64,000 nt of DNA from Leucoraja erinacea (taxonomy: Eukaryota). The DNA is taken from positions 25,420,001 to 25,484,000 of the forward strand of contig NC_073401.1 in NCBI RefSeq assembly GCF_028641065.1, read 5' to 3'. Below the pieces are notes generated by a model. The model worked only from the letters and a program-made list of their open reading frames with translations. It had not been told where the DNA came from and did not search any database. Positions 1-64,000 of the stretch are shown here, in pieces. Position 1 is the first letter of the stretch. The number at the start of each line of letters is the position of its first letter. A program made the translations under genes and the position numbers.

Positions 1-1126
1 AGAAGGCAGAATGCAAAACTAAATTAGCAACAATTTGTTTGAATAGCGTGAACTTCAATGTACAAACAATATAAAAGAGAATAACATCATAATTAAAGAT
101 CTCCGGGAGACGGAACAAAAAAACAGGTGACATTGGAACGAGGAATAAAGATTTGGCAAATCGAGTAAACAAAAATGTTTTGCTTGTCATCAATGTATGA
201 CAGATGGAATTAACAATAGGGAGGAATTTCATATAATTCATACTACTGATAGGAAAAGCACCTGAGTTGCTGCCTTATGGCGCCAGAGACCCGGGTTCGA
301 TCCTAACTACTGGTGCTGTCTGTACAGAGTTTGTACGTTCTCCCCGTGACCGTGTGGGTTTTCTCCAGGTGCTCCGGTTTCCTCCCACACTCCAAAGACG
401 TACAGGTTTGTAAGTTAATTCGCTTCGGTAAAAATTATAAATTGTCCCCAGTGTGTAGAATAGTGTTAGCGTACGGGGTGATCGCTGTTTGGTGCGGTCT
501 CAGTAGGTGCTGTACCTCGAAACTAAACAAAAAAATTAAACAAAGCCTCTCCCAAAATGGCTGCTCCGCTATACCATCACCTCTTCGAATTGGCTGCTGT
601 GCCTCCCAATGAGCCAATCAGTCGGAGCTCTTTTAAACCGTCCCTCTCCCTCACTGCTCTGTTCTACCTCCTCGCTGCAAAACCACCAGCTCCGTGGCAA
701 CAGAATGGACAATAATTCATGCTGCCATTAGTACTACACGACTTGCAATTGGAAAACTTTGCTATGTGCAAATGAACTAAAAGAATCTCTAAAAAGATCT
801 CTGGGGGAGATCAGAATGTTGCTGTGAATTTTATGAAGGTTAATGCATGTTTCCTCAGTACTAACCAGGGGGTTTCGAACACTGCACAAATGTACAGGAA
901 TAAATCTCAAAAAGTTCCATGTGCTTAGATAACTTTAGTTTAGTTTATTGTTGTCGTGTCTACAGAGGTACAGCGAAAAGCTGTTTTGTTGCATGCTAAC
1001 CAGTGAGCGAACGGACTGTATATGATTACAATCGAGCCGTCCACAGTGTACAGATACAGGATAAAGCCCAGTGAAGTCCGATTAAAGATAGTTCGAAGGT
1101 CTCCAGTGGGGTAGATGGGAGGTCAG

Positions 1127-1900
1127 TGTCAGATCCTCACCTGGATCCGAATGTAATAAACACACTTCAAGGACACTGAACGTCCGCCATTCCTTTATAT
1201 CCTGGCCACACGTGTCCTCTGGTCTCTCTGACTCATAATAACACGTAATACATTTAAATACAACGTCAGTTACCATGACATCCCTCTCTTATCAAACAAA
1301 AAGATATCCACATCATCACATTGTAAACTGAACATTCTAACACCATGTAGGATATGGCATTTATTGTTAACGCATCATTTTCACATCAACACATCTCATA
1401 GTCCTCGTATCTCTTGGGTGGTCTATGATATTCTGGTCTGACCACTGCCTCGGTCTGCGCTGGTGCTGGATTCTGATCTGTCCTGTCCTGTTCCACCAGT
1501 TCATCGTCTCGACTCTAGTTTCTCATAGTCTCCTCCTCAGACTCGTACATTCATGGCTCCTCAATTTTGTCGTCTTGAGTCTAATCCCCCCCACAGTCTC
1601 AACCTCAGTTTGCCGTGTTGCTGAACCATCACGATGGTGATACTTTTTCACAATCGATGTGTTTCTATCATATTTGACTCGTTCAGGCGATTGGACTGTC
1701 ACCGTATTCCCTTGTCTGTACAGCACAGTGCATGGTTGTGGAAAGAAGGGTGTGTCCATTTTGCGTGGACTTTCCTCACTGGCACCTCATCTGCTGGCAC
1801 CACATCTGATGGTCTGGCACCTTTGTCTCCTGCCTGCATAGAGCTTTGTTGCCTCGTTCTTTCCTGCATCATGATCTCTCACTTCTTGATCCTTTACCAC
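1127..1900 (-). mobile_element. Gypsy/Ty3 LTR retrotransposon remnant (integrase C-terminus, PPT, 3' LTR)
   Basis: 154-bp LTR 1127-1280 with TGTCA...TGACA ends; polypurine tract AAGAGAGGGA 1281-1290 (-); frameshifted EVRDHD...KLYA, TPFFPQPCTVLYRQGNTVTVQSPERVKYDRNTSIVKKY and RPPKRYEDY, typical of Gypsy pol C-termini. Confidence 0.8.
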
Positions 1901-2549
1901 GTTCAATGGTAGGGTTAGCGAGTGACTAGCCCTTGCACAGAAGCAATGGCCTGAATCATTCCATGATTTGCGAGGCTTTAGCCAGAAGGCTGAGCAGAGG
2001 GTGAAGGCGAGATAATGTAAGGTACTGTATTTTTTCATTTCTTTGGTTTAAATGTAGTTGGATATACTCTGATATAAAGTTTGCTGTATGGAATGGATTC
2101 AGAACCAGGCTGATTCCATTAAAAATGAAGGATCACCGCATCATCCAAGCTAGGGTAGACAAAAATGCTGGAGAAAGTCTGGGGGTGAGGCAGCATCTAT
2201 GGAGCGAGGGAATAGGCGACGTTTCGGGTCGACTACATTATCCAAGCTAGGATGATCAAAAATCTTAGGTAGACTCGAAATGCTGGAGTAACTCAGTGGG
2301 ACAGGCAGCATCTCTGGAGAGAAGATATGGGTCTTGACCCAAAACGTCACCCATTCCTTCTCTCCAGAGATGCTGCCTGTCCCGCCGAGTTCCTCCAGTA
2401 TTTTGTGTCTCTCTTCGGTTTAAACCAGCATCTGCGGTTCCGTCCGACCAAAATTCTTGCCTGGTGGGAAAGCTTTGAAGCCATTTTCATGTGTTTCGAA
2501 AGAGTGTTTCAGCGTGACGACAATTCTCTCTCTCCCCCTTCATTCGCAG

Positions 2550-2677
2550 TCTCTTCAGGGAGCCTCGTGATGTACCAAAACACTCAGTCAGTAGACGGTC
2601 ACACCCACCTGTTATCGCCCGGTCAAAGCAGCATCGAAACCTTCATCCCACACCAGGTGGTCTCCACCGCTCCGTAA
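2550..2677 (+). CDS. HNF1A: HNF1A, terminal coding exon (upstream exons not identified; probably before the window)
   Basis: Polypyrimidine tract + AG (tctctctctcccccttcattcgcag) ends at 2549; phase-1 exon reads (V)SSGSLVMYQNTQSVDGHTHLLSPGQSSIETFIPHQVVSTAP*, matching the recalled human HNF1A C-terminus [42 protein letters not shown]. Tail-to-tail with C12orf43 as in human. Confidence 0.9.
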
Positions 2678-3239
2678 CCGTGCCAACACGAAGCGAAGCA
2701 GTAGCAGAAGCAGACTCTCTCGGATAATACAGCGGGATCCAACCAATCTTCAGCTGTGTGACCGATAGTCTTCGAGCAAACATCGCACGCAGATTGTACC
2801 TGCATATTATTTTTGTCTAAAGAATTACTTTATTATCGAGGGTTGTTTTGAGAGTTGTTGTTGTGCAATAATTTTTAATGAAAATCCTCAAATTGTGTAT
2901 CGGATAATTCAAGAGCTACATAAGGTGGAACGAGTTTGACACAGGCATGGATGTGGTGGGGAGAGGAGAGAACTACACGCCAGATCCTCCCATTGTTTAA
3001 TGCTCGAGTGATATTTAGCAGTCAAACCTGCATTTTGTGCTGCCATTTTATTCACATAGATTTTATAATATGAACTTAATTTAAGCAATGATTTTTGACA
3101 AACCTCTTCACATCAAACATATATATTTTTTTCCTTTTGATTATAAAAATATAAAAAAATATTTAACTCACCAAATTGTGACATTGCAGCTCACATTGTA
3201 AACATTAGCGGTTCACTTATAAATTGCAATATATACAGT

Positions 3240-3245
3240 ATTAAA
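3240..3245 (+). promoter_or_regulatory. Candidate HNF1A polyadenylation signal (ATTAAA)
   Basis: ATTAAA ~560 nt after the stop in an AT-rich, repeat-free stretch, followed by U/GU-rich sequence. Confidence 0.3.
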
Positions 3246-3807
3246 GTACATCTTCTTTGTATGACTGCTGTGACTTTCATTTTATTTGATTGAATCTCAT
3301 TTTATAAAACGGTGGTACTTCCCCCCAACTCATCGTATCCCCGAGTAACTCTTGCCTGACTTGGTATTTCTGGCCCAGAGGGTTAAAAAAACAAGAACGG
3401 GATTCATGTTACCTGAGGATTTCAACCTTTGACCCAGAGGTTTTTTGGCTTATTAGTGCACCGTGTCTACCAATGAGGGCAAAGGGTGAAGGTCAAAGGG
3501 CAAATTACCAGCATACTTCCCCCAGATCAATAGTGAGCCACGTTTAAGGACACAATCCCAATACAGGCAAATGTGATTAGTGTAGATGGGGGGAAAGGTC
3601 AGCAACGACATGGAAGGCCAAAGGTTTCTGTGCTCGTAAGTTCATATGTCAAAGGAACAGGATTAGGCCATTCGGCCCATTGAGTCTACTCCACCATTCA
3701 ATCATGGTTGATCTACCTTTCCCTCTCAAACACATTCTCCTGGCTTCTCCCCTTAACCTTTGATGCCCTTATTAATCAAGACTGATTAAAAGTGCTGTAT
3801 AACTCGG

Positions 3808-4119
3808 GGCGGCACGGTGGCGCAGAGTTAGAGTTGCTGCCTTACAGCGCCAGAGACCCGGGTTCAATCCTGACTGCGGGGTGCTTGTCTGTGCAGAGTT
3901 TGTATGTTCTCCCCGTGACCTGCGTGGGTTTTCTCCAGGATCTCCGGTTTCCTCCCACACTCCAAAGACGTACAGATTTGTAGGCTGATTGGGTTGGCGT
4001 CATCGTTAATTATCCCTCGTGTGTGTAGGGTAGTGTAAGTGCGCAGGAATTGCTGGTCGGCGCGCACTCGGTTGCCTGAAGGGCCTGTTTCCGCGCTGTA
4101 ACGGTATACTAAACTAAAC
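3808..4119 (+). mobile_element. HE1/V-SINE (tRNA-derived), near full-length; representative of roughly 25 copies (e.g. 263-530, 6657-6955, 8808-9093, 14017-14280, 24356-24633, 28672-28982, 36257-36560, 45265-45590, 47285-47580)
   Basis: GGCGGCACGGTGGCGCAG A box, GGTTCAATCC B box, V-domain GAGTTTGTATGTTCTCCCCGTG...CCGGTTTCCTCCCACACTCCAAAGAC, CR1-like 3' end and (TAAAC)n tail. Confidence 0.85.
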
Positions 4120-4189
4120 TGCATGACGCTAATTACAATTAGATGATTCTGATGGCATGGCACATCTTCTAATGTTCAAAATTTGACGA

Positions 4190-4522
4190 CAGATGGCGCA
4201 ATGGGCTAAGTGTTCGGCTGGCGACCGGAAGGTAGCCGGTTCGAATCCCGCTTGGAGTGCATACTGTCGTTGTGTCCTTGGGCAAGACACTTCACCCACC
4301 TTTGCCTGTGTGTGAATGTGTGTGAGTGATTGGTGGTGGTCGGAGGGGCTGTAGGCACAGATTAGCAGCCGCGCTTCCGTCAGTCTGCCCCAGGGCAGCT
4401 GTGGCTACAGAAGTAGCTCACCACCACCGAGTGTGACTGAGGAGTGAATGAATAATGCGATGTAAAGCGCCTTGAGTATCTAGAAAGGCGCTATATAAAT
4501 CCCATCCATTATTATTATTATT
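4190..4522 (+). mobile_element. tRNA-derived CORE-type SINE with L2-type tail (resembles teleost AFC-like SINEs)
   Basis: TGGCGCAATGG A box, GGTTCGAATCC B box, CORE-like GTGTCCTTGGGCAAGACACTT, 3' TGTAAAGCGCCTTGAG...AGGCGCTATATAAAT and (ATT)n tail. Confidence 0.8.
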
Positions 4523-5871
4523 AAAATCAGGTTTCAAAGCAGACACTCGGAACTCCATCACTACAAGAGGCTACCAGAAGATCAGAGGAAACACTTCAAG
4601 GATGTTTTCAAGGTCTCCTTGAAAATAATATTGATCCTCACTGATTGATCTCTGTGGGAATATCCGGCATAGTTTAGGTTTGAGATACAGCCTGAAAACA
4701 GGCCCTATGGCCCAGAGTCCACATCGACCAGCAATCGCCTGGACACTAATTCTATCCTACACACTGGGGACAATTTACAGAATCCAATGAACCTACAAAC
4801 TTCCACATCTTTGGAATGTGAGAGGGGACCAGAGAAAACCCACTAGGTCACATCAGTTGCAGATCATCAATATTATCCTGCCACTTATGGCTTCACCTAC
4901 AATCATACAAGAAAGAGTGTGTAGAAAGGAACTGCAGAGTTGCTGCCTAATAGCGTCAGTGATGCTGGGTTTGATCGTGACCTGGTACTGTCTGCACAGA
5001 GTTTGCCCGATCTCCCTGTGACCACGTGGGTTTTCTCCAGGTGCTCCGATTCCTCCCATATTCCAAAGGCGTGCGGGATTGCTGGTCAGCTGGCTTTGGC
5101 AACATTGTAAATTGTCCCTATTGTGTAGAATAGCGCTAGTGTATGGGGTGGTCGATGGTCGGTGCGGACTTGGTGGGCCAAAGGGCCTGTTTCCACGCTG
5201 TATCTCAAGTCTAAAGTGACAGATTTCCCTTGCTCCAATTGACTTGCTTTTGTTTTCCCTCTCAAGTTGAATGTCCTAGTCTTTGAAGTGCTCATACAAA
5301 TCTCATTTAATAGATGACTCCTCACATACAAGCTTAAACAGTGAGTACCGAAGAGGCCTTTTGATTTTGAAGGGCATCACATCACAACCCTAAGTAGCTT
5401 GCCTTCAGCTAACATCTACTGTGGCTTCATTGCCTTCAAGAGGAGCAGAGGCACCATATATTTTGTATCAAAATTATAAAAAATATATAATGCAAGCGTT
5501 GAAATCCAGGATATATAATCCAACCTCAGTTTCTGTGTCTTTTTCCAGCCGTGTTTACTGGATTGGTCAGTCAAGAGGGACTTTCTGCTGCCAAGAAATC
5601 CTCTTGCACAATCGATTTTGTGGGCTGCCAAAACCAACGGATTCAAGAGAAATTCTGTGCTGGGTTGAGAACCATAATGAAAGGGGATGATAGAGGCAGA
5701 TCGTGTAAGGTCGTGGATCTCATTCAATGCACCCTTCCCAATTCAGAGAACAAATGTGACAGAAATTGTTCCTAACAAACAGTTCACAGAAACCCTAAAA
5801 TGCTGGAGTAACTCAGTGGCATCGACCCAAAACCTCACCTATCCATTTTCTTCAGAGATGCTGCCTGACCT

Positions 5872-6323
5872 ATAACCATATAACAATTACAGCACGGAAA
5901 CAGGCCATCTCGGCCCTACAAGTCCATGCCGAACAAATTTTTTTCCCCTTAGTCCCACCTGCCTGCACTCATACCATAACCCTCCATTCCCTTCTCATCC
6001 ATATGCCTATTCAATTTATTTTTAAATGATACCAATGAACCTGCCTCCACCACTTCCACTGGAAGCTCATTCCACACCGCCACCACTCTCTGAGTAAAGA
6101 AGTTCCCCCTCATATTACCCCTAAACTTCTGTCCCTTAATTCTGAAGTCATGTCCTCTTGTTTGAATCTTCCCTATTCTCAAAGGGAAAAGCTTGTCCAC
6201 ATCAACTCGGTCGATCCCTCTCATCATTTTAAAGACCTCTATCAGGTCCCCCCTTAACCTTCTGCGCTCCAGAGAATAAAGACCTAAAGACCTTCTACGC
6301 TCCAGAGAATAAAGACCTAAAGA
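5872..6323 (-). mobile_element. 5'-truncated CR1 LINE, young
   Basis: Open ORF2 C-terminus LGLYSLERRRLRGDLIEVFKMM...TRGHDFRIKG...NFFTQRVVAVWNELP, plus 3' UTR. Confidence 0.92.
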
Positions 6324-7145
6324 CCCTTTTAAACGCACAAGTATTGTAGATCAAATAATCTCCTGTGCTGTATGATCTGGTGACTCTAACATTGAGACAT
6401 GAGGCACTGGTACAAATTGAATGGCAACAACTGTTTGAAGCAACTTGGGCCAGCTTGAATCTTTGCACCAATCTCATTCTCCAGAGGTGAGCACAGGACC
6501 TGCTGAGTTAATCCAACATTTGGTGTCTACCTTTGGTATAACCAGCATCTGCAGTTCCTTTTTATAACAAGAAATCTAAATAAGTTTGCTGGGTTATAGG
6601 AAAATTGGGGTGGGAGGTGCAGGGGACTGGACTTGAGAGAGGAAAATGGATATCATTTGGTTTAGTTGAGAGATACAGTGGGGACACAAACACTTCAGCC
6701 CACTGTGTCCGCGCTGACTACGTTACACCAGCACACACTCCGCACTAGGGACTATTTACAATTTTCACCAAAGCCAATTAACTTACAAACTTGCATTCTT
6801 TGGAATGTGGGAGGAAACTGGAGCGCCCGGTGAAGGTGAGTGCCTGGAGGTCACGGGGAGAACAAACACACTTGGTACAGACAGCACTCGTAGTCAGGAT
6901 CAAATCCAGGTCTCAGACACTGTAAGGCAGCAACTCTACCGTTGTGCCACCATGCCGGCCCCCAAAGTAGCCCTTTTAAAACGCACAAGTATTGTAGATC
7001 AAATAGTCTCCTGTGCTGTATGATCTGGTGACTCTAACATTGAGACATGAGGCACTGGTACAAATTGAATGGCAACAACTGCTTGAAGCAACTTGGGCCA
7101 GCTTGAATCTTTGCACCAATCTCATTCTCCAGAGGTGAGCACAGG
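6324..7145. repeat. ~174-bp direct duplication (6324-6497 = 6971-7145)
   Basis: Direct comparison; about three differences. Confidence 0.95.
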
Positions 7146-7997
7146 CTTCAGCGATCCTGGATGAGCTGATGAATATTTTAAAGCATTTTCTGTTTTCAAT
7201 CATGTGGTGGTCATCACTTTTTTTTTTTTTAAAGTTGTGGAAACTAGCTACCGAAGACTTGAAAATTAAAAACACCTCTGCATCAATAGTTACAGTAATC
7301 TGCATTGTCAGCTTCTAAATGTGTGATCCTGCTTAATTAAACCCTGGTCTAATGAGTTTCATGAAGCTAGCTTTGTCTTTGGATCCTGCTGCTCCAAGAT
7401 ACATTGATGTTCATTAAAGAATTTTCATCGCCGTGAATTCAAGCAGAAAAGTACACGGACGTCTAATTTTAGTGGGGGTGGTGGTTTATCACTGAATTTT
7501 AATGCTGGCAGCTGGTGCAGGATTCCAACAGCTGTCAGCATGACCAAAGGCTAAATTAATAAATTAAGCAAGTCTTTGTGTGTGCCTCTTTCAAAATGAT
7601 ATCCATTGAAGTCTTTTATTCTCATACAAGATAAATAAATGTAGGTTATAGTCATTGATGTCAAACATCAGGGTGGCACGGTGGCAATAGACAATAGGTG
7701 CAGGAGGAGGCCATTTGGCCCTTCGACCCAGCACTGCCATTCAATGTGCTCATGGCTGATCATCCCCAATCAGTACCCCGTTCCTGCCTTCTCCCCATAT
7801 CCCCTGACTCCGCTATTTTTAAGAGCCCTATATAGCTCGCAGAGGTAGAGTTGCTGCCATACGTGCAGGAGGCCCTAGTTTGATCCGGACTATGGGTGCC
7901 GTCTGTTAGGAGTTTGTACATTCTCCCAGTGACCGCGTGGGTTTTCTCTGGGTGCTCTGGTTTCTTCCCACATGTGTGTGCTAGTGTAACCTAACTA

Positions 7998-8331
7998 CAG
8001 GCACTCCCCGACTTATGTAAGGGTTACATTCCTTGAACCCGTGCACGAGTTAGATTTTATACAAATAGGAATCACCATCCCCATCCCCTGCCGGAAATAA
8101 CTTACTGAGAGCAGTAACTGTCTCAGCAGTGACTGGCTGCGTCCAGGGCACTTTCTGTGGAGCACGGCCTTCTGGGTAAGCACCACCGCCATTGACGGCT
8201 TGTTTCCCATATAAAGTTGAGTGTTGTGGAAATCACAAACTGCCTCGACTGCACTAGGTACTGAGTACAGAATTATTTACGGAAGTGCGAGTTCACGCAA
8301 CTTGCCTATTGCATAAGCCGGGGAATGTCTG
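7998..8331. mobile_element. Tc1/mariner (pogo/Tigger-type) MITE
   Basis: TA target sites; TIRs CAGGCACTCCCCGACTTATGTAA vs CAGACATTCCCCGGCTTATGCAA (19/23). Confidence 0.75.
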
Positions 8332-11300
8332 TATTGAGAATGGTGGTGACATAAACATGAAAGCTGACTGGGTAAGTGTGGGGGGGGGGGGGGGAGTATT
8401 TTATATCCCTTGAATTATTTATGCAAGACTTTTAATGAGAACCTTTTGCACTTTAATGTTTTTTTCAAGCATGCAATGTTTTTACTGTAGTTTAGGCCAA
8501 ATAATGGTACCTGTATTGGGCGTGGCATAAATAACCTGTACCACGCCATTGCTTGTGACTTTGCCAAATGCAGAGAAATAATACTCAGTCAAATAGCATG
8601 AGATGTGGTGATGGCTGCAGCACAAGAAGATATGTAGCAGAGGTTTGACACCAATATTAGTTTGGAACAGCAAGTGTCACAAAGTCCCTGTGGTACAGAA
8701 TAGCCAGAGACATCAACAGTATCCAGGAACATCAACATTGCTATCGGAAACATTTACTCAGGAACAAATAAGGCTGCAGAAAATGACCGATATGGCCCAT
8801 TCTTTGGGCTTTGGAGATAGTGCAGAAACAGGCCCTTTGGCCGTGAGTCTGCATGGATCAGCAATCACCCTGTACACTAGCACTATCCTACATGCAAGGG
8901 GCAATTTACAATCTTTACCAAAGCCAATTAGCCAACAAACCTGTACGTCTTTGTAGTGTGGGAGGAAACTGGAGCACCCAGTGAAAACACACGCGGCCAC
9001 TGGGGAAAAGTACAAGCTCCGTACTGACCGCACCCGTAGTCAGGATCGAACCTGGTTCCCTGGCGCTGTGAGGCAGCAACTCTACCGCCACCACCATCAG
9101 AGGTTCTGATTTCCCCACCATCGAAGGGATCTACAGGAAGCACTGCCTGATGGCAGATTGATATCATCCAATATCCCACATCACCCTGGCCATGCTCACT
9201 TATCGCTGCTACCATCAGGAGAAAGATACAGGAGCCTGAGAACCGTCATCTCCAGGTTCAAGAACAGCTTCCTCCCTTTTTTAAACTACCCTGCGCAACC
9301 CTAACTCAGCACCAAATCACTATCCAATTGCACCGTAAAAACGTTGATTTTTCCACTATCAAAGTCCAGTTTACTGAGAATAAGAGATAATTTATTGTGT
9401 TTTTTTATTGCTGTATTTAATAAAACCATTACAGTTGCTGCAGGAATTTAATTATTCTGCACATATGATTAATAAACATTTCACTCTACTCATACAGCAG
9501 AGAAATAGACCCTCTGGCTCAGCACATCCGTGCTGACAAAGATGTCTATCTGAGTTAGGCCCATTTGTCTGAGTTTGGCCCGTATGTCTCCAAGCCTTTC
9601 CTACCCATGCATCTGTCTAAATGTGTTTTAAACAAGGTAATTGTTCTGGCTCTGCAGCTTCATCTGGCCGCTTGTTCTATGAAACCACCACCTGTGTGCC
9701 CTCAGGCCCCTTTTAAATCTTTCCCCTCTCACCTTAAATCGATACCCTCCAGTTTTCAACTCTCCGACCTTGGGAAAAAGACTGTTACCATCCACCTCAT
9801 CTGTGCACTCGTGGTTTTATATACCGTCAAGGTCACTCCTCAAACTCCAACGCTCAAGTGAATAATGGCCACAGCATATGCATCAGTTTAATATGAGATC
9901 CACACCACCCTGGCCACACACTTGTTTCACCCCTGCCAACGGCAAGAAGGAACAGGAGCCTGAAAACTGTAACATTCAGGTTCAGGAAAGCTTCTTCCCT
10001 ACAGCCATTCAGCTATTAAACGCTACAACCTCAAATAAGCTCTGAACTACATAGACTAATATTGCACTACTGTTTTTTTTTGTGTGTATATATGCGTGTG
10101 TGTGTGAGCGCGTGTGCGTGTATATATACATACATAATCTGTGTATATATGTATATGATATGTGTATTTGTGAGTATGTGTATATATTCTTTCTCTTCTC
10201 TCTCGTTTATCAAATTATTTACAGTGTTCTGTTGTGCTGCAGCAAGTAAGAATGTTATTGTTCTGGCTCATATGACATTAAAACACTCTTGACTCTCTCT
10301 TGGCCCCGTAGCAGAAGCGTCCACATCGCGGGGCTGGAAACTGGAAGTATCCCGAGCTAATTCTGCTACCACCATCATCTATTGCAACAAGTGACGGCTC
10401 CCGCTGATTATCGCCGGAAGCTTGCGTCCTTTTCAGGACGGACGATGACAGCGATGTCAACATTTGAAACGTGGAAGATGGATATGAACGAAGAAGACTC
10501 TTGCTTGATCCTCTCCTTACAATTCAAGCCCTCCTGTCCTCGCAACATCCCCGTGAATCTTCTTTGCACCCCTTCCAGCTTAAAGGCAACCTTCCTATAG
10601 CTGGGAGACTGAGAACTGGGAGTGTGGTCTCAGCCATAATCTATACAGTTGTAACATGACATCCTGACTCCCATACTCAACGCCCTGACTGATGAGGCAA
10701 ACTTAGATTCAAAAATCTAATGAACAAATCAAGCAGCATTGCTAATTGCAGTCCAAGAGCAATTAGCTCAATATTACCGCACACGTTCCCAAACAATATT
10801 GACCAAAAGATCAATGGCAATTACTTTGAACCCAAGGCGATGGTTTTATTGCAGTGACCTTGGGTTGCAGCAGGATTACTGCTTTCCTGTATAACGTAAT
10901 CAAGGGAATAAAACAAAACTTAGCAACAAGAAGATAGACACAAAATGCTGTAGCAACTGGAGAAAAGGAATAGGTGAGATTCTGGGTCAAGACCCTTCTT
11001 CAGACTGAGACATAGCAACAAGCCGGCTATTGTTTTTACAGACTTGGCCAAATCCTTTCGGTCACGTGAGTTGCAAAAATGATCTCACCATGAAATCTGT
11101 AAGCATTTTATTAATATTATTGCCAATATTTCAAATTCTTATATGATGATTGAAGCCCCAGAGATTATATTAAACAATTTTTTATCAAGAGATGCATGAA
11201 ACACGATGATTTGCTGTCAGCAGTTTTATTTAATATCGGGAGAAAAATCCCTATTATGGAATTTTCTTAACAAGGGCAAAGGTTTTTAATTCTGAAGTCG

Positions 11301-11448
11301 GTCAAATGTACCCAGTCCTGAATAAGTACTTTCAATATTTACTGATAAGCATGAGTGTGATATGACAGTTTGAAGTGATATAAAATTGCAGGACGATTTA
11401 TATATTTTAGAACACATTTGTGGTAAGACAGTTTTGTAAATAATTATT

Positions 11449-11751
11449 GGCAGAGTGGTAGAGTTGCTGCCTTACAGCGCCAGAGATTCAATCCTGACTA
11501 CGGGTGCTGTCTGTCTGTCTGTCTGCCTGTCTACGTTCTCCCCATGACCTGCGTGGGTTTTCGCTGAGATCTTCAGTTTCTTCCCACACTCCGAAGACGT
11601 ACAGGTTTGTAGGTTAATTGGCTTGGTATAAATATTTTAAAAATGTCCCTAATGCGTGTGTGTAGGATAGCGTTAGTGTGCGGGGATCGCTGGTCGGTGC
11701 GGACTCGGTGGGCTGAAGGGCCTGCTTACCGCACTGTATGTCTAAACTAAA
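11449..11751 (+). mobile_element. HE1/V-SINE copy
   Basis: Same V-domain and taaactaaa tail. Confidence 0.8.
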
Positions 11752-13074
11752 GTAGGAATTTAGTTCAAGAGGTTTTTTAAAACTAAAATTTATAGGATTT
11801 ATTGTAGCCTATAAAAATAAAAAATCCTCTCGCTGCATAGGTTTGAGAACTGGCAGATGAAATTGCATTAACTGGTTTTCTTTGAACTGGAGATCAAAGT
11901 ACATAAGGATGCATAAGCTGATCCTTTGGGTAGGTTGTCCCAAGGCAAAGGTAGATACAATATGCTGGAGTAACTCAGCAGGACAGGCAGCATCTCTGGA
12001 GAGAAGGAATGGGTGACGCTTCGGGGGGAGTGGGCGGGACAAAAGATAGAATGTAGTCAGAGACAGTAAGACTGGTGGGAGAACTGGGAAGGGGGAGGGG
12101 ATGGAGAGCGAAGGAAAGCAAGGGCTATTGGAAGTTAGAGAAGTCAATGTTAATACCGCTTGGTGTCAGCTACCCAAGCGAAATATGAGGGGCTGTTCCT
12201 CCAATTTGCTCTGGGCCTCACTCTGACAATGGATGAGGCCCAGGACAGAAAAGTAAGATTGGGAATGGGAGGGAGAGTTAAAGTGCTGAGCAACCGAGAG
12301 ATCAGATAGGTTAAGGTGGACTAAAGGTTTGTCCCAAGGCAAATTGAATGGACAAATTAATTTAATGGATTAGGAATATTCAGCGCTGCAAAAAGAAAAG
12401 TTATGCAAAGGTCACAGCTGCTTAAAAATACATTTCTAGTTTGCATTACACCTTGATGTTTATGGACAGAATGTTATCACCGAATAACAGGTCTTATACC
12501 CAGAGTTGGGGAATCAAGAACTAGAGGACAGAGGTTTAAGATGAGAGGGGAAAGATTTAATTGGAACCCGAGGGGCAACTTGTTCCACACAGAGGGTGGT
12601 GCATGTATGGAACGAGCTGCCAGAGTATGGCAAGTACTATAACAATATTTAAAAAAAACATTTGGACAGGTACATGGATAGGAAAGGTTTAAAGGAATAT
12701 GGGCTAAGCATGGGCAGGTGGGACCAGTGTGGATAGGGGCATCTTGGGTCAAAGGGCCTTTTTCCATGCTGTGTGATCCCATAACTCGTTCACAGCATTA
12801 GATGGCATTGTTATGAATCTGTAAGGAGCTGTTTTCAACACATTACTATTGGTATTTTGTATCTGAGATGCCTCGATGGTGAGCTTGGGCTTCCTACACT
12901 GGAAATACAAATAACAACTGCAATGATTTGGAGTCAACTGTGGAAGTGATTGATTTATTCTAGGATCATTAAGAGGATCCAAGTATCCAACATGGACAAG
13001 TCGGGCCGAAGGGCCTGCTCCAATGCTGACTCTATGACTCTAACATGATTACCAGAAAGTGAAATTTAGGATAT

Positions 13075-13600
13075 AGGTCAATAGATAATAGGTGCAGGAG
13101 TAGGCCATTCGGCCCTTCGAACCAGCACCGCCATTCAATGCGCTCATGGCTGATCAGACCCTAATCAGTACTCCGTTCCTGCCTTCTCCCCATATCCCCT
13201 GACTCCGCTATCTTTAAGAGCCCTATCTAGCTCCCTCTTGAAAGTATCCAGAGAACCGGCCTCCACCGCCGTCGGAGGCAGAGAATTCCACAGACTCACA
13301 ACTCTCTGTTGGAAAAAGTGTTTCCTCGTCACCGTTCTAAATGGCTTACCCCTTATTCTTAAACTGTGGCCCCTGGTTCTGGACCAACGTCGGGAACATG
13401 TTTCCTGCCTCTAGCGTGTCGAAACCCTTAATAATCTTATATGTTTCAATAAGATCCCCTCTTATCCTTCTAAACTCCAGAGTATACAAGCCCAGTCGCT
13501 CCATTCTATCAGCATATGACAGTCCCGCCATCTCGGGAATTAACCTTGTAAACCTACACTGCACTCCCTCAATAGCAAGAATGTCCTTCCTCAAATTAGG
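13075..13600 (-). mobile_element. CR1 LINE 3' fragment
   Basis: NLRKDILAIEGVQCRFTRLIPEMAGLSYADRMERLGLYTLEFRRIRGDLIETYKI. Confidence 0.9.
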
Positions 13601-15242
13601 GGCAGGAGAAAAACACTTGGTCACTTCAAAAACATTTAAAGCAAACTGTGTTTGTCAAGAATGTAAGGATCAAGCCTCGTAATTGAATCACTGACATTCT
13701 CTTTGACAAGGTCACTTTATATGTTAGAGGACATTTCAAGAGCCAACCACAAAAGATGCTGATGGTAAGATATGAATACTGAATATGGTCTTTCAAAGCA
13801 ACAATAAAAGCTATTGTCAATGTGACAACAATGTTCAAGGATAATAAAGGATTACTTGGTCAGCTTGGAGAAACAGAGATGAGCAAATAATATAATTTAA
13901 AATATGAAATTGAGATACCATTGAATTCCACGTCCTTGGGTTTCATTGTTGGCACAAGAAAACAGCTCAAAATTTTAATTTTTGAATTAAATTTAAAAAA
14001 AGAAATTGAAATCTAGGGGTGACACAGTGGTAGAGTTGCTGCCTTACAGCGCCAGAGACCCGAGTTTGATCCTAACAGGTGCTGTCTGTGCAGAGTTTGC
14101 ATGTTCTCCCTGCGACCGCTTGGGTTATCCCCGGGTGCTCCTGTTTCCTCCCACACTCCAAAAGACGTGCAGATTTGTAGGTTAATTGGATTCTGTAAAG
14201 GCTCCCTACTGTGTAGGATAGTTAATGTACAGGGTGATCACAGGTCGGCCAAATGGAATTCTATGCTGCATTCTCTAAAGAAATCCAAAGCTTTTATTTA
14301 AAATTATTTAAAATTCAGTATTTTCTAGAACCTTGGACATTATGAAATTTTTTATGGACTTTTAAAGATCAGATATTTAACTTTGTCCTTCATTAAATTT
14401 ATTTTCTAAGGGTTCAACGTTTAGTGCAAGATAAAGTCGGGCCGAGTCTCCAATGAGGTGGATGGTAGTTCAAGACTGCTCTCTAGTTGGTGGTAGGATG
14501 GTTCAGTTGCCTGATAACAGCTGGGAAGAAACTGTCCCTGAATCTGGAGGTGTGTCTGTTCATACTACTGTACCTCTTGCCTGATGGGGGAGAGGAGTGA
14601 ATGGGGTGAGACTTATGCTGATGGCCTTGCCAAGACAGCGTGTAGTGCAGATGGAGTCAATGGAAGGGAGGTTGGCTTGTGCGATGATCTGGGCTGCATC
14701 CATATTTTCTGCTGGAAGCATCATTATTTAAAAAGAGGTACAAGAGATTTTCAGCTTATCAAATACTCACTCAAATGTTAAGTTCCTCTATTTCACTGCT
14801 GGCAGCCTGTGGTGCTCTTCCCTTTCTGTTCGAGAATGCTAATGGATGGATTCACACAGACCTGCTCACAGACAGCATTTAACAGATGTAAAGCTGACAA
14901 AGAAAACTGATTTATTTTATCTTAAATGATTTGTTAGTTAGCCGTCACCTGCAGAGGGGTCCAAAAAAAAAGCACTAACATTGAGTAATCTGTTCAAGTG
15001 TTAAAGGACAGTGATTCTGCCCCTTCAACTCAGGGTTTGCATCAGAGGGGGATTTAAACAAAATGAATTAAATTAGTTCAGACAGCTACAGTGTATTTCC
15101 CCCGAGGAAATTTGTGCAGAACATAAAAGCAATGGGGGAAGGGGTCCTTCAAGCATGCTGTCAGAAATCGGTATCTAATCCCTGCCACATGTGACCTTGG
15201 AGTGTTTGATTTCCCAGTAGATGCTAACAATTGAAAATGTAG

Positions 15243-15382
15243 NNNNNNNNNNNNNNNNNNNNNNNNNNNNNNNNNNNNNNNNNNNNNNNNNNNNNNNNNN
15301 NNNNNNNNNNNNNNNNNNNNNNNNNNNNNNNNNNNNNNNNNNNNNNNNNNNNNNNNNNNNNNNNNNNNNNNNNNNNNNNNNN
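15243..15382. other. Assembly gap (140 N)
   Basis: Run of N. Confidence 1.
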
Positions 15383-15741
15383 CGGAAATACAGTGCAAGA
15401 TGATGCACACATCCCCATGTCTCCAGCAAGATGCTTTTAACATCAAGACAGAAATAATGAAACCACAGGCAAGATTCACAAAATCCATCAAACCAAATAA
15501 CACTGAAGTCTCTGTCAGGCTGCTGAGTACTGGTTACAAATTGCAGCTGTTCATTTGTAACCATTACTTTTAATGGTCTCACTTAAATGAGCGTTTCAGC
15601 ATTTGTCTTCAGCTTCCATCGCCTCAGAAGTAACAAAAATCACAACGGATACCAAGTTGCATTCATAATGGGTTGGATGTCCCAAACTATTCGACATCCA
15701 ATTAAGCATGTTTCACTTGGTTACTGTTGCAATACACGTTA

Positions 15742-16540
15742 GTTAGTTTCGTTTATTGTCACGTGTACCAAGGTACAGTGGAAAGCTTTTGTTGCGTGCT
15801 GGCCAGTCAGCGGAAAGACAAAACGTAATTACAATCGAGCCATTTACAGTGTATATATACAGGATAAGGGAATAACGTTAAGTGCAAGGAATAGCCTGCA
15901 AAGTCCGATCAAGGATAGTCTGAGGGTAAGCAAAAATAGTAGTTCAGCACTGCTCTCTGGTTGTGGTACATTGATTCAGTTGCCTGATTACAGCTGGGAA
16001 GAAATTGCCCTGAAACTGGAGGTGTGCGTTTTTACACTTCTATACCTTTCGCCTGATGGGAGAGGGGAGAAGAGGGAGTGGCCAAGGTGCGACTCGTCCT
16101 TGATTATGCTGCTGGCCTTGCCAGGGCAGCGTGAGGTATAAATGGAGTCAATGGAGGGGAGGTTGGTTTGTGTGATGGTCTGGGCTGCTTCCACAATTCG
16201 CTGCAACTTCATGTGGCCTTGGGTGGAGCTGTTTCCAAACCAAGCTGTAATGCATCCCGATAAAATGCTCATGGTGCATCTGTAGAAGTTGGTGAGAGTT
16301 GTTGGGGACGTGCCAAACTTCCTAAGCCTTCGAAGGAAGTAGATTGGCGTTGGTGAGCTTTCTTGGTCGTTGCGTCAATATGGGTTGTCAAGGAGAAGTT
16401 GTTGGCGATATTGACTCCTAGGAATTTGAAGTTTTCAACCATCTCTACTTCGGCACCTTCAACACAAACTGCGGCATGTGTACCAGCTCACTCCCTGGAG
16501 CCAATCACAATCTATTTTGTCCAGAAGACATTGAGGAATA
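15742..16540 (-). mobile_element. Rex1/Babar-type LINE 3' fragment
   Basis: SILSGCITAWFGNS...KLQRIVEAAQTITQTNLPSIDSIYTSRC...HSLFSPLPSGERYRS; related 3' ends at ~940-1125, ~14420-14700 and ~40985-41350. Confidence 0.8.
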
Positions 16541-16737
16541 ATATATGGAATATGACCCAGAAAAGGCAGCGTGATAATGGTCAGAATATTCCACAAATTG
16601 GTTAAAAACTAAGTATTAGTCAGAACATTAGTGTAGTTCATATAAAATTTAAATGTGTTCTTTAATTTGCAAACGTTCAAAATTTGTACTCTAATGCCAT
16701 TGACTTATTGGGAATTTGGGTCATTGATTTACAAATA

Positions 16738-17686
16738 CAGTAAATCCTAGTTACAATGGACCATAGTGGGAGAATAGTGTATGTTTTAGCCGATTGTCCG
16801 CTATAACCGAGTAAGGAATTACCGAGGATGGAACACAGATTTTNNNNNNNNNNNNNNNNNNNNNNNNNNNNNNNNNNNNNNNNNNNNNNNNNNNNNNNNN
16901 NNNNNNNNNNNNNNNNNNNNNNNNNNNNNNNNNNNNNNNNNNNNNNNNNNNNNNNNNNNNNNNNNNNNNNNNNNNNTCTAGAGTTAATAGGTTTAATTAC
17001 ACGAGTTCATTTGAAATTCCCTGAGAGGCCACAAATGACTGAATGTGAATGGAATGACGTGCCAGCATCTCCCCAGCCGTTCAGAGCCCTGGCTTCCGAC
17101 CCCACTCCCAACTCGCAGGGTGCACCAACGAGCCCCTCTCACCTGCTGCTGTCTCTTGATGTCGCCGGTGGCTTGTACCCGCTCCCCGCTCAACCCCCGT
17201 CACCTGCTTCTCCCATCGCTCTGTCCAGTCGGCCTCTGGCCCCCCCCCAACTCCTCCCTCCACCGCCACCACCTCCATCTCCCCCCCCCCCCCCCCCCCC
17301 CCCCCGAGTCACCAGCATACTCCGCCTTGGAAGCAACAGCATGTGAGAGGGGAGGAAGCCCAACCCTGACCAAGAGAGCCCTGAAGACAGCGCATCCTAT
17401 CGGGGGGCTACAACAACAGCTGTGTCAACCGGTGAAGAGGGGCTCATTGGTGCAGAGCAGCTGCATCGGCGCCTAGTATTAAGATGAAACCACACGACGT
17501 AACTCAACCGACTGAACCAGTCTGAGGAATGGTCCTGACGTCAGCAATCCATGTCCTCCAGAGATCCTCCTCCGCTGAATGACTCCAGCACTTTGTGTCC
17601 TTTTGTCTAATAATCATCACCTGCAGTCATCGACGGTAACGGACACCACTCCCTCCGGTTTGGTCCATTACAACAGGGGTTTACTG
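16738..17686. mobile_element. pogo/Tigger-type non-autonomous DNA transposon spanning the second gap
   Basis: TA-CAGTAAATCCTAGTTACAATGGACC at the left end; the right end reverse-complements to TA-CAGTAAACCCCTGTTGTAATGGACC. Confidence 0.7.
16844..16976. other. Assembly gap (133 N)
   Basis: Run of N. Confidence 1.
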
Positions 17687-17699
17687 TAAACAGACCAAC

Positions 17700-18400
17700 A
17701 TTAACTTGTAAAAACATTAAAAGATACTGAAGAGATTCTGTAATTACTTGTCAACATCTTCTTCAGGAGGAACACAAGGATTGGAACCATATCATCATCG
17801 GCGGTCACTCGAAAGGAGTATGTCTGTCCTCTCCTCTCCGTGCGCTTGCCTACTTGTGGGTCTACGGATGTCTGTAGGGGACGATCCACGATCCACACAC
17901 CTTGGTGCAACGTGGGCAGTGGAGACTGGCGGTAGTTGGTAGTCGTCAAGCCCCCTTCTCTCTTTCCTTACGGTGCTGTCACTTTGCCTCTGCAGCACGG
18001 CGTGGTTCCATTTCGTGACGTGCAGCACCTTCCTGCACGGATTTCCTCCAGGAGCGCCTGCCCAGTGCAATGTGTTCCCAGTTGCTCGATGTGATGAGGA
18101 ATTTCTTCAGACTGTTCTTGATGTTGTCTTTGAAATGTTTCTTTGGCCCGCCGGGGGCTCGCCGACCTTCCTTCAATTGATTTGTTTAGGGAGACTTGTG
18201 TTGGACATGCGGATGACATGGCCATTCCATCGAAGTTGGTGCTGCATTATTGTGGTGGTGATGCTAGTCATGTTGCCTTCCTCCAGGGCTCTCAGGTGCC
18301 TGCTGTAGGTGGTCCATGACTCGGCACCATACAACAAGGTGCAGAGGACAACAGCTCCGTAGACCAGCAGTTTTGTTTGAGCCTTTAGGTCAACCATAGA
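17700..18400 (-). mobile_element. RTE-clade LINE 3' fragment
   Basis: TKLLVYGAVVLCTLLYGAESWTTYSRHLRALE, QLRWNGHVIRMSNTSLPKQI, GRRAPGGPKKHFKDNIKNSLK (frameshifted). Confidence 0.85.
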
Positions 18401-21119
18401 CTTGAACCTACACAGACCCTTGACAGTACAGACACATTCTAATTACCGCAGGTTTTCTCTGTTATATTGCAAGCCATAGCTGAATGAGCAAACTCTAGCG
18501 ATCACAGCAAGAGAGGGGGATTTGGAATGGCAGCTGTCACTTGTGGAATCACATCACAACAAGAGTTAAAGTCTTCAAAAATAGACAAATGTAAATTTAG
18601 TGTCATGGTTTAGTCACTCACTTGGCTTCTACATATAAAGGCAATGCAATGCAGCATCAACAGAGGCTTGTAGAAACAAGGAACTGCAGGTACAGGTTTA
18701 TCAAGGACAGACACAAAGTGCTGGAGTAACTCAGTGGGTCAGGCAGCATCCTTATGCACCTTTTCACACCTCGAGTTTCCCTCTCCCCTGACTCTCAGTC
18801 CAAAGAAGTATCTCGATCTGAAATGTCATCTATTGCTTTTCTCCAAAGATGCCCATGGATAGGACAAGTTTGAAGGGATATGGACCAAACGCAGGCAGAT
18901 GGGACTAGTGTAGCTGGAACATGTTGGGCAGGTTGGGCCGAAGGGCCTGTTTCCACACTGTATCACTCTATGACTCTATGCTGCCAGATCCGCTGAGTTA
19001 CTCCAGCATCTTGTATCTATCTTTGGTGTAAAACAGCATCTGCAGTTCCTTCCTACACATCCCTGGTGCACATGGATAGGTGACGTTTCGGGTCGAGAAC
19101 CTTCTTCAACAGAGGCTTGAACATGTTGCTGGATTTGACTCTCAACTGGAGAAAGAAAGCACTTTGAAAGAATGCACTATATCCAGGCAAGACATAAATA
19201 GAGGACATTTCAAGATAAATTTGGAAACAAAAATGTACGTTACATTTTTATAGCTAAATTATGTCCCAGTAAATTCAATTAAAACACAGTAATATTTTAA
19301 GAAACTATGTTTGGTATTAAATTTACTTTGACTGAGACTTGTCGTCTTTGTGTCCTTTTATAGATTTAACATATCTGAAGGATGTCAGTATAGAATGGAA
19401 CAGATTGGGGATGATCAGCCATGATCACATTGAATGGCGGTGCTGGTTCAAAGGGCCGAATGGCCTACTCCTTCACCTATTGTCTATTGTCTATTGAAAC
19501 TTCGGCTGTTTGGGTAAAGAACAGAAACAAATGATTATGAAATTCCCGTTACCATCTGACGAAGAGATTTTCCCACATTGAAAATAGCTTCACTAAAATG
19601 GACAAAAAAAAGGCTAAGAATGTATTCAAGATCATTTTATCCCAAGAGAAATGTATGCGTTAGGAATATAATTTATCAAGAGGCTTTTTAATCAGAATTG
19701 CCTGAGAAATCCCCGCTAAATATGAATGAATCTGCTTAATTATCCCGTGTTTTACTAGAATGGACAGCATTCGTTCAATGCAGAAAGCGACGAGCCAATT
19801 ACACAGATCAAATGATCCAGCTGATGTGGACAAGAGGCCAATCTGTGGCCTCCAACAATTAAATAGAGCTCTTCTTTAAACAATTAGATGGCTCTTAAAA
19901 TGAAAATAAAACATTAAACAATTTTGACATCTTGTGGCATGACATAATAGGAAGTCGTCATCTGTTTTAGAACCTGCAGGAGAGCATGAGGGGGCAACAA
20001 CCTTCAGGTAACTTATCCGCAAACATAATCAGGTAATAAAAACCTGCTCTTTAATAAGCAAGTTTAATCCATTAGTTGTAAGCACTTTCGTGGCTGCTTG
20101 ATGATTCTATTCCAAGGATTTATTTAATTACAGCAATGCCAGTCACAGATGATATCAAATATATCTTTGCTGTTAATAAAAATAGGAAAATATTCCACCC
20201 CTGACTGTTCTCTAGTTTCTTTGGTTGAAAAAGGGTTAAATGTGCAAGTTTAGCACATATGTGATTAGATATAAATGTTTCTGTGGTAGAATAACTTGCT
20301 GAACCTCATCCTCTATCCTCATGTGAAGATTTAATACCTGGCAAGAATAATGGAAAGGAGAGGTGTCAATGGCCAGGGTGATAAATGGTGAGGTCTAGTA
20401 TCACGTTGTGCACAGAATCACGCAGTTTTTCAGTCAGCAATATATCTTGAGAATCGGAGCATTAAGGCCAAACCAGCTGAAGATTTGTTCTTCCAATTTC
20501 TATACTACCTGCACCATTTGATAAGTTGCTGCAAAGATATGATCTTGTATGTGTTGTTTTACACCACCAGCGATATATTGGGGGAAGAAACCAGAACACT
20601 GGTAAATAGGTTATACAAAACACTCAAGAATTAACAGCAGGACGACTGAGTTAAAATAGACAACCGTTTCTTTCCGAGTCAGTATTCAAATCACAAAGTG
20701 TTCAAATAATTCAAAATGAAAGCAGAGTAAAAATACTCATGAGACTCAAAGATAACAAACCAAAATGGCTGCAGTTCAAATCTCAAGCATAAATCAGACC
20801 AGTTCTACAATGCAATGAGGAAAGAAACTATTATCATTTCAGGCAGGTAACAGGAAGATACATGGACCAAAAGCTCCACAGTCACAGTTCCCTCAAGCAA
20901 CAGTTCATTATTCACAATTCAGCTGAATCAGTCCAACAAATCTCCACTCAGAGACATTCTCCCTTGGGCAGGACGGCAGTATGCAAGAAATCATTGCTTC
21001 CCCTTCTCACATGGAGATCCACATTACTTCAAAGTAAGAGGCTAAAGTACACAAATCAAAAGCTTTTGGAACAGCACCTCGAGTGAAAGCTGAAGGAAGT
21101 CAGGAATCGCCAATGAATG

Positions 21120-21540
21120 TCATAACCCATCTGTTACCAGAACTCCTTTTAACTTAATTTTGGATATATGTTTACCATTTTTGGGTTTCTTTCTTTTCTT
21201 TCCACCCCTTTCAACATCAGCTTCTTCTGTCTTGAAGCGTTCCTGACCCTCCAGAGTTTCATCAGTAAATTCTGTTTGTTCCAGCTCTTTTACCAGAACT
21301 CGGCACTTCTGTTTGGATTTTCTTGTTGAAACTGCCTCCTCGTCCTCTTTACTATCGTCCCCACCTTCAGTGGCCAGCTTCCTCTTTTTCCTCTTCTTCT
21401 TTTTCCAATTGCCTTTGTTCTCAGCGGGGCCTTCCTCCTGATTTGTCTCTGGCTGATTGCTGACGATGGAACTTTGCCAAAGTAAGTCGTCGCCCGAAAC
21501 CACTGCCTCCTTCAACCGATCCCATTCACTGTCCGACTCA
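21120..21540 (-). CDS. C12orf43: CUSTOS exon 6 (terminal; Lys-rich NLS-like tail)
   Basis: 421 nt; SESDSEWDRLKEAVVSGDDLL (human SEDSDEEWRRCREAAVSASDIL), then KKKKRKKRKL...GKKRKKPK; TGA at 21120-21122. The six exons total 834 nt = 277 aa + stop. Confidence 0.93.
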
Positions 21541-21837
21541 CTGTAATATTCAACACACCATGATTAATGATAGGCTGCATACACTCAGCTAGAATAGAAA
21601 TGTAATGAACCTGTGAGGCTGCATCGGTATACGTATTCAGAATCGTCCCCTATTCCTGGAAGGTATAACTTAGAAGAAAGGTCTCGACCCAAAACGTCAC
21701 CCATTCTCTCCACAGATTCTGCCTGTCCCGTTGAGTTACTCTCTCTCTTAGGTGTAACTTATACATCCAATTCGTCTCCGAACATCAAAGAATAAACTAT
21801 ATATTAATAATCCTTTTTTGGGAGGGAAATCTGATGG

Positions 21838-22250
21838 TTTAGAGATACAGAGTGGAAGCAGGCCCTTCAGTTCACCAAGTCCATGCCGACCACCGATCAC
21901 CCTTACACTAGTTTGGTTTAGTTTAGAGATACAGCGTGGAAACAGGCCCTTCGGCCCACCAAATCCATGCCGACCATTAATCATCCGTATACTCATTTAG
22001 TTTAGTTTGGAGATGCAGCGTGGAAACAGGCCCATCATTCCATGCCAACCAGCAATCACCCACACACTTGTTCTATCCTACACACGAGGGACAATTTACA
22101 CACGCCTTTGGACTGTGGGAGTACCTAGAGAAAACCCACACTGTCACAAGGAGAATGTACATACTCCGTACAGACAACACCAGTAGTTAGGATTGAACTT
22201 AGGTCTCTGGCGCTGTAAGCCAGCAACTTTACCGCTGCGCCACCGTGCCG
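21838..22250 (-). mobile_element. HE1/V-SINE with a triplicated 3' tail segment
   Basis: tttagagatacagcgtggaaacaggcc...catgccgacca unit occurs three times (~21838, ~21922, ~22005) next to one SINE body. Confidence 0.75.
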
Positions 22251-23032
22251 TCCCTGGTTCCATGTCCAACACACTAGGGGCAATTTACAGAAGTCGATTA
22301 ACCTACAAACCTGCCGTCTTTGTTATGCGGATACACCAGCACCCGTAGTCAAGATCGAACCCAGGCTCTCTGCTGTTGTGAGGCAGCAGCTCTGCTGCTG
22401 TACCGCCCTAATATTACCTAATAGATAACCTAGTTCTGGCTAGAGGGCAGGAACATTGCAATTGTGCTTTCTATATGGCCTTCAATTGTTCAATTCTTAG
22501 CCAATGATGAAATAAAATGGAATTCAAACTGGGACACAACATAGAAATATTCAATGTGAAATGTAACTTCAGGGGTCCCATAAACTCAGAGAAGGTACCA
22601 AAAATGATATCCAAATATACTGATCTTTCACTGATGCTTGTCAAAGTTAAAGGATGCATAAGTTCACAAGTTCCACGAGCAGAATTAGGCCATTTGGACA
22701 ATCAAGCCTACTCCACCATTCAATCCATTCTATCATTCCCTCTCAACCCTATTCTGCTGCCTTCTCCCCACAACTCCGGACACCTGTACTAATCGCGAAT
22801 CTATCAATCTCCTCCTTAAAAATACCCACTGAATGGGCCTCCACAGCCTTCTGTGGCAATTAATTCCACAGATTTACCATCCTCTGACTAAAGAATTTCC
22901 TCCTCAAGTTATTTCTAAAGATACATCCTTTTATTCTAAGGCAATGGCCTCTGGTCCTGGACTTGCTGGCCTTGGCTCAGTGGCAAATCTTGACCTGCTA
23001 ACTCAGATGGTCCGCTCTTCAGACTTGAAAGA

Positions 23033-23316
23033 CTTTAGGGATACAGTGCGGAAACAGGCCCTTCGGCCCACTATGTCCGTGCCAACCAGTGAACTATGCT
23101 AGTTCTATGCCCTACATACTAGGAGCAATTTACAGAAGCCAATTAACCTACAAACCTGCATGTCTTTGGGATGTGGGAGGAAAACGGAGCACCCGGAGAA
23201 AACCCACGCGGTCACAGGGAGAACGTACAAACTCTGTACACACAGCACCCGTAGTCAGGATGGAACCCGGGTCTCTGGCGTTGTAAGGCAGCAGCTGTAC
23301 CGCTGTACCACTGTGC
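23033..23316 (-). mobile_element. HE1/V-SINE copy
   Basis: Reverse complement of the V-domain and A/B boxes. Confidence 0.8.
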
Positions 23317-23772
23317 TGCTCCCAAGGCTTCGGCAAACAACTGAGGCTGCCACTTTCATGCAGTGTGGAGGAAGAGTTGTGTTGCAGGCGATGCTGGCTA
23401 CCAGATAAGGTGTTCTTCCAGCCAAGGCTCCATTTACACTCAAATTCCCTCGAGTTGGAAGTTGTACTAGTCTTTCGGAAACCATTTATGCCCCAGTAAG
23501 AATCAACAATCACCAGCCATCCAAATCATTTTAAGTGTTCTCAGCAGGTTTCCCTCTGTGTCAACAGCAACAATTTATTTGACACTCATTATCCATCAGG
23601 TCACAAATGGTGCTAATACAAATTCTGGTCCTGTTTATTTCTCGGTAGGTTTCCTAAACTGCACCCAAAACCACAAGAGTCCTCAGGGTGATTTGCTGCA
23701 ATTAAAGATGTTTCCATCAAAAAACTCTAGAAAACCACTTCCTCTAGCTTCTCCAAACCAGACAATAAAAGG

Positions 23773-23820
<48 letters not shown>
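23773..23820. repeat. (CTAT)12 microsatellite in CUSTOS intron 5
   Basis: Perfect tetranucleotide run. Confidence 0.95.
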
Positions 23821-24962
23821 TGTTCACTTTGTAGGGCAGGAAACAAGACAACACTTGGTTACGATTTGCGCATGTCTGCAGTAAAATGTACTATATCATT
23901 TATTATTTAGATTGCAAGCACTTGTGTGCAAAACGCCCAACAAATTTCCAACAAGGTGCTTTCTTGATTCACACTTGAGGTGAATATGCAAATTATAGCA
24001 CAGTCAGAGGCCCAGTGACCTCAAATGTGGTCATCATTTACATAGTTCTTCCTATGAAAATCTATTCCGTGATTTCACTGTGAATGCAAGAATTGGAGTG
24101 AGGAATTGCAGTTATCAGTGCAGTGTACATTGCCATCTATGTGTGAAGCATGCCCAATGCAGCAAGTTTCAATTGCCGCAGCAAAGTACTCGTATTCTTG
24201 CACTTCCAAGGCAAGAAAAAGCCCCAGGCCACTTTATGATTGCATTACCAACAGGGACTTTGGTAAGCTAAAAGAGGTAGCTTTTGATGTTTTATGTGAG
24301 ATAGAGGCACAAATGAGACTTGGGGGAAGGAAGAGAGTTAAGGTAAGGCATCTGAGGCGGCTCGGTGGCGCAGCGGTAGAGACCCGGATTCCATCCAAAC
24401 TACAAGTGCTGCCTGTACGGAGTTTGTACGTTCTTTCCGTGACAGCGTGGGGTTTTCCTGGGTGCTCCGGTTTCTTCCCACATTCCAAAGTCGTACAGGT
24501 TTGTAGGTTAATTGGCTTTGTTATAGATTGTAAATTTGTCCCTAGTGTGTAGGATTGTATAGGGGATCGCTGGTCGGCGCGGGTTCAGTGGGCCGAAGGG
24601 CCTGTTTCCACAATGTATCTTTAAACTAAACTAAAAAAAAAGAGAAAGGAATAGGTCACCCAGTCCTTGTCATCTGCTCTATCGTTCACTAAGAACGTAG
24701 TTAATTTTCTATCTCAGCTCCCTTTTCCAGCACTATCACCAAGTCCAGAAGGTGGTGACGAGGTCATCAACTTTCTCACATAAGGAAGTGGGGGCTCGTG
24801 AATATCTCAGTGTTACATACGTCTGGAGAGCTGCAAGAACATGAGGAATGAGAACTATAAAATTGAAGCACTGTTTAATTGGGAGTTGATATAAGCCACC
24901 CTGCAAGCAGATTTATGAAACCAAGTTTGAATCTTTTGATAATAAAGTAGTTCAGATAAATA

Positions 24963-25208
24963 CAGGTCCATCACCAATATTCCGGCACCTCCTTTAATCC
25001 GGACAATATTATGAGAGCGCACTTGAAATCCCCCCGGAAGTTCCCCCGAATATGTGGTGCCTAGGCCGGGTGAGGTGGCCGACCTCTACCTCAATGGAAC
25101 ATTTTCATCTGCACATTTTCAGTGGAACCACATAGGCGCTATTTAAATGTTGTTCGCATTAAAGGAGATGTCAGACCACCAGTGGCCAGAATATCAATGC
25201 TGGACCGG
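24963..25208. mobile_element. Degenerate MITE
   Basis: Imperfect TIRs CAGGTCCATCACCAATATTCCGG vs CCGGTCCAGCATTGATATTCTGG. Confidence 0.4.
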
Positions 25209-27070
25209 TGCTATTTTTTTGTAGTGTGGTGGGAACCTCATTTATAAAAAAGGACATTATCGTTGCTCAGAAATTGCACACAATTATGAAAGTGAACACC
25301 AAAGGACAAAAATATTTGCCTCTTCTTCATTCTAATTCACGCTGATGAATTTGCACATTAAATCTTAATTATAATTCTGATCCAACTGAATTGATTTTAT
25401 TCATCACCACAGGGTAACTCTGGGCTAACACGCTGCCCTTATTATCTGTCACTTTGTGCAGTGCTGGATATGAATGTGGAGCAAGTATTTCAAGACTGAC
25501 TGATTCTTCTGATGCTTTGAAATGATGCTTTGATTCATTGACCTTGCTTCAAATGCACAGGAACCCTCCAGAGGTTAGTTATATAATGCCTAACTGATGC
25601 TTCAGTAGCAATCCTCCACAGGGAAAAATACTTAAGCAAGCATGCTAAAATAACAAAATTCTGATGCAATTTTAAATCTATCACTCCACATGGTCCAACG
25701 TACCAGTAACTGTTTGCATTTCATCCTAACTTTAGAAAGTTTAAGATATATTTTCCATACAAAAGCTTAGGGTTCCCATAAAAAATAAACTCTGATTATT
25801 AATAACCACTTTCTGCTATTTGCACTTTATCAGTTTATTTATTCATGTGTGTATATATTTATATCATGGTATATGGACACATTTATCTGTTTTGTAGTAA
25901 ATGCCTACTATTTTCTGTGTGCTTAAGCAAAGCAAGAATTTCATTGTCCTATACAGGGACACATGACAATAAACTCACTTGAACTTCAACTTGAAAAAAC
26001 ATAGGTTTAGTGAGCTCATTCAGAATGAGGAACTGATTGTCGTTTGGACATAGATTTTGATCATTTAACATCCACATTGACAACATATGTAGACAGAGAA
26101 TAAGCATTTTTTTTTAAAAATCCAAGTTCTCACAAAAAAAAATAAAGTTATGCTGTGGCTTTGTCCACTCCACAAGCTTTTAATACATAATTCGTCGACA
26201 TATTTAATTAACCTATATAAAGATCATGCCCCAAATCTCTGTTCTTTGCAACCACAACCAAGGATAAAACTCTGGTATTCTGACCGCTCCCCAGCATAAA
26301 CTGTCCATGAGGCCATTCACTATTATGCTCACTAGAATTTTGACGTTCTTCCTGCAATCATGTGGGTTTTCTCCAGGTGCTCCGGTTTCCTCCCCCATTC
26401 CCAAGATGTACATGTTTGTAGGCTAATTGGCTTCGGTAAAATTGTAAGTTGTCCCCAGTGTGTAGCATAGAGTTAGTGTACGGGGTGATCGCTGGTCACC
26501 ACGTACTCTGTAGGCCGAAGGGCCTGTTTCCATGCTGAATATCTAAAGTAAAATCTAAAGTCTATTTGATGCAACATCTTTTTAAAGCTTATTCTTCAAT
26601 TTGATAGGTAACTACTGATAGAACTCTAGAAAGTGCATTGTCAATCATTTTAACCTCACAAATTAAACTATTCAAAGTTAACTCCTCAAATCCACTGTCC
26701 TGAACACACAATCCAAGCTATTGCAACCGAATGTTGAACATTTCCAGTTTTGTCTGCCATAAATGTTCAGACTCAAAGAAGGGCCTTGACTCAAAATGTT
26801 AGGACTTTGCGTTTCACTATTAAAGGCCAGGGGATCTAGAAACCCAATATTTCCTGGATTCGCATTCTCAGTCGGAAGCTGACAGCCTGGAGTGGAAAAT
26901 AACCACCTCCTTCCCGCTCGCCTCTCTTTCCTCCATGAAACGGCTTCTGTACCTCAGAGTCAGGATTGTGGGCCCAACTATGTTTCTATTCACACAACGT
27001 GATTGTCAAAGAATCAATATTATAATGAATTCTCAGATGAATTCGACATTCCCTGTAAAATAGGACATAC

Positions 27071-27161
27071 CTTGAACTAGGCGGGGGCTTCCATTTAACT
27101 GGAGATGAAGGTTCGACTTTCCTATGATCCTCGGGTATGCTTGTGGTAAATAATCGAAAAC
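27071..27161 (-). CDS. C12orf43: CUSTOS exon 5
   Basis: 91 nt; [31 protein letters not shown] (human GFRLFFTSVP...QPSSSS); AG|GTATGT donor. Confidence 0.93.
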
Positions 27162-27883
27162 CTGGACAACATTGTTAATGCGTCAAATCATGAGACAATC
27201 AAAATAATTCGAAAGAAACAATGGAATTCCATGGGTTTTCTCCGGGTGCTCCAGATTCAACCCACATTCCAAAGACAAACCAAAGGTTTGTAGGTTAATT
27301 GGCTTTGGTGAAATTGTAAATTATAGCTAGTGTGTAGGCTAATGCCAGTATACAGGGACGGCATGGATTCCTGTTTCTGCGCTACATCACCAAACTAAAC
27401 TAAACTAAGCTGGAATAGCCCACTGGAAGGCAGCATCTATGGAGGACATAGATCGGGGATGATTCAGAGTCTGAAGAAGGGTCCTGAAACACCGCCTATC
27501 CATGTCTTCCTAAGATGTCGCCTGACCCGCTGAGTTACTCCAGCACTTTGTGTTTTATCATAAATGGCCAGCAGTACATTTCTAAGTGTGCCACTTGGAA
27601 AGAAACCCAATCGTGGTGGTGTGCCCATTCACCTGATGCCCTTGCCCACCAGGGTGGCACAAGTCACAGGATCGGCATGTGCTGTTGTGGTAATCTGAGC
27701 AAGTAACTGCAATGCATTTTGCAGCTGATACTCACTGAAGTCACTCCGTGCCAGTGGCTGAGGGAATAAATGCTTAAGGTATGTGTAGGAAGGAACTGCA
27801 GATGCTGGTTTACACCAAAGATAGACACAAAATGCTGGAGTAACTCAGCGGGTCAGGCAGCATCTCTGGAGAAAAGGAATAGG

Positions 27884-27937
27884 TGATGGGGGTGGGGCAT
27901 TGTTAGACAATGATGGGGGTGGGGCATTGTTAGACAA
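27884..27937. repeat. 27-bp tandem duplication
   Basis: tgatgggggtggggcattgttagacaa x2. Confidence 0.9.
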
Positions 27938-28304
27938 ACAAAAGGGGCTTTCTTCAGCTAAACTCTATCTGCATTTGCTATCTTCAGTAACTTAAAAAAC
28001 ATATATATATTTTTTTAAATCTGACCACCTTCCACTCTATCTGTAATAATATTTTTACATTTCTAATAGAGTCATAGTCTTACAGAGTGGAAACGGGGCT
28101 AGCAGCCCAACTTGCCCACACTGCCCAACATACCGCATCTACACTAGTCTCACCTGCCTGCCTTTAGCCCAAATCCCTCTAACCCTAAGCCTGTCCATGT
28201 ACCTCTCTATATATTTCTTAAATGTTGCTATAGTATCTGTTAATATCAAAATGCTTTTAGTCCCGATAAATTAATTAGTCATTATAGCCATAATATTTAT
28301 TTAC

Positions 28305-28372
28305 CTTCATCGTCACCATTATCTTCTGCTGGTTGCTTTAGAAGTGGCCCAGAATTGTCAACAGCAATGATA
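28305..28372 (-). CDS. C12orf43: CUSTOS exon 4
   Basis: ttttttacttttcag acceptor, AG|GTAAAT donor; 68 nt; IIAVDNSGPLLKQPAEDNGDDEG; phase 2 to 1 fits neighbours. Confidence 0.88.
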
Positions 28373-30535
28373 CTGAAAAGTAAAAAAAGACACTTCAATT
28401 ATATATTTTATCCGCACATTCGCAATGGAACTACCTTCCACCAAGTACACGATGATGCCCAACCAACGACAGAATATGAAGAGGGCGGTGAATCTGTGGA
28501 ATTCATTGCCACAGACGGCGGTGGAGGCCAAGTCATTGGTTATTTTGGGGGCTTTTATCTCTAGAGCATAGAGGCTGAGAAGTGACCTTATAAAAGATAC
28601 TTACAATAATGATGGAAACAAATAAGGTGAATGGTCACAGTCCTTTTCCCAGGTTAGGGGAGACTCAAACTAGTTTAGTTTAGATACAGTATGGAAACAG
28701 GCCCTTTGACCCACAGAGTCCACCATAACCATCGATCGCCCATTCACACTAGTTCCATTTTCTCATCCACTTCCCACAGGGACAATTTACAGAGACTAAT
28801 TAACCTATAAACCAGCACGTTTTTGGGATGTTGGAAGAAACTGGTGCACCCGGAGGAAACCCACGCAGTCACAGGGGGGGGAAGTGCAAACTCCACACGG
28901 ACAGCACCCAAGGTCAGAATCGAACACAGGTCTTTTGCGTTGTGAGGCAGCAGTTCTATCAACTGCTCCACTGTGCTGTGCCATAGGGGCAACATTTTCA
29001 ACGTGTTGTGGGTACGCGGGCAGGCTACAGCGGAAGTGGCATAGGACAATTACAAAATTTAAAATACATTTGGATAAATTCATATATATAAAACAAAGGG
29101 TTAAGAGGATATGGGCCAACGCCGGCAAATGGGACTAGCTCAGGTAGGCAACTTTGTCGACATGGACAAGCTGGGCCATAGGACCAGTTTCCCTGCTGTA
29201 TAACTCTATGACAGTCGATAAACACTGGGCTTGCCAGCTACGCACAGATCACAAAAATAATCTATTTGTAGGCACGTTCACAGCTTCCTCAGATAAAACC
29301 ATGGGCATAAGCATGAAAAAAGGCTGGAATATTAAATATACATCTGATATTTACTGAAGCTACATGCGAGTGATCTGGTACTTATTCTCTTACTGCCTTA
29401 CACCGGAGAGGTATCAGTTATAGCTGGACAAATTAAGTTAATTTATTGAATTAAAAAATCCAAAAAGCAAGGACTTTACACCTTCAGGGCATAACAATTA
29501 CTACTGCCCCAAACCATTTTGAATTGATTCTGCTATTAAGGTGCTTTGGCGGTTAAAGAATAGTTTTTTTTCTCAGATCTGGGTTATTCGTTTTACAATC
29601 TTGGTTTCACAGTGGCTTTCCTGATGGATTTATGTGTAGTGATGTGGGCTTTGCTAAGAAGAGCACCACTAATTGCCTCTTCTGAAGTGTCTCTGCTGCA
29701 GTACACAGCCTTACTGATTAGCTGAAGTCCTCTGAAGAACCTTCCCTCCACCTTTGGGTAGGTATCTACAGGATTTAATCCCAGCAACAAAGAAAGCACA
29801 GAGATATATTTCCAATTTGGGAGAACTTGTCACTTAGAGGGGAATCTGAAAGTAATGGTATTCTATGCATTTGTTGTCTCCGTACTATCGTTGAAAGTAG
29901 TCTTTTGATCTTCAAGGAATTACCGCACATTGGAGCAGCAGTTGAGTTGCTGCCTTACAGCGGGTTCGATCCTGACTATGGGTGCTGTCTATATGGAGTG
30001 TATGTGGGTTTTTTCCAGGTGCTCCGGTTTCCACCCACACTCCAAAGACGTACAGGTTTGCAGGTTAATTGTCCCTACTGTGAAGAATAGTGTTAGTGTT
30101 CGGGGTGATTGTTGATCGGCGCCTACTTGGTGAGCTGAAGGGCCTGCTTCCGAACTGTCAAAGGTCTACAAGCCTAATGTCTAAAAGAAACAATTAAATG
30201 CAGTGCATTTATGGATATGTACTAATGACATGATATGGTGGAGGGAATTATTGTTTAGATTGCATTTTAAATGACAATTCAGCATGTCACTTTGCTATGA
30301 ATATCATCGAGCTTTGAGTGTGTAACACACATTCGGGCAAGCGGCCAAGATATTAGCACATTTCCAACTAGTACCGATAATATAAGTAGTTAGGTGATCC
30401 AAGCGAAGTGCCATTAACCACAATAACCCAAGTGGCATGTCATTCACCACAGGGTAAGAGTGCAGAATGCTTAGAATACAATGGCTGTTACCCACATCCC
30501 AAGAGCTCAATGCAAGATCAGTCATTTTTTCCTAC

Positions 30536-30634
30536 CCATCTAGCAAGACGCCAAGCTTTTTAGCAACGTGACTTCTGAATTCTGGCGTCGTCTGTAGTTC
30601 ATTTTTGTCGTGCTGCTGATTATCTCCTTTTTGC
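30536..30634 (-). CDS. C12orf43: CUSTOS exon 3
   Basis: 99 nt; [33 protein letters not shown], near-identical to the conserved human motif [22 protein letters not shown]; canonical AG/GT. Confidence 0.95.
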
Positions 30635-30959
30635 CTACAGGGGAGGACAAACCAAGCTTAACATTACCAAAGCGAGAGAAAATTCACCACAAATTCTCTC
30701 TCTGAAGAACATTGTTACAACTGTGAACTCACAGTATGGCTTTGATCATAACTGTATAACAATTATCAAAATGTATACCTAATTATACAATTAATAGTAC
30801 ATTTGTCAACTTCCATTTAATAAAAACTCCTTGAACATAAACAGCCTTAACTCCTAATAATTATTTTACAATATGTTAACAACGTAATTTTCATGTTAGC
30901 TTTAACTTTGACCAGACAGCATTATCGGGGAAAGATGTACTCAGTAATATAAGAGCAGA

Positions 30960-31280
30960 GGGTGCACAGTGGTGCAGCAGTAGAGTTGCTGCCTTACAGC
31001 TCCAGAGACCTGGATTCAATCCTGACTACAGGTATTGTATTTTCTGTACAGAATATGTACGTTCTCCCCGTGACGTGTGTGGGTTTTGTCCGGTTTGTCT
31101 AGTTTCCTCCCACACTTCAAAGATGTACAGGTTTCTAGGTTAATTGGCTTGGCAAAATTGAAAAGTGTCCCTAGTGTGTAGGATAGTGTTAGTGTGCGGG
31201 AATCGCTGGCCGGCGCGGACTTGGTGGCCAAATGGGCCTTTTCCATGCTGTATCTCTAAATTAAACTAAAAAACTAAACT
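30960..31280 (+). mobile_element. HE1/V-SINE copy
   Basis: Head, V-domain and (taaac)n tail. Confidence 0.8.
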
Positions 31281-31966
31281 ACACAGATAATAGGAAAGAT
31301 CTAGCTGTTAATAACATCTGAATGCTCAAAACGAGAAGTTCCAGAACTCAGATTGTACATAGCTGAAACCAGATAGACAGAAAATACTGGAGTACCTCAG
31401 TGGGATTGGCAGCGTCTTTCGAGAGAAAGAATGGATGACGCTTCGGGGTGAGACCCTTCTTCAGACTGGAGTCTGAAGAAGGGTCTCGACCCGAAATGTC
31501 ACCCATTCCTTCATGAAACCATATCTGAGTAAGTTAATGTGGACCTTGTGATGATGGCTCTCCCTCAATGGATGAGAATACTGGACCAGAATACTGGCAG
31601 TTGTATAAATGACATAATCAATAATAAAGACGGGCTTGTGGGGATCACTCGAATACCAGGAACAATTCATTAAAACAATAGGCTCCTGTCATGACCTTAG
31701 TTGTTTGGAAGTCACTATTCCTAGGTCTTCTGAATCATGCATACATTATTGGAAACTTCAGTAAATTTGGTGAACATGTTCCACTGAAATGTATTAAAAA
31801 TGAATAAACTTTACTACGTACGTTACTGTTTTTGATAACCAAACAGTAAAACAAATAAGCACAACTCCTGCAGCAAATAAAGATTCATAAATCCCACATA
31901 CCGTGAATATTGAGTGGAAAATAACATTACAGAATACAGTCAAATGGAAACCTTGCGTTTATATAC

Positions 31967-32018
31967 CTGAGACTTGGTTTTATTGACACTGAAGTCGTCT
32001 TATCTTCATTGGTCCCAG
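31967..32018 (-). CDS. C12orf43: CUSTOS exon 2
   Basis: ttttgtcactag acceptor, AG|GTATAT donor; 52 nt; AGTNEDKTTSVSIKPSLR (human QPSLR); phases fit exons 1 and 3. Confidence 0.85.
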
Positions 32019-32524
32019 CTAGTGACAAAAAATATTTTAAAAAAGGATAATAATTATAATTATGAAAAGGAAGCTTCTCCCAATTCAAAAGTATCTGACA
32101 TGCTTTTGGAATTGAGACCAAATATTAAAAGGGAACGATTCAAAGCAAAACAATCGAAACTAAAATATTTTATGATTTTGAAAGTTACTGAAGAATTATC
32201 TGAAACTAAAGTTTGCAGACAGCACCAAAACAGGTGGAGTCATAGATAATGAAGGTTGTCTGAGGACACTGTGGAACATTGGCTCGGCTGGGAATTTAGG
32301 TGTACAGTGCAGATGGAATTTAATCTAGACAGGAGTGAGGTAATGCACTTTGGGAGTTAAATTATGGCAAAACATACACAGGAAACGAGATGAAAATAAG
32401 AGATCTGTGTACAGAGAGGTCTTGTTTAGTTTACTGTCATGTGTACCGAGGTACAGTGAAAAGCTTTTGTTGCGTGCTAACCAGTCAGCGGAAACACATA
32501 CATCATTACAACGAACAACAGGCA

Positions 32525-32910
32525 ATAGGCAATAGGTGCAGGAGTAGGCCATTCGGCCCTTTGATCCAGCACTGCCATTCAATGTGATCATGGCTGATCA
32601 TCCCCAATCAGTACCCCATTCCTGCCTTCTCCACATATCCTCTGACTCCGCTATCTTTAAGAGCCCAATGTAGCTCTCTCTTGAAAGTATCCAGAGAACC
32701 GGCCTCCACCTTAAGGCATAGAATTCCACAGACTCACAACTCTCTGTGTGAAAAAGTGTTTCCTCATCTCTGTACTAAATGGCTTATCCCTTATTCTTAA
32801 ACTGTGGCCCTGGTTCTGGATTCCCCCAACATCGGGAACATGTTTCTTTCCTCTACCGTGTCCAAACCCTTTATAATCTCATATATTTCAATAAAATCCC
32901 CTCTCATCCT
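32525..32910 (-). mobile_element. CR1 LINE 3' fragment
   Basis: Same subfamily 3' end as 13075-13600. Confidence 0.8.
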
Positions 32911-33239
32911 AAATTCAAGAAGGATTTTGGAATAACCATCCACAGTGTACATGATTAAGGGAATAACGTGAATAACATTTTGTGCAAGATATAGTTCGGT
33001 TAAGTCCGATCAAAGATAGCCCAAGGTTCTCCGATAAGGTAGAGAGTATCTTTAATAAACGTCAATAAACATGCAATTCGTTTTACGGCACGAAAGCAGC
33101 AACTTGTATACAGGATTTTAAGAACTAATGCAAAAACAAGGAGGTATTTACTTTTCACATATTATACAGATTGCAAAGTAGGCCAAGATGGGACCATGCA
33201 ATAAATCCATGTGTAGTTTTATTTAGAGGCCACATATAC

Positions 33240-33342
33240 CTATAGTTCTCTGAGATCCGAGATCCCAAGCCGCCTCTCTGAGGCGGGACCATTCCTCCGC
33301 GTTGTCAGAGTCTGAACTCCGCGCCTCCACGGCCGCCGCCAT
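33240..33342 (-). CDS. C12orf43: CUSTOS (C12orf43) exon 1
   Basis: ATG at 33342 in a CpG-rich patch; [34 protein letters not shown] (cf. human SSSDAEELERCREAA); donor AG|GTATAT; 103 nt, phase 1. Confidence 0.9.
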
Positions 33343-33545
33343 TTCAATCTCCCCGCTCACGCCGGCCCGACCTGCGAGCGCGGCCCCATGGGAAATGTAG
33401 TTGCGTGAGCTTCGGCACTGCGGAAAGCCATGCGCACTGACGTCACTGCGAAACTACCACACCCACAATGCACGACGGCAGGTTGGAGACGTGAGGGTCC
33501 ATGTTACGCCGGGTGCCGTCTCCTCTTCCTCCATAGCAACGGATT
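33330..33545. promoter_or_regulatory. CpG-rich housekeeping promoter of CUSTOS (ZNF143/THAP11-type motifs, CRE, YY1, RFX half-site)
   Basis: AACTACATTTCCCATG on - strand (~33387-33402); divergent ACTACCACACCCACAATGCA on + (~33453-33472); perfect TGACGTCA 33438-33445; GCCGCCATTT (YY1-like) over the ATG; CCATAGCAAC 33531-33540. Confidence 0.75.
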
Positions 33546-36500
33546 CCAGCATCTTGTCCACCTCCGAAGATAGACACAAAAAGCTGGAGTAACTCAGCGG
33601 GACAGGCAGCATCTCTGGAGAGAAGGAATGGGTGACGTTTCGGGTCGAGACCCTTCTTCAGTGTGCCATCTCCAATGTGCGTTTGTCCTCACTGACAACG
33701 GAGGAGGCCCAGGACAAGTTCAAGTTCATTGTCATGTGTCCCTGATAGGACAATGAAACTCTTGCTTTGCTTCAGCACACAGAACATAATAGGCATTGAC
33801 TACAATACACATGAATAAATAAACTGATAAAGTGCAAAATGACAGAAAGGTCAGTATGAGAATGGGATGGGGCAGAGTGAATCCAAACGCAAATTGGAGG
33901 AACAATGGCATTTCGTATTTCGCTTGGGCAGCTTACAACCCAGCGGTATGTGTATTGAAGATGGACACAACAAGCTATAGTAACCCAGCGGGTCAGGCAG
34001 CATCTCTGGAGAAAATGAATAGGTGACATTTCGGGTCGAGACCCTTCTTGATTTCTCTAACTTCAAGTAACCCTTGCATCCCCTCTCCTTCCATCCCTCT
34101 TCCACCCTAGTCGTGGTACTAGTTTCACTGTCTTCCTGGTGAGTTTCATTGTCTGTTTAACTCATTAACATTTAGCCCAAGTCAACAATGCACTGTTTCC
34201 TTGATCATTGTAATTACTTTGTTGCATATCTTTCATTCATTTGTTCTATATCTCTTCATATCATCTTCTATTCTTTAATTTCCCTTTCCCCTGACTTTCA
34301 GTTTGAAAAAGGTCTTGATCTGAAACGTCACATATTCCTTTTCTGCAGATATACTGCCTGACCTGCTGAGTTACTCCAGCTTCTTGTGTCTATCTTTGGT
34401 TTAAACCAGCATCTGCAGTACCTTCCTGCGCATTTTATTTTCGTATTGGATATAGTCAGGGATTCATACAGTGTGGAAACGGGCTCATCGGCCCAACTTG
34501 CCGACAATGTCTTCCTCAACTAGAAAATAATATCCCAACTATACTTAATTCCCTGACTGATGAAAGCCAGCATACCAAAAGCCTTCATCATCCTATCTAT
34601 ATGCGATGCCACTATTTATTTGTACTCCTAGATCCCTCTGCTCTGCAACGCTCCCCAGGGCCCTACATTTCACTGTGAAAGTCCTGCCTGGTTTGACTTT
34701 TCAGAATGCAATACTTTGCACTTTGAATGAAATACACTTAGCCACTCCTCGGTCCACATACCTAATTAATCAAGATCACGCTGTAATTCTTGATAACCAT
34801 CTTCACTATCTACGATATCGCCTATTTTAGTGTCAGCTTGTTGTGCCTCAGAGCCATGAGTGGCACCACAGATCTGTCCTTCTACTGCTCTCGCTCCCAT
34901 CTGTATCCAGAATGGTTTACGTGTTTTCAAGGAGAATGGTCACGTGGGGATTCTTGCACTCTCTGCCTACTAATAAAGAACAGAGAACAGGGAACGGATA
35001 AGACTTTTGCTTCCATCACAGTGAGGAGGTGTTTGAAGATTCACTGTGATGGATGTTTGTGTGGAATTGTGTTAATTGTGTGTTTTGGTTCTGACTGTAG
35101 GAACAAAATTTCATTTGAACCTTGTTTGTTTAAATGACAATAAATGGCGTTCTATTCTATTCTACTCCTTCCCTTTCCTGATGTTCATTCATCTACTTTT
35201 CCCTGCACTTTAGGTGTGACCACCCCTCTGTAACTCCTATCTACGATGCTCTCATTCTTCCAGATGATCCTGAGTTCATCCAGTTCCCTCATGAAATCAG
35301 TCAAGAGGAAGTGAAGGGATTTTCCATGTTGAAGGTTCTTTGTGAGGGTGCAGCTCCCTCTGCTGAGCAAACAAAGTGTAAATGGAGAATGCTCACAGTA
35401 AGTAAATATGAATACCATATGTAACTTATCCTTAGCAACCTTTACCATTGCCTTAATCAGTAACTACATGTAAAATGCACTTCGGTGGCTGTAACCAGTT
35501 TTAGGATATCATGAATATCTGAAAGGGTAATAACAAGTAACTGAGATTTCTTTCTACTTTATTACTAATATTTAATTTTGATCAAAATTATTGAGGCCTA
35601 GCAGGCTGGAAATCAACATATTTTTGGTTGACAGGTTTTAGATTGAATCAACACAGTATATGTATAAAAGATGGTAACATGGTTTTAGTATAATGAACGC
35701 ATGAAATTGGTTGGTGAATTTGGAGGATTCTGCCGAGGCAAAATACTAGTTACTTGAAGATACATCTAGAAGATACATCTAAAAAGACTGGGATCGTGGA
35801 ATTCTTTGTCTGGTGGAATTCAGTGAAATTCCTTGTTTTTTTGCATATAATACACAAAGTATTAAAAAAGTCACCAGGTTTCTGGCACCGACAATGTTAT
35901 AAAGGAACTCACTAGAGTCATGTTGGTTCCTCTTTGTTCCCGGCGGCCCCATCTCAAGGATGGGAATAAATCATTCTTGATCCTGAGAGAGTGCTGAAGA
36001 AAAGAGTAACAGCTGGAGATGCAAGATCCTACTTGCCTTCGTATGTTGCATGGCTGCATTGTGAATTTAATAGAGTGAGAACTGATGTAGAATGGTATCA
36101 TTAGTAGAACTCTGAATCTACAGATTTTCTGTTAATATCATCAGCCGAGAGTTTGGTTTGATCCTGCCAGGGCAAATCCAAAGTCCACCTGATATTGAAC
36201 CGTGGACCTCATCGATATCAGGCCAGAAAGACACATGCTCGCATCACCAGAAATCTAGTGGCACACTGGTGCAGTCGGAAGAGCTGCTGCTTGACAGTGC
36301 TAGAGACCTGGGTTTGATCCCAACCTTGGGAGCTGTCTGTGTGGTGTTTGCACATTCTCCCTATGACCATGTAGATTTGCTTTGAGTGCTCTGGTTTCCT
36401 GCTTAATCCAAAAGACATGGGTTAGTTGGCCTCTGTAAATTGCTCCAAGTGTGTCGGGAGCGGATGCAAAAGTAGGATAGAGCAGATCTCGTGTGAATGG

Positions 36501-37099
36501 GTGATCCATAGTTGGCGTGGACTCGGTGGGCCGAAGGCCTGTTTCCATGCTGTATCTTTCAATCAAGACTTTGTTCATAGCTGCAAGCTGATTTGGTGGA
36601 AAGTGGTGGGAAACCCAAAACGTGAGATAGGGAGGTGACTGGAATAGGATTTAGTGAGGTCAGGAAGCATTTACAGTCCCTCCCCTCAACCTGCACTATT
36701 TAAGAAGATTTCCAATTATTTTACAGGTTATTGGGGTCTGGGTTGGAGTTTTACCGATCCATCAGTTGTTTAAATTTTGGCTGTGGGAGCAAAATTATTT
36801 CCTGGAGTCTTCTGACCACATATAACCATGAGAGATGGGAACCTTCATGATATTTGAAAGAAATCTCTTGGCGGGAAGCCTGTCAACCTGTCTCTCACTG
36901 GTTTGCTGATGCTGCCTACAACTGTGCGGCTCCTTCACCTACAAGAGGGGTGAATGTGTTGGATGTGACGTATGTGCCATTTGTGAGTAGTTGACGATAG
37001 ATGGAAGCTCTGAGATGTGGGTTATTCGTGTTGGGGTGATCAAATATGTGAAGGCTTGGAGGGACAATGAGTGTTTAATTCAAAATTATGGCAGTGGTG

Positions 37100-37435
37100 T
37101 CTACGATCATGAGGGGAATAGATAGTTTTTTACACAATGGGGAATCAAGAACCAGGGGACATAGGTTTAAGGTGAGAGGGGAAAGATTTAAAAGGAATCT
37201 GAGGGCCAACTTTTTCACACAGTATGTGGGTATATGGAACGTACTGCCAGAGGAGGTAGTTAAACCAGCTACAATAACAACATTTAAAAGACATTTGGAC
37301 AGGTATATGGACGAGAAAGATTTTGAGGGATATGGGCCATAGGTGAGCTGATGGGATTAGTGCAGATGGGGCACAGTGTTTGGCATGGGCAAGTTGGGCC
37401 AAAGGCACTGTTTCTGTGCTGTATGACTCTCTGAC
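37100..37435 (+). mobile_element. CR1 LINE 3' fragment
   Basis: IMRGID...SRTRGHRFKVRGERFKRNLRANFFTQ...WNVLPEEVV. Confidence 0.85.
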
Positions 37436-38749
37436 TAAATCTTGGAATCAGTTATCGCTGGCTCACTCAATGCTGTGTGAGTCATTGCAGGTATAGAAGA
37501 GTATGGAGCAGTGTTAAACGGGGCTAGTCACTGCAGTCATAGTAAAGAGGTTTGAACATGGATTTTGCATATGACATCCACTGGTTCAGGTGGATGCCAG
37601 CTAACCTCCCTTTTCTCATTTTCTCACATACTCCCATTTTCTCTTTCGAGGCCCACTTTACACAGAAAAAACGTACGCGGTGACATTAAATTCTGGGCCT
37701 ATAATTTCAACAAGAATGTTTGTTTTATATTGCATTGCAACTATCACACATTTCTTCAAAATAATCACTTTTTATTTAGAGAAAGGAAGCAAGTCTTTTT
37801 TTTGCCTTTGTTTCCGATAAGGATTGTTTGGCCCCGACCAAAAGGATAAGCTGGAGATATGAAAGCAGCTGCCTTCTGTAGAGACTTCCTGGGAAATCCT
37901 CTCTTGTTTAGGCCATTTCCATCAGAAGATTGCTATGTAATAGCCTGTCTGAAGAAGTGTCTCGACCCAAAACGTCATCCATTCCTTCTCTCCAGAGACG
38001 CTGCCAGTCCCGCTGAGTCACTCCAGCACTTTCTGTCTATCTTCAGCATATGATAGAGGCAATAATGAGTTCAAGTTGATCTTATACTTTGCAGCTAACC
38101 ACCTTGTGAGTAATTTATGACACTGTATGCAGGTTTAGCCATCCTCCATGTGAGTGGAGTTACCGGTTTTATGCAAAGTTCAGTGCAGGAAGTCAACAAC
38201 TTAAAGCTTTGAAGCTTAAGTTCGGAAAGAGGATGAAAGCCACGTAAAATGTAAATTTGTACCCACATACCCAGAGTGCGTCTGTGGCTAACTCTTTATC
38301 CCTTAATTTGTCCCTTGACTCTCAGTCTGAAGAAGGGTCTTGACCTGAAACATCACCTATTCCTTTTCTCCAGAGATCCTGCCTCAACCGCTGAGTTACT
38401 CCAGCATTTTGGGTATATCTCTCGGTGTAAACCAGCATCTGCAGTTCCTTCCTACACACTGTCCTAACTCTTCTTTACAAATAAGAAAACTGTTTGGGGG
38501 TAAATGCTATATTAATGCAAAAATAAATTAAATGTGTTTTTAGTTCTGTAGCTGTGATGAAGATTTTTTGAAAACCATGAAGAACCCTGCACAAACTTCA
38601 CCAAGACTCCAGTAACAATTTAATTTTCCTTTAAATTCCGTGAGGAGTTCCACAAAGGGGTAGATGATTCACTATTTGTTTAAGACGCCTTGACATGATC
38701 GCCTTGGTGCTTGTTCAATGACATTTTGTCAAGAGTTCCTCGAGTGATA

Positions 38750-40040
38750 GAGACACACATCATGGAAGCAGGCCCTTCGGCCCAACCTCTCCATGCTGAC
38801 TAACACGCCCCATCCACACTAATCCCAATTGCCTTTGGCCCATATCTTTCTAAACCTATCCTATCCACATACCTGTCTAAATGTTTCTTAACAGTTGTCA
38901 TAGCACCTGCCTCAATTACCTCCTCCGGCAGATCGGTGCATATACCTACTAACCATTGTGTAAAAAAAAGTAGCCCCTCAGGTTCCTGTTAAATCCTTTT
39001 CCCCCTCACCTTAAACCTATGTCCTCTGGTTCTAGATTTGCCTACTCTGGCGAAAATACTCTGCATTTACCCCATCTGTTCCTCTCATGATCTTGTCTGG
39101 ACGAAGAGTGGAAGAAGACAAGAAGCCAGGTCCCACCAGCCACGTACAGAGCGAAGTGCTGCCACTCCCCTCCATCTGACCATTGGACTTCCCTCCTCCA
39201 GCAGGTGCCGGTGCCCTCTAACACTGAGCACCTCGAGCCCAGCTCAGCGGCTTATTGCATGCATAGCAAGTATGAAGAAGTCCTGGGTTCGGTCCGTGGA
39301 TAAATTCCTGGAGAGGTCCAACCAAATGTTTGAAAGGATTTGGACCGTAAGACCAATTTTACCCCCACTCCCAGAGAACAAAGATCGTGACAACTGAGAG
39401 GGATACATGACAGCCAAGATATAAACTGCAGCCCTCAGTGAACATGGGTCACTGATGCTGCTTTGCAGCTGAAACCAATATTTGTGTTCTGACGGCAAAC
39501 ATTCAAATAATTACGTCTTTTTGGAGATTATAACCTCCAATCAGCAATCAGCAATTCAGTTCCTAGATCATCGAACAGCACAGGAACAGGCTCTTCGTCC
39601 CATTATGTCTGCACTGAACATGATGCCGAGTTGAAGTAATCTCCTCTGCCTGCACGTGATCCATCTCCTTCCATTCCCTGCATATCCGTGTCCCTATCTA
39701 AAAGCTTCTTAAATCCCTCTTTTGTAACTGCCTCCACCACAAACCTGGCAGCACATTCCAGGCACTCTGTGTAAAAAACCCCCCAAAAAAACCTTGTCCT
39801 GCACTTATCCTTTAAATTTTGCCCCTCTCACCTTAAAGCTACATCCTCTAATGTTTGACATTTCAACCCTGGGATGCAGGGTGCAAAATATGAATTTCAC
39901 TTTACCAAAGTTCATGTGACAATAAAATACCATTGAACCATTGGAAAAATGGTTCTGACTGTCTACCCTATCTATGCCTCTCATGATTTTATATACTTCT
40001 ATCCGGTCTCCCCTCAATCTCCAATGTTCTAGAGAAAACA
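38750..40040 (-). mobile_element. Two CR1 3' fragments (~38750-39095 and ~39570-40040) around unique sequence
   Basis: DKLGLFSLEHWRLRGDRIEVYKIMRGIDRVD and CR1 3' UTR motifs. Confidence 0.75.
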
Positions 40041-40250
40041 ATCCAAGTTTATCCAATCTCTCATGAAAATGAATACCCTAGAGAATGAGTAGCAGGGTGG
40101 TACCTGATTAAGAATTATTGTATATAAAATGATGGTTGTGGATTACAGGATGAAATATAGGCTGATAAACTGTCTTAATAAGTAGCAGGAGAGACTGGAA
40201 TCTAGTAAATGGGTCCCAGCCTGAAGGAGGGGCTATGAGCATTCTAATAT

Positions 40251-40769
40251 TCAGCGTTTCTTTGGAACAGCTTCTACCTTGACCCAGTCTTTGTTCACCT
40301 TCACTGTGTTACAAACTATTTTCTCAAATACATCATACAGGATAGGCTTGGTCGCTTGTGTGAACTCAAACCAATTAGTGATTTCATCGCCTTTGCAGTG
40401 GTATTCTGATAGGTCTTTCATCACGTTAGCTTCAATGCACTCAGCTAAATCCTTCAACTTGAAGAAGGCTCCTCGCTTATTCTTTATGAGTCTGAGTTTC
40501 ATAATGCATTTGAAGATGAGTTTCCGCGGATTTCCGGCCTGGATTTTAGCGTGTTGCAACTGCGGGCAGAGCGTGTGGCCAACTCTATAAAAGGACGACT
40601 GTGCCTCCCCCATGATGTACATGTAAATGGTCGCTCCGTTCTGTTCCAGGAACTCCTCCTCGTCTAACTCGAGTGACGACGACGTGACATCGCGGATGAG
40701 ACGACTCTCCCCGTCACTGAAGTCAAACTCGTCAAAGTCACTGAAGTTGTCACTGACGTTGTTGCCCAT
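40251..40769 (-). CDS. 172-aa protein: MGxxxS N-terminus, acidic linker, T5orf172/MUG113-like (GIY-YIG superfamily) domain
   Basis: Intact non-repetitive ORF; strong Kozak ACGATGG; in-frame TAA at 40782-40784 upstream; splice acceptor cttttcttttcctcgctag at 40821-40822. Pattern YMYIM-x6-FYRVGHT-x-P...IQAGNPRKL...IEANVMKDLSEYH-x-KG...NWFEF resembles the family pattern YxI...YKIGxTxxPxxRxxxLQTGNPxxL...E...L..Y...GEWF. Confidence 0.75.
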   Translation of the reverse strand: MGNNVSDNFSDFDEFDFSDGESRLIRDVTSSSLELDEEEFLEQNGATIYMYIMGEAQSSFYRVGHTLCPQLQHAKIQAGNPRKLIFKCIMKLRLIKNKRGAFFKLKDLAECIEANVMKDLSEYHCKGDEITNWFEFTQATKPILYDVFEKIVCNTVKVNKDWVKVEAVPKKR

Positions 40770-41879
40770 CGTCAACCCAATTTACTTCCCTTGGCGTTGA
40801 CTCCAATTCAGCACTTGAATCTAGCGAGGAAAAGAAAAGTTCTTTAATTCATGTTCACTTGCTGTTTCACATCAGTTACCCATTCTGAACATGCCCTTTA
40901 TCTCTTTATCCCGCGGTCAAAGAAACCTTGCTCAAAAGAACACAAAGTGCTGAAGTTACTTAGCGGGACAGACAGCATCTGAGTTGAGTTTAGTTTATTG
41001 TCACGTGTACAATGAGGTACAGTGAAAATCTTCTGTTGCATGCTAACCAGTGAGCGGAAAGACAATACATAATTACAATTGAGCCATCCACAGTGGACAG
41101 ATGCATGATAAAGAGAATAACATGAATAACGTCTAGTGCAAGATAGTCCAGTAAAGTCCGATCAAAGATAGCCCAAGGGTCTTCAATGATATAGATAGTA
41201 GCTCAGGACCGCTCTCTAGTTGTTTGCCGGATGGTTCATTGCCTGATAGCTGGGAAGAAACTGTCCCTGAATCGGGAGGTGTGCTTTTTCACACTTCTAT
41301 ACCTTTTGCCTGATGGGAGAGGGGAGAAGAGGGTGTGGTTGGGATACGACTCGAAAACATGGATTGGTGACGTTTCTGGTCGGGACCTTTCTTCACACTG
41401 ATTACGCGGGGGATGGAAGAAAGCTGAAAGAAAGAGGCAGGCCAAAGCATGACAGGTATTAGTTCAATGCAGGTGAGTGGGGTTTTGAAAGGCAAGTGGT
41501 TGAACCAAAGGCCAAGTATCAAAGAGGAAGGTGTGAGACAGGATTGAAGTGAAGCCAGAGGAAGGAATGTTGGGGGAGGGGAGAAGAAATAGGTGGTGGT
41601 CCAGGTGGAGCTGAAGGGAGAGGAGAAAGGGGGGGATGTAGGGGAGAAAGAGAAAGGTGTTGTGGAGGGGGGCATTGAGTCAAACCTTGCTCAAAGTTGA
41701 ATGGATTCACTCAAGTGCTGTAATTGAATTGATTTCAGTAATCATTCTGTTAAAGTAGTTTAACATCAAGCAAGACGGCATACTAGAATCCTCTAACCGC
41801 TACATTTAAAATATGTTTTAATATCTGCCTCAGTGTTACTGAACTTGCACTTTGTTTTAATCTTTGGTTTGTCAAACCA

Positions 41880-42480
41880 GGGCAGGATTTAGAGCCCTGG
41901 ACAGTGTTGCAGAATAGAAGGATCTGGGCGTACGGTGGGTATGGTTCCCTGAAAATGGTGAATCATGTGGACAGTGTAGTGAAGAAGATCATTGGCACAC
42001 ACTACCTTTATGGGGAAAGGTATTGAGTACAAAACATGGGGCAGCATAATGCGTCTACCCAAGTCACCGATGAGACCACACTTCAAGTTAGAATGGGTGA
42101 AGAATGGATTCACCAGGATGTTACCTGGACTTTTAGGCTTGAGTTAAAGGAAGAGGTAGGGTAGGCTGAGGGGTGACTTTGTTGAGGTCTGCAGGATCAT
42201 GATGGACAAGGATAAAGTGAACGTTCATAACCTTTTCCCCAGGGTAGAGGATTCTATAACTAGAGGGCGTAGGCATAAGTTGAGATGGGAGAGATTTAAG
42301 AAGGAACTCAGGGACAACCTTTTCTCTCAGGGTAGTCGGAATCTGGAATAAACTGCCTGGGGAAGCTACGGAAATGGATACAATTACGATTAAAAGAAAG
42401 ACATTTGGATTGATAAAGGAATAGGAAGGGCTCAGAGGGCTATGGACAAATGGGACTAGCCCAGTATGCCAACTCAGTCG
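41880..42480 (+). mobile_element. Degenerate CR1 LINE fragment
   Basis: Decayed CR1 ORF2 C-terminal nucleotide motifs (aggctgaggggtgac, actagagggc...gagatttaag). Confidence 0.7.
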
Positions 42481-42494
42481 GTACATTAACTCAA

Positions 42495-42737
42495 TCCCCG
42501 CACATTAACACTATCCTACACACTCTTGGGACAATTTTACATTGATACCAAGCCAATTCACCCGCAAACCTGTACGTCTTTGGAGTGTGGGAGGAAACCG
42601 AAGATCTTGGAGAAAACCACATGTAGTCACGGGGAGAACGTACAAACTCCATAAGGACAAGCACCCGTAGTCGGGATCAAACCCAGGTCTCTGGCGCTGT
42701 AAGACAGCAACTCTACCGCTGCCCCACCGTGCCACCC
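42495..42737 (-). mobile_element. HE1/V-SINE copy
   Basis: Reverse-complement head and V-domain. Confidence 0.8.
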
Positions 42738-45700
42738 TTAGAATGGTTTGAGCAAGGGAGCTGGAATAGACATGGCCTTCTTCTAAGAGATGACAATATT
42801 GTTTATGTCGAAGATAGGCGCAAAAAGCTTGAGTAACTCAGCGGGACAGGCAGCATCTCTGGAGAGAAGGAATGGGTGATGTTTCGGGTCGAGATCAACT
42901 CCTACAATGTCGCCGCTCCTGAGCACTTCCTCAACAAGGCTGGAAGAACATGAAATAGCAGATTACTGCAACCATGCAGGCAATTTGGCCATAATTGTGC
43001 AGCTGAACCAGTCTTCCTGGTCCCCCCCAATCATGAGATTCAAGGGTCAAGAGAGTTTAATTGTCATATGTCCTAGGAATGGAACAATTACATTCTTAGT
43101 TGCTGCAGTTTTACAGCCACATTAATGCAAGTCAGGGGTGAGCGTAATGCCTTGACCAAAGAGGATATATTGTTGACTAAGCTTCAAGGTTTCTGCTGTA
43201 ACCACAGATCCCTTTCTGATTGTAGCTTAAGCCCATGGATGAACTTGCCTGGAGATCTAAACTAAAAACAGAAAATGCAGGGAATATACTCAGCTGGTCA
43301 GGCAGCATCTGTAGCAAGAGGAACAAACTTAACATATCAGATCAAAGTGATGAAGACCGAATGAAGTTCTGACTTTGCCAAGTCCTTCAAAGGAACATCG
43401 ACTTCTAACATCGGCTCTGTTTCCTTTTCCTTAGGTGCTTCCTGACCTGTTGAGTTTTTCTAGCAGAGTCTATTTTTATTGAAGACGTTCGGCATCAACG
43501 GCCTTTTAATTTTTCATTGGGGGGGATCTAGGTGTAGTAGAGGTATCTCCAATGAATTCAGTGTAGATCATGCATCCATTGGAACTGTTCATCTGTGTCC
43601 TTCCTCGCATGGGTGAAAGGCTCAGTGTAGCCTGAAAAACACCTGCCGATGTACTGAGATGCCCAAAGCAAGAATGCGTACCTTAGTATGAACCAAAACT
43701 TTGACTAAAAGATTGACTAAAATTCCTATCCTGAACTGCTAAGGTACCATTGTCAGAGCTGAGCCCATCATACAAATTTAAAAAAGACCCAGTATGCTGG
43801 AGTAACTCAGCAGGTCAGGCAGCATCTCCGGAGAACATAAATGAGTGACATTTCAGGACAGGACCCTTCTTCAGACTGATTGGAGTAAGGGGGGGGGGGG
43901 GGGGGGGGGGGGGACGCTGGAGGGTGGGGGGGGCAAGACAAAGCCAGGCGAGTGATGATAGGAACATACAGATGAGAGGAGTTTGATTTGTAGATAGTTG
44001 GACAAAGGACAGAATTGTAAAGCCAAACGGCTGTGAGAAAAGAGAGAAGAGGCTTGACATGTGAAGCCAGAGGAAGGGACATAACTGGTAGGGGGCAGGG
44101 GAAGGTAGAGGGAATGGGACTGTGGGAGAAATGGGTATGTATCCATGTGGAGCACAGTGAAGAGAGGGGATAAAAGGAGTGGGGGGGTTGGTGGTTAGTT
44201 AACTAAAATAGGAGAATTCAAACCAAAATGTCACCTATTCATGTCCTCCAGAGAAGCCTTGTGACCCGCTGACTTACTCCAGCACGTTGTGTCTTTTTTT
44301 GTAAACCAACGTCTGCAGTCCCTTGTGTCTATCATACAGACTGTAAACATGAGCGGAAATCCTGAAGTATTTGTGCAAGATTTTCCTCCAGCACTTTGTT
44401 TTTTTGGTGAATCTTTTCCAGCATCTGCAGTGCCTTGGGTCTCTAAAAAAGTTTTGAGTTGTGCTTTCCTGATTATTCCGGTTATCACAAAGGGGAAAAC
44501 CAACCAACGGCTAAAATCTCCATTACCCCAACAGAGAAAGATTTTTTTTGATGCACCACCAAATTTCCTGTTTGATAGCACTCGCAATACTCCAAAAATA
44601 CATTACAGATCAAACATTGACTGCTTTTCCACAGAAACATCCATTCCTTTGCCCTCCTGCCTTTTCTCCTGGACCCCACAATCCATGGGACCGTCATCTC
44701 CTTCAGATACAGCATCTGGATTTCTTGACCTCGTATTTCACTGAGGTAGGTTACAACCTAATGCGTATGAACATCGAATTATCCAATTCTTGGTAACTAA
44801 TCTACAAACAACACCCCCCTCCCCCACACTTCTTTTCACCCTCTTTTCCCTGTGTCCCACTGGACTCGTACCCTTTTCTCCCCTTCCTCAACCTGACCTG
44901 CTGAGTTACTACACCATTTTGTGTGGTTTTTTCTTGGTCTTCACATATTTTATCTCAAAGAAGGGAATGATTCATTTTGCCCCAGCTATTCCAGGCTTGT
45001 CTGTCCCCTCTTTTTTTTACCCCCTTAAATTTGCACTCTGAAGCAGATCAGAATTTGTTTTTGATCCAGTGAAGCCTGCTAAAACTCCCCGAGGACCTGC
45101 TTCCTCATTCCTGTTTATCCCTGCAAATGGCTTGTGGATGAATGACGTCTCATGAGACTCTGAGATGTTTGGGCCCATTTTTATCGCTGTAACTCACCTG
45201 CTCCAACTCTCTACCTAAATATAAGCTTATTCTACTGCTGCGCCACCCAAAATGAGTTGTAGGTGTTTAGTTTAGTTACACAGCATGGAAGCAGGCCCTT
45301 CGGCCCATCAAGTCCACGTCGACCATCTATCACCCATTCACTCTAGTTTGATGTTAGCCCACCTTCTCATCCACTTCCTACACACTTGGGGGCAAGTCAC
45401 AGAGGCCGATTAACTTACAAACACACACGTCTTTGGGATGTGGGAGGAAACTGGAGCACGTGGACGAAACGTACGCGGTCACGGGGAGAATTTTCAAACT
45501 CAACACAGCCAAATCCCAAGGTCAGAATCGTACCCGGGTTTCTGGCGCTATTAGGCAGCAGGTCTACCAGCTATACCATCGTGCCACCCTGTGTTATAGC
45601 TCTCCATGATTTACGATCAAATCAAAAATATTAATGAAGAAAAGGGCATTCAACAGTTGAATTTAGCATCCATTATGAAGGCACAAAAACAGCCACTGTC

Positions 45701-46794
45701 CAAAAATTCTTCTGACATTCTCAGAGGCTCTGCATACATTCATTTGCATCGTATCGTAGTGTTCACAGAAATATCATTATACCTGGCACCCTTGCCACTA
45801 ATGTAGCCCCATGGCATCATCTCTACCACACCTTGCCCCCTCAATGTCCACCAGCGGAGGAACCCTATGCTGTGGTCCTGTGGTCCTCCCCTACTGAGCC
45901 TTGGCGTTGGCTGCAACAAGCTTCAGTGCGTCCCTCAGCGAGTACTCCTGCAGTCTGGAGCGGGCCAGTTGGCAACAAAAACACTAAACATACTCACTCC
46001 AACTGTCGGACACACCTGTCCAGGTGAGAAGGGGGGGGGGTCTGCAGAAACCTATCACATTCACTTTTCATACAGGCTGAGAGATGTAGATGAATCCTCT
46101 TCTTCGCTGTCTCTGCTCTCAGTCCTGCTCCTCAAGCTTTCTCCCAGGTGAATAGTCCTCTCTCCGACTTTCATTTATTCCTCTCCTGGCCTCTCCACCA
46201 GCATTGCGGTCTCACCTTAGCTCCGTTAAACGCTCCCCCTCCACTCACCACCTTTCCTGCGATGTCTGAGCAACCCATGCCTAATTAGCTGACTATCAAC
46301 TATTTTTATCATCCAATCAAATCCAAGCTGTGCATGGATTTCAGTCGAAGTCCTCCGAGACTGTGTGGCATTTGGTGAAGCAGAACAATCTATTATGGAT
46401 TTCAACTGGTTAACAACCAAAAATATTTTGTTTAGTTCAACGTTCAAATACTGATTGCCAATGTGCCCCTTCAAGACACCCAGGTCATGTGCACAGTAGC
46501 ATCATGGTGTTGATTGAGTTAGTATAACTGTATACATTTCCTATAGAAAATAGATACAGGAGTAGGCCATTCAGCCCTTTGAGCCAGCACCGCCATTCAA
46601 TATGATGATGGCTGATCATCCAAACCAGTACCCATTTCCTGCTTTTTCCCCATACCTCTTGATTCTGTTAGCCCTAAGAGCTAAATCTAACTCTCTCTTG
46701 AAAACATCCAGTGAACTGGCCTCCACTGCCTTCTGTGGTAGAGAATTGGCAGGTTTGCAATAAGGACGACCATATAGTGAAAGGGACTTGATGG

Positions 46795-47090
46795 ACTTTA
46801 GACACACAGTGTGGAAACAGGCCCTTCACCCCACCAAGTCCGCACCGACCACCGATCACCCTGTACACTAGCACTATCCTACATACTAGGGACTATTTAC
46901 AATTTTTACCGAAGCTAATTAATCTACAAACCTGTACGTCTTTGGAGTGTGGGAGGAAACCGGAGCACCCGGAGGAAACCCATGCAATCACAGGGAGAAC
47001 GTGCAAACTCCGTACAGACAGCACCCATAGTCGGGATTGAACCCGGGTCTCTGGCATTGTAAGTCAGCAGCTCTACCACAGTGCTGCCCC
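46795..47090 (-). mobile_element. HE1/V-SINE copy
   Basis: Reverse-complement near full-length body. Confidence 0.8.
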
Positions 47091-48129
47091 GCATTGGGCA
47101 TTGAGGTTGTTATTTTGTGTGTTGTATTGGTTCTGTATTGCCCCCAGGGTTTCTGTTCCGATGGGATAAACAAGGGATCAACATCTGAGTAGCACCTGCT
47201 CCATGCTCTGCTCCCACCGCAATATGAAATATTTTCAGTTCTGTAACTGATGTAATTTTGTTGTATCTCTTTACTTCAATTTTTAGTGTTTAGAGATACA
47301 GCCTGGAAACAGGCCCTTCGGCCCACCACATCTAACTACGATAACCCACACACTACTTCTATATTATCCCACTTTCGCATCCACTCCCTACACACTGGGG
47401 GCAATTTACAGAAGTCAATTAACCTAAGAACCTGCACATCTTTGAGGTGTGGAAGGAAACTGGCGTACCTGGAGAAAATGCACACAGAGAACGAACAAAC
47501 TCCACAGAGACAGCACCAGTAGCCAGGATCAAACCCGGATCTCAGGCACTGTGAGGCAGCAGTTCTACCACTGTGCCGCTGCATTCATGAATTTTGTTTT
47601 CCTCTTTAAATTTCACGCTTTTGAATTTATCTCTTTGCCAGAATGTGTTCTATGTCAACAGAGTTCTGCTGGGTGTCTGAATGCTGAGTCAAATTCCATG
47701 TAAAGTCATAGAGCTATACAGCATGGAAATAGGCCCTTCACTCCACCTTGTCAATGCCGACCAGGTTGGCACATCTCTTTTAAATGTTGCCCCTCTCACC
47801 TTAAACCTGTGGCCTCTAGTCTTTGACATTTCCACCCTTCGAAAAAGCTTCTGAGTACCCGGAGGAAATCCACACAGTCGCAGCGAGAATGCGCAAACTC
47901 TACACAGACAGTAGCTGAGATCAGGATCAAACCCAGGTCTCTGGCGCTGTGAGGCAACGGCTCTACCAGCTGCGCCACTGTGCCACACACTATTTCCTTT
48001 TTAGAACAATGGTGTAACATTTGCAAATTTCCAGTTAAACCATCATGCCACCAACAGAGGTTTGGAGAAGTATGACCAGGGCCTCTGCAATTACCTCATA
48101 GCAACCTCAGATATATTCCTCAGATATAT

Positions 48130-48448
48130 CTCCTCCATGGCCACAGCGAGCAGCACCGGAAATTGGAGGAACAGCACCTCATATTCCGTTTGGGGAGTCT
48201 GCACCCCGGGGGCATGAACATCGACTTCTCCCAATTCTGTTAGTCCTTGCTGTCTCCTCCCCTTCCTCAGCTCCCCTGCTGTCTCCTCCCACCCTCCAGC
48301 CTTCCGGCTACTCCTCCTTTTCCCTTTCTTGTCCCCACCCCCCCCCACCCCTGATCAGTCTGAAGAAGGGTTTCGGCCCGAAACGTTGCCTATTTCCTTC
48401 GCTCCATAGATGCTGCTGCACCCGCTGAGTTTCTCCAGCTTTCTGTGT
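48130..48448 (+). mobile_element. 5'-truncated Penelope-like element (GIY-YIG C-terminus + terminal repeat) with a 17-bp flanking duplication
   Basis: LLHGHSEQHRKLEEQHLIFRLGSLHPGGMNIDFSQFC*; aacctcagatatattcc at 48103-48119 and 48449-48465. Related decayed fragments at ~11945-12320, ~33850-34420, ~43790-44225, ~44620-44880, ~48700-49320. Confidence 0.85.
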
Positions 48449-50329
48449 AACCTCAGATATATTCCAGTTGGACCAGGTGATTTATCCATTCGATTTGCAG
48501 CTGGCCTTCTCCGCCTCTTCTTTAGGAATTATAGCCCCCCTCACCCTTAGTCTTGGTGCAAGGTCTTGACCCAAAATATCGAACATCTCTTTGACTCCAC
48601 AGAATCTGTTTGTCTTCTTTTAGTATCTTCTTCCAGGACGAAGGCGAACTCATAAAGTTTTAATTTAGCACCTCATGTCCTCAGCCCGTGGAACACCCGC
48701 GTTTTATCCGTAAAGACCACCCTGACCTCGTTGAATGCCATTTCAACTCGCCTTCCCATTTCCACGCCGACTCAGCTGTCCTCCACCCTCTCCACAGCCA
48801 GGGTGATGAAAAACTCAAACTGGAACGATAACACCTCACATTCCAACTGCTTAGTCTACAACCTATTGGCCTGAACATTTGAGTTTTCCAATTCCAGGTA
48901 ACCCACACTCCCTGTGGTCCTTCCTCCCAACCCGCACCCTCACCCATCTTCATGTCCCCCCTTCCCCTTGATTCCCTTTGTCACCCACTCATACCCACTG
49001 GGTCTCTGTCCCTCCCCCCCCCCCCCCCCCCCAACACTTCCATCTGCTAACCATCACTCCTTATCTAATTCCACATAACACCCACCTTCCTTGCCTATTA
49101 TATTCCCACATCCTCACCCTCTTGCATCTCCTTTTCAGCCTCTGCCTCTTCCTTCACTCTCCCCCTCACCCTACGCAGCTCTCAACTCTACCTATCACCC
49201 ACCAGCCACCCACTCCCAACTCCACCTTCACCCCTCTCTCCCACCTGACACCATCTGTCCATCCTATACCTCCACACCTGGTTCCGCCAATTGCTTACCT
49301 ACCCCGACCCAACATGACCCTGCAAATGGGTGAAGTAAGTGACAAAAACACGTGTTCATACAGTTATATATTTATTAATGTGGAATGCTTTAGTTGCACA
49401 GTAGATTGGATTTTGCATCAACATTACATTGCAAGGCATTTAGAACTCAAACTAACATGAAGACGGTAATTTTGAAGCAATGATTTGCAGAGTGTGTGGA
49501 AGCATTTCTCAGCATGGTGACGGTTGTTCTATGTTTTATATGTGATTTTTTTCCCTGTATGGTGAAGTATTTCACATTGGCCATAGAATAAGTGAGAAGC
49601 CAATGTGGTTTGTGAACTCGTAGGAATCAGATTCATCTGGACCACGCCGGTTTACAGCGCACACCTCTGATCCGAAGTCTGAAGAAGGGTCTCGACCCGA
49701 AATATCACCTATCCAGAGATGCTGCCTGTCCCGCTGAGTTATTCCAGCATTTTGTGTCTACAAATGGTGCGGAGTTGGATATGAAGGAATGTGTCAGATT
49801 TAAACAAACTGCATTTTTGGCCAAGCTGAGAAGGCTGGAATGTGACCAGCTGATCCAACTTGATCGGCTTTATTCATCCGAGATGATCACTCATCTGCGG
49901 CTATTTACAGTGCTGGAGACCTGAGTTTGATCCTGACTACGGGGGCTGTCTATATGAGGTTTGTACGTTCTCCACATGTCCTGCGTGGGTTTTCCCCGGG
50001 TGTTCCGGTTTCCACCCACGTTCCAAATACATAGAGGTTTGTGGGTTAATTAATTGGCTTTAGTAAACTTGTAAATTGTCCCTAGTGTGTGTAGGATGGC
50101 GTTAGCGTGCAGTGATCGTTGGTCAAAGCACTCAGTAGGCGGAAGGGCCTGCTTTCCCCCTGTATCTCGAGACTAAACCAAATGAAGCAGATAGGCAGCA
50201 GAAAGAAGCAAAGTGAACAATATCGAACATTGAACAAATCGACTCATCTCTAGTCTCTTTTAAATCAAGTATTAGAAAATAGGAATTCAAAATATAATTA
50301 AGTTTTAATCTAGTTCAGTCGAGCGCAAA

Positions 50330-50797
50330 TTAACCACCGCGCAGACGAAGCAGGAGCTGGATGGTGGACTGAGACCTGATGTTGTAATCTGAGAGCAACC
50401 GGCCATCTTCCAGTTGTTTGCTCTCAAATGTCAGGCGCTGTTGGTCGGGCGTGACCCCTTCCTGCCTTTGTACTTTTTTTTTAAACTCCCGCACGGACTC
50501 AGTAGGCAGCACGTCGTACGTGGTCGTTTTCCCCTTTTCGTTGAGGAGGAATATCTGCATGCGTTCCTCCTTCTTGATCAGCAGCATGACCGTGGAGTCA
50601 GGGGGGAGGTTGTAGTCCCTCAGTAGGCTGTTGTCCCGAAGCTCCACCTGCTGCCCGTTTTGCACCATCAGGCGCTGTTGGGAACTTGGCACCTGGGTTG
50701 CTTGGTATATTTTCTCCTTGAGAGCCGACACCTGGATGTTAGGGTCGACATCCAGTTGCAAAGATTCGCCGGTGAAATACTTCAACTGGAGTCTCAT
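50330..50797 (-). CDS. ISG15: ISG15-like di-ubiquitin protein, copy 1 (155 aa)
   Basis: Two tandem ubiquitin-like domains ending LRLRGG-stop; [15 protein letters not shown] resembles teleost ISG15; whole CDS in one exon with acceptor tttttccacag at 50810-50811; ISRE promoter upstream. Orthology to mammalian ISG15 is not established. Confidence 0.88.
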
Positions 50798-53332
50798 CTT
50801 GCCAAATCACTGTGGAAAAATGAGAAGAGATTAGAATCCTTTATATCACTTGTGAACGACTTCTTGTTAAATCCACAGTTACACTTAGTTTATTGTCCTG
50901 GATATTTCACATTACTGGAGTACACGTGACAATAAACAAAACTTATTACAAAGCGACTTTTACTTTGAGGTGGGAGGAATGGTGGCAAATTATTTCTCCC
51001 GTTGTGAATTGTCCCTAATGTTTAGGGTAGGATAGTGTGGTAGTGTGCGGGGATCGCAGGTTGTCGAGGACTCGGTGGGCTGAAGGGCCTGTTTTAACGC
51101 TGTATCTCTAAACTGAAACTAAGGTTGGAGAGACTCTTGCACTTCTGGACGTAGGGGGTGAGAGGTAGGGAACATCTGAAGATGAGAAAAGACCAGGAGA
51201 AATCAGGCCTGGCAACAAATGGCCTCAGACAGGATGGTTGCCCCATCGTTGGCTCAGGAAGGTGTGATCAAGACCGATACAATGTGGTGAACTGTGAACA
51301 GGTTAAACAATTAGGGTGGAGGAAGGGGGATGGGGAAGGGGTGTGTGTAGAAGTTACTTAAAATTAGAGAAATCCATATTCATACTAAATATTAATTAAG
51401 CACTATTGACTCTAATTCGATCTTTTTGCACATAAGTTGAATTCAGTCTTTCAATTTCAATATATTAGAAACATTGAAAATAGGTGCAGGAGTAGGCCAT
51501 TTGGCCCTTCGATAATATGATCATGGCTGATCATCCAAAATAAGTAGCCCGTTCTGGCTTTTTCCCCATATCCCTTGATTCCCTTTGCCCCAAGAGCTAA
51601 ATGACTCTCTCCATCCAGTGAATTGGCCTCCACTGCCTTCTGTGGCAGAGAATTCCAGATTCACAACTCTCTCAGTGAGACTCCCAAGGGCGGCTGAGCT
51701 GCAATACTGGGCTTCTGACAGAAGAGGTCCCCCGTGAGCTAAGTTTCGTTTAACACTGCGATTGCATCGCTTCCCGGGAAATGAGAGCAGGCTTTCATCA
51801 GAGTCAATAGTGTTTTTTTGTCATATGTCCCAGATAAAACAACCACATTCTCCCTTTCAGCAGCACAAGAGGATATGTAAACACAGCACTCTGTGAACAA
51901 TGTAATACATGAGAAAAAGTTAATTGTGTGTGTGTGTGATATATATAGTTAGTATACATATATATACACACATAAAAACAAATAAATAATAGTAAATCCG
52001 TGGCAATAAAAAACAAACTGCTGGAGGAACTCAGCTGGTCAGACAGCATCTGTGTAAGCAGAAGGATGGTCCCAAATCAGAGTCCTGGCCCGAGAAGTCA
52101 ACTTCCACAGATGCTGCTTGATCCGCTGAGTTACTGGATACAAAATACTGGAGTAACTCGGCGGGACAAGGCAGCATCTCTGGAGAGAAGGAACGGGCCG
52201 GGACCCTTCTTCAGACTGAATATAGAGGGGTGGGAACTAGAGGTAAGTAAAGGCCAGGACAAAAATCAGGGCGTATTATTAATTGTAAAGACCAACGACA
52301 TTCTGGATCGTATTAAATGGGCCACTCGTGTGGCTTTCTAAACCAGGGCCACCCTTCAACAGGATAAATCATATTCCAGCATTCTCCCCGTCTCGCACAC
52401 GACGACGACCTGCTACGACCAAAATCGGCGCGACTTTGCGATAACTCGCTTTCCACTGTCACAGTGACTGCGCAGTCAATTATTCACTTCAACCTCAGAC
52501 TTCCTGTCAGAACCAGTCGAGTCGCACAAAGAATATCATCTCCGCGGTTTACACCGAAGATAGACAGGAGTGAATCAGCGGGTCAGGCAGCCTCTATAGA
52601 GAAAAGCTCTTGAGGCTAATAATGATTATTTAACCAGCTGTTCCAGTGTCTCCATTGAAGTAGCGGAAACAGGTGTCACTAAACCCGCGAACATAAGAAT
52701 GTGGGAAGCAGGAGGCCATTCGGCCCGCTTCACTATTGGGGATATCACAACTGATATTTTATTTCACCCGCAGATACATAGATACAAAATACTGGAATAA
52801 CTCAGCGGGACGAGGCAGCATCCCTGGGGAGAAGGAACGGGGAGCTTTCTTCAGACTGAAAATAGAGATGAGGGAACTGGAGGTAAGAAAAGGCCAGGAC
52901 AAAAGTCAGGGCGTGCAACAGACGACCAAGGGAGGGCGGAGCCCACAATAGACTATTGTTGTTGGTTAGGGAAGAGGTGATAGCAGAGGGATGCGAGCAG
53001 TGGAGATCTTAGTCATAAAACGGCTAGGGTGTGGGAGAGGGCGGAGAGACAGAATGCCGGGATTATTTGAAATGAGATAAATCGACGATTATACCGCTGG
53101 GTGTTAAACTGCCCAAGTGAAATATGTGGACCTGTTTCTCCAGCACTTTTGTCTACATTCGATTTTCCAGCATCTGCAGCTCCTTCTTCATTACTCGATT
53201 CCAATATTTTTCTGCTAAATCTTCACCTCTCTATGTTATCAGCTGATAATAACATTTCCCACCCCATGCGCAGAATGGCAGTAATTTATTTTTAAATTGT
53301 GAATTTGCCCGTGTTCAGAAGTTTGAACTTAC

Positions 53333-53500
53333 CAACCGAAGCCTCACAATCCTTGCACAAGAAGTCGATGAGAATCTGATTGCAGAATATTCTGTCTCTT
53401 TTTCCAGAGCTCCGCTCTTTGCAAAATCCTCAATCTCCTTGGTTCGCTGGGACACGAGCTTCAATGCACACACCTCTGCCAGCGTCTAGCAGTCGTCTGC
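53333..53500 (-). other. Non-coding exon 1 of ISG15-like copy 1 (5' end approximate)
   Basis: Consensus donor G|GTAAGT at 53333/53332; no ATG in the exon; ~30 nt downstream of a GATAAA TATA-like box. Confidence 0.65.
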
Positions 53501-53519
53501 GCTCCCTCTGGCCGCTTCC

Positions 53520-53696
53520 CTTTGGCTTTATCTCCTCTTCCAAGTTTCTGAACGTCATCGCCACTTCCCCTCCCTCCGAGTATTCACAGGCTGCTCGCTG
53601 CTACAAAACAAACAAAACGTCATCTCAGTTTCGTTTCCGAAAAATAGTCAGCCGCTTTCAGAGCCGCCGGCTATTTCACTTTCGGATTCGTTTCTG
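53520..53696 (-). promoter_or_regulatory. Interferon-responsive promoter of ISG15-like copy 1
   Basis: ISRE CAGTTTCGTTTCC 53626-53638; IRF-E/ISRE TATTTCACTTTCGG 53672-53685 followed by TTCGTTTC; ATF/CRE half-sites ACGTCA at ~53552 and ~53617; GATAAA (- strand) 53527-53532. Confidence 0.8.
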
Positions 53697-53940
53697 ACCC
53701 CCTGAATCCGAAATACAATAACAGCACAGGGAATCGATGCTGCAATCAGCTGTTGATCCACCATCACTGCAAGCACTTCTTGGTTGCAATGTAACTGATT
53801 TTCACTTAAATGCAACATGAAAATAACCGCTCTTCGCATCTGTGGCAACGAACTGCAGATGCTGGTTTAAACCGAAGTTAGTCACAAAAAGGTTGGAGTG
53901 ACTCAGCGGGTCAGACAGCATCTCTGGAGAAAAGGGATAG

Positions 53941-53970
53941 GTGACGTTTCGGGTCGAGACCCTTCTTCAG
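53941..53970 (-). ncRNA. Minimal hammerhead-ribozyme-like motif in a Penelope-type terminal repeat (also 33632-33661 -, 61698-61727 -, 48360-48387 +, 31473-31500 +)
   Basis: CTGAAGA-A-GGGTC-TC-GACCC-GAAA-C-GTC: CUGANGA and GAAA core boxes, helix II, ACGT palindrome, GUC site; helix I only ~2 bp. Confidence 0.55.
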
Positions 53971-54096
53971 ACACTGTATTAAGGTTTCAACTGATTGAGA
54001 AGCTTTTAAGGGGCAGAACTTTCAAGGGTCCCGGGGGATTTGGAGTGAAAATAACACCCATGACGTGCCAGGCTTTGTCCCACCTCCTCCGTTTTA

Positions 54097-55880
54097 AGGT
54101 CATAAGGGATAGTAGAATTAGGCCGTTTGGCCCATTAAGTCTACTCCGCCATTCAATCAAGGCTGATCTATCTTTCCCTCCTAACCCCATTCTCCTGCCT
54201 TCTCCCCATAACCCCTGACACCTGTACTAATCAAGAATCTATCTATCTCTGCCTTAAAAATATCCACTGACTTGGCCTCCACAGCCTTCTGTAGCAAAGA
54301 ATACCACAGATTCATCATCCTATGACTAAATAAATTTCTCCTCATCTCCTTCCTAAAAGATCGTCCTTTAATTCTGAGGATATGACCTCTAGTCCTAGAC
54401 TCTCCCACAAGTGGAAACATCCTCTCCACATCCACTCTATCCAAGCCTTTCACTATTCTATAGGTTTCAATGAAGTCCCCTCTCATTCTCCTAAACTCCA
54501 GCGAGTGCAGGCCCAGTGCCAACAAACGCTCATCATAGGTTAACCCACTCATTCCTGGGATCATTCTTGTAAACCTCTGGACCCTCTCCAGAGCCAGCAC
54601 ATCCTTCCTCAGATATGGTGCCCAGAATTGCTCACAACATTTCAAATGTGGCCTTACCAGCGCCTTATAGAGCCTCAGCATTACATCCCTGTTTTTGTAT
54701 ACAAGCCCTCTTGAAATAAATGGCAGCATTAAGTTTGCTTTCTTTACTGCTGATTAGACTTTCAGATTAACTTTTTGGCAATCCTGCACCAGCACTCCCA
54801 AGTCCCTTTGCACCTCCGATTTCTGGATTCTCACCCCGTTTAGAAAATAATTTCCTACTTCACGCTTTGCTATACTATATCCCACCTGCCACTTCTCTGC
54901 CCACTCTCACAGCCTGTCCAAGTCCTTCTGCAGAGTACCCACCTTCTCTACACTACCTGCCCCTCCACCTATTTTCTACACCACCTGCCCCTCCACCTAT
55001 TTTCGTATCATCTGCAAACTTTGCCACAAAGCCTTCAATCTCTTCGTCCAAATCATTAATATACAATGTGAAAAATAGCAGCCCCAACACCGACCCTTGC
55101 GTAATTCCACTAGTCACTGGCAGCCGTCCAGAAAAAGCCCCCTTTATTGCCACTTTATTGTCTTCTGCCATCCAGCCAACCTGCTTTCCATGCTAGTATC
55201 TGCCCTTTGATACCGTGGGCTTTCAACTTATTTAGCACCTTATCAAAGGCTTTCTGAAAATCTAAATCTGACTCCTTTGACTGTCCAGCTATTTAGTTCT
55301 TCAAAGAATTCCAGCAAATTTGTCAAGTAAGAACTCCCCTACACAAAGCCGAACTGACTTTGGCCTATTTTATCGTGAACTTCTAAGTACTCCGTAACCG
55401 CATCCTTTATAATGGACTCTAAAGTCTTACCAACCACCGAAGTCAGGCCAGCCGACCTATAGTTCCCACTATTCTGCCTAGCTTCCTTTTTGTGCAGCAG
55501 GGCAATTTTCCAATCATTTGGTCCAACTCCTGTCGATATCACTGTCAATGCCTCCACAACCTCCACAGCCACCCTTGGGTACAGTCCATCCTGTCCAGGT
55601 GACATCCACCTTCAGCCCTTTCACCTTCCCAAGCACCTTCTCCCATCGTAATAACAATTCCACTAACTCCCACCCCCTGACTCTCTCGAATTTCAGGCCC
55701 GTTGCCGGTGTATTCCACTGTGAAGACTGATGCAAAAAAGTTATTCAGCTCCTCTGCCATTTCTTTATTCCCCATTATCACTTCTCCTGCATCAATCTCC
55801 AGTGGTCCAACGTCCACTCTTGCCTTTTGTTCTCTTTATATAACTGAAGAAACTCTTGCTGTCCTCTTTTATATTATTTC
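54097..55880 (-). mobile_element. CR1 LINE RT region, degenerate (duplicated at ~61855-63640)
   Basis: NYRSAGLTSVVGKTLESII, SGITQGSVLGLLFFTLYINDL, KFADDTKIGG, LYKALVRPHL, RRMRGDFIETYRI. Confidence 0.92.
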
Positions 55881-56099
55881 CCAACTTTTTTTCCACCCGA
55901 CACCAATCAGTCTGACAAAGGGCCCAGCCCCGAAACGTCATCTGTCTATTCTCGCCACTGATGCTGCCTGACCCGCTGAGTTCCACCGGCATCCTGGTGT
56001 TTTGAACACTTTCCCACAGCTTTGCCCCTCACCCCAGCCACAGTAACAAAGCAGGACAAGCAACATCTCTGCAGAGAAGGGATGGGTGATATTTCGGAT

Positions 56100-56560
56100 T
56101 ACATAGAAACATAGAAAATAGGTGCAGAAGTAGATCATTCGGCCCTTTGAGCCTGCACCACCATTCAATATGATCATGGCTGATCATCCAACTCAGTATC
56201 CTGTACCTGCCTTCTCTCCATGATCCCTCTAGCTACAAGGGCCACATCTAACTCCCTCTTAAATATAGCCAATGAACTGGCCTTAACTACCTTCTGTGGC
56301 AGAGACTTCCTGAGATTCACCACTCTTTGTGTGAAAAATGTTTTTCTCATCTCGGTTCTAAAGGATTTCCCCTCAATCCTTAAGCTGTGACCCCTTGTCC
56401 TGGACTTCCCCAACATCGGGAACAATCTTCCTGCATCTAGCCTGTCCAACCCCTTAAGAATTTTGTAAGTTTCTATAAGATCCCCCCTCAATCTCCTAAA
56501 TTCTAGCGAGTACAATCCGAGTCTATCCAGTCTTTCTTCATAAGAAAGTCCTGACATCCC
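56100..56560 (-). mobile_element. CR1 LINE 3' fragment (duplicate starts ~63857)
   Basis: MSGLSYEERLDRLGLYSLEFRRLRGDLIETYKILKGLDRLD; (catagaaa)n tail. Confidence 0.9.
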
Positions 56561-58366
56561 ATTGAGACCCTTCCTCAGACTGAGTGGCAGGGGAGAGGAA
56601 GTCTAGAGATATGGAAGGGTAGGTGTGAAAACGACAGATCAAAGCAGATGAGTGTAAGGAAATGTTGAATGGTTCATTGTTAGCTGAGCGGAAGGTGACT
56701 GGAGGATTAATAATTAATTTAGAGGGAAACTAAAGGAAAAATTAAAGTTACAGACTTCGCAGGTTAGCTTCAAGGGACATTATTGCATGATATCATGGAG
56801 AGATGGCGGCAGAAAACTGCTCACCAGTTCACTGACTTCATCGTAGAATTAGCCGACAGTTATACTGTGCAGTAAACAACATTGAGTGATGAAAAACTCA
56901 AACTGGAAGGATAACACCTCACATTCCAACTGCTTAGTCTACAACCTATTGGCCTGAACATTTGAGTTTTCCAATTCCAGGTAACCCACACTCCCTGTGG
57001 TCCTTCCTCCCAACCCGCACCCTCACCCATCTTCATGCCTCCCCTTCCCCTTGATTCCCTGTGTCTGTCACCCACTCATACCCACTGGGTCTGTGCCCCT
57101 CCCCCCCCCCCAACACTTCCATCTGCTAACCATCACTCCTTATCTAATTCCACATACCACCTTCCTTGCCCATTATATTCCCACATCCTCACCCTCTTGC
57201 GTCTCCTTTTCAGCCTCTGCCTCTTCCTTCACTCTCCCCCTCACCCTACGTGGCTCTCAACTCTACCTATCACCCACCAGCCACCCACTCCCAACTCCAC
57301 CTTCACCCCTCTCTCCCACCCGACACCATCTGCCCATCCTATACCTCCACACCTGGTTCCGCCAATTGCTTACCTGCCCCGACCCAACATGACCCTGCAA
57401 ATGGGTGAAGTAAGTGACAAAAACACGTGTTCATACAGTTATATATTTATTAATGTGGAATGCTTTAGTTGCACAGTAGATTGGATTTTGCATCAACATT
57501 ACATTGCAAGGCATTTAGAACTCAAACTAACATGAAGACGGTAATTTTGAAGCAATGATTTGCAGAGTGTGTGGTGAAGTATTTCACATTATAGATTGGA
57601 GGATAGATCAGCTATCCTTTGGCCATAGAATAAGTGAGAAGCCAATGTGGTTTGTGAACTCGTAGGAATCAGATTCATCTGGACCACGCCGGTTTACAGC
57701 GCACACCTCTGAACCGAAGTCTGAAGAAGGGTCTCGACCCGAAATATCACCTATCCAGAGATGCTGCCTGTCCCGCTGAGTTACTCTGGCATTTTGTGTC
57801 TACAAAAGGTGCGGAGTTGGATATGAAGGAATGTGTCAGATTTAAACAAACTGCATTTTTGGCCAAGCTGAGAAGGCTGGAAAGTGGCCAGCTGATCCAA
57901 CTTGCTTTATTAATCCGAGATGATCATTCATCTGCGGCTATTTACAGTGCCGGAGACCTGAGTTTGATCCTGACTACGGGTGCTGTCTATATGAGGTTTG
58001 TACGTTCTCCACATGTCCTGCGCGGGTTTTCCCCGGGTGTTCCGGTTTCCACCCACGTTCCAAATACATAGAGGTTTGTGGGTTAATTAATTGGCTTTAG
58101 TAAACTTGTAAATTGTCCCTAGTGTGTGTAGGATGGCGTTAGCGTGCAGTGATCGTTGGTCAAAGCACTCAGTAGGCGGAAGGGCCTGCTTTCCCCCTGT
58201 ATCTCGAGACTAAACCAAATGAAGCAGATAGGCAGCAGAAAGAAGCAAAGTGAACAATATCGAACATTGAACAAATCGACTCATCTCTAGTCTCTTTTAA
58301 ATTAAGTATTAGAAAATAGGAATTCAAAATATAATTAAGTTTTAATCTAGTTCAGTCGAGCGCAAA

Positions 58367-58834
58367 TTAACCACCGCGCAGACGAAGCAGGAGCTGGATG
58401 GTGGACTGAGACGTGATGTTGTAATCTGAGAGCAACCGGCCATCTTCCAGTTGATTGCTCCCAAATGTCAGGCGCTGTTGGTCGGGCGTGACCCCTTCCT
58501 GCCTTTGTACTTTTTGTTTAAACTCCCGCACGGACTCAGAAGGCAGCACGTCGTACGTGGTCATTTTCCCCTTGTCATTGCGGAGGAATATCTGCATGCG
58601 TTCCTCCTTCCTGATCAGCAGCATGACCGAGGAGTCAGGGGGGAGGTTGTAGTCCCTCAGCCGGCTGTTGTCCCGAAGCTCCACCTGCTGCCCGTTTTGC
58701 ACCATCAGGCGCTGTTGGGAACTTGGCACCTGGGTTGCTTGGTATATTTTCTCCTTGAGAGCCGACACCTGGATGTTAGGGTCGACATCCATTTGCAAAG
58801 ACTCGCCGGTCAAATACTTCAACTGGAGTCTCAT
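58367..58834 (-). CDS. ISG15: ISG15-like di-ubiquitin protein, copy 2 (155 aa)
   Basis: 142/155 aa identical to copy 1; LRLRGG-stop; acceptor at 58847-58848. Confidence 0.88.
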
Positions 58835-60089
58835 CTTGCCAAATCACTGTGGAAAAATGAGAAGAGATTAGAATCCTTTATATCACTTGTGAACGACTTC
58901 TGTGTTAAATCCACAGTTACACTTAGTTTATTGTCCTGGATACAATTTCACATTTTTACTTTGAGTACACGTGACAATAAACAAAACTTATTACAAAGCG
59001 CACTTTTACTTTGAGGTGGGAGGAAATGCATTTACTGGTGACAAAGTTATTTCTCCCTTGTGAATTGTCCAGAGTGTTTAGGGTACAGAGTTTGTACGTT
59101 CTCCCACTGACCTGCGTGGGTTTTCTCCAGGTGCTCTGTGTGGTACTGGATTGTAAGTTAATTGGCTGCGGGGGTCGCAGGTTAGTGTGCGGGGATCGGG
59201 GTTGTCGACTCGGTGGGCTGAAGGGCCTGTTTTAACGCTGTATCTCTAAACTGAAACTAAGGTTGGAGAGACTCTTGCACTTCTGGACGTAGGGGGTGAG
59301 AGGTAGGGAACATCTGAAGATGAGAAAAGACCAGGAGAAATCAGGCCTGGCAACAAATGGCCTCAGACAGGATGGTTGCCCCATCGTTGGCTCAGGAAGG
59401 TGTGATCAAGACCGATACAATGTGGTGAACTGTGAACAGGTTAAACAATTAGGGTGGAGGAAGGGGGATGGGGAAGGGGTGTGTGTAGAAGTTACTTAAA
59501 ATTAGAGAAATCCATATTCATACTAAATATCAATTAAGCACTATTGACTGTAATTCGATCTTTTTGCACAGAAGTTGAATTCAGTCTTTCAATTTCAATA
59601 TATTAGAAACATTGAAAATAGGTGCAGGAGTAGGCCATTTGGCCCTTCGATAATATGATCATGGCTGATCATCCAAAATAAGTAGCCCGTTCTGGCTTTT
59701 TCCCCATATCCCTTGATTCCCTTAGCCCCAAGAGCTAAATGACTCTCTCCATCCAGTGAATTGGCCTCCACTGCCTTCTGTGGCAGAGAATTCCAGATTC
59801 ACAACTCTCTGGGTGAGACTCCCAAGGGCGGCTGAGCTGCAATACTGGGCTTCTGACAGAAGAGGTCCCCCGTGAGCTAAGTTTCGTTTAACACTGCGAT
59901 TGCATCGCTTCCCGGGAAATGAGAGCAGGCTTTCATCAGAGTCAATAGTGTTTTTTTGTCATATGTCCCAGATAAAACAATCACATTCTCCCTTTCAGCA
60001 GCACAAGAGGATATGTAAACACAGTACTCTGTGAATAATGTAATACACGAGAAAAAGTTAATTGTGTGTGTGGTATATAGTTAGTATAC

Positions 60090-60120
<31 letters not shown>

Positions 60121-61089
60121 AAAACAAATAAATAATAGTAAATCCGAGGCAATAAAAAACAAACTGCTGGAGGAACTCAGCTGGTCAGACAGCATCTGTG
60201 TAGGCAGAAGGATGGTCCCAAATCAGAGTCCTGGCCCGAGAAGTCAACTGCCACAGATGCTGCTTGATCCGCTGAGTTACTGGATACAAAATACTGGAGT
60301 AACTCAGCGGGACAAGGCAGCATCTCTGGAGAGAAGGAACGGGCCGGGACCCTTCTTCAGACTGAAAATAGAGAGGTGGGAACTAGAGGTAAGTAAAGGC
60401 CAGGACAAAAATCAGGGCGTATTATTAATTGTAAAGACCAACGACATTCTGGATCGTATTAAATGGGCCACTCGTGTGGCTTTCTAAACCAGGGCCACCC
60501 TTCAACAGGATAAATCATATTCCAGCATTCTCCCCGTCTCGCACACGACGACGACAGGGAAGAGGTGCTAGCAGAGGGATTCGAGCAGTGGAGATCTTAG
60601 TCATAAGGCGGGTAGGGAGTGGGAGAGGGCGGAGAGACAGAATGCCGGGATTATTTGAAATGAGATACATCGTCGATTATACCGCTGGGTGGTAAACTGC
60701 CCAAGCAAAAAGCTGGAGTATCTCAGCGGCAGCATCTCTGGAGAGAATGGGTGAGATTTCGGGTCGAGACCCTTCTTCAGACGAGGTGCTGTTCCTCCAT
60801 CGCCCGACACTAACCCAGTATCACTTGATCCCAAGGTAGACAAAAATGCTGGAGAAACTCAGCGGGTGCTACTGCTACTGAACCTGCTGAGTTTCTCCAG
60901 CACTTTTGTCTACCTTCGATTTTCCAGCATCTGCAGTTCCTTCTTCATCACTCGATTCCAATATTTTTCTGCTAAATCTTCACCTCTCTATGTTATCAGC
61001 TGATAATGGCATTTCCCACCCCATGCGCAGAATGGCAGTAATTTCTTTTTAAATTGTGAATTTGCCCGTGTTCAGAAGTTTGAACTTAC

Positions 61090-61257
61090 CAACCGAAGCC
61101 TCACAATCCTTGCACAAGAAGTCGATGAGAATCTGATTGCAGAATATTCTGTCTCTTTTTCCAGAGCTCCGCTCTTTGCAAATTCCTCAATCTCCTTGGT
61201 TCGCTGGGACACGAGCTTCAATGCACACACCTCTGCCAGCGTCTAGCAGTCGTCTGC
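61090..61257 (-). other. Non-coding exon 1 of ISG15-like copy 2 (5' end approximate)
   Basis: G|GTAAGT donor at 61090/61089; paralogous to 53333-53500. Confidence 0.65.
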
Positions 61258-61276
61258 GCTCCCTCTGGCCGCTTCC

Positions 61277-61453
61277 CTTTGGCTTTATCTCCTCTTCCAA
61301 GTTTCTGAACGTCATCGCCACTCCCCCTCCCTCCGAGTTTTCACAGGCTGCTCGCTGCTACAAAACAAACAAAACGTCATCTCAGTTTCGTTTCCGAAAA
61401 ATAGTCAGCCGCTTTCAGAGCCGCCGGCTATTTCACTTTCGGATTCGTTTCTG
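61277..61453 (-). promoter_or_regulatory. Interferon-responsive promoter of ISG15-like copy 2
   Basis: ISRE CAGTTTCGTTTCC 61383-61395; TATTTCACTTTCGG 61429-61442; GATAAA (- strand) 61284-61289; motifs identical to copy 1. Confidence 0.8.
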
Positions 61454-61854
61454 ACCCCCTGAATCCGAAATACAATAACAGCACAGGGAATCGAAGCTGC
61501 AATCAGCTGTTGATCCACCATCACTGCAAGCACTTCTTGGTTGCAATGTAACTGATTTTCACTTAAATGCAACATGAAAATAACCGCTCCTCGCATCTGT
61601 GGCAACGAACTACAGATGCTGGTTTAAACCGAAGTTAGTCACAAAAAGGTTGGAGTGACTCAGCGGGTCAGACAGCATCTCTGGAGAAAAGGGATAGGTG
61701 ACGTTTCGGGTCGAGACCCTTCTTCAGACACTGTATTAAGGTTTCAACTGATTGAGAAGCTTTTAAGGGGCAGAACTTTCAAGGGTCCCGGGGGATTTGG
61801 AGTGAAAATAACACCCATGACGTGCCAGGCTTTGTCCCACCTCTTCCGTTTTAA

Positions 61855-63640
61855 GGTCATATGGGATAGTAGAATTAGGCCGTTTGGCCCATTAAGTCTA
61901 CTCCGCCATTCAATCAAGGCTGATCTATCTTTCCCTCCTAACCCCATTCTCCTGCCTTCTCCCCATAACTCCTGACACCTGTACTAATCAAGAATTTATC
62001 TATCTCTGTCTTAAAAATATCCACTGACTTGGCCTCCACATCCTCTGTAGCAAAGAATACCACAGATTCATCATCCTATGACTAAATAAATTTCTCCTCG
62101 TCTCCTTCCTAAAAGATTGTCCTTTAATTCTGAGGATATGACCTCTAGTCCTAGACTCTCCCACAAGTGGAAACATCCTCCCCACATCCACTCTATCCAA
62201 GCCTTTCACTATTCTATAGGTTTCAATGAAGTCCCCTCTCATTCTCCTAAACTCCAGCGAGTGCAGGCTCAGTGCCAACAAACGCTCATCATAGGTTAAC
62301 CCACTCATTCCTGGGATCATTCTTGTAAACCTCTGGACCCTCTCCAGAGCCAGCATATCCTTCCTCAGATATGGTGCCCAGAATTGCTCACAATATTTCA
62401 AATGTGGCCTTACCAGCGCCTTATAGAGCCTCAGCATTACATCCCTGTTTTTGTATACAAGCCCTCTTGAAATAAATGGCAGCATTAAGTTCGCTTTCTT
62501 TACTGCTGATTAGACTTTCAGATTAACATTTTGGCAATCCTGCACCAGCACTCCCAAGTCCCTTTGCACCTCCGATTTCTGGATTCTCACCCCATTTAGA
62601 AAATAATTTCCTACTTCACGCTTTGCTATACTATATCCCACCTGCCACTTCTCCGCCCACTCTCACAGCCTGTCCAAGTCCTTCTGCAGAGTACCCACCT
62701 TCTCTACACTACCTACCCCTCCACCTATTTTCTACACCACCTGCCCCTCCACCTATTTTCGTATAATCTGCAAACTTTGCCACAAAGCCTTCAATCCCTT
62801 CGTCCAAATCATTAATATACAATGTGAAAAATAGCAGCCCCAACACCGACCCTTGCGTAATTCCACTAGTCACTGGCAGCCGTCCAGAAAAATCCCCCTT
62901 TATTGCCACTTTATTGTCTTCTGCCATCCAGCCAACCTGCTTTCCATGCTAGTATCTGCCCTTTGATACCGTGGGCTTTCAACTTATTTAGCACCTTATC
63001 AAAGGCTTTCTGAAAATCTAAATCTGACTCCTTTGACTGTCCAGCTATTTAGTTCTTCAAAGAATTCCAGCAAATTTGTCAAGTAAGACCTCCCCTACAC
63101 AAAGCCGAACTGACTTTGGCCTATTTTATCGTGAACTTCTAAGTACTCCGTAACCGCATCCTTTATAATGGACTCTAAAATCTTACCAACCACCGAAGTC
63201 AGGCCAGCCGACCTATAGTTCCCACTATTCTGCCTAGCTTCCTTTTTGTGCAGCAGGGCAATTTTCCAATCATTTGGTCCAACTCCTGTCGATATCACTG
63301 TCAATGCCTCCACAACCTCCACAGCCACCCTTGGGTACAGTCCATCCTGTCCAGGTGACATCCACCTTCAGCCCTTTCACCTTCCCAAGCACCTTCTCCC
63401 ATCGTAATAACAACTCCACTAACTCCCACCCCCTGACTCTCTCGAATTTCAGGCCCGTTGCCGGTGTATTCCACTGTGAAGACTGATGCAAAAAAGTTAT
63501 TCAGCTCCTCTGCCATTTCTTTATTCCCCATTACCACTTCTCCTGCATCAATCTCCAGTGGTCCAATGTCCACTCTTGCCTTTTGTTCTCTTTATATAAC
63601 TGAAGAAACTCTTGCTGTCCTCTTTTATATTATTTCCCAA
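61855..63640 (-). mobile_element. CR1 LINE RT region, duplicate copy
   Basis: Paralogous to 54097-55880 (here FADY instead of FADD). Confidence 0.92.
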
Positions 63641-64000
63641 CTTTTTTTCCACCCGACACCAATCAGTCTGACAAAGGGCCCAGCCCCGAAACGTCATCTG
63701 TCTATTCTCTCCACTGATGCTGCCTGACCCGCTGAGTTCCACCGGCATCCTTGTGTTTTGAACACTTTCCCACAGCTTTGCCCCTCACCCCAGCCACAGT
63801 AACAAAGCAGGACAAGCAACATCTCTGCAGAGAAGGGATGGGTGATGTTTCGGATTACATAGAAACATAGAAAATAGGTGCAGAAGTAGGTCATTCGGCC
63901 CTTTCGAGCCTGCACCGCCATTCAATATGATCATGGCTGATCATCCAACTCAGTATCCTGTACCTGCCTTCTCTCCATGATCCCTCTAGCTACAAGGGCC

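What the first reader, a model, noticed from the sequence alone, without database searches (positions are those of the whole stretch)
2550..61453. Stand-alone ISG15-like genes occupy the OASL position: possible pre-fusion state of OASL
Seen: order HNF1A(+) / C12orf43(-) / di-ubiquitin genes(-). Established: at human 12q24.31 the order is HNF1A(+), C12orf43(-), OASL(-), P2RX7; OASL ends in two ubiquitin-like domains encoded by its last exon, and avian OASL keeps an RGG end. Mammalian ISG15 lies elsewhere (1p36, between HES4 and AGRN). Here each di-UBL is a single exon with its own acceptor and ISRE promoter, and no OAS exons are visible. Inference: OASL arose when an OAS gene spliced onto such an exon, so fish-type 'ISG15' may be orthologous to the OASL tail rather than to mammalian ISG15.
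Basis: partly seen in the sequence, partly recalled or inferred. Interest (0 to 1): 0.82.

Follow-up and report, generated by a model that had tools for sequence, protein, structure and literature searches.

The report
ISG15 genes beside intact OASL cluster
In this skate two stand-alone copies of what is likely the antiviral tag ISG15 sit head-to-head with three intact OASL genes just beyond the window, so this is not a pre-fusion state, but the pairing likely dates from early jawed vertebrates and points to a neighbouring ISG15-type exon as the likely source of OASL's tail.

Summary
The two di-ubiquitin-like genes are real and stand-alone: non-coding first exon, spliced transcript, ISRE-like promoter, LRLRGG end. 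The 'pre-fusion' reading fails. Three intact six-exon OAS–di-UBL (OASL) genes start 4.2 kb past the window, a transcript contig joins OAS exons to the tail, and Chu et al. 2023 already date the fusion to before jawed vertebrates. In trees the window proteins group with a reptile ISG15-type sequence and a coelacanth sequence (99/98), apart from OASL tails of sharks, lungfish, birds and mammals (98/97). So they are likely ISG15, not the OASL tail's orthologue (strict form rejected, AU p=0.016; looser forms p≈0.07). What survives: ISG15 and the OASL tail are likely sister copies (94/91 against 16 controls). They share a chromosome-size contig in 14 of 16 named sharks and rays. Coelacanth, boa and bearded-dragon gene models run an OAS into an ISG15-type unit. 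The skate HES–AGRN interval, ISG15's mammalian home, holds no ubiquitin-like frame. The ISG15–OAS linkage is therefore probably ancestral and the mammalian site derived; ten literature searches did not find this. No teleost or mammalian ISG15 was in the tree.

The parts
2550..2677 (+). HNF1A last coding exon
   Evidence: Pfam HNF-1A_C E 4.6e-13; acceptor and stop read
21123..30639 (-). C12orf43/CUSTOS, two located exons (30532-30639 and about 21123-21563); other exons not mapped
   Evidence: PF23999 over cut-off for one exon, under cut-off for the last exon
40251..40769 (-).
   Evidence: no Pfam hit
50330..50809 (-). ISG15-like copy A, exon 2: acceptor at 50809, CDS 50797-50330, 155 aa, ends LRLRGG
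   Evidence: a 128-nt contig matches 50507-50634 with no difference
53333..53475 (-). Copy A non-coding exon 1 (placed by homology to copy B)
   Evidence: 98% identical duplicate block; junction not seen for this copy
53629..53683 (-). Copy A promoter: two ISRE/IRF-like sites
   Evidence: function not tested
58367..58846 (-). ISG15-like copy B, exon 2: acceptor at 58846 followed by in-frame TGA, CDS 58834-58367, 155 aa, ends LRLRGG
   Evidence: spliced contig
61090..61232 (-). Copy B non-coding exon 1 (contig-supported part; 5' end may lie further up), GT donor after 61090
   Evidence: run X1 record 7
61386..61440 (-). Copy B promoter: two ISRE/IRF-like sites (GAAACGAAACT, GAAAGTGAAA)
   Evidence: function not tested
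48803..62256 (.). Recent tandem duplication, unit about 7.8-8.1 kb, 94-98% identical blocks, carrying one ISG15-like gene each
   Evidence: blastn
61441..64000 (.). In-window part of the 7-kb spacer between copy B and the divergently transcribed OASL cluster, which starts 4.2 kb past base 64000 (three six-exon OAS + di-UBL genes and one OAS without tail; coordinates under the observation check)

Best explanation
The two genes are stand-alone, spliced di-ubiquitin-like genes that are likely this skate's ISG15, recently duplicated, lying head-to-head with three intact OASL genes in what is likely the ancestral jawed-vertebrate ISG15-OAS cluster. Shown: gene anatomy, splicing, the OASL neighbours, and two separate clades (ISG15-type units, OASL tails). 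Inferred function: interferon/IRF factors bind the ISRE-like sites, the 155-aa protein is made with its LRLRGG end already free (no pro-piece to cut), and it is conjugated to proteins through the terminal glycine as teleost and mammalian ISG15 are. Inferred history: before sharks and bony fish split, an ISG15-type exon beside an OAS gene was copied and spliced in phase 0 onto the last OAS exon, giving OAS-UBL; the free copy stayed as ISG15; the pair stayed linked in cartilaginous fish, coelacanth and squamates; mammalian ISG15 later moved between HES4 and AGRN.
For: Stand-alone: contig bridging exon 1 and exon 2 at GT-AG; in-frame TGA directly after the acceptor would stop any phase-0 OAS read-through. 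OASL intact: 3 of 3 genes give 511-aa frames with 5 of 5 GT-AG introns and the catalytic DAD motif; a 1416-nt contig of run X2 lays on OAS exons 1-4 and the tail exon, and the exon 4-5 and exon 5-tail joints are listed for that run. OAS-UBL proteins in many sharks, rays and Callorhinchus. Tree of 38 di-UBL units: ISG15-type clade (15 free chondrichthyan units, coelacanth, boa) 99/98; OASL tails (12 chondrichthyan, 6 sarcopterygian) 98/97; same split for UBL1 alone (95/88, 92/93) and the ISG15-type clade for UBL2 alone (94/92), and with a mixture model on 25 of the rows (98/92, 93/93). The boa unit scores human ISG15 91 bits against chicken OASL tail 58. Sister relation of the two clades 94/91 with 16 unrelated divergent di-UBL controls. 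No UBL frame in 310 kb between AGRN and a HES gene in this genome.
Against: No teleost or mammalian ISG15 sequence could be put in the tree; the link to mammals runs through one long-branched boa sequence from a fused gene model. Direct profile scores are nearly tied: free-type profile gives mouse/human ISG15 119.6/119.0 and chicken OASL tail 114.9 bits; the single window protein gives 82.9 and 83.4. The shark OASL-tail C-domain profile scores mouse ISG15 (88.0) above ubiquitin (84.6), with the chicken tail outside the top 60. The sister grouping is just under the strong-support mark, and FAT10 was not sampled. Vlasschaert et al. 2017 state that zebrafish and human ISG15 are syntenic (PMC5381560, passage), which if right would put the move to the mammalian site before bony vertebrates and clash with the squamate models. 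Interferon induction and conjugation were not tested.
Confidence: 0.7

Rival explanations
1. One reading: the locus shows the state before OAS fused to a di-UBL exon, and fish-type ISG15 is the orthologue of the OASL tail, not of mammalian ISG15.
For: Position beside C12orf43 as for human OASL (human order recalled); avian OASL second UBL shares QQRL and LLRLRGG states with the free shark proteins (supplement of PMC6307210); near-tied profile scores; looser tree versions not rejected.
Against: Fused OASL genes next door and spliced; OAS-UBL in Callorhinchus; published dating of the fusion before jawed vertebrates; shark and tetrapod OASL tails form one clade without the free genes; strict version rejected, p=0.016. 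QQRL and LRLRGG are also ubiquitin's own states, so sharing them is not evidence of kinship.
Confidence: 0.06
2. The free genes arose the other way round or independently: either by fission from an early OAS-UBL gene, or separately from polyubiquitin, ending up beside OASL through clustering of interferon-induced genes.
For: The tree is rooted only by ubiquitin and cannot give the direction of the copy; sister support 94/91 is not starred; the free C-domain is about 55% identical to ubiquitin.
Against: A shark-lineage fission is rejected (AU p=0.0017). None of 16 independently diverged di-UBL controls joins the ISG15+OASL stem. OAS proteins outside jawed vertebrates have no UBL (PMC6307210 passage; PMC10400998), so the UBL came to OAS from elsewhere. 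An ancient fission cannot be excluded.
Confidence: 0.12
3. Swap: amniote ISG15 descends from the shark-type OASL tail released by fission, while tetrapod OASL took its tail from the fish-type free gene.
For: Shark OASL tails and reptile ISG15-type units both have aromatic residues (YYL, FWL) where ubiquitin has QRL, and N before the terminal motif; mouse ISG15 scores best among single units on the shark OASL C-domain profile.
Against: The boa ISG15-type unit groups with the free shark genes in both domains separately; avian and shark OASL first UBLs share W-x-I-P and GIF(Y/F) motifs absent from the free genes; the free N-domain profile scores mouse ISG15 67.7 bits in one stretch against ubiquitin 53.
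Confidence: 0.04
4. The linkage is confined to cartilaginous fish, and the coelacanth, boa and Pogona records are annotation artefacts without meaning.
For: The boa and Pogona models have non-homologous linkers, typical of merged predictions; no genome coordinates could be seen.
Against: A merged model still needs the two genes to be neighbours on one strand; coelacanth and two squamates show it; the coelacanth joint is clean (OAS exon end WDVK straight into the unit, no start Met) in both the UniRef and RefSeq models.
Confidence: 0.08

Closest known systems
ISG15 (mammalian; teleost)
   Same: Two tandem UBL domains, about 155 aa, LRLRGG end, ISRE-like promoter, whole protein in the second exon; full-length match to solved ISG15 chains; predicted fold matches ISG15 with TM 0.52-0.74 depending on the chain, di-ubiquitin chains 0.47-0.64, chicken OASL tail 0.49; ESM Atlas neighbours named ISG15 at 0.95 and 0.94.
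   Different: Only 34-38% identical to mammalian ISG15 and 42-44% to di-ubiquitin; no C-terminal pro-piece; ATG in exon 2; two tandem copies; lies beside OASL, not in the HES-AGRN interval. RefSeq names most shark orthologues 'polyubiquitin-like'.
OASL / OASa.U tandem-UBL tail (Chu et al. 2023, PMC10400998; chicken tail PDB 7SBI, Shepard et al. 2022, PMC8764230)
   Same: Di-UBL in one exon with an acceptor just before UBL1; likely sister clade; same locus.
   Different: Separate clade since before the shark/bony-fish split; 38% identical to the skate's own OASL tail; no OAS domain; opposite strand; own promoter. The genome's true OASL genes are the three neighbours.
Polyubiquitin / linear di-ubiquitin
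   Same: Fold; second domain about 55% identical; QQRL and LRLRGG kept.
   Different: No RGG between the two domains, first domain far from ubiquitin, Leu8 and Ile44 positions changed to Asp and Thr in the second domain of copy B (alignment).

Membership tests
ISG15 | Two tandem ubiquitin-like domains with no cleavage site between them | tested here: met
   Pfam ubiquitin x2; alignment A1; AlphaFold model pLDDT 86.5
ISG15 | C-terminal LRLRGG | tested here: met
   both copies, directly followed by stop
ISG15 | Stand-alone transcript from its own promoter | tested here: met
   spliced contig exon 1-exon 2 for copy B; copy A-specific contig (the run's RNA label is a guess, the GT-AG joint is the evidence)
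ISG15 | Groups with tetrapod ISG15, not with OASL tails or ubiquitin | tested here: inconclusive
   groups with a boa ISG15-type unit 99/98; no mammalian or teleost ISG15 in the tree; direct PDB scores near-tied
ISG15 | Induced by type I interferon | not testable with these tools
   two ISRE-like sites per promoter; no stimulated samples identified
ISG15 | Conjugated through UBA7/UBE2L6/E3, removed by USP18 | not testable with these tools
   a search for E1 genes rang nowhere, including controls
ISG15 (mammalian locus, positional only; not a defining trait of the protein family) | Position between HES4 and AGRN | tested here: not met
   no UBL frame in 310 kb between AGRN and a HES gene on G000:C30
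OASL (window genes) | OAS domain joined to the di-UBL in one frame | tested here: not met
   non-coding exon 1, in-frame TGA after the acceptor, no same-strand OAS exons
OASL (neighbours beyond the window) | NTase + OAS1_C + tandem UBL in one spliced frame | tested here: met
OASL (neighbours beyond the window) | 2-5A synthetase activity | not testable with these tools
   DAD motif and FDVLP motif present
Polyubiquitin | Near-invariant 76-aa repeats each ending RGG | tested here: not met
   46% identity to di-ubiquitin, no internal RGG

The most novel reading that the evidence does not exclude
ISG15 and OAS formed one interferon-induced cluster in the first jawed vertebrates; OASL was born there when OAS captured a copy of its neighbour ISG15, the capture happened again in the coelacanth (an OAS carrying a true ISG15 unit as its tail) and possibly in squamates, and mammalian ISG15 at 1p36 is a later transposition. 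The OASL tail, avian 'OASLylation' included, would then be a tethered ISG15 paralogue.
Probability: 0.45. Interest if true: 0.68.

Novelty: new member of a known kind. Interest (0 to 1): 0.5.

Why it matters
Chu et al. 2023 showed that OAS gained UBL domains before jawed vertebrates but do not name the donor (ISG15 occurs 0 times in their main text; supplement unreadable). A conserved ISG15-OAS neighbourhood plus a sister relation names a likely donor and a simple mechanism, exon capture from next door. It would explain why avian OASL tails can conjugate like ISG15 (PMC8764230), re-read the 'independently acquired' UBLs on squamate OAS1-type proteins as neighbouring ISG15, and correct the 'polyubiquitin-like' names of shark ISG15 genes. 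The claim can be checked quickly with public assemblies. The genes themselves are ordinary members of known families.

Tried and rejected
Pre-fusion state: rejected. Window exons as tails of an OASL: rejected. Shark-lineage fission: rejected (p=0.0017). Swap of ISG15 and OASL tails between fish and amniotes: raised by C-domain motifs, dropped after per-domain trees. Getting teleost or mammalian ISG15 sequences failed: the profile search was swamped by tri-ubiquitins, the representative search returned OAS proteins and multi-UBL arrays, a motif scan of metagenome contigs found nothing. A profile of OASL-tail first domains against the PDB was not made, so chicken OASL and mammalian ISG15 are not compared with it domain by domain. 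PDB lists were capped at 60 rows and filled by ubiquitin for some single-domain queries. No RNA holder listed; raw-read runs gave low depth over the coding exons, swamped by repeats, and say nothing on induction. E1 search uninformative. A stricter ISRE pattern found 0 sites; the promoter sites fit only the looser core. dN/dS between copies A and B (13 non-synonymous, 3 synonymous; pN 0.036, pS 0.028) is too small a count to call selection. OAS-domain tree (quick) leaves deep branches open; it only shows the boa OAS is OAS1-type. Langevin 2013 and Magor 2013 were not held. Earlier scan notes: none on this protein or place; one unrelated bacterial note.


Full report
The window lies at G000:C25:25,420,001-25,484,000 of a 2.19-Gb genome. 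The nearest named proteins are from skates (Amblyraja radiata 90%, Rhinoraja 79%), so I treat it as a skate. Coordinates above 64000 are window numbering continued along the contig.

Observation. HNF1A ends at 2550-2677(+) (earlier exons upstream). CUSTOS/C12orf43 exons lie on the minus strand at 30532-30639 and about 21123-21563 (weak). Two 155-aa di-UBL frames ending LRLRGG-stop lie at 50330-50797 and 58367-58834 (-) in a recent tandem duplication with 94-98% identical blocks. Each has an acceptor 12 nt before the ATG and two ISRE-like sites upstream of a non-coding first exon. A 327-nt contig of run X1 joins 61232-61090 to 58846-58663 at the predicted GT-AG sites, and another matches copy A without difference over sites that distinguish the copies. 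The run's RNA label is a guess; the joint is the evidence. The first codon after the acceptor is an in-frame TGA, so these exons cannot serve as a phase-0 tail.

What lies beyond the window. Searching the genome with the protein and with OAS1_C found three more di-UBL exons on the plus strand, each preceded by OAS exons. They resolve into three six-exon genes at 68198-75410, 77763-86270 and 89256-96302, each a 511-aa open frame with 5 of 5 GT-AG introns and the DAD catalytic motif. The tail exon is joined in phase 0. A 1416-nt contig of run X2 lays on exons 1-4 and the tail exon, and GT-AG joints for exons 2-3, 3-4, 4-5 and 5-tail are listed in runs X1 and X2 (the contig differs at some letters and may come from a paralogue). 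A fourth OAS of another type follows at 103778-108686 with no tail found in the next 135 kb; another OAS-UBL gene is on C7 and a distant OAS on C3. OASL-1 starts 4.2 kb past the window, about 7 kb from the first exon of copy B, head to head, and has its own ISRE-like site. OAS-UBL proteins occur across sharks and rays and in Callorhinchus. Chu et al. 2023 (PMC10400998; I read section 5 and passages; supplement unreadable) conclude that NTase-OAS1_C-UBL is the ancestral architecture, gained before jawed vertebrates. The pre-fusion reading is therefore wrong.

What the free genes are. Direct scores do not separate ISG15 from the OASL tail: 82.9 against 83.4 bits for the single protein, 119.6/119.0 against 114.9 for the 22-sequence profile; the shark OASL profile prefers the chicken tail, 104.8 against 82.4-101.5 for ISG15 chains. 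A profile search of cluster representatives supplied OAS-UBL proteins of lungfish, finch, tortoise, bat and a marsupial, plus two unusual records named: a coelacanth OAS whose tail is 51% identical to the skate free protein, and a boa model in which an OAS1-type unit runs through a non-homologous linker into a di-UBL that scores human ISG15 91 bits and the chicken OASL tail 58. In a 38-row tree rooted on di-ubiquitin, the 15 free chondrichthyan units, the coelacanth unit and the boa unit form one clade (99/98), and all 18 OASL tails another (98/97) (bootstrap not fully settled; boa, bat and marsupial branches long). The split holds for UBL1 alone; for UBL2 alone the ISG15-type clade holds (94/92) while OASL tails are unresolved. 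It holds under a mixture model with 13 rows left out. AU tests: free + coelacanth + tetrapod/lungfish OASL tails without boa and shark tails p=0.016; the same with boa p=0.069; everything but boa p=0.073; free + shark tails p=0.0017; coelacanth unit with OASL tails p=0.018. By eye, avian OASL first domains share W-x-I-P and GIF(Y/F) with shark OASL tails, not with the free genes (supplement of PMC6307210). I conclude the window genes are likely ISG15. The weak point is that no teleost or mammalian ISG15 was available for the tree. The AlphaFold model (pLDDT 86.5, pTM 0.58) fits most ISG15 chains better (TM 0.61-0.74) than the chicken OASL tail (0.49), but three ISG15 chains score 0.52-0.53 and some di-ubiquitin chains 0.63-0.64, so this is weak.

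With 16 unnamed, independently diverged di-UBL units added as controls (picked from 76 candidates), ISG15-type units and OASL tails are sisters at 94/91, just under strong support, and no control joins them. FAT10 was not sampled. Linkage: 14 of the 16 named species have an OAS-UBL record on a contig of the same length (Rhincodon and Pristiophorus could not be compared). RefSeq accessions are within 5 of each other in Heptranchias and Rhinoraja, and far apart in Amblyraja and Scyliorhinus canicula; accession order is only a hint. Outside cartilaginous fish, both coelacanth models join OAS cleanly to an ISG15-type unit with no start Met, and boa and Pogona models run an OAS into a complete ISG15-type protein (supplement of PMC6307210). 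Real fusion or merged prediction, each needs the genes to be neighbours. Chu et al. note squamate OAS1-type proteins with 'independently acquired' UBLs; these may be the same thing. In this genome AGRN and a HES gene lie 300 kb apart on C30 with no UBL frame between them under three profiles, while the control region gives all five expected hits. That ISG15 lies between HES4 and AGRN in mammals, and the human HNF1A-C12orf43-OASL order, are recalled. P2X genes are on C25 but 6 and 12 Mb away. Against an ancestral linkage: Vlasschaert et al. 2017 state without detail that zebrafish and human ISG15 are syntenic (PMC5381560 passage; nothing more in its supplement).

Mechanism. Shown: anatomy and splicing. 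From established knowledge of ISG15: interferon-driven transcription through ISREs, activation of the terminal glycine by E1/E2/E3 and conjugation to host and viral proteins. Inferred for the skate: the same, without a pro-piece; neither induction nor conjugation was tested. Inferred history: copy of an ISG15-type exon onto OAS exon 5 before the shark/bony-fish split, retention of the cluster, a second capture in coelacanth, relocation in mammals. Direction (free to fused) rests on OAS proteins of other animals lacking UBLs (passages). Shepard et al. 2022 (PMC8764230, abstract and passages) show that the chicken OASL tail resembles ISG15 and conjugates, which fits a shared origin; the passages I saw make no claim on synteny.

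Novelty. ISG15 and OASL are known families and the age of the fusion is published. Ten library searches (listings, with passages read in eight papers) showed no paper on an ISG15-OAS linkage or on ISG15 as donor; 'ISG15 + OASL + coelacanth' gave 0 papers. The library lacks most subscription papers, and Langevin 2013 and Magor 2013, which may discuss ISG15 synteny, were not held. Verdict: observation partly confirmed, pre-fusion refuted, orthology swap unlikely, ancestral linkage and shared origin likely and apparently unreported; interest 0.5.

Noticed in passing
window 40251-40769 (-): Single-copy 172-aa ORF between C12orf43 and ISG15 copy A, with an acceptor-like site upstream and an N-terminal MG..S that resembles a myristoylation signal (recalled motif). 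No Pfam hit and no significant PHROG hit, but ESM Atlas neighbours are T5orf172/MUG113/GIY-YIG clusters, mostly bacterial and phage, at 0.92-0.93. No relative in viral contigs; single-sequence fold poor (pLDDT 41). An unexplained nuclease-like frame in an interferon-gene neighbourhood; expression and homologues untested.
   Followed up: partly
P0220 / P0357 (coelacanth, H3BDF0, XP_014342322.1): OAS domain joined directly to an ISG15-type di-UBL rather than an OASL-type tail; grouping with OASL tails rejected (p=0.018). Possible second capture or merged model.
   Followed up: partly
P0257 (boa, XP_063171880.1); Pogona entry in supplement 2 of PMC6307210: OAS models that run into a full reptile ISG15-type protein; the Pogona one is listed in that paper among reptile OASL sequences.
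   Followed up: partly
L015, extended 85773-86270 (+): OASL-2 has lost the RGG end of its tail while OASL-1 and -3 keep RVRGG followed by a 12-residue extension, like the pro-form described for avian OASL.
   Followed up: no
L044/L031, G000:C7 about 974,500-986,000 (+): A further OAS-UBL gene near the end of another chromosome, combining the second OAS type with a tail of the first type; part of one exon appears duplicated.
   Followed up: partly
L045/L046, G000:C3 about 100.23 Mb (-): Distant OAS-family gene, 28-47% identical to the OASL domains, possibly the OASb class of Chu et al..
   Followed up: no
P0231, P0304, P0342, P0357 C-termini: A third OAS architecture in shark, caecilian and coelacanth: OAS plus a single UBL ending in a cysteine-bearing hydrophobic tetrapeptide (e.g. 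CILM, CTLL, CCII) that looks like a prenylation signal (recalled motif).
   Followed up: no
L019:6484-7149 (+), extended 130484-131149: Next gene after the OAS cluster looks like group III secreted phospholipase A2 (weak Pfam hit, E 0.00036); an unidentified RS-rich frame follows at extended 152002-152868 (-).
   Followed up: partly
window 50330-50797 vs 58367-58834: The two ISG15-like copies differ at 13 non-synonymous and 3 synonymous sites, 9 of the 13 residue changes in or next to the conjugating C-terminal domain; counts too small to test for selection.
   Followed up: partly
L032:4186-4653 (-), G000:C10: Intronless, slightly decayed ubiquitin-L40 (UBA52) copy, likely a processed pseudogene.
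   Followed up: no

Follow-up and report, generated by a model that had tools for sequence, protein, structure and literature searches.

The question raised by this locus is whether a 172-aa open reading frame (ORF) of Leucoraja erinacea, lying between a CUSTOS-like gene and a pair of ISG15-like genes, is a real gene, to which protein family it belongs and what it might do at that position. The window, meaning the whole stretch of DNA analysed here, covers 64 000 nt (C25:25,420,001-25,484,000 of the species' own genome). The ORF runs on the minus strand from an ATG at 40769 to 40251, encoding 172 aa plus a stop, and is organized as follows.

40251..40769, minus strand: single coding exon, the 172-aa ORF including its stop (ORF call, orthologues, single copy)
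40770..40820, minus strand: 5′ UTR part of the coding exon, 51 nt, holding an in-frame stop at 40784-40782
40821..40838, minus strand: predicted splice acceptor (pyrimidine tract plus AG), called from sequence only

The sequence-only reading had described a strong Kozak context, an upstream in-frame stop and an acceptor 51 nt upstream, and all three were present. The start context has A at −3 and G at +4, the stop-to-stop frame opens at 40781 directly behind the preceding in-frame stop, and the acceptor AG occupies 40822-40821, which places the first exon base at 40820, exactly 51 nt 5′ of the ATG. The motifs YMYIM, FYRVGHT, IQAGNPRKL, IEANV and NWFEF named in that reading could likewise each be found in the translation. 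The 5′ half of the gene is CpG-rich (o/e 1.13 vs 0.47 for the window). No canonical AATAAA was found within 2.4 kb of the stop, the nearest being at 37776, with weaker variants at 40119-39993.

The length of the ORF is weak evidence, because 30 base shuffles gave 0.2 ATG ORFs of at least 172 aa per window; the ORF is taken as a real gene because it has conserved shark orthologues and not because of its length. Three of 18 candidates passed the orthologue search: Chiloscyllium punctatum GCC36775.1 (bamboo shark), a full-length orthologue of 172 aa with 62 % identity (E 1e-66); Scyliorhinus torazame GCB74906.1 (cloudy catshark), a partial model with 60 % identity over 83 % of the query (E 5e-55); and a 98 % identical Logan protein. 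The claim of an intact ORF was therefore upheld by intact orthologues in two sharks, and the ORF is very probably a real gene. A search of sequencing runs listed six that contain the stretch, from two studies, none of them recorded as RNA, which speaks neither for nor against expression.

Within its own genome the gene is single-copy. The protein search returned one match to the 172-aa protein and the DNA search one locus, repetitive sequence being confined to the final ~60 nt of the 881-nt query, which disposes of the concern that the ORF might belong to a multicopy transposon family. Searches of the same genome with relatives P0007 and P0018 gave no second family member, and profile searches with PF10544 and PF13455 gave no matches, both profiles also missing the gene itself, so that these family counts are lower bounds. 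A match on C3 at E 0.17 contained three stops and was taken as noise.

Family membership was approached through sequence profiles and then through predicted structure, and both concern the following region.

40350..40631, minus strand: T5orf172/MUG113-type GIY-YIG domain, about residues 47-140 (PF10544 match of an orthologue, profiles, model and fold searches)

Scanned directly, the window protein matched no Pfam family at E<=10 and nothing useful in PHROGs, and PDB sequence searches with two family alignments gave none at E<=10. The Chiloscyllium orthologue matched PF10544 at E 0.008 with 17.1 bits, under the gathering cut-off of 20, and the S. torazame orthologue matched neither PF10544 nor PF13455. 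A four-row orthologue profile searched against 1.84 billion representative proteins gave 11 matches at E<=0.001, namely the self cluster and ten relatives. All ten exceeded the Pfam T5orf172/MUG113 cut-offs (PF10544/PF13455), and the four named members among them were all from sharks (S. canicula, S. torazame and two from Mustelus asterias). Alignment to the family member P0007 by hhalign gave a probability of 95 % (E 2e-8), and an ESM Atlas feature search returned T5orf172/MUG113 clusters at 0.92–0.93.

Two domain profiles pointed the same way. The first comprised 17 phage-type domains, left from 23 loci on viral and metagenome contigs once six identical duplicates had been dropped; 'phage-type' is our own label for the six that came from metagenome contigs. 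This profile alone recovered the ORF at E 1.6e-9 and no other of the 1395 window ORFs, a result biased towards a match because the domains were fetched with GNPR- or GGGTEW-type patterns. The second, of 21 non-phage-type domains, recovered the ORF at E 2.3e-18, scoring 62.5 bits vs 34.0 for the phage-type profile. Judged by transitive profile homology the protein is a member of T5orf172/MUG113, even though it stays below the Pfam gathering cut-off when compared directly. The domain assignment of the sequence-only reading is thus supported by profile and fold matches, with the qualification that the motif is degenerate at two catalytic columns; the Pfam comparison it called for yielded no match for the window protein itself but placed all ten profile relatives above the T5orf172/MUG113 cut-offs.

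An AlphaFold model built on a four-row alignment was not usable (pLDDT 36). A model on a 35-row alignment reached pLDDT 78.6 and pTM 0.74, and is partly circular because its alignment included T5orf172 rows. Its elements run E47-55, E60-66, H69-77, E84-94, H101-119, E133-135 and H141-158.

Domain architecture in the predicted model: T5orf172-type beta-beta-alpha-beta-alpha-beta, followed by a C-terminal helix at 141-158

The ~100-aa beta-beta-alpha-beta-alpha-beta arrangement of the GIY-YIG superfamily was accordingly found, in a predicted and partly circular model. In BFVD the model had 111 matches at E<=1e-3, with T5orf172, MUG113 and Bro proteins at the head of the list and ICP1 ORF88 at rank 48 (E 1.9e-4). 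The top three VIA hits were HIGLE at Z 7.7 (98 aligned, rmsd 3.0) and Slx1 twice, at Z 7.3 and 6.8; Z values under 8 are also reached by common arrangements. In a Foldseek search of PDB the best match had E 0.048 and none came to E<=0.001, although Slx1 took ranks 1–7. The structural comparison proposed earlier thus gave matches to predicted viral structures and, among solved ones, put HIGLE and Slx1 first. In sum, the protein almost certainly has the T5orf172 fold as far as modelling can indicate.

Whether the fold still carries an active site was assessed by alignment. The defining features of the GIY-YIG superfamily are its GIY and YIG motifs together with an Arg in the centre and a Glu towards the C terminus (PMC1564403), and the T5orf172 nuclease Gp88/Odn retains the Arg and the Glu, the Glu being required (PMC8263062, PMC10448857). 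The alignment comprised 41 domains, namely the three orthologues, 21 domains from 16 other proteins and the 17 phage-type domains; 9 of 28 proteins had been excluded as near-duplicates or fragments. Three columns bear on this.

40554..40556, minus strand: Gln72, at the catalytic Arg column (alignment; Gln/Lys/Gln in the three orthologues)
40431..40433, minus strand: Glu113, conserved helix-2 Glu, retained, putative metal-binding residue (alignment)
40374..40376, minus strand: Asn132, at the Glu column of the EWF motif (alignment; Asn/Lys/Asn in the orthologues)

The window protein retains Tyr51, Gly64, Gln77-x-Gly79-Asn80-Pro81-Arg82, Glu113 and Trp133. The GIY/YIG-type motifs are recognizable, the Tyr51 and Gly64 columns being Tyr and Gly in 17/17 phage-type domains each. 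The Glu113 column holds Glu in all three orthologues, 17/17 phage-type domains and 17/21 other domains, and we infer that Glu113 is the equivalent of the catalytic metal-binding Glu. The central catalytic Arg of helix 1, expected of an active GIY-YIG nuclease, is missing: its column is Arg in 17/17 phage-type and 17/21 other domains (34/38 together) and Gln72 here. The Glu of the EWF motif, present in 17/17 phage-type and 16/21 other domains, is also replaced. With the Arg column reading Gln/Lys/Gln and the EWF Glu lost, the protein is probably catalytically dead or very weak, a pseudo-nuclease for which the word 'nuclease' is doubtful. Both shark orthologues have Arg at 71 and 73, and position 75 is Lys or Arg in all three; these basic residues might stand in for the lost catalytic Arg.

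Outside the active site, three further features were noted.

40443..40487, minus strand: family-specific basic insertion of ~11–15 residues before helix 2, about residues 95-109 (alignments)
40638..40769, minus strand: acidic, low-confidence N-terminal region, residues 1-44, with 14 D/E and 2 K/R (model, composition)
40254..40265, minus strand: C-terminal PKKR, invariant in all three orthologues

Residues 95-111 are identical across the three orthologues at 11 of 17 positions, and conservation within the folded parts is lowest in the second half of the domain (9/29 identical). Residues 62-110 contain 12 K/R vs 2 D/E, a basic character that would fit nucleic-acid binding. The protein starts with MGxxxS in two of the three orthologues (the third model being partial), which we take to be a myristoylation-type motif, and PKKR is presumably nuclear-localization-like.

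The neighbourhood is the main source of ideas about function. In order, the locus holds an HNF1-family gene, a CUSTOS-like gene, the T5orf172-type gene, two ISG15-like genes and four OAS genes, of which the following lie in the window.

21123..33342, minus strand: CUSTOS-like gene, last exon 21123-21563, likely ATG at 33342, CpG-rich first exon
50330..50797, minus strand: ISG15-like di-ubiquitin gene, copy 1 (ORF/Pfam; tandem duplication)
58367..58834, minus strand: ISG15-like di-ubiquitin gene, copy 2 (ORF/Pfam; tandem duplication)

The last exon of the CUSTOS-like gene matched PF23999 at E 0.0012 with 18.8 bits, under the cut-off of 27.4. The exon with the ATG at 33342 had no Pfam match and is the likely CUSTOS first exon by resemblance. 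Beyond the CUSTOS-like gene lies the HNF1-family gene, at 25.326–25.345 Mb; P2X genes were considered and are not at the locus. The ISG15-like pair arose by a tandem duplication of about 8 kb, and both genes share the exon layout of the T5orf172-type gene, with the ATG just behind an acceptor. The four OAS genes lie on the plus strand at 25.49–25.53 Mb, just outside the window and ~28 kb from the gene, and a tandem ubiquitin-like exon follows three of the four, the first copy being confirmed. This order matches human HNF1A-C12orf43-OASL, and the gene therefore sits at the edge of a larger antiviral cluster, at the place where OASL is found in humans. The same-strand position between CUSTOS and the ISG15-like cluster that had been reported from sequence is correct, with OAS/OASL-like genes following. 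The tandem domain of avian OASL resembles ISG15 (PMC8764230).

Upstream of the ISG15-like copies, ISRE-type and IRF-type sites stand at 53627/53683 and 61384/61440. Near the T5orf172-type gene no clean or canonical ISRE was found. The one ISRE-like match upstream of it, at 43418, falls within what resembles a repeat remnant, and relaxed criteria gave 16 such matches across the window, this one included. No paralogous copy of the ISG15-like promoter region was detected upstream of the gene beyond common repeats. CUSTOS is not known as an ISG. An immune role for the T5orf172-type gene is tentatively suggested by its position beside antiviral genes.

Our preferred reading, to which we give a probability of roughly 0.4, is that of a single-copy host gene encoding a nucleic-acid-binding pseudo-nuclease that would serve the antiviral programme of the bordering ISG15-like/OASL-like cluster. 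Splicing would join a non-coding first exon to the one exon that carries the coding sequence. Residues 62-110, including the family-specific insertion, would offer a basic face that grips DNA or RNA, and the retained Tyr51/Glu113 pocket would be unable to finish hydrolysis. The protein would serve as binder, sensor or decoy without destroying its target. The acidic N-terminal tail with MGxxxS and the C-terminal PKKR may set localization or autoinhibition. The lineage would have changed fast once and then been conserved, as the long stem and short branches of the tree described below suggest.

The same conserved pseudo-nuclease could have a non-immune role, in genome maintenance, the germline or development, its place at the cluster edge being incidental. 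The lack of a clean ISRE near the exon would suit such a role, as would CUSTOS as the other neighbour, the PKKR tail and a conserved single copy, unlike the duplicated ISG15-like and OAS genes alongside; ANKLE2 Unc-1 offers an animal GIY-YIG-like fold without nuclease activity (PMC13179284). We nevertheless consider a non-immune role rather unlikely: on the same strand the gene comes immediately after the two ISG15-like genes, whose exon layout it shares, four OAS genes lie ~28 kb away, and characterized T5orf172 proteins work in virus-parasite conflicts (PMC8263062). Another arrangement, compatible with an immune reading, would deprive the exon of a promoter of its own: transcripts from the ISRE-driven promoter of ISG15-like copy 1 would reach it by read-through or use it as an alternative last exon. 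The two share a strand, the exon being 9.6 kb further downstream with its own acceptor and ATG, the sites at 53627 and 53683 would supply the induction, and an own first exon of the T5orf172-type gene was not located; this is still improbable, as the ~9 kb of partly unique upstream sequence could contain a promoter. It is also conceivable that the protein is an active nuclease directed at viral or mobile DNA, its catalytic basic residue relocated to Lys/Arg75, or to Arg71/73 in the sharks. Tyr51, Gly64, QxGNPR, Glu113 and Trp133 are all retained, position 75, one helical turn on, is basic in all three orthologues where relatives are mostly acidic or small, and atypical residues at core GIY-YIG positions do occur (PMC8263062). 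Two near-invariant columns are, however, not only changed but variable among the orthologues (Q/K/Q and N/K/N), a hint of relaxed constraint. Arg is also missing from positions 71-73 of the window protein, and the low conservation of the second half of the domain weighs in the same direction. Judged from these residues, relocated catalysis appears doubtful.

The fourth alternative, that the gene was captured recently from a large DNA virus or carried as transposon cargo, bears on its origin. Its nearest named relatives are other shark proteins (E 6e-10 to 9e-4), which are multicopy or tandem-domain and mostly have intact catalytic sites, and recent viral capture is for that reason unsupported. 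In the tree, the three orthologues form a starred clade with a long stem (1.32) and short tips (0–0.4), which groups at 94/93 with three further proteins (P0018, P0020 and P0021), while the named shark paralogues fall on separate branches. The domain is short, 12 of 38 inner branches are starred, and neither the bootstrap nor the deep order is settled. A single clade for the 24 non-phage-type domains was not rejected by the AU test (p-AU 0.42), nor was it demonstrated. Capture would agree with the intronless coding region, with the CpG-rich 5′ half, with the closest Atlas and BFVD look-alikes being viral or bacterial and with the unassigned hosts of the three nearest tree neighbours. Against it, IMG/VR viral contigs searched with the orthologue alignment gave 159 pattern matches and no relative, the non-phage-type profile outscores the phage-type one, the gene is common to distant chondrichthyans, and the window ORF lists contain no other viral-looking ORF. 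Prokaryote genome contigs searched with the family alignment gave 15 pattern matches and no relative, and GenBank phages searched with P0018 gave no match. Terminal repeats around the ORF were absent beyond chance or common interspersed pieces. Decayed remnants near 48700-48880 on the plus strand, whose motif resembles a Penelope endonuclease tail, do not align to the 172-aa protein, in agreement with the earlier statement that the two are dissimilar, and a pattern search of the window found no intact Penelope motif. A single copy without convincing terminal repeats or alignment to the Penelope remnants does not behave as a transposon or endogenous viral element. Recent capture of either kind is already largely refuted and very improbable, and the virus derivation proposed as one option from sequence was not supported, the nearest named relatives being from sharks and the IMG/VR scan with the orthologue alignment yielding none.

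The gene most likely comes from a T5orf172 lineage that animals already possessed, as suggested by the expanded and mostly catalytically intact paralogues of three named sharks. A T5orf172-annotated gene is a cell-type marker in the sponge Spongilla (PMC10176882). Because of this gene, and because no IMG/VR relative, convincing repeats or Penelope alignment was found, early residence in animals or an old transfer fits better than recent viral capture. As a separate observation, strong conservation would suit a housekeeping gene no less than one engaged in an arms race.

Comparison with known systems helps to place the protein. It resembles T5orf172/MUG113 proteins (PF10544, PF13455; ICP1 Gp88/Odn and ICP1 homing endonucleases) in fold order, the strand-1 Tyr, the strand-2 K/R-x-G, QxGNPR, the helix-2 Glu and the WF motif. 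It differs from them in the replaced catalytic Arg and EWF Glu, the absence of a fused DNA-targeting domain, the basic insertion and acidic N-terminal tail, and in its setting on a vertebrate chromosome, as a single-copy gene behind a splice acceptor. The shark T5orf172 proteins (S. canicula LOC119956361, S. torazame XP_072348556 and Mustelus asterias LOC144486569/570) share its GNPRxL core and host group, but are multicopy or tandem-domain and mostly have the Arg and GGGTEWF. Paralogues of this shark type were not found in the L. erinacea genome by the searches made, a count that is a lower bound. Baculovirus and ascovirus Bro proteins and giant-virus T5orf172 proteins provide many of the top BFVD structural matches, yet share 9–20 % identity with the window protein, which lacks Bro-N and KilA-N, and no named protein of these groups was among the ten relatives at E<=0.001 by sequence profile.

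SLX1 and HIGLE give the best solved-structure matches to the predicted model. SLX1, ANKLE1 and HIGLE nevertheless belong to a different branch, with 6–13 % identity, and the window protein has no RING, LEM, ankyrin repeats or catalytic Arg. SLX1A and ANKLE1 are the only annotated human GIY-YIG proteins (PMC13179284). ANKLE2 Unc-1 is a precedent in animals for a non-enzymatic GIY-YIG-like fold (PMC13179284); it lacks the motifs altogether and is part of a large scaffold, whereas the window protein keeps most motifs and stands alone.

Among the titles listed by the literature searches none concerned a vertebrate T5orf172 gene, and the gene is apparently an undescribed vertebrate T5orf172 variant for which an immune role is plausible. 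It represents a third, phage-type GIY-YIG branch, which cartilaginous fishes have kept as a conserved host gene, in vertebrates that are credited with few GIY-YIG proteins, and it points to a wider uncharacterized T5orf172 family in sharks. If interferon-induced, it would be a new class of effector or sensor, tying a nuclease family of phage-satellite conflict to vertebrate immunity; if not immune, it would be a new pseudo-nuclease of modest interest. A broader reading, which we consider unlikely, is that expanding, active tandem-domain T5orf172 nucleases of sharks and an interferon-induced dead member at the ISG15-OASL cluster form an unrecognized arm of innate immunity. The dead member would then sense or sequester foreign nucleic acid or regulate the active paralogues, and a further prokaryotic conflict nuclease fold would have entered vertebrate antiviral defence. 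A small protein, a natural pair of dead and intact paralogues and a defined locus make these readings directly testable. In the databases, records for the family are marked 'hypothetical' or 'uncharacterized', and the shark paralogues carry automatic Pfam labels.

The two ISG15-like copies of the window and the OAS genes recovered by searching the same genome (G000; C25 is the contig of the window, C3 and C7 are others) were located as follows.

Window 50330-58834, (-): two free ISG15-like genes, detected as ORFs
G000:C25:25,488,000-25,529,000, (+): four OAS genes, three with ubiquitin-like tails
G000:C7:979,000-986,000: OAS locus with a ubiquitin-like tail
G000:C3:100.23 Mb: OAS locus with stops within the matched stretch

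On C25, the ISG15-like pair and the OAS quartet are arranged head-to-head, in the position of human OASL. The ubiquitin-like tails on three of these four OAS genes are in tandem and approximately 40 % identical to the ISG15-like protein, and the first has an extension after its LRVRGG motif. This layout at the OASL locus, combined with the identity of the tails, suggests that the OASL tail originated from an adjoining ISG15-like exon. No description of ISG15-like/OASL synteny of this kind in cartilaginous fish was found in a literature search. Window 48803-64000 is a recent tandem duplication (94-99 % identity) with a unit of ~7.8-8.1 kb; the duplicated unit contains the ISG15-like gene together with its ISRE region, as well as LINE remnants.

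For T5orf172, sharks have a separate multicopy family with tandem domains (P0007, P0019 and P0024-P0028), including at least five models in Mustelus and a three-domain protein in S. torazame. The catalytic Arg is mostly intact in these proteins, and the overall pattern is compatible with a fast-evolving defence family. Searches of G000 with P0007, P0018, PF10544 and PF13455 found no member, as a lower bound. P0011 and P0012, related T5orf172 proteins from ENA, have a hydrophobic N-terminus that by eye resembles a signal peptide, which suggests that their clade may include secreted nucleases.

The 5' half of the predicted GIY-YIG ORF (40510-40769) is CpG-rich, with an o/e of 1.13 vs 0.47 for the whole window, possibly reflecting a germ-line unmethylated state or an internal promoter close by. 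The ISG15-like exons are likewise CpG-rich (o/e 0.70).
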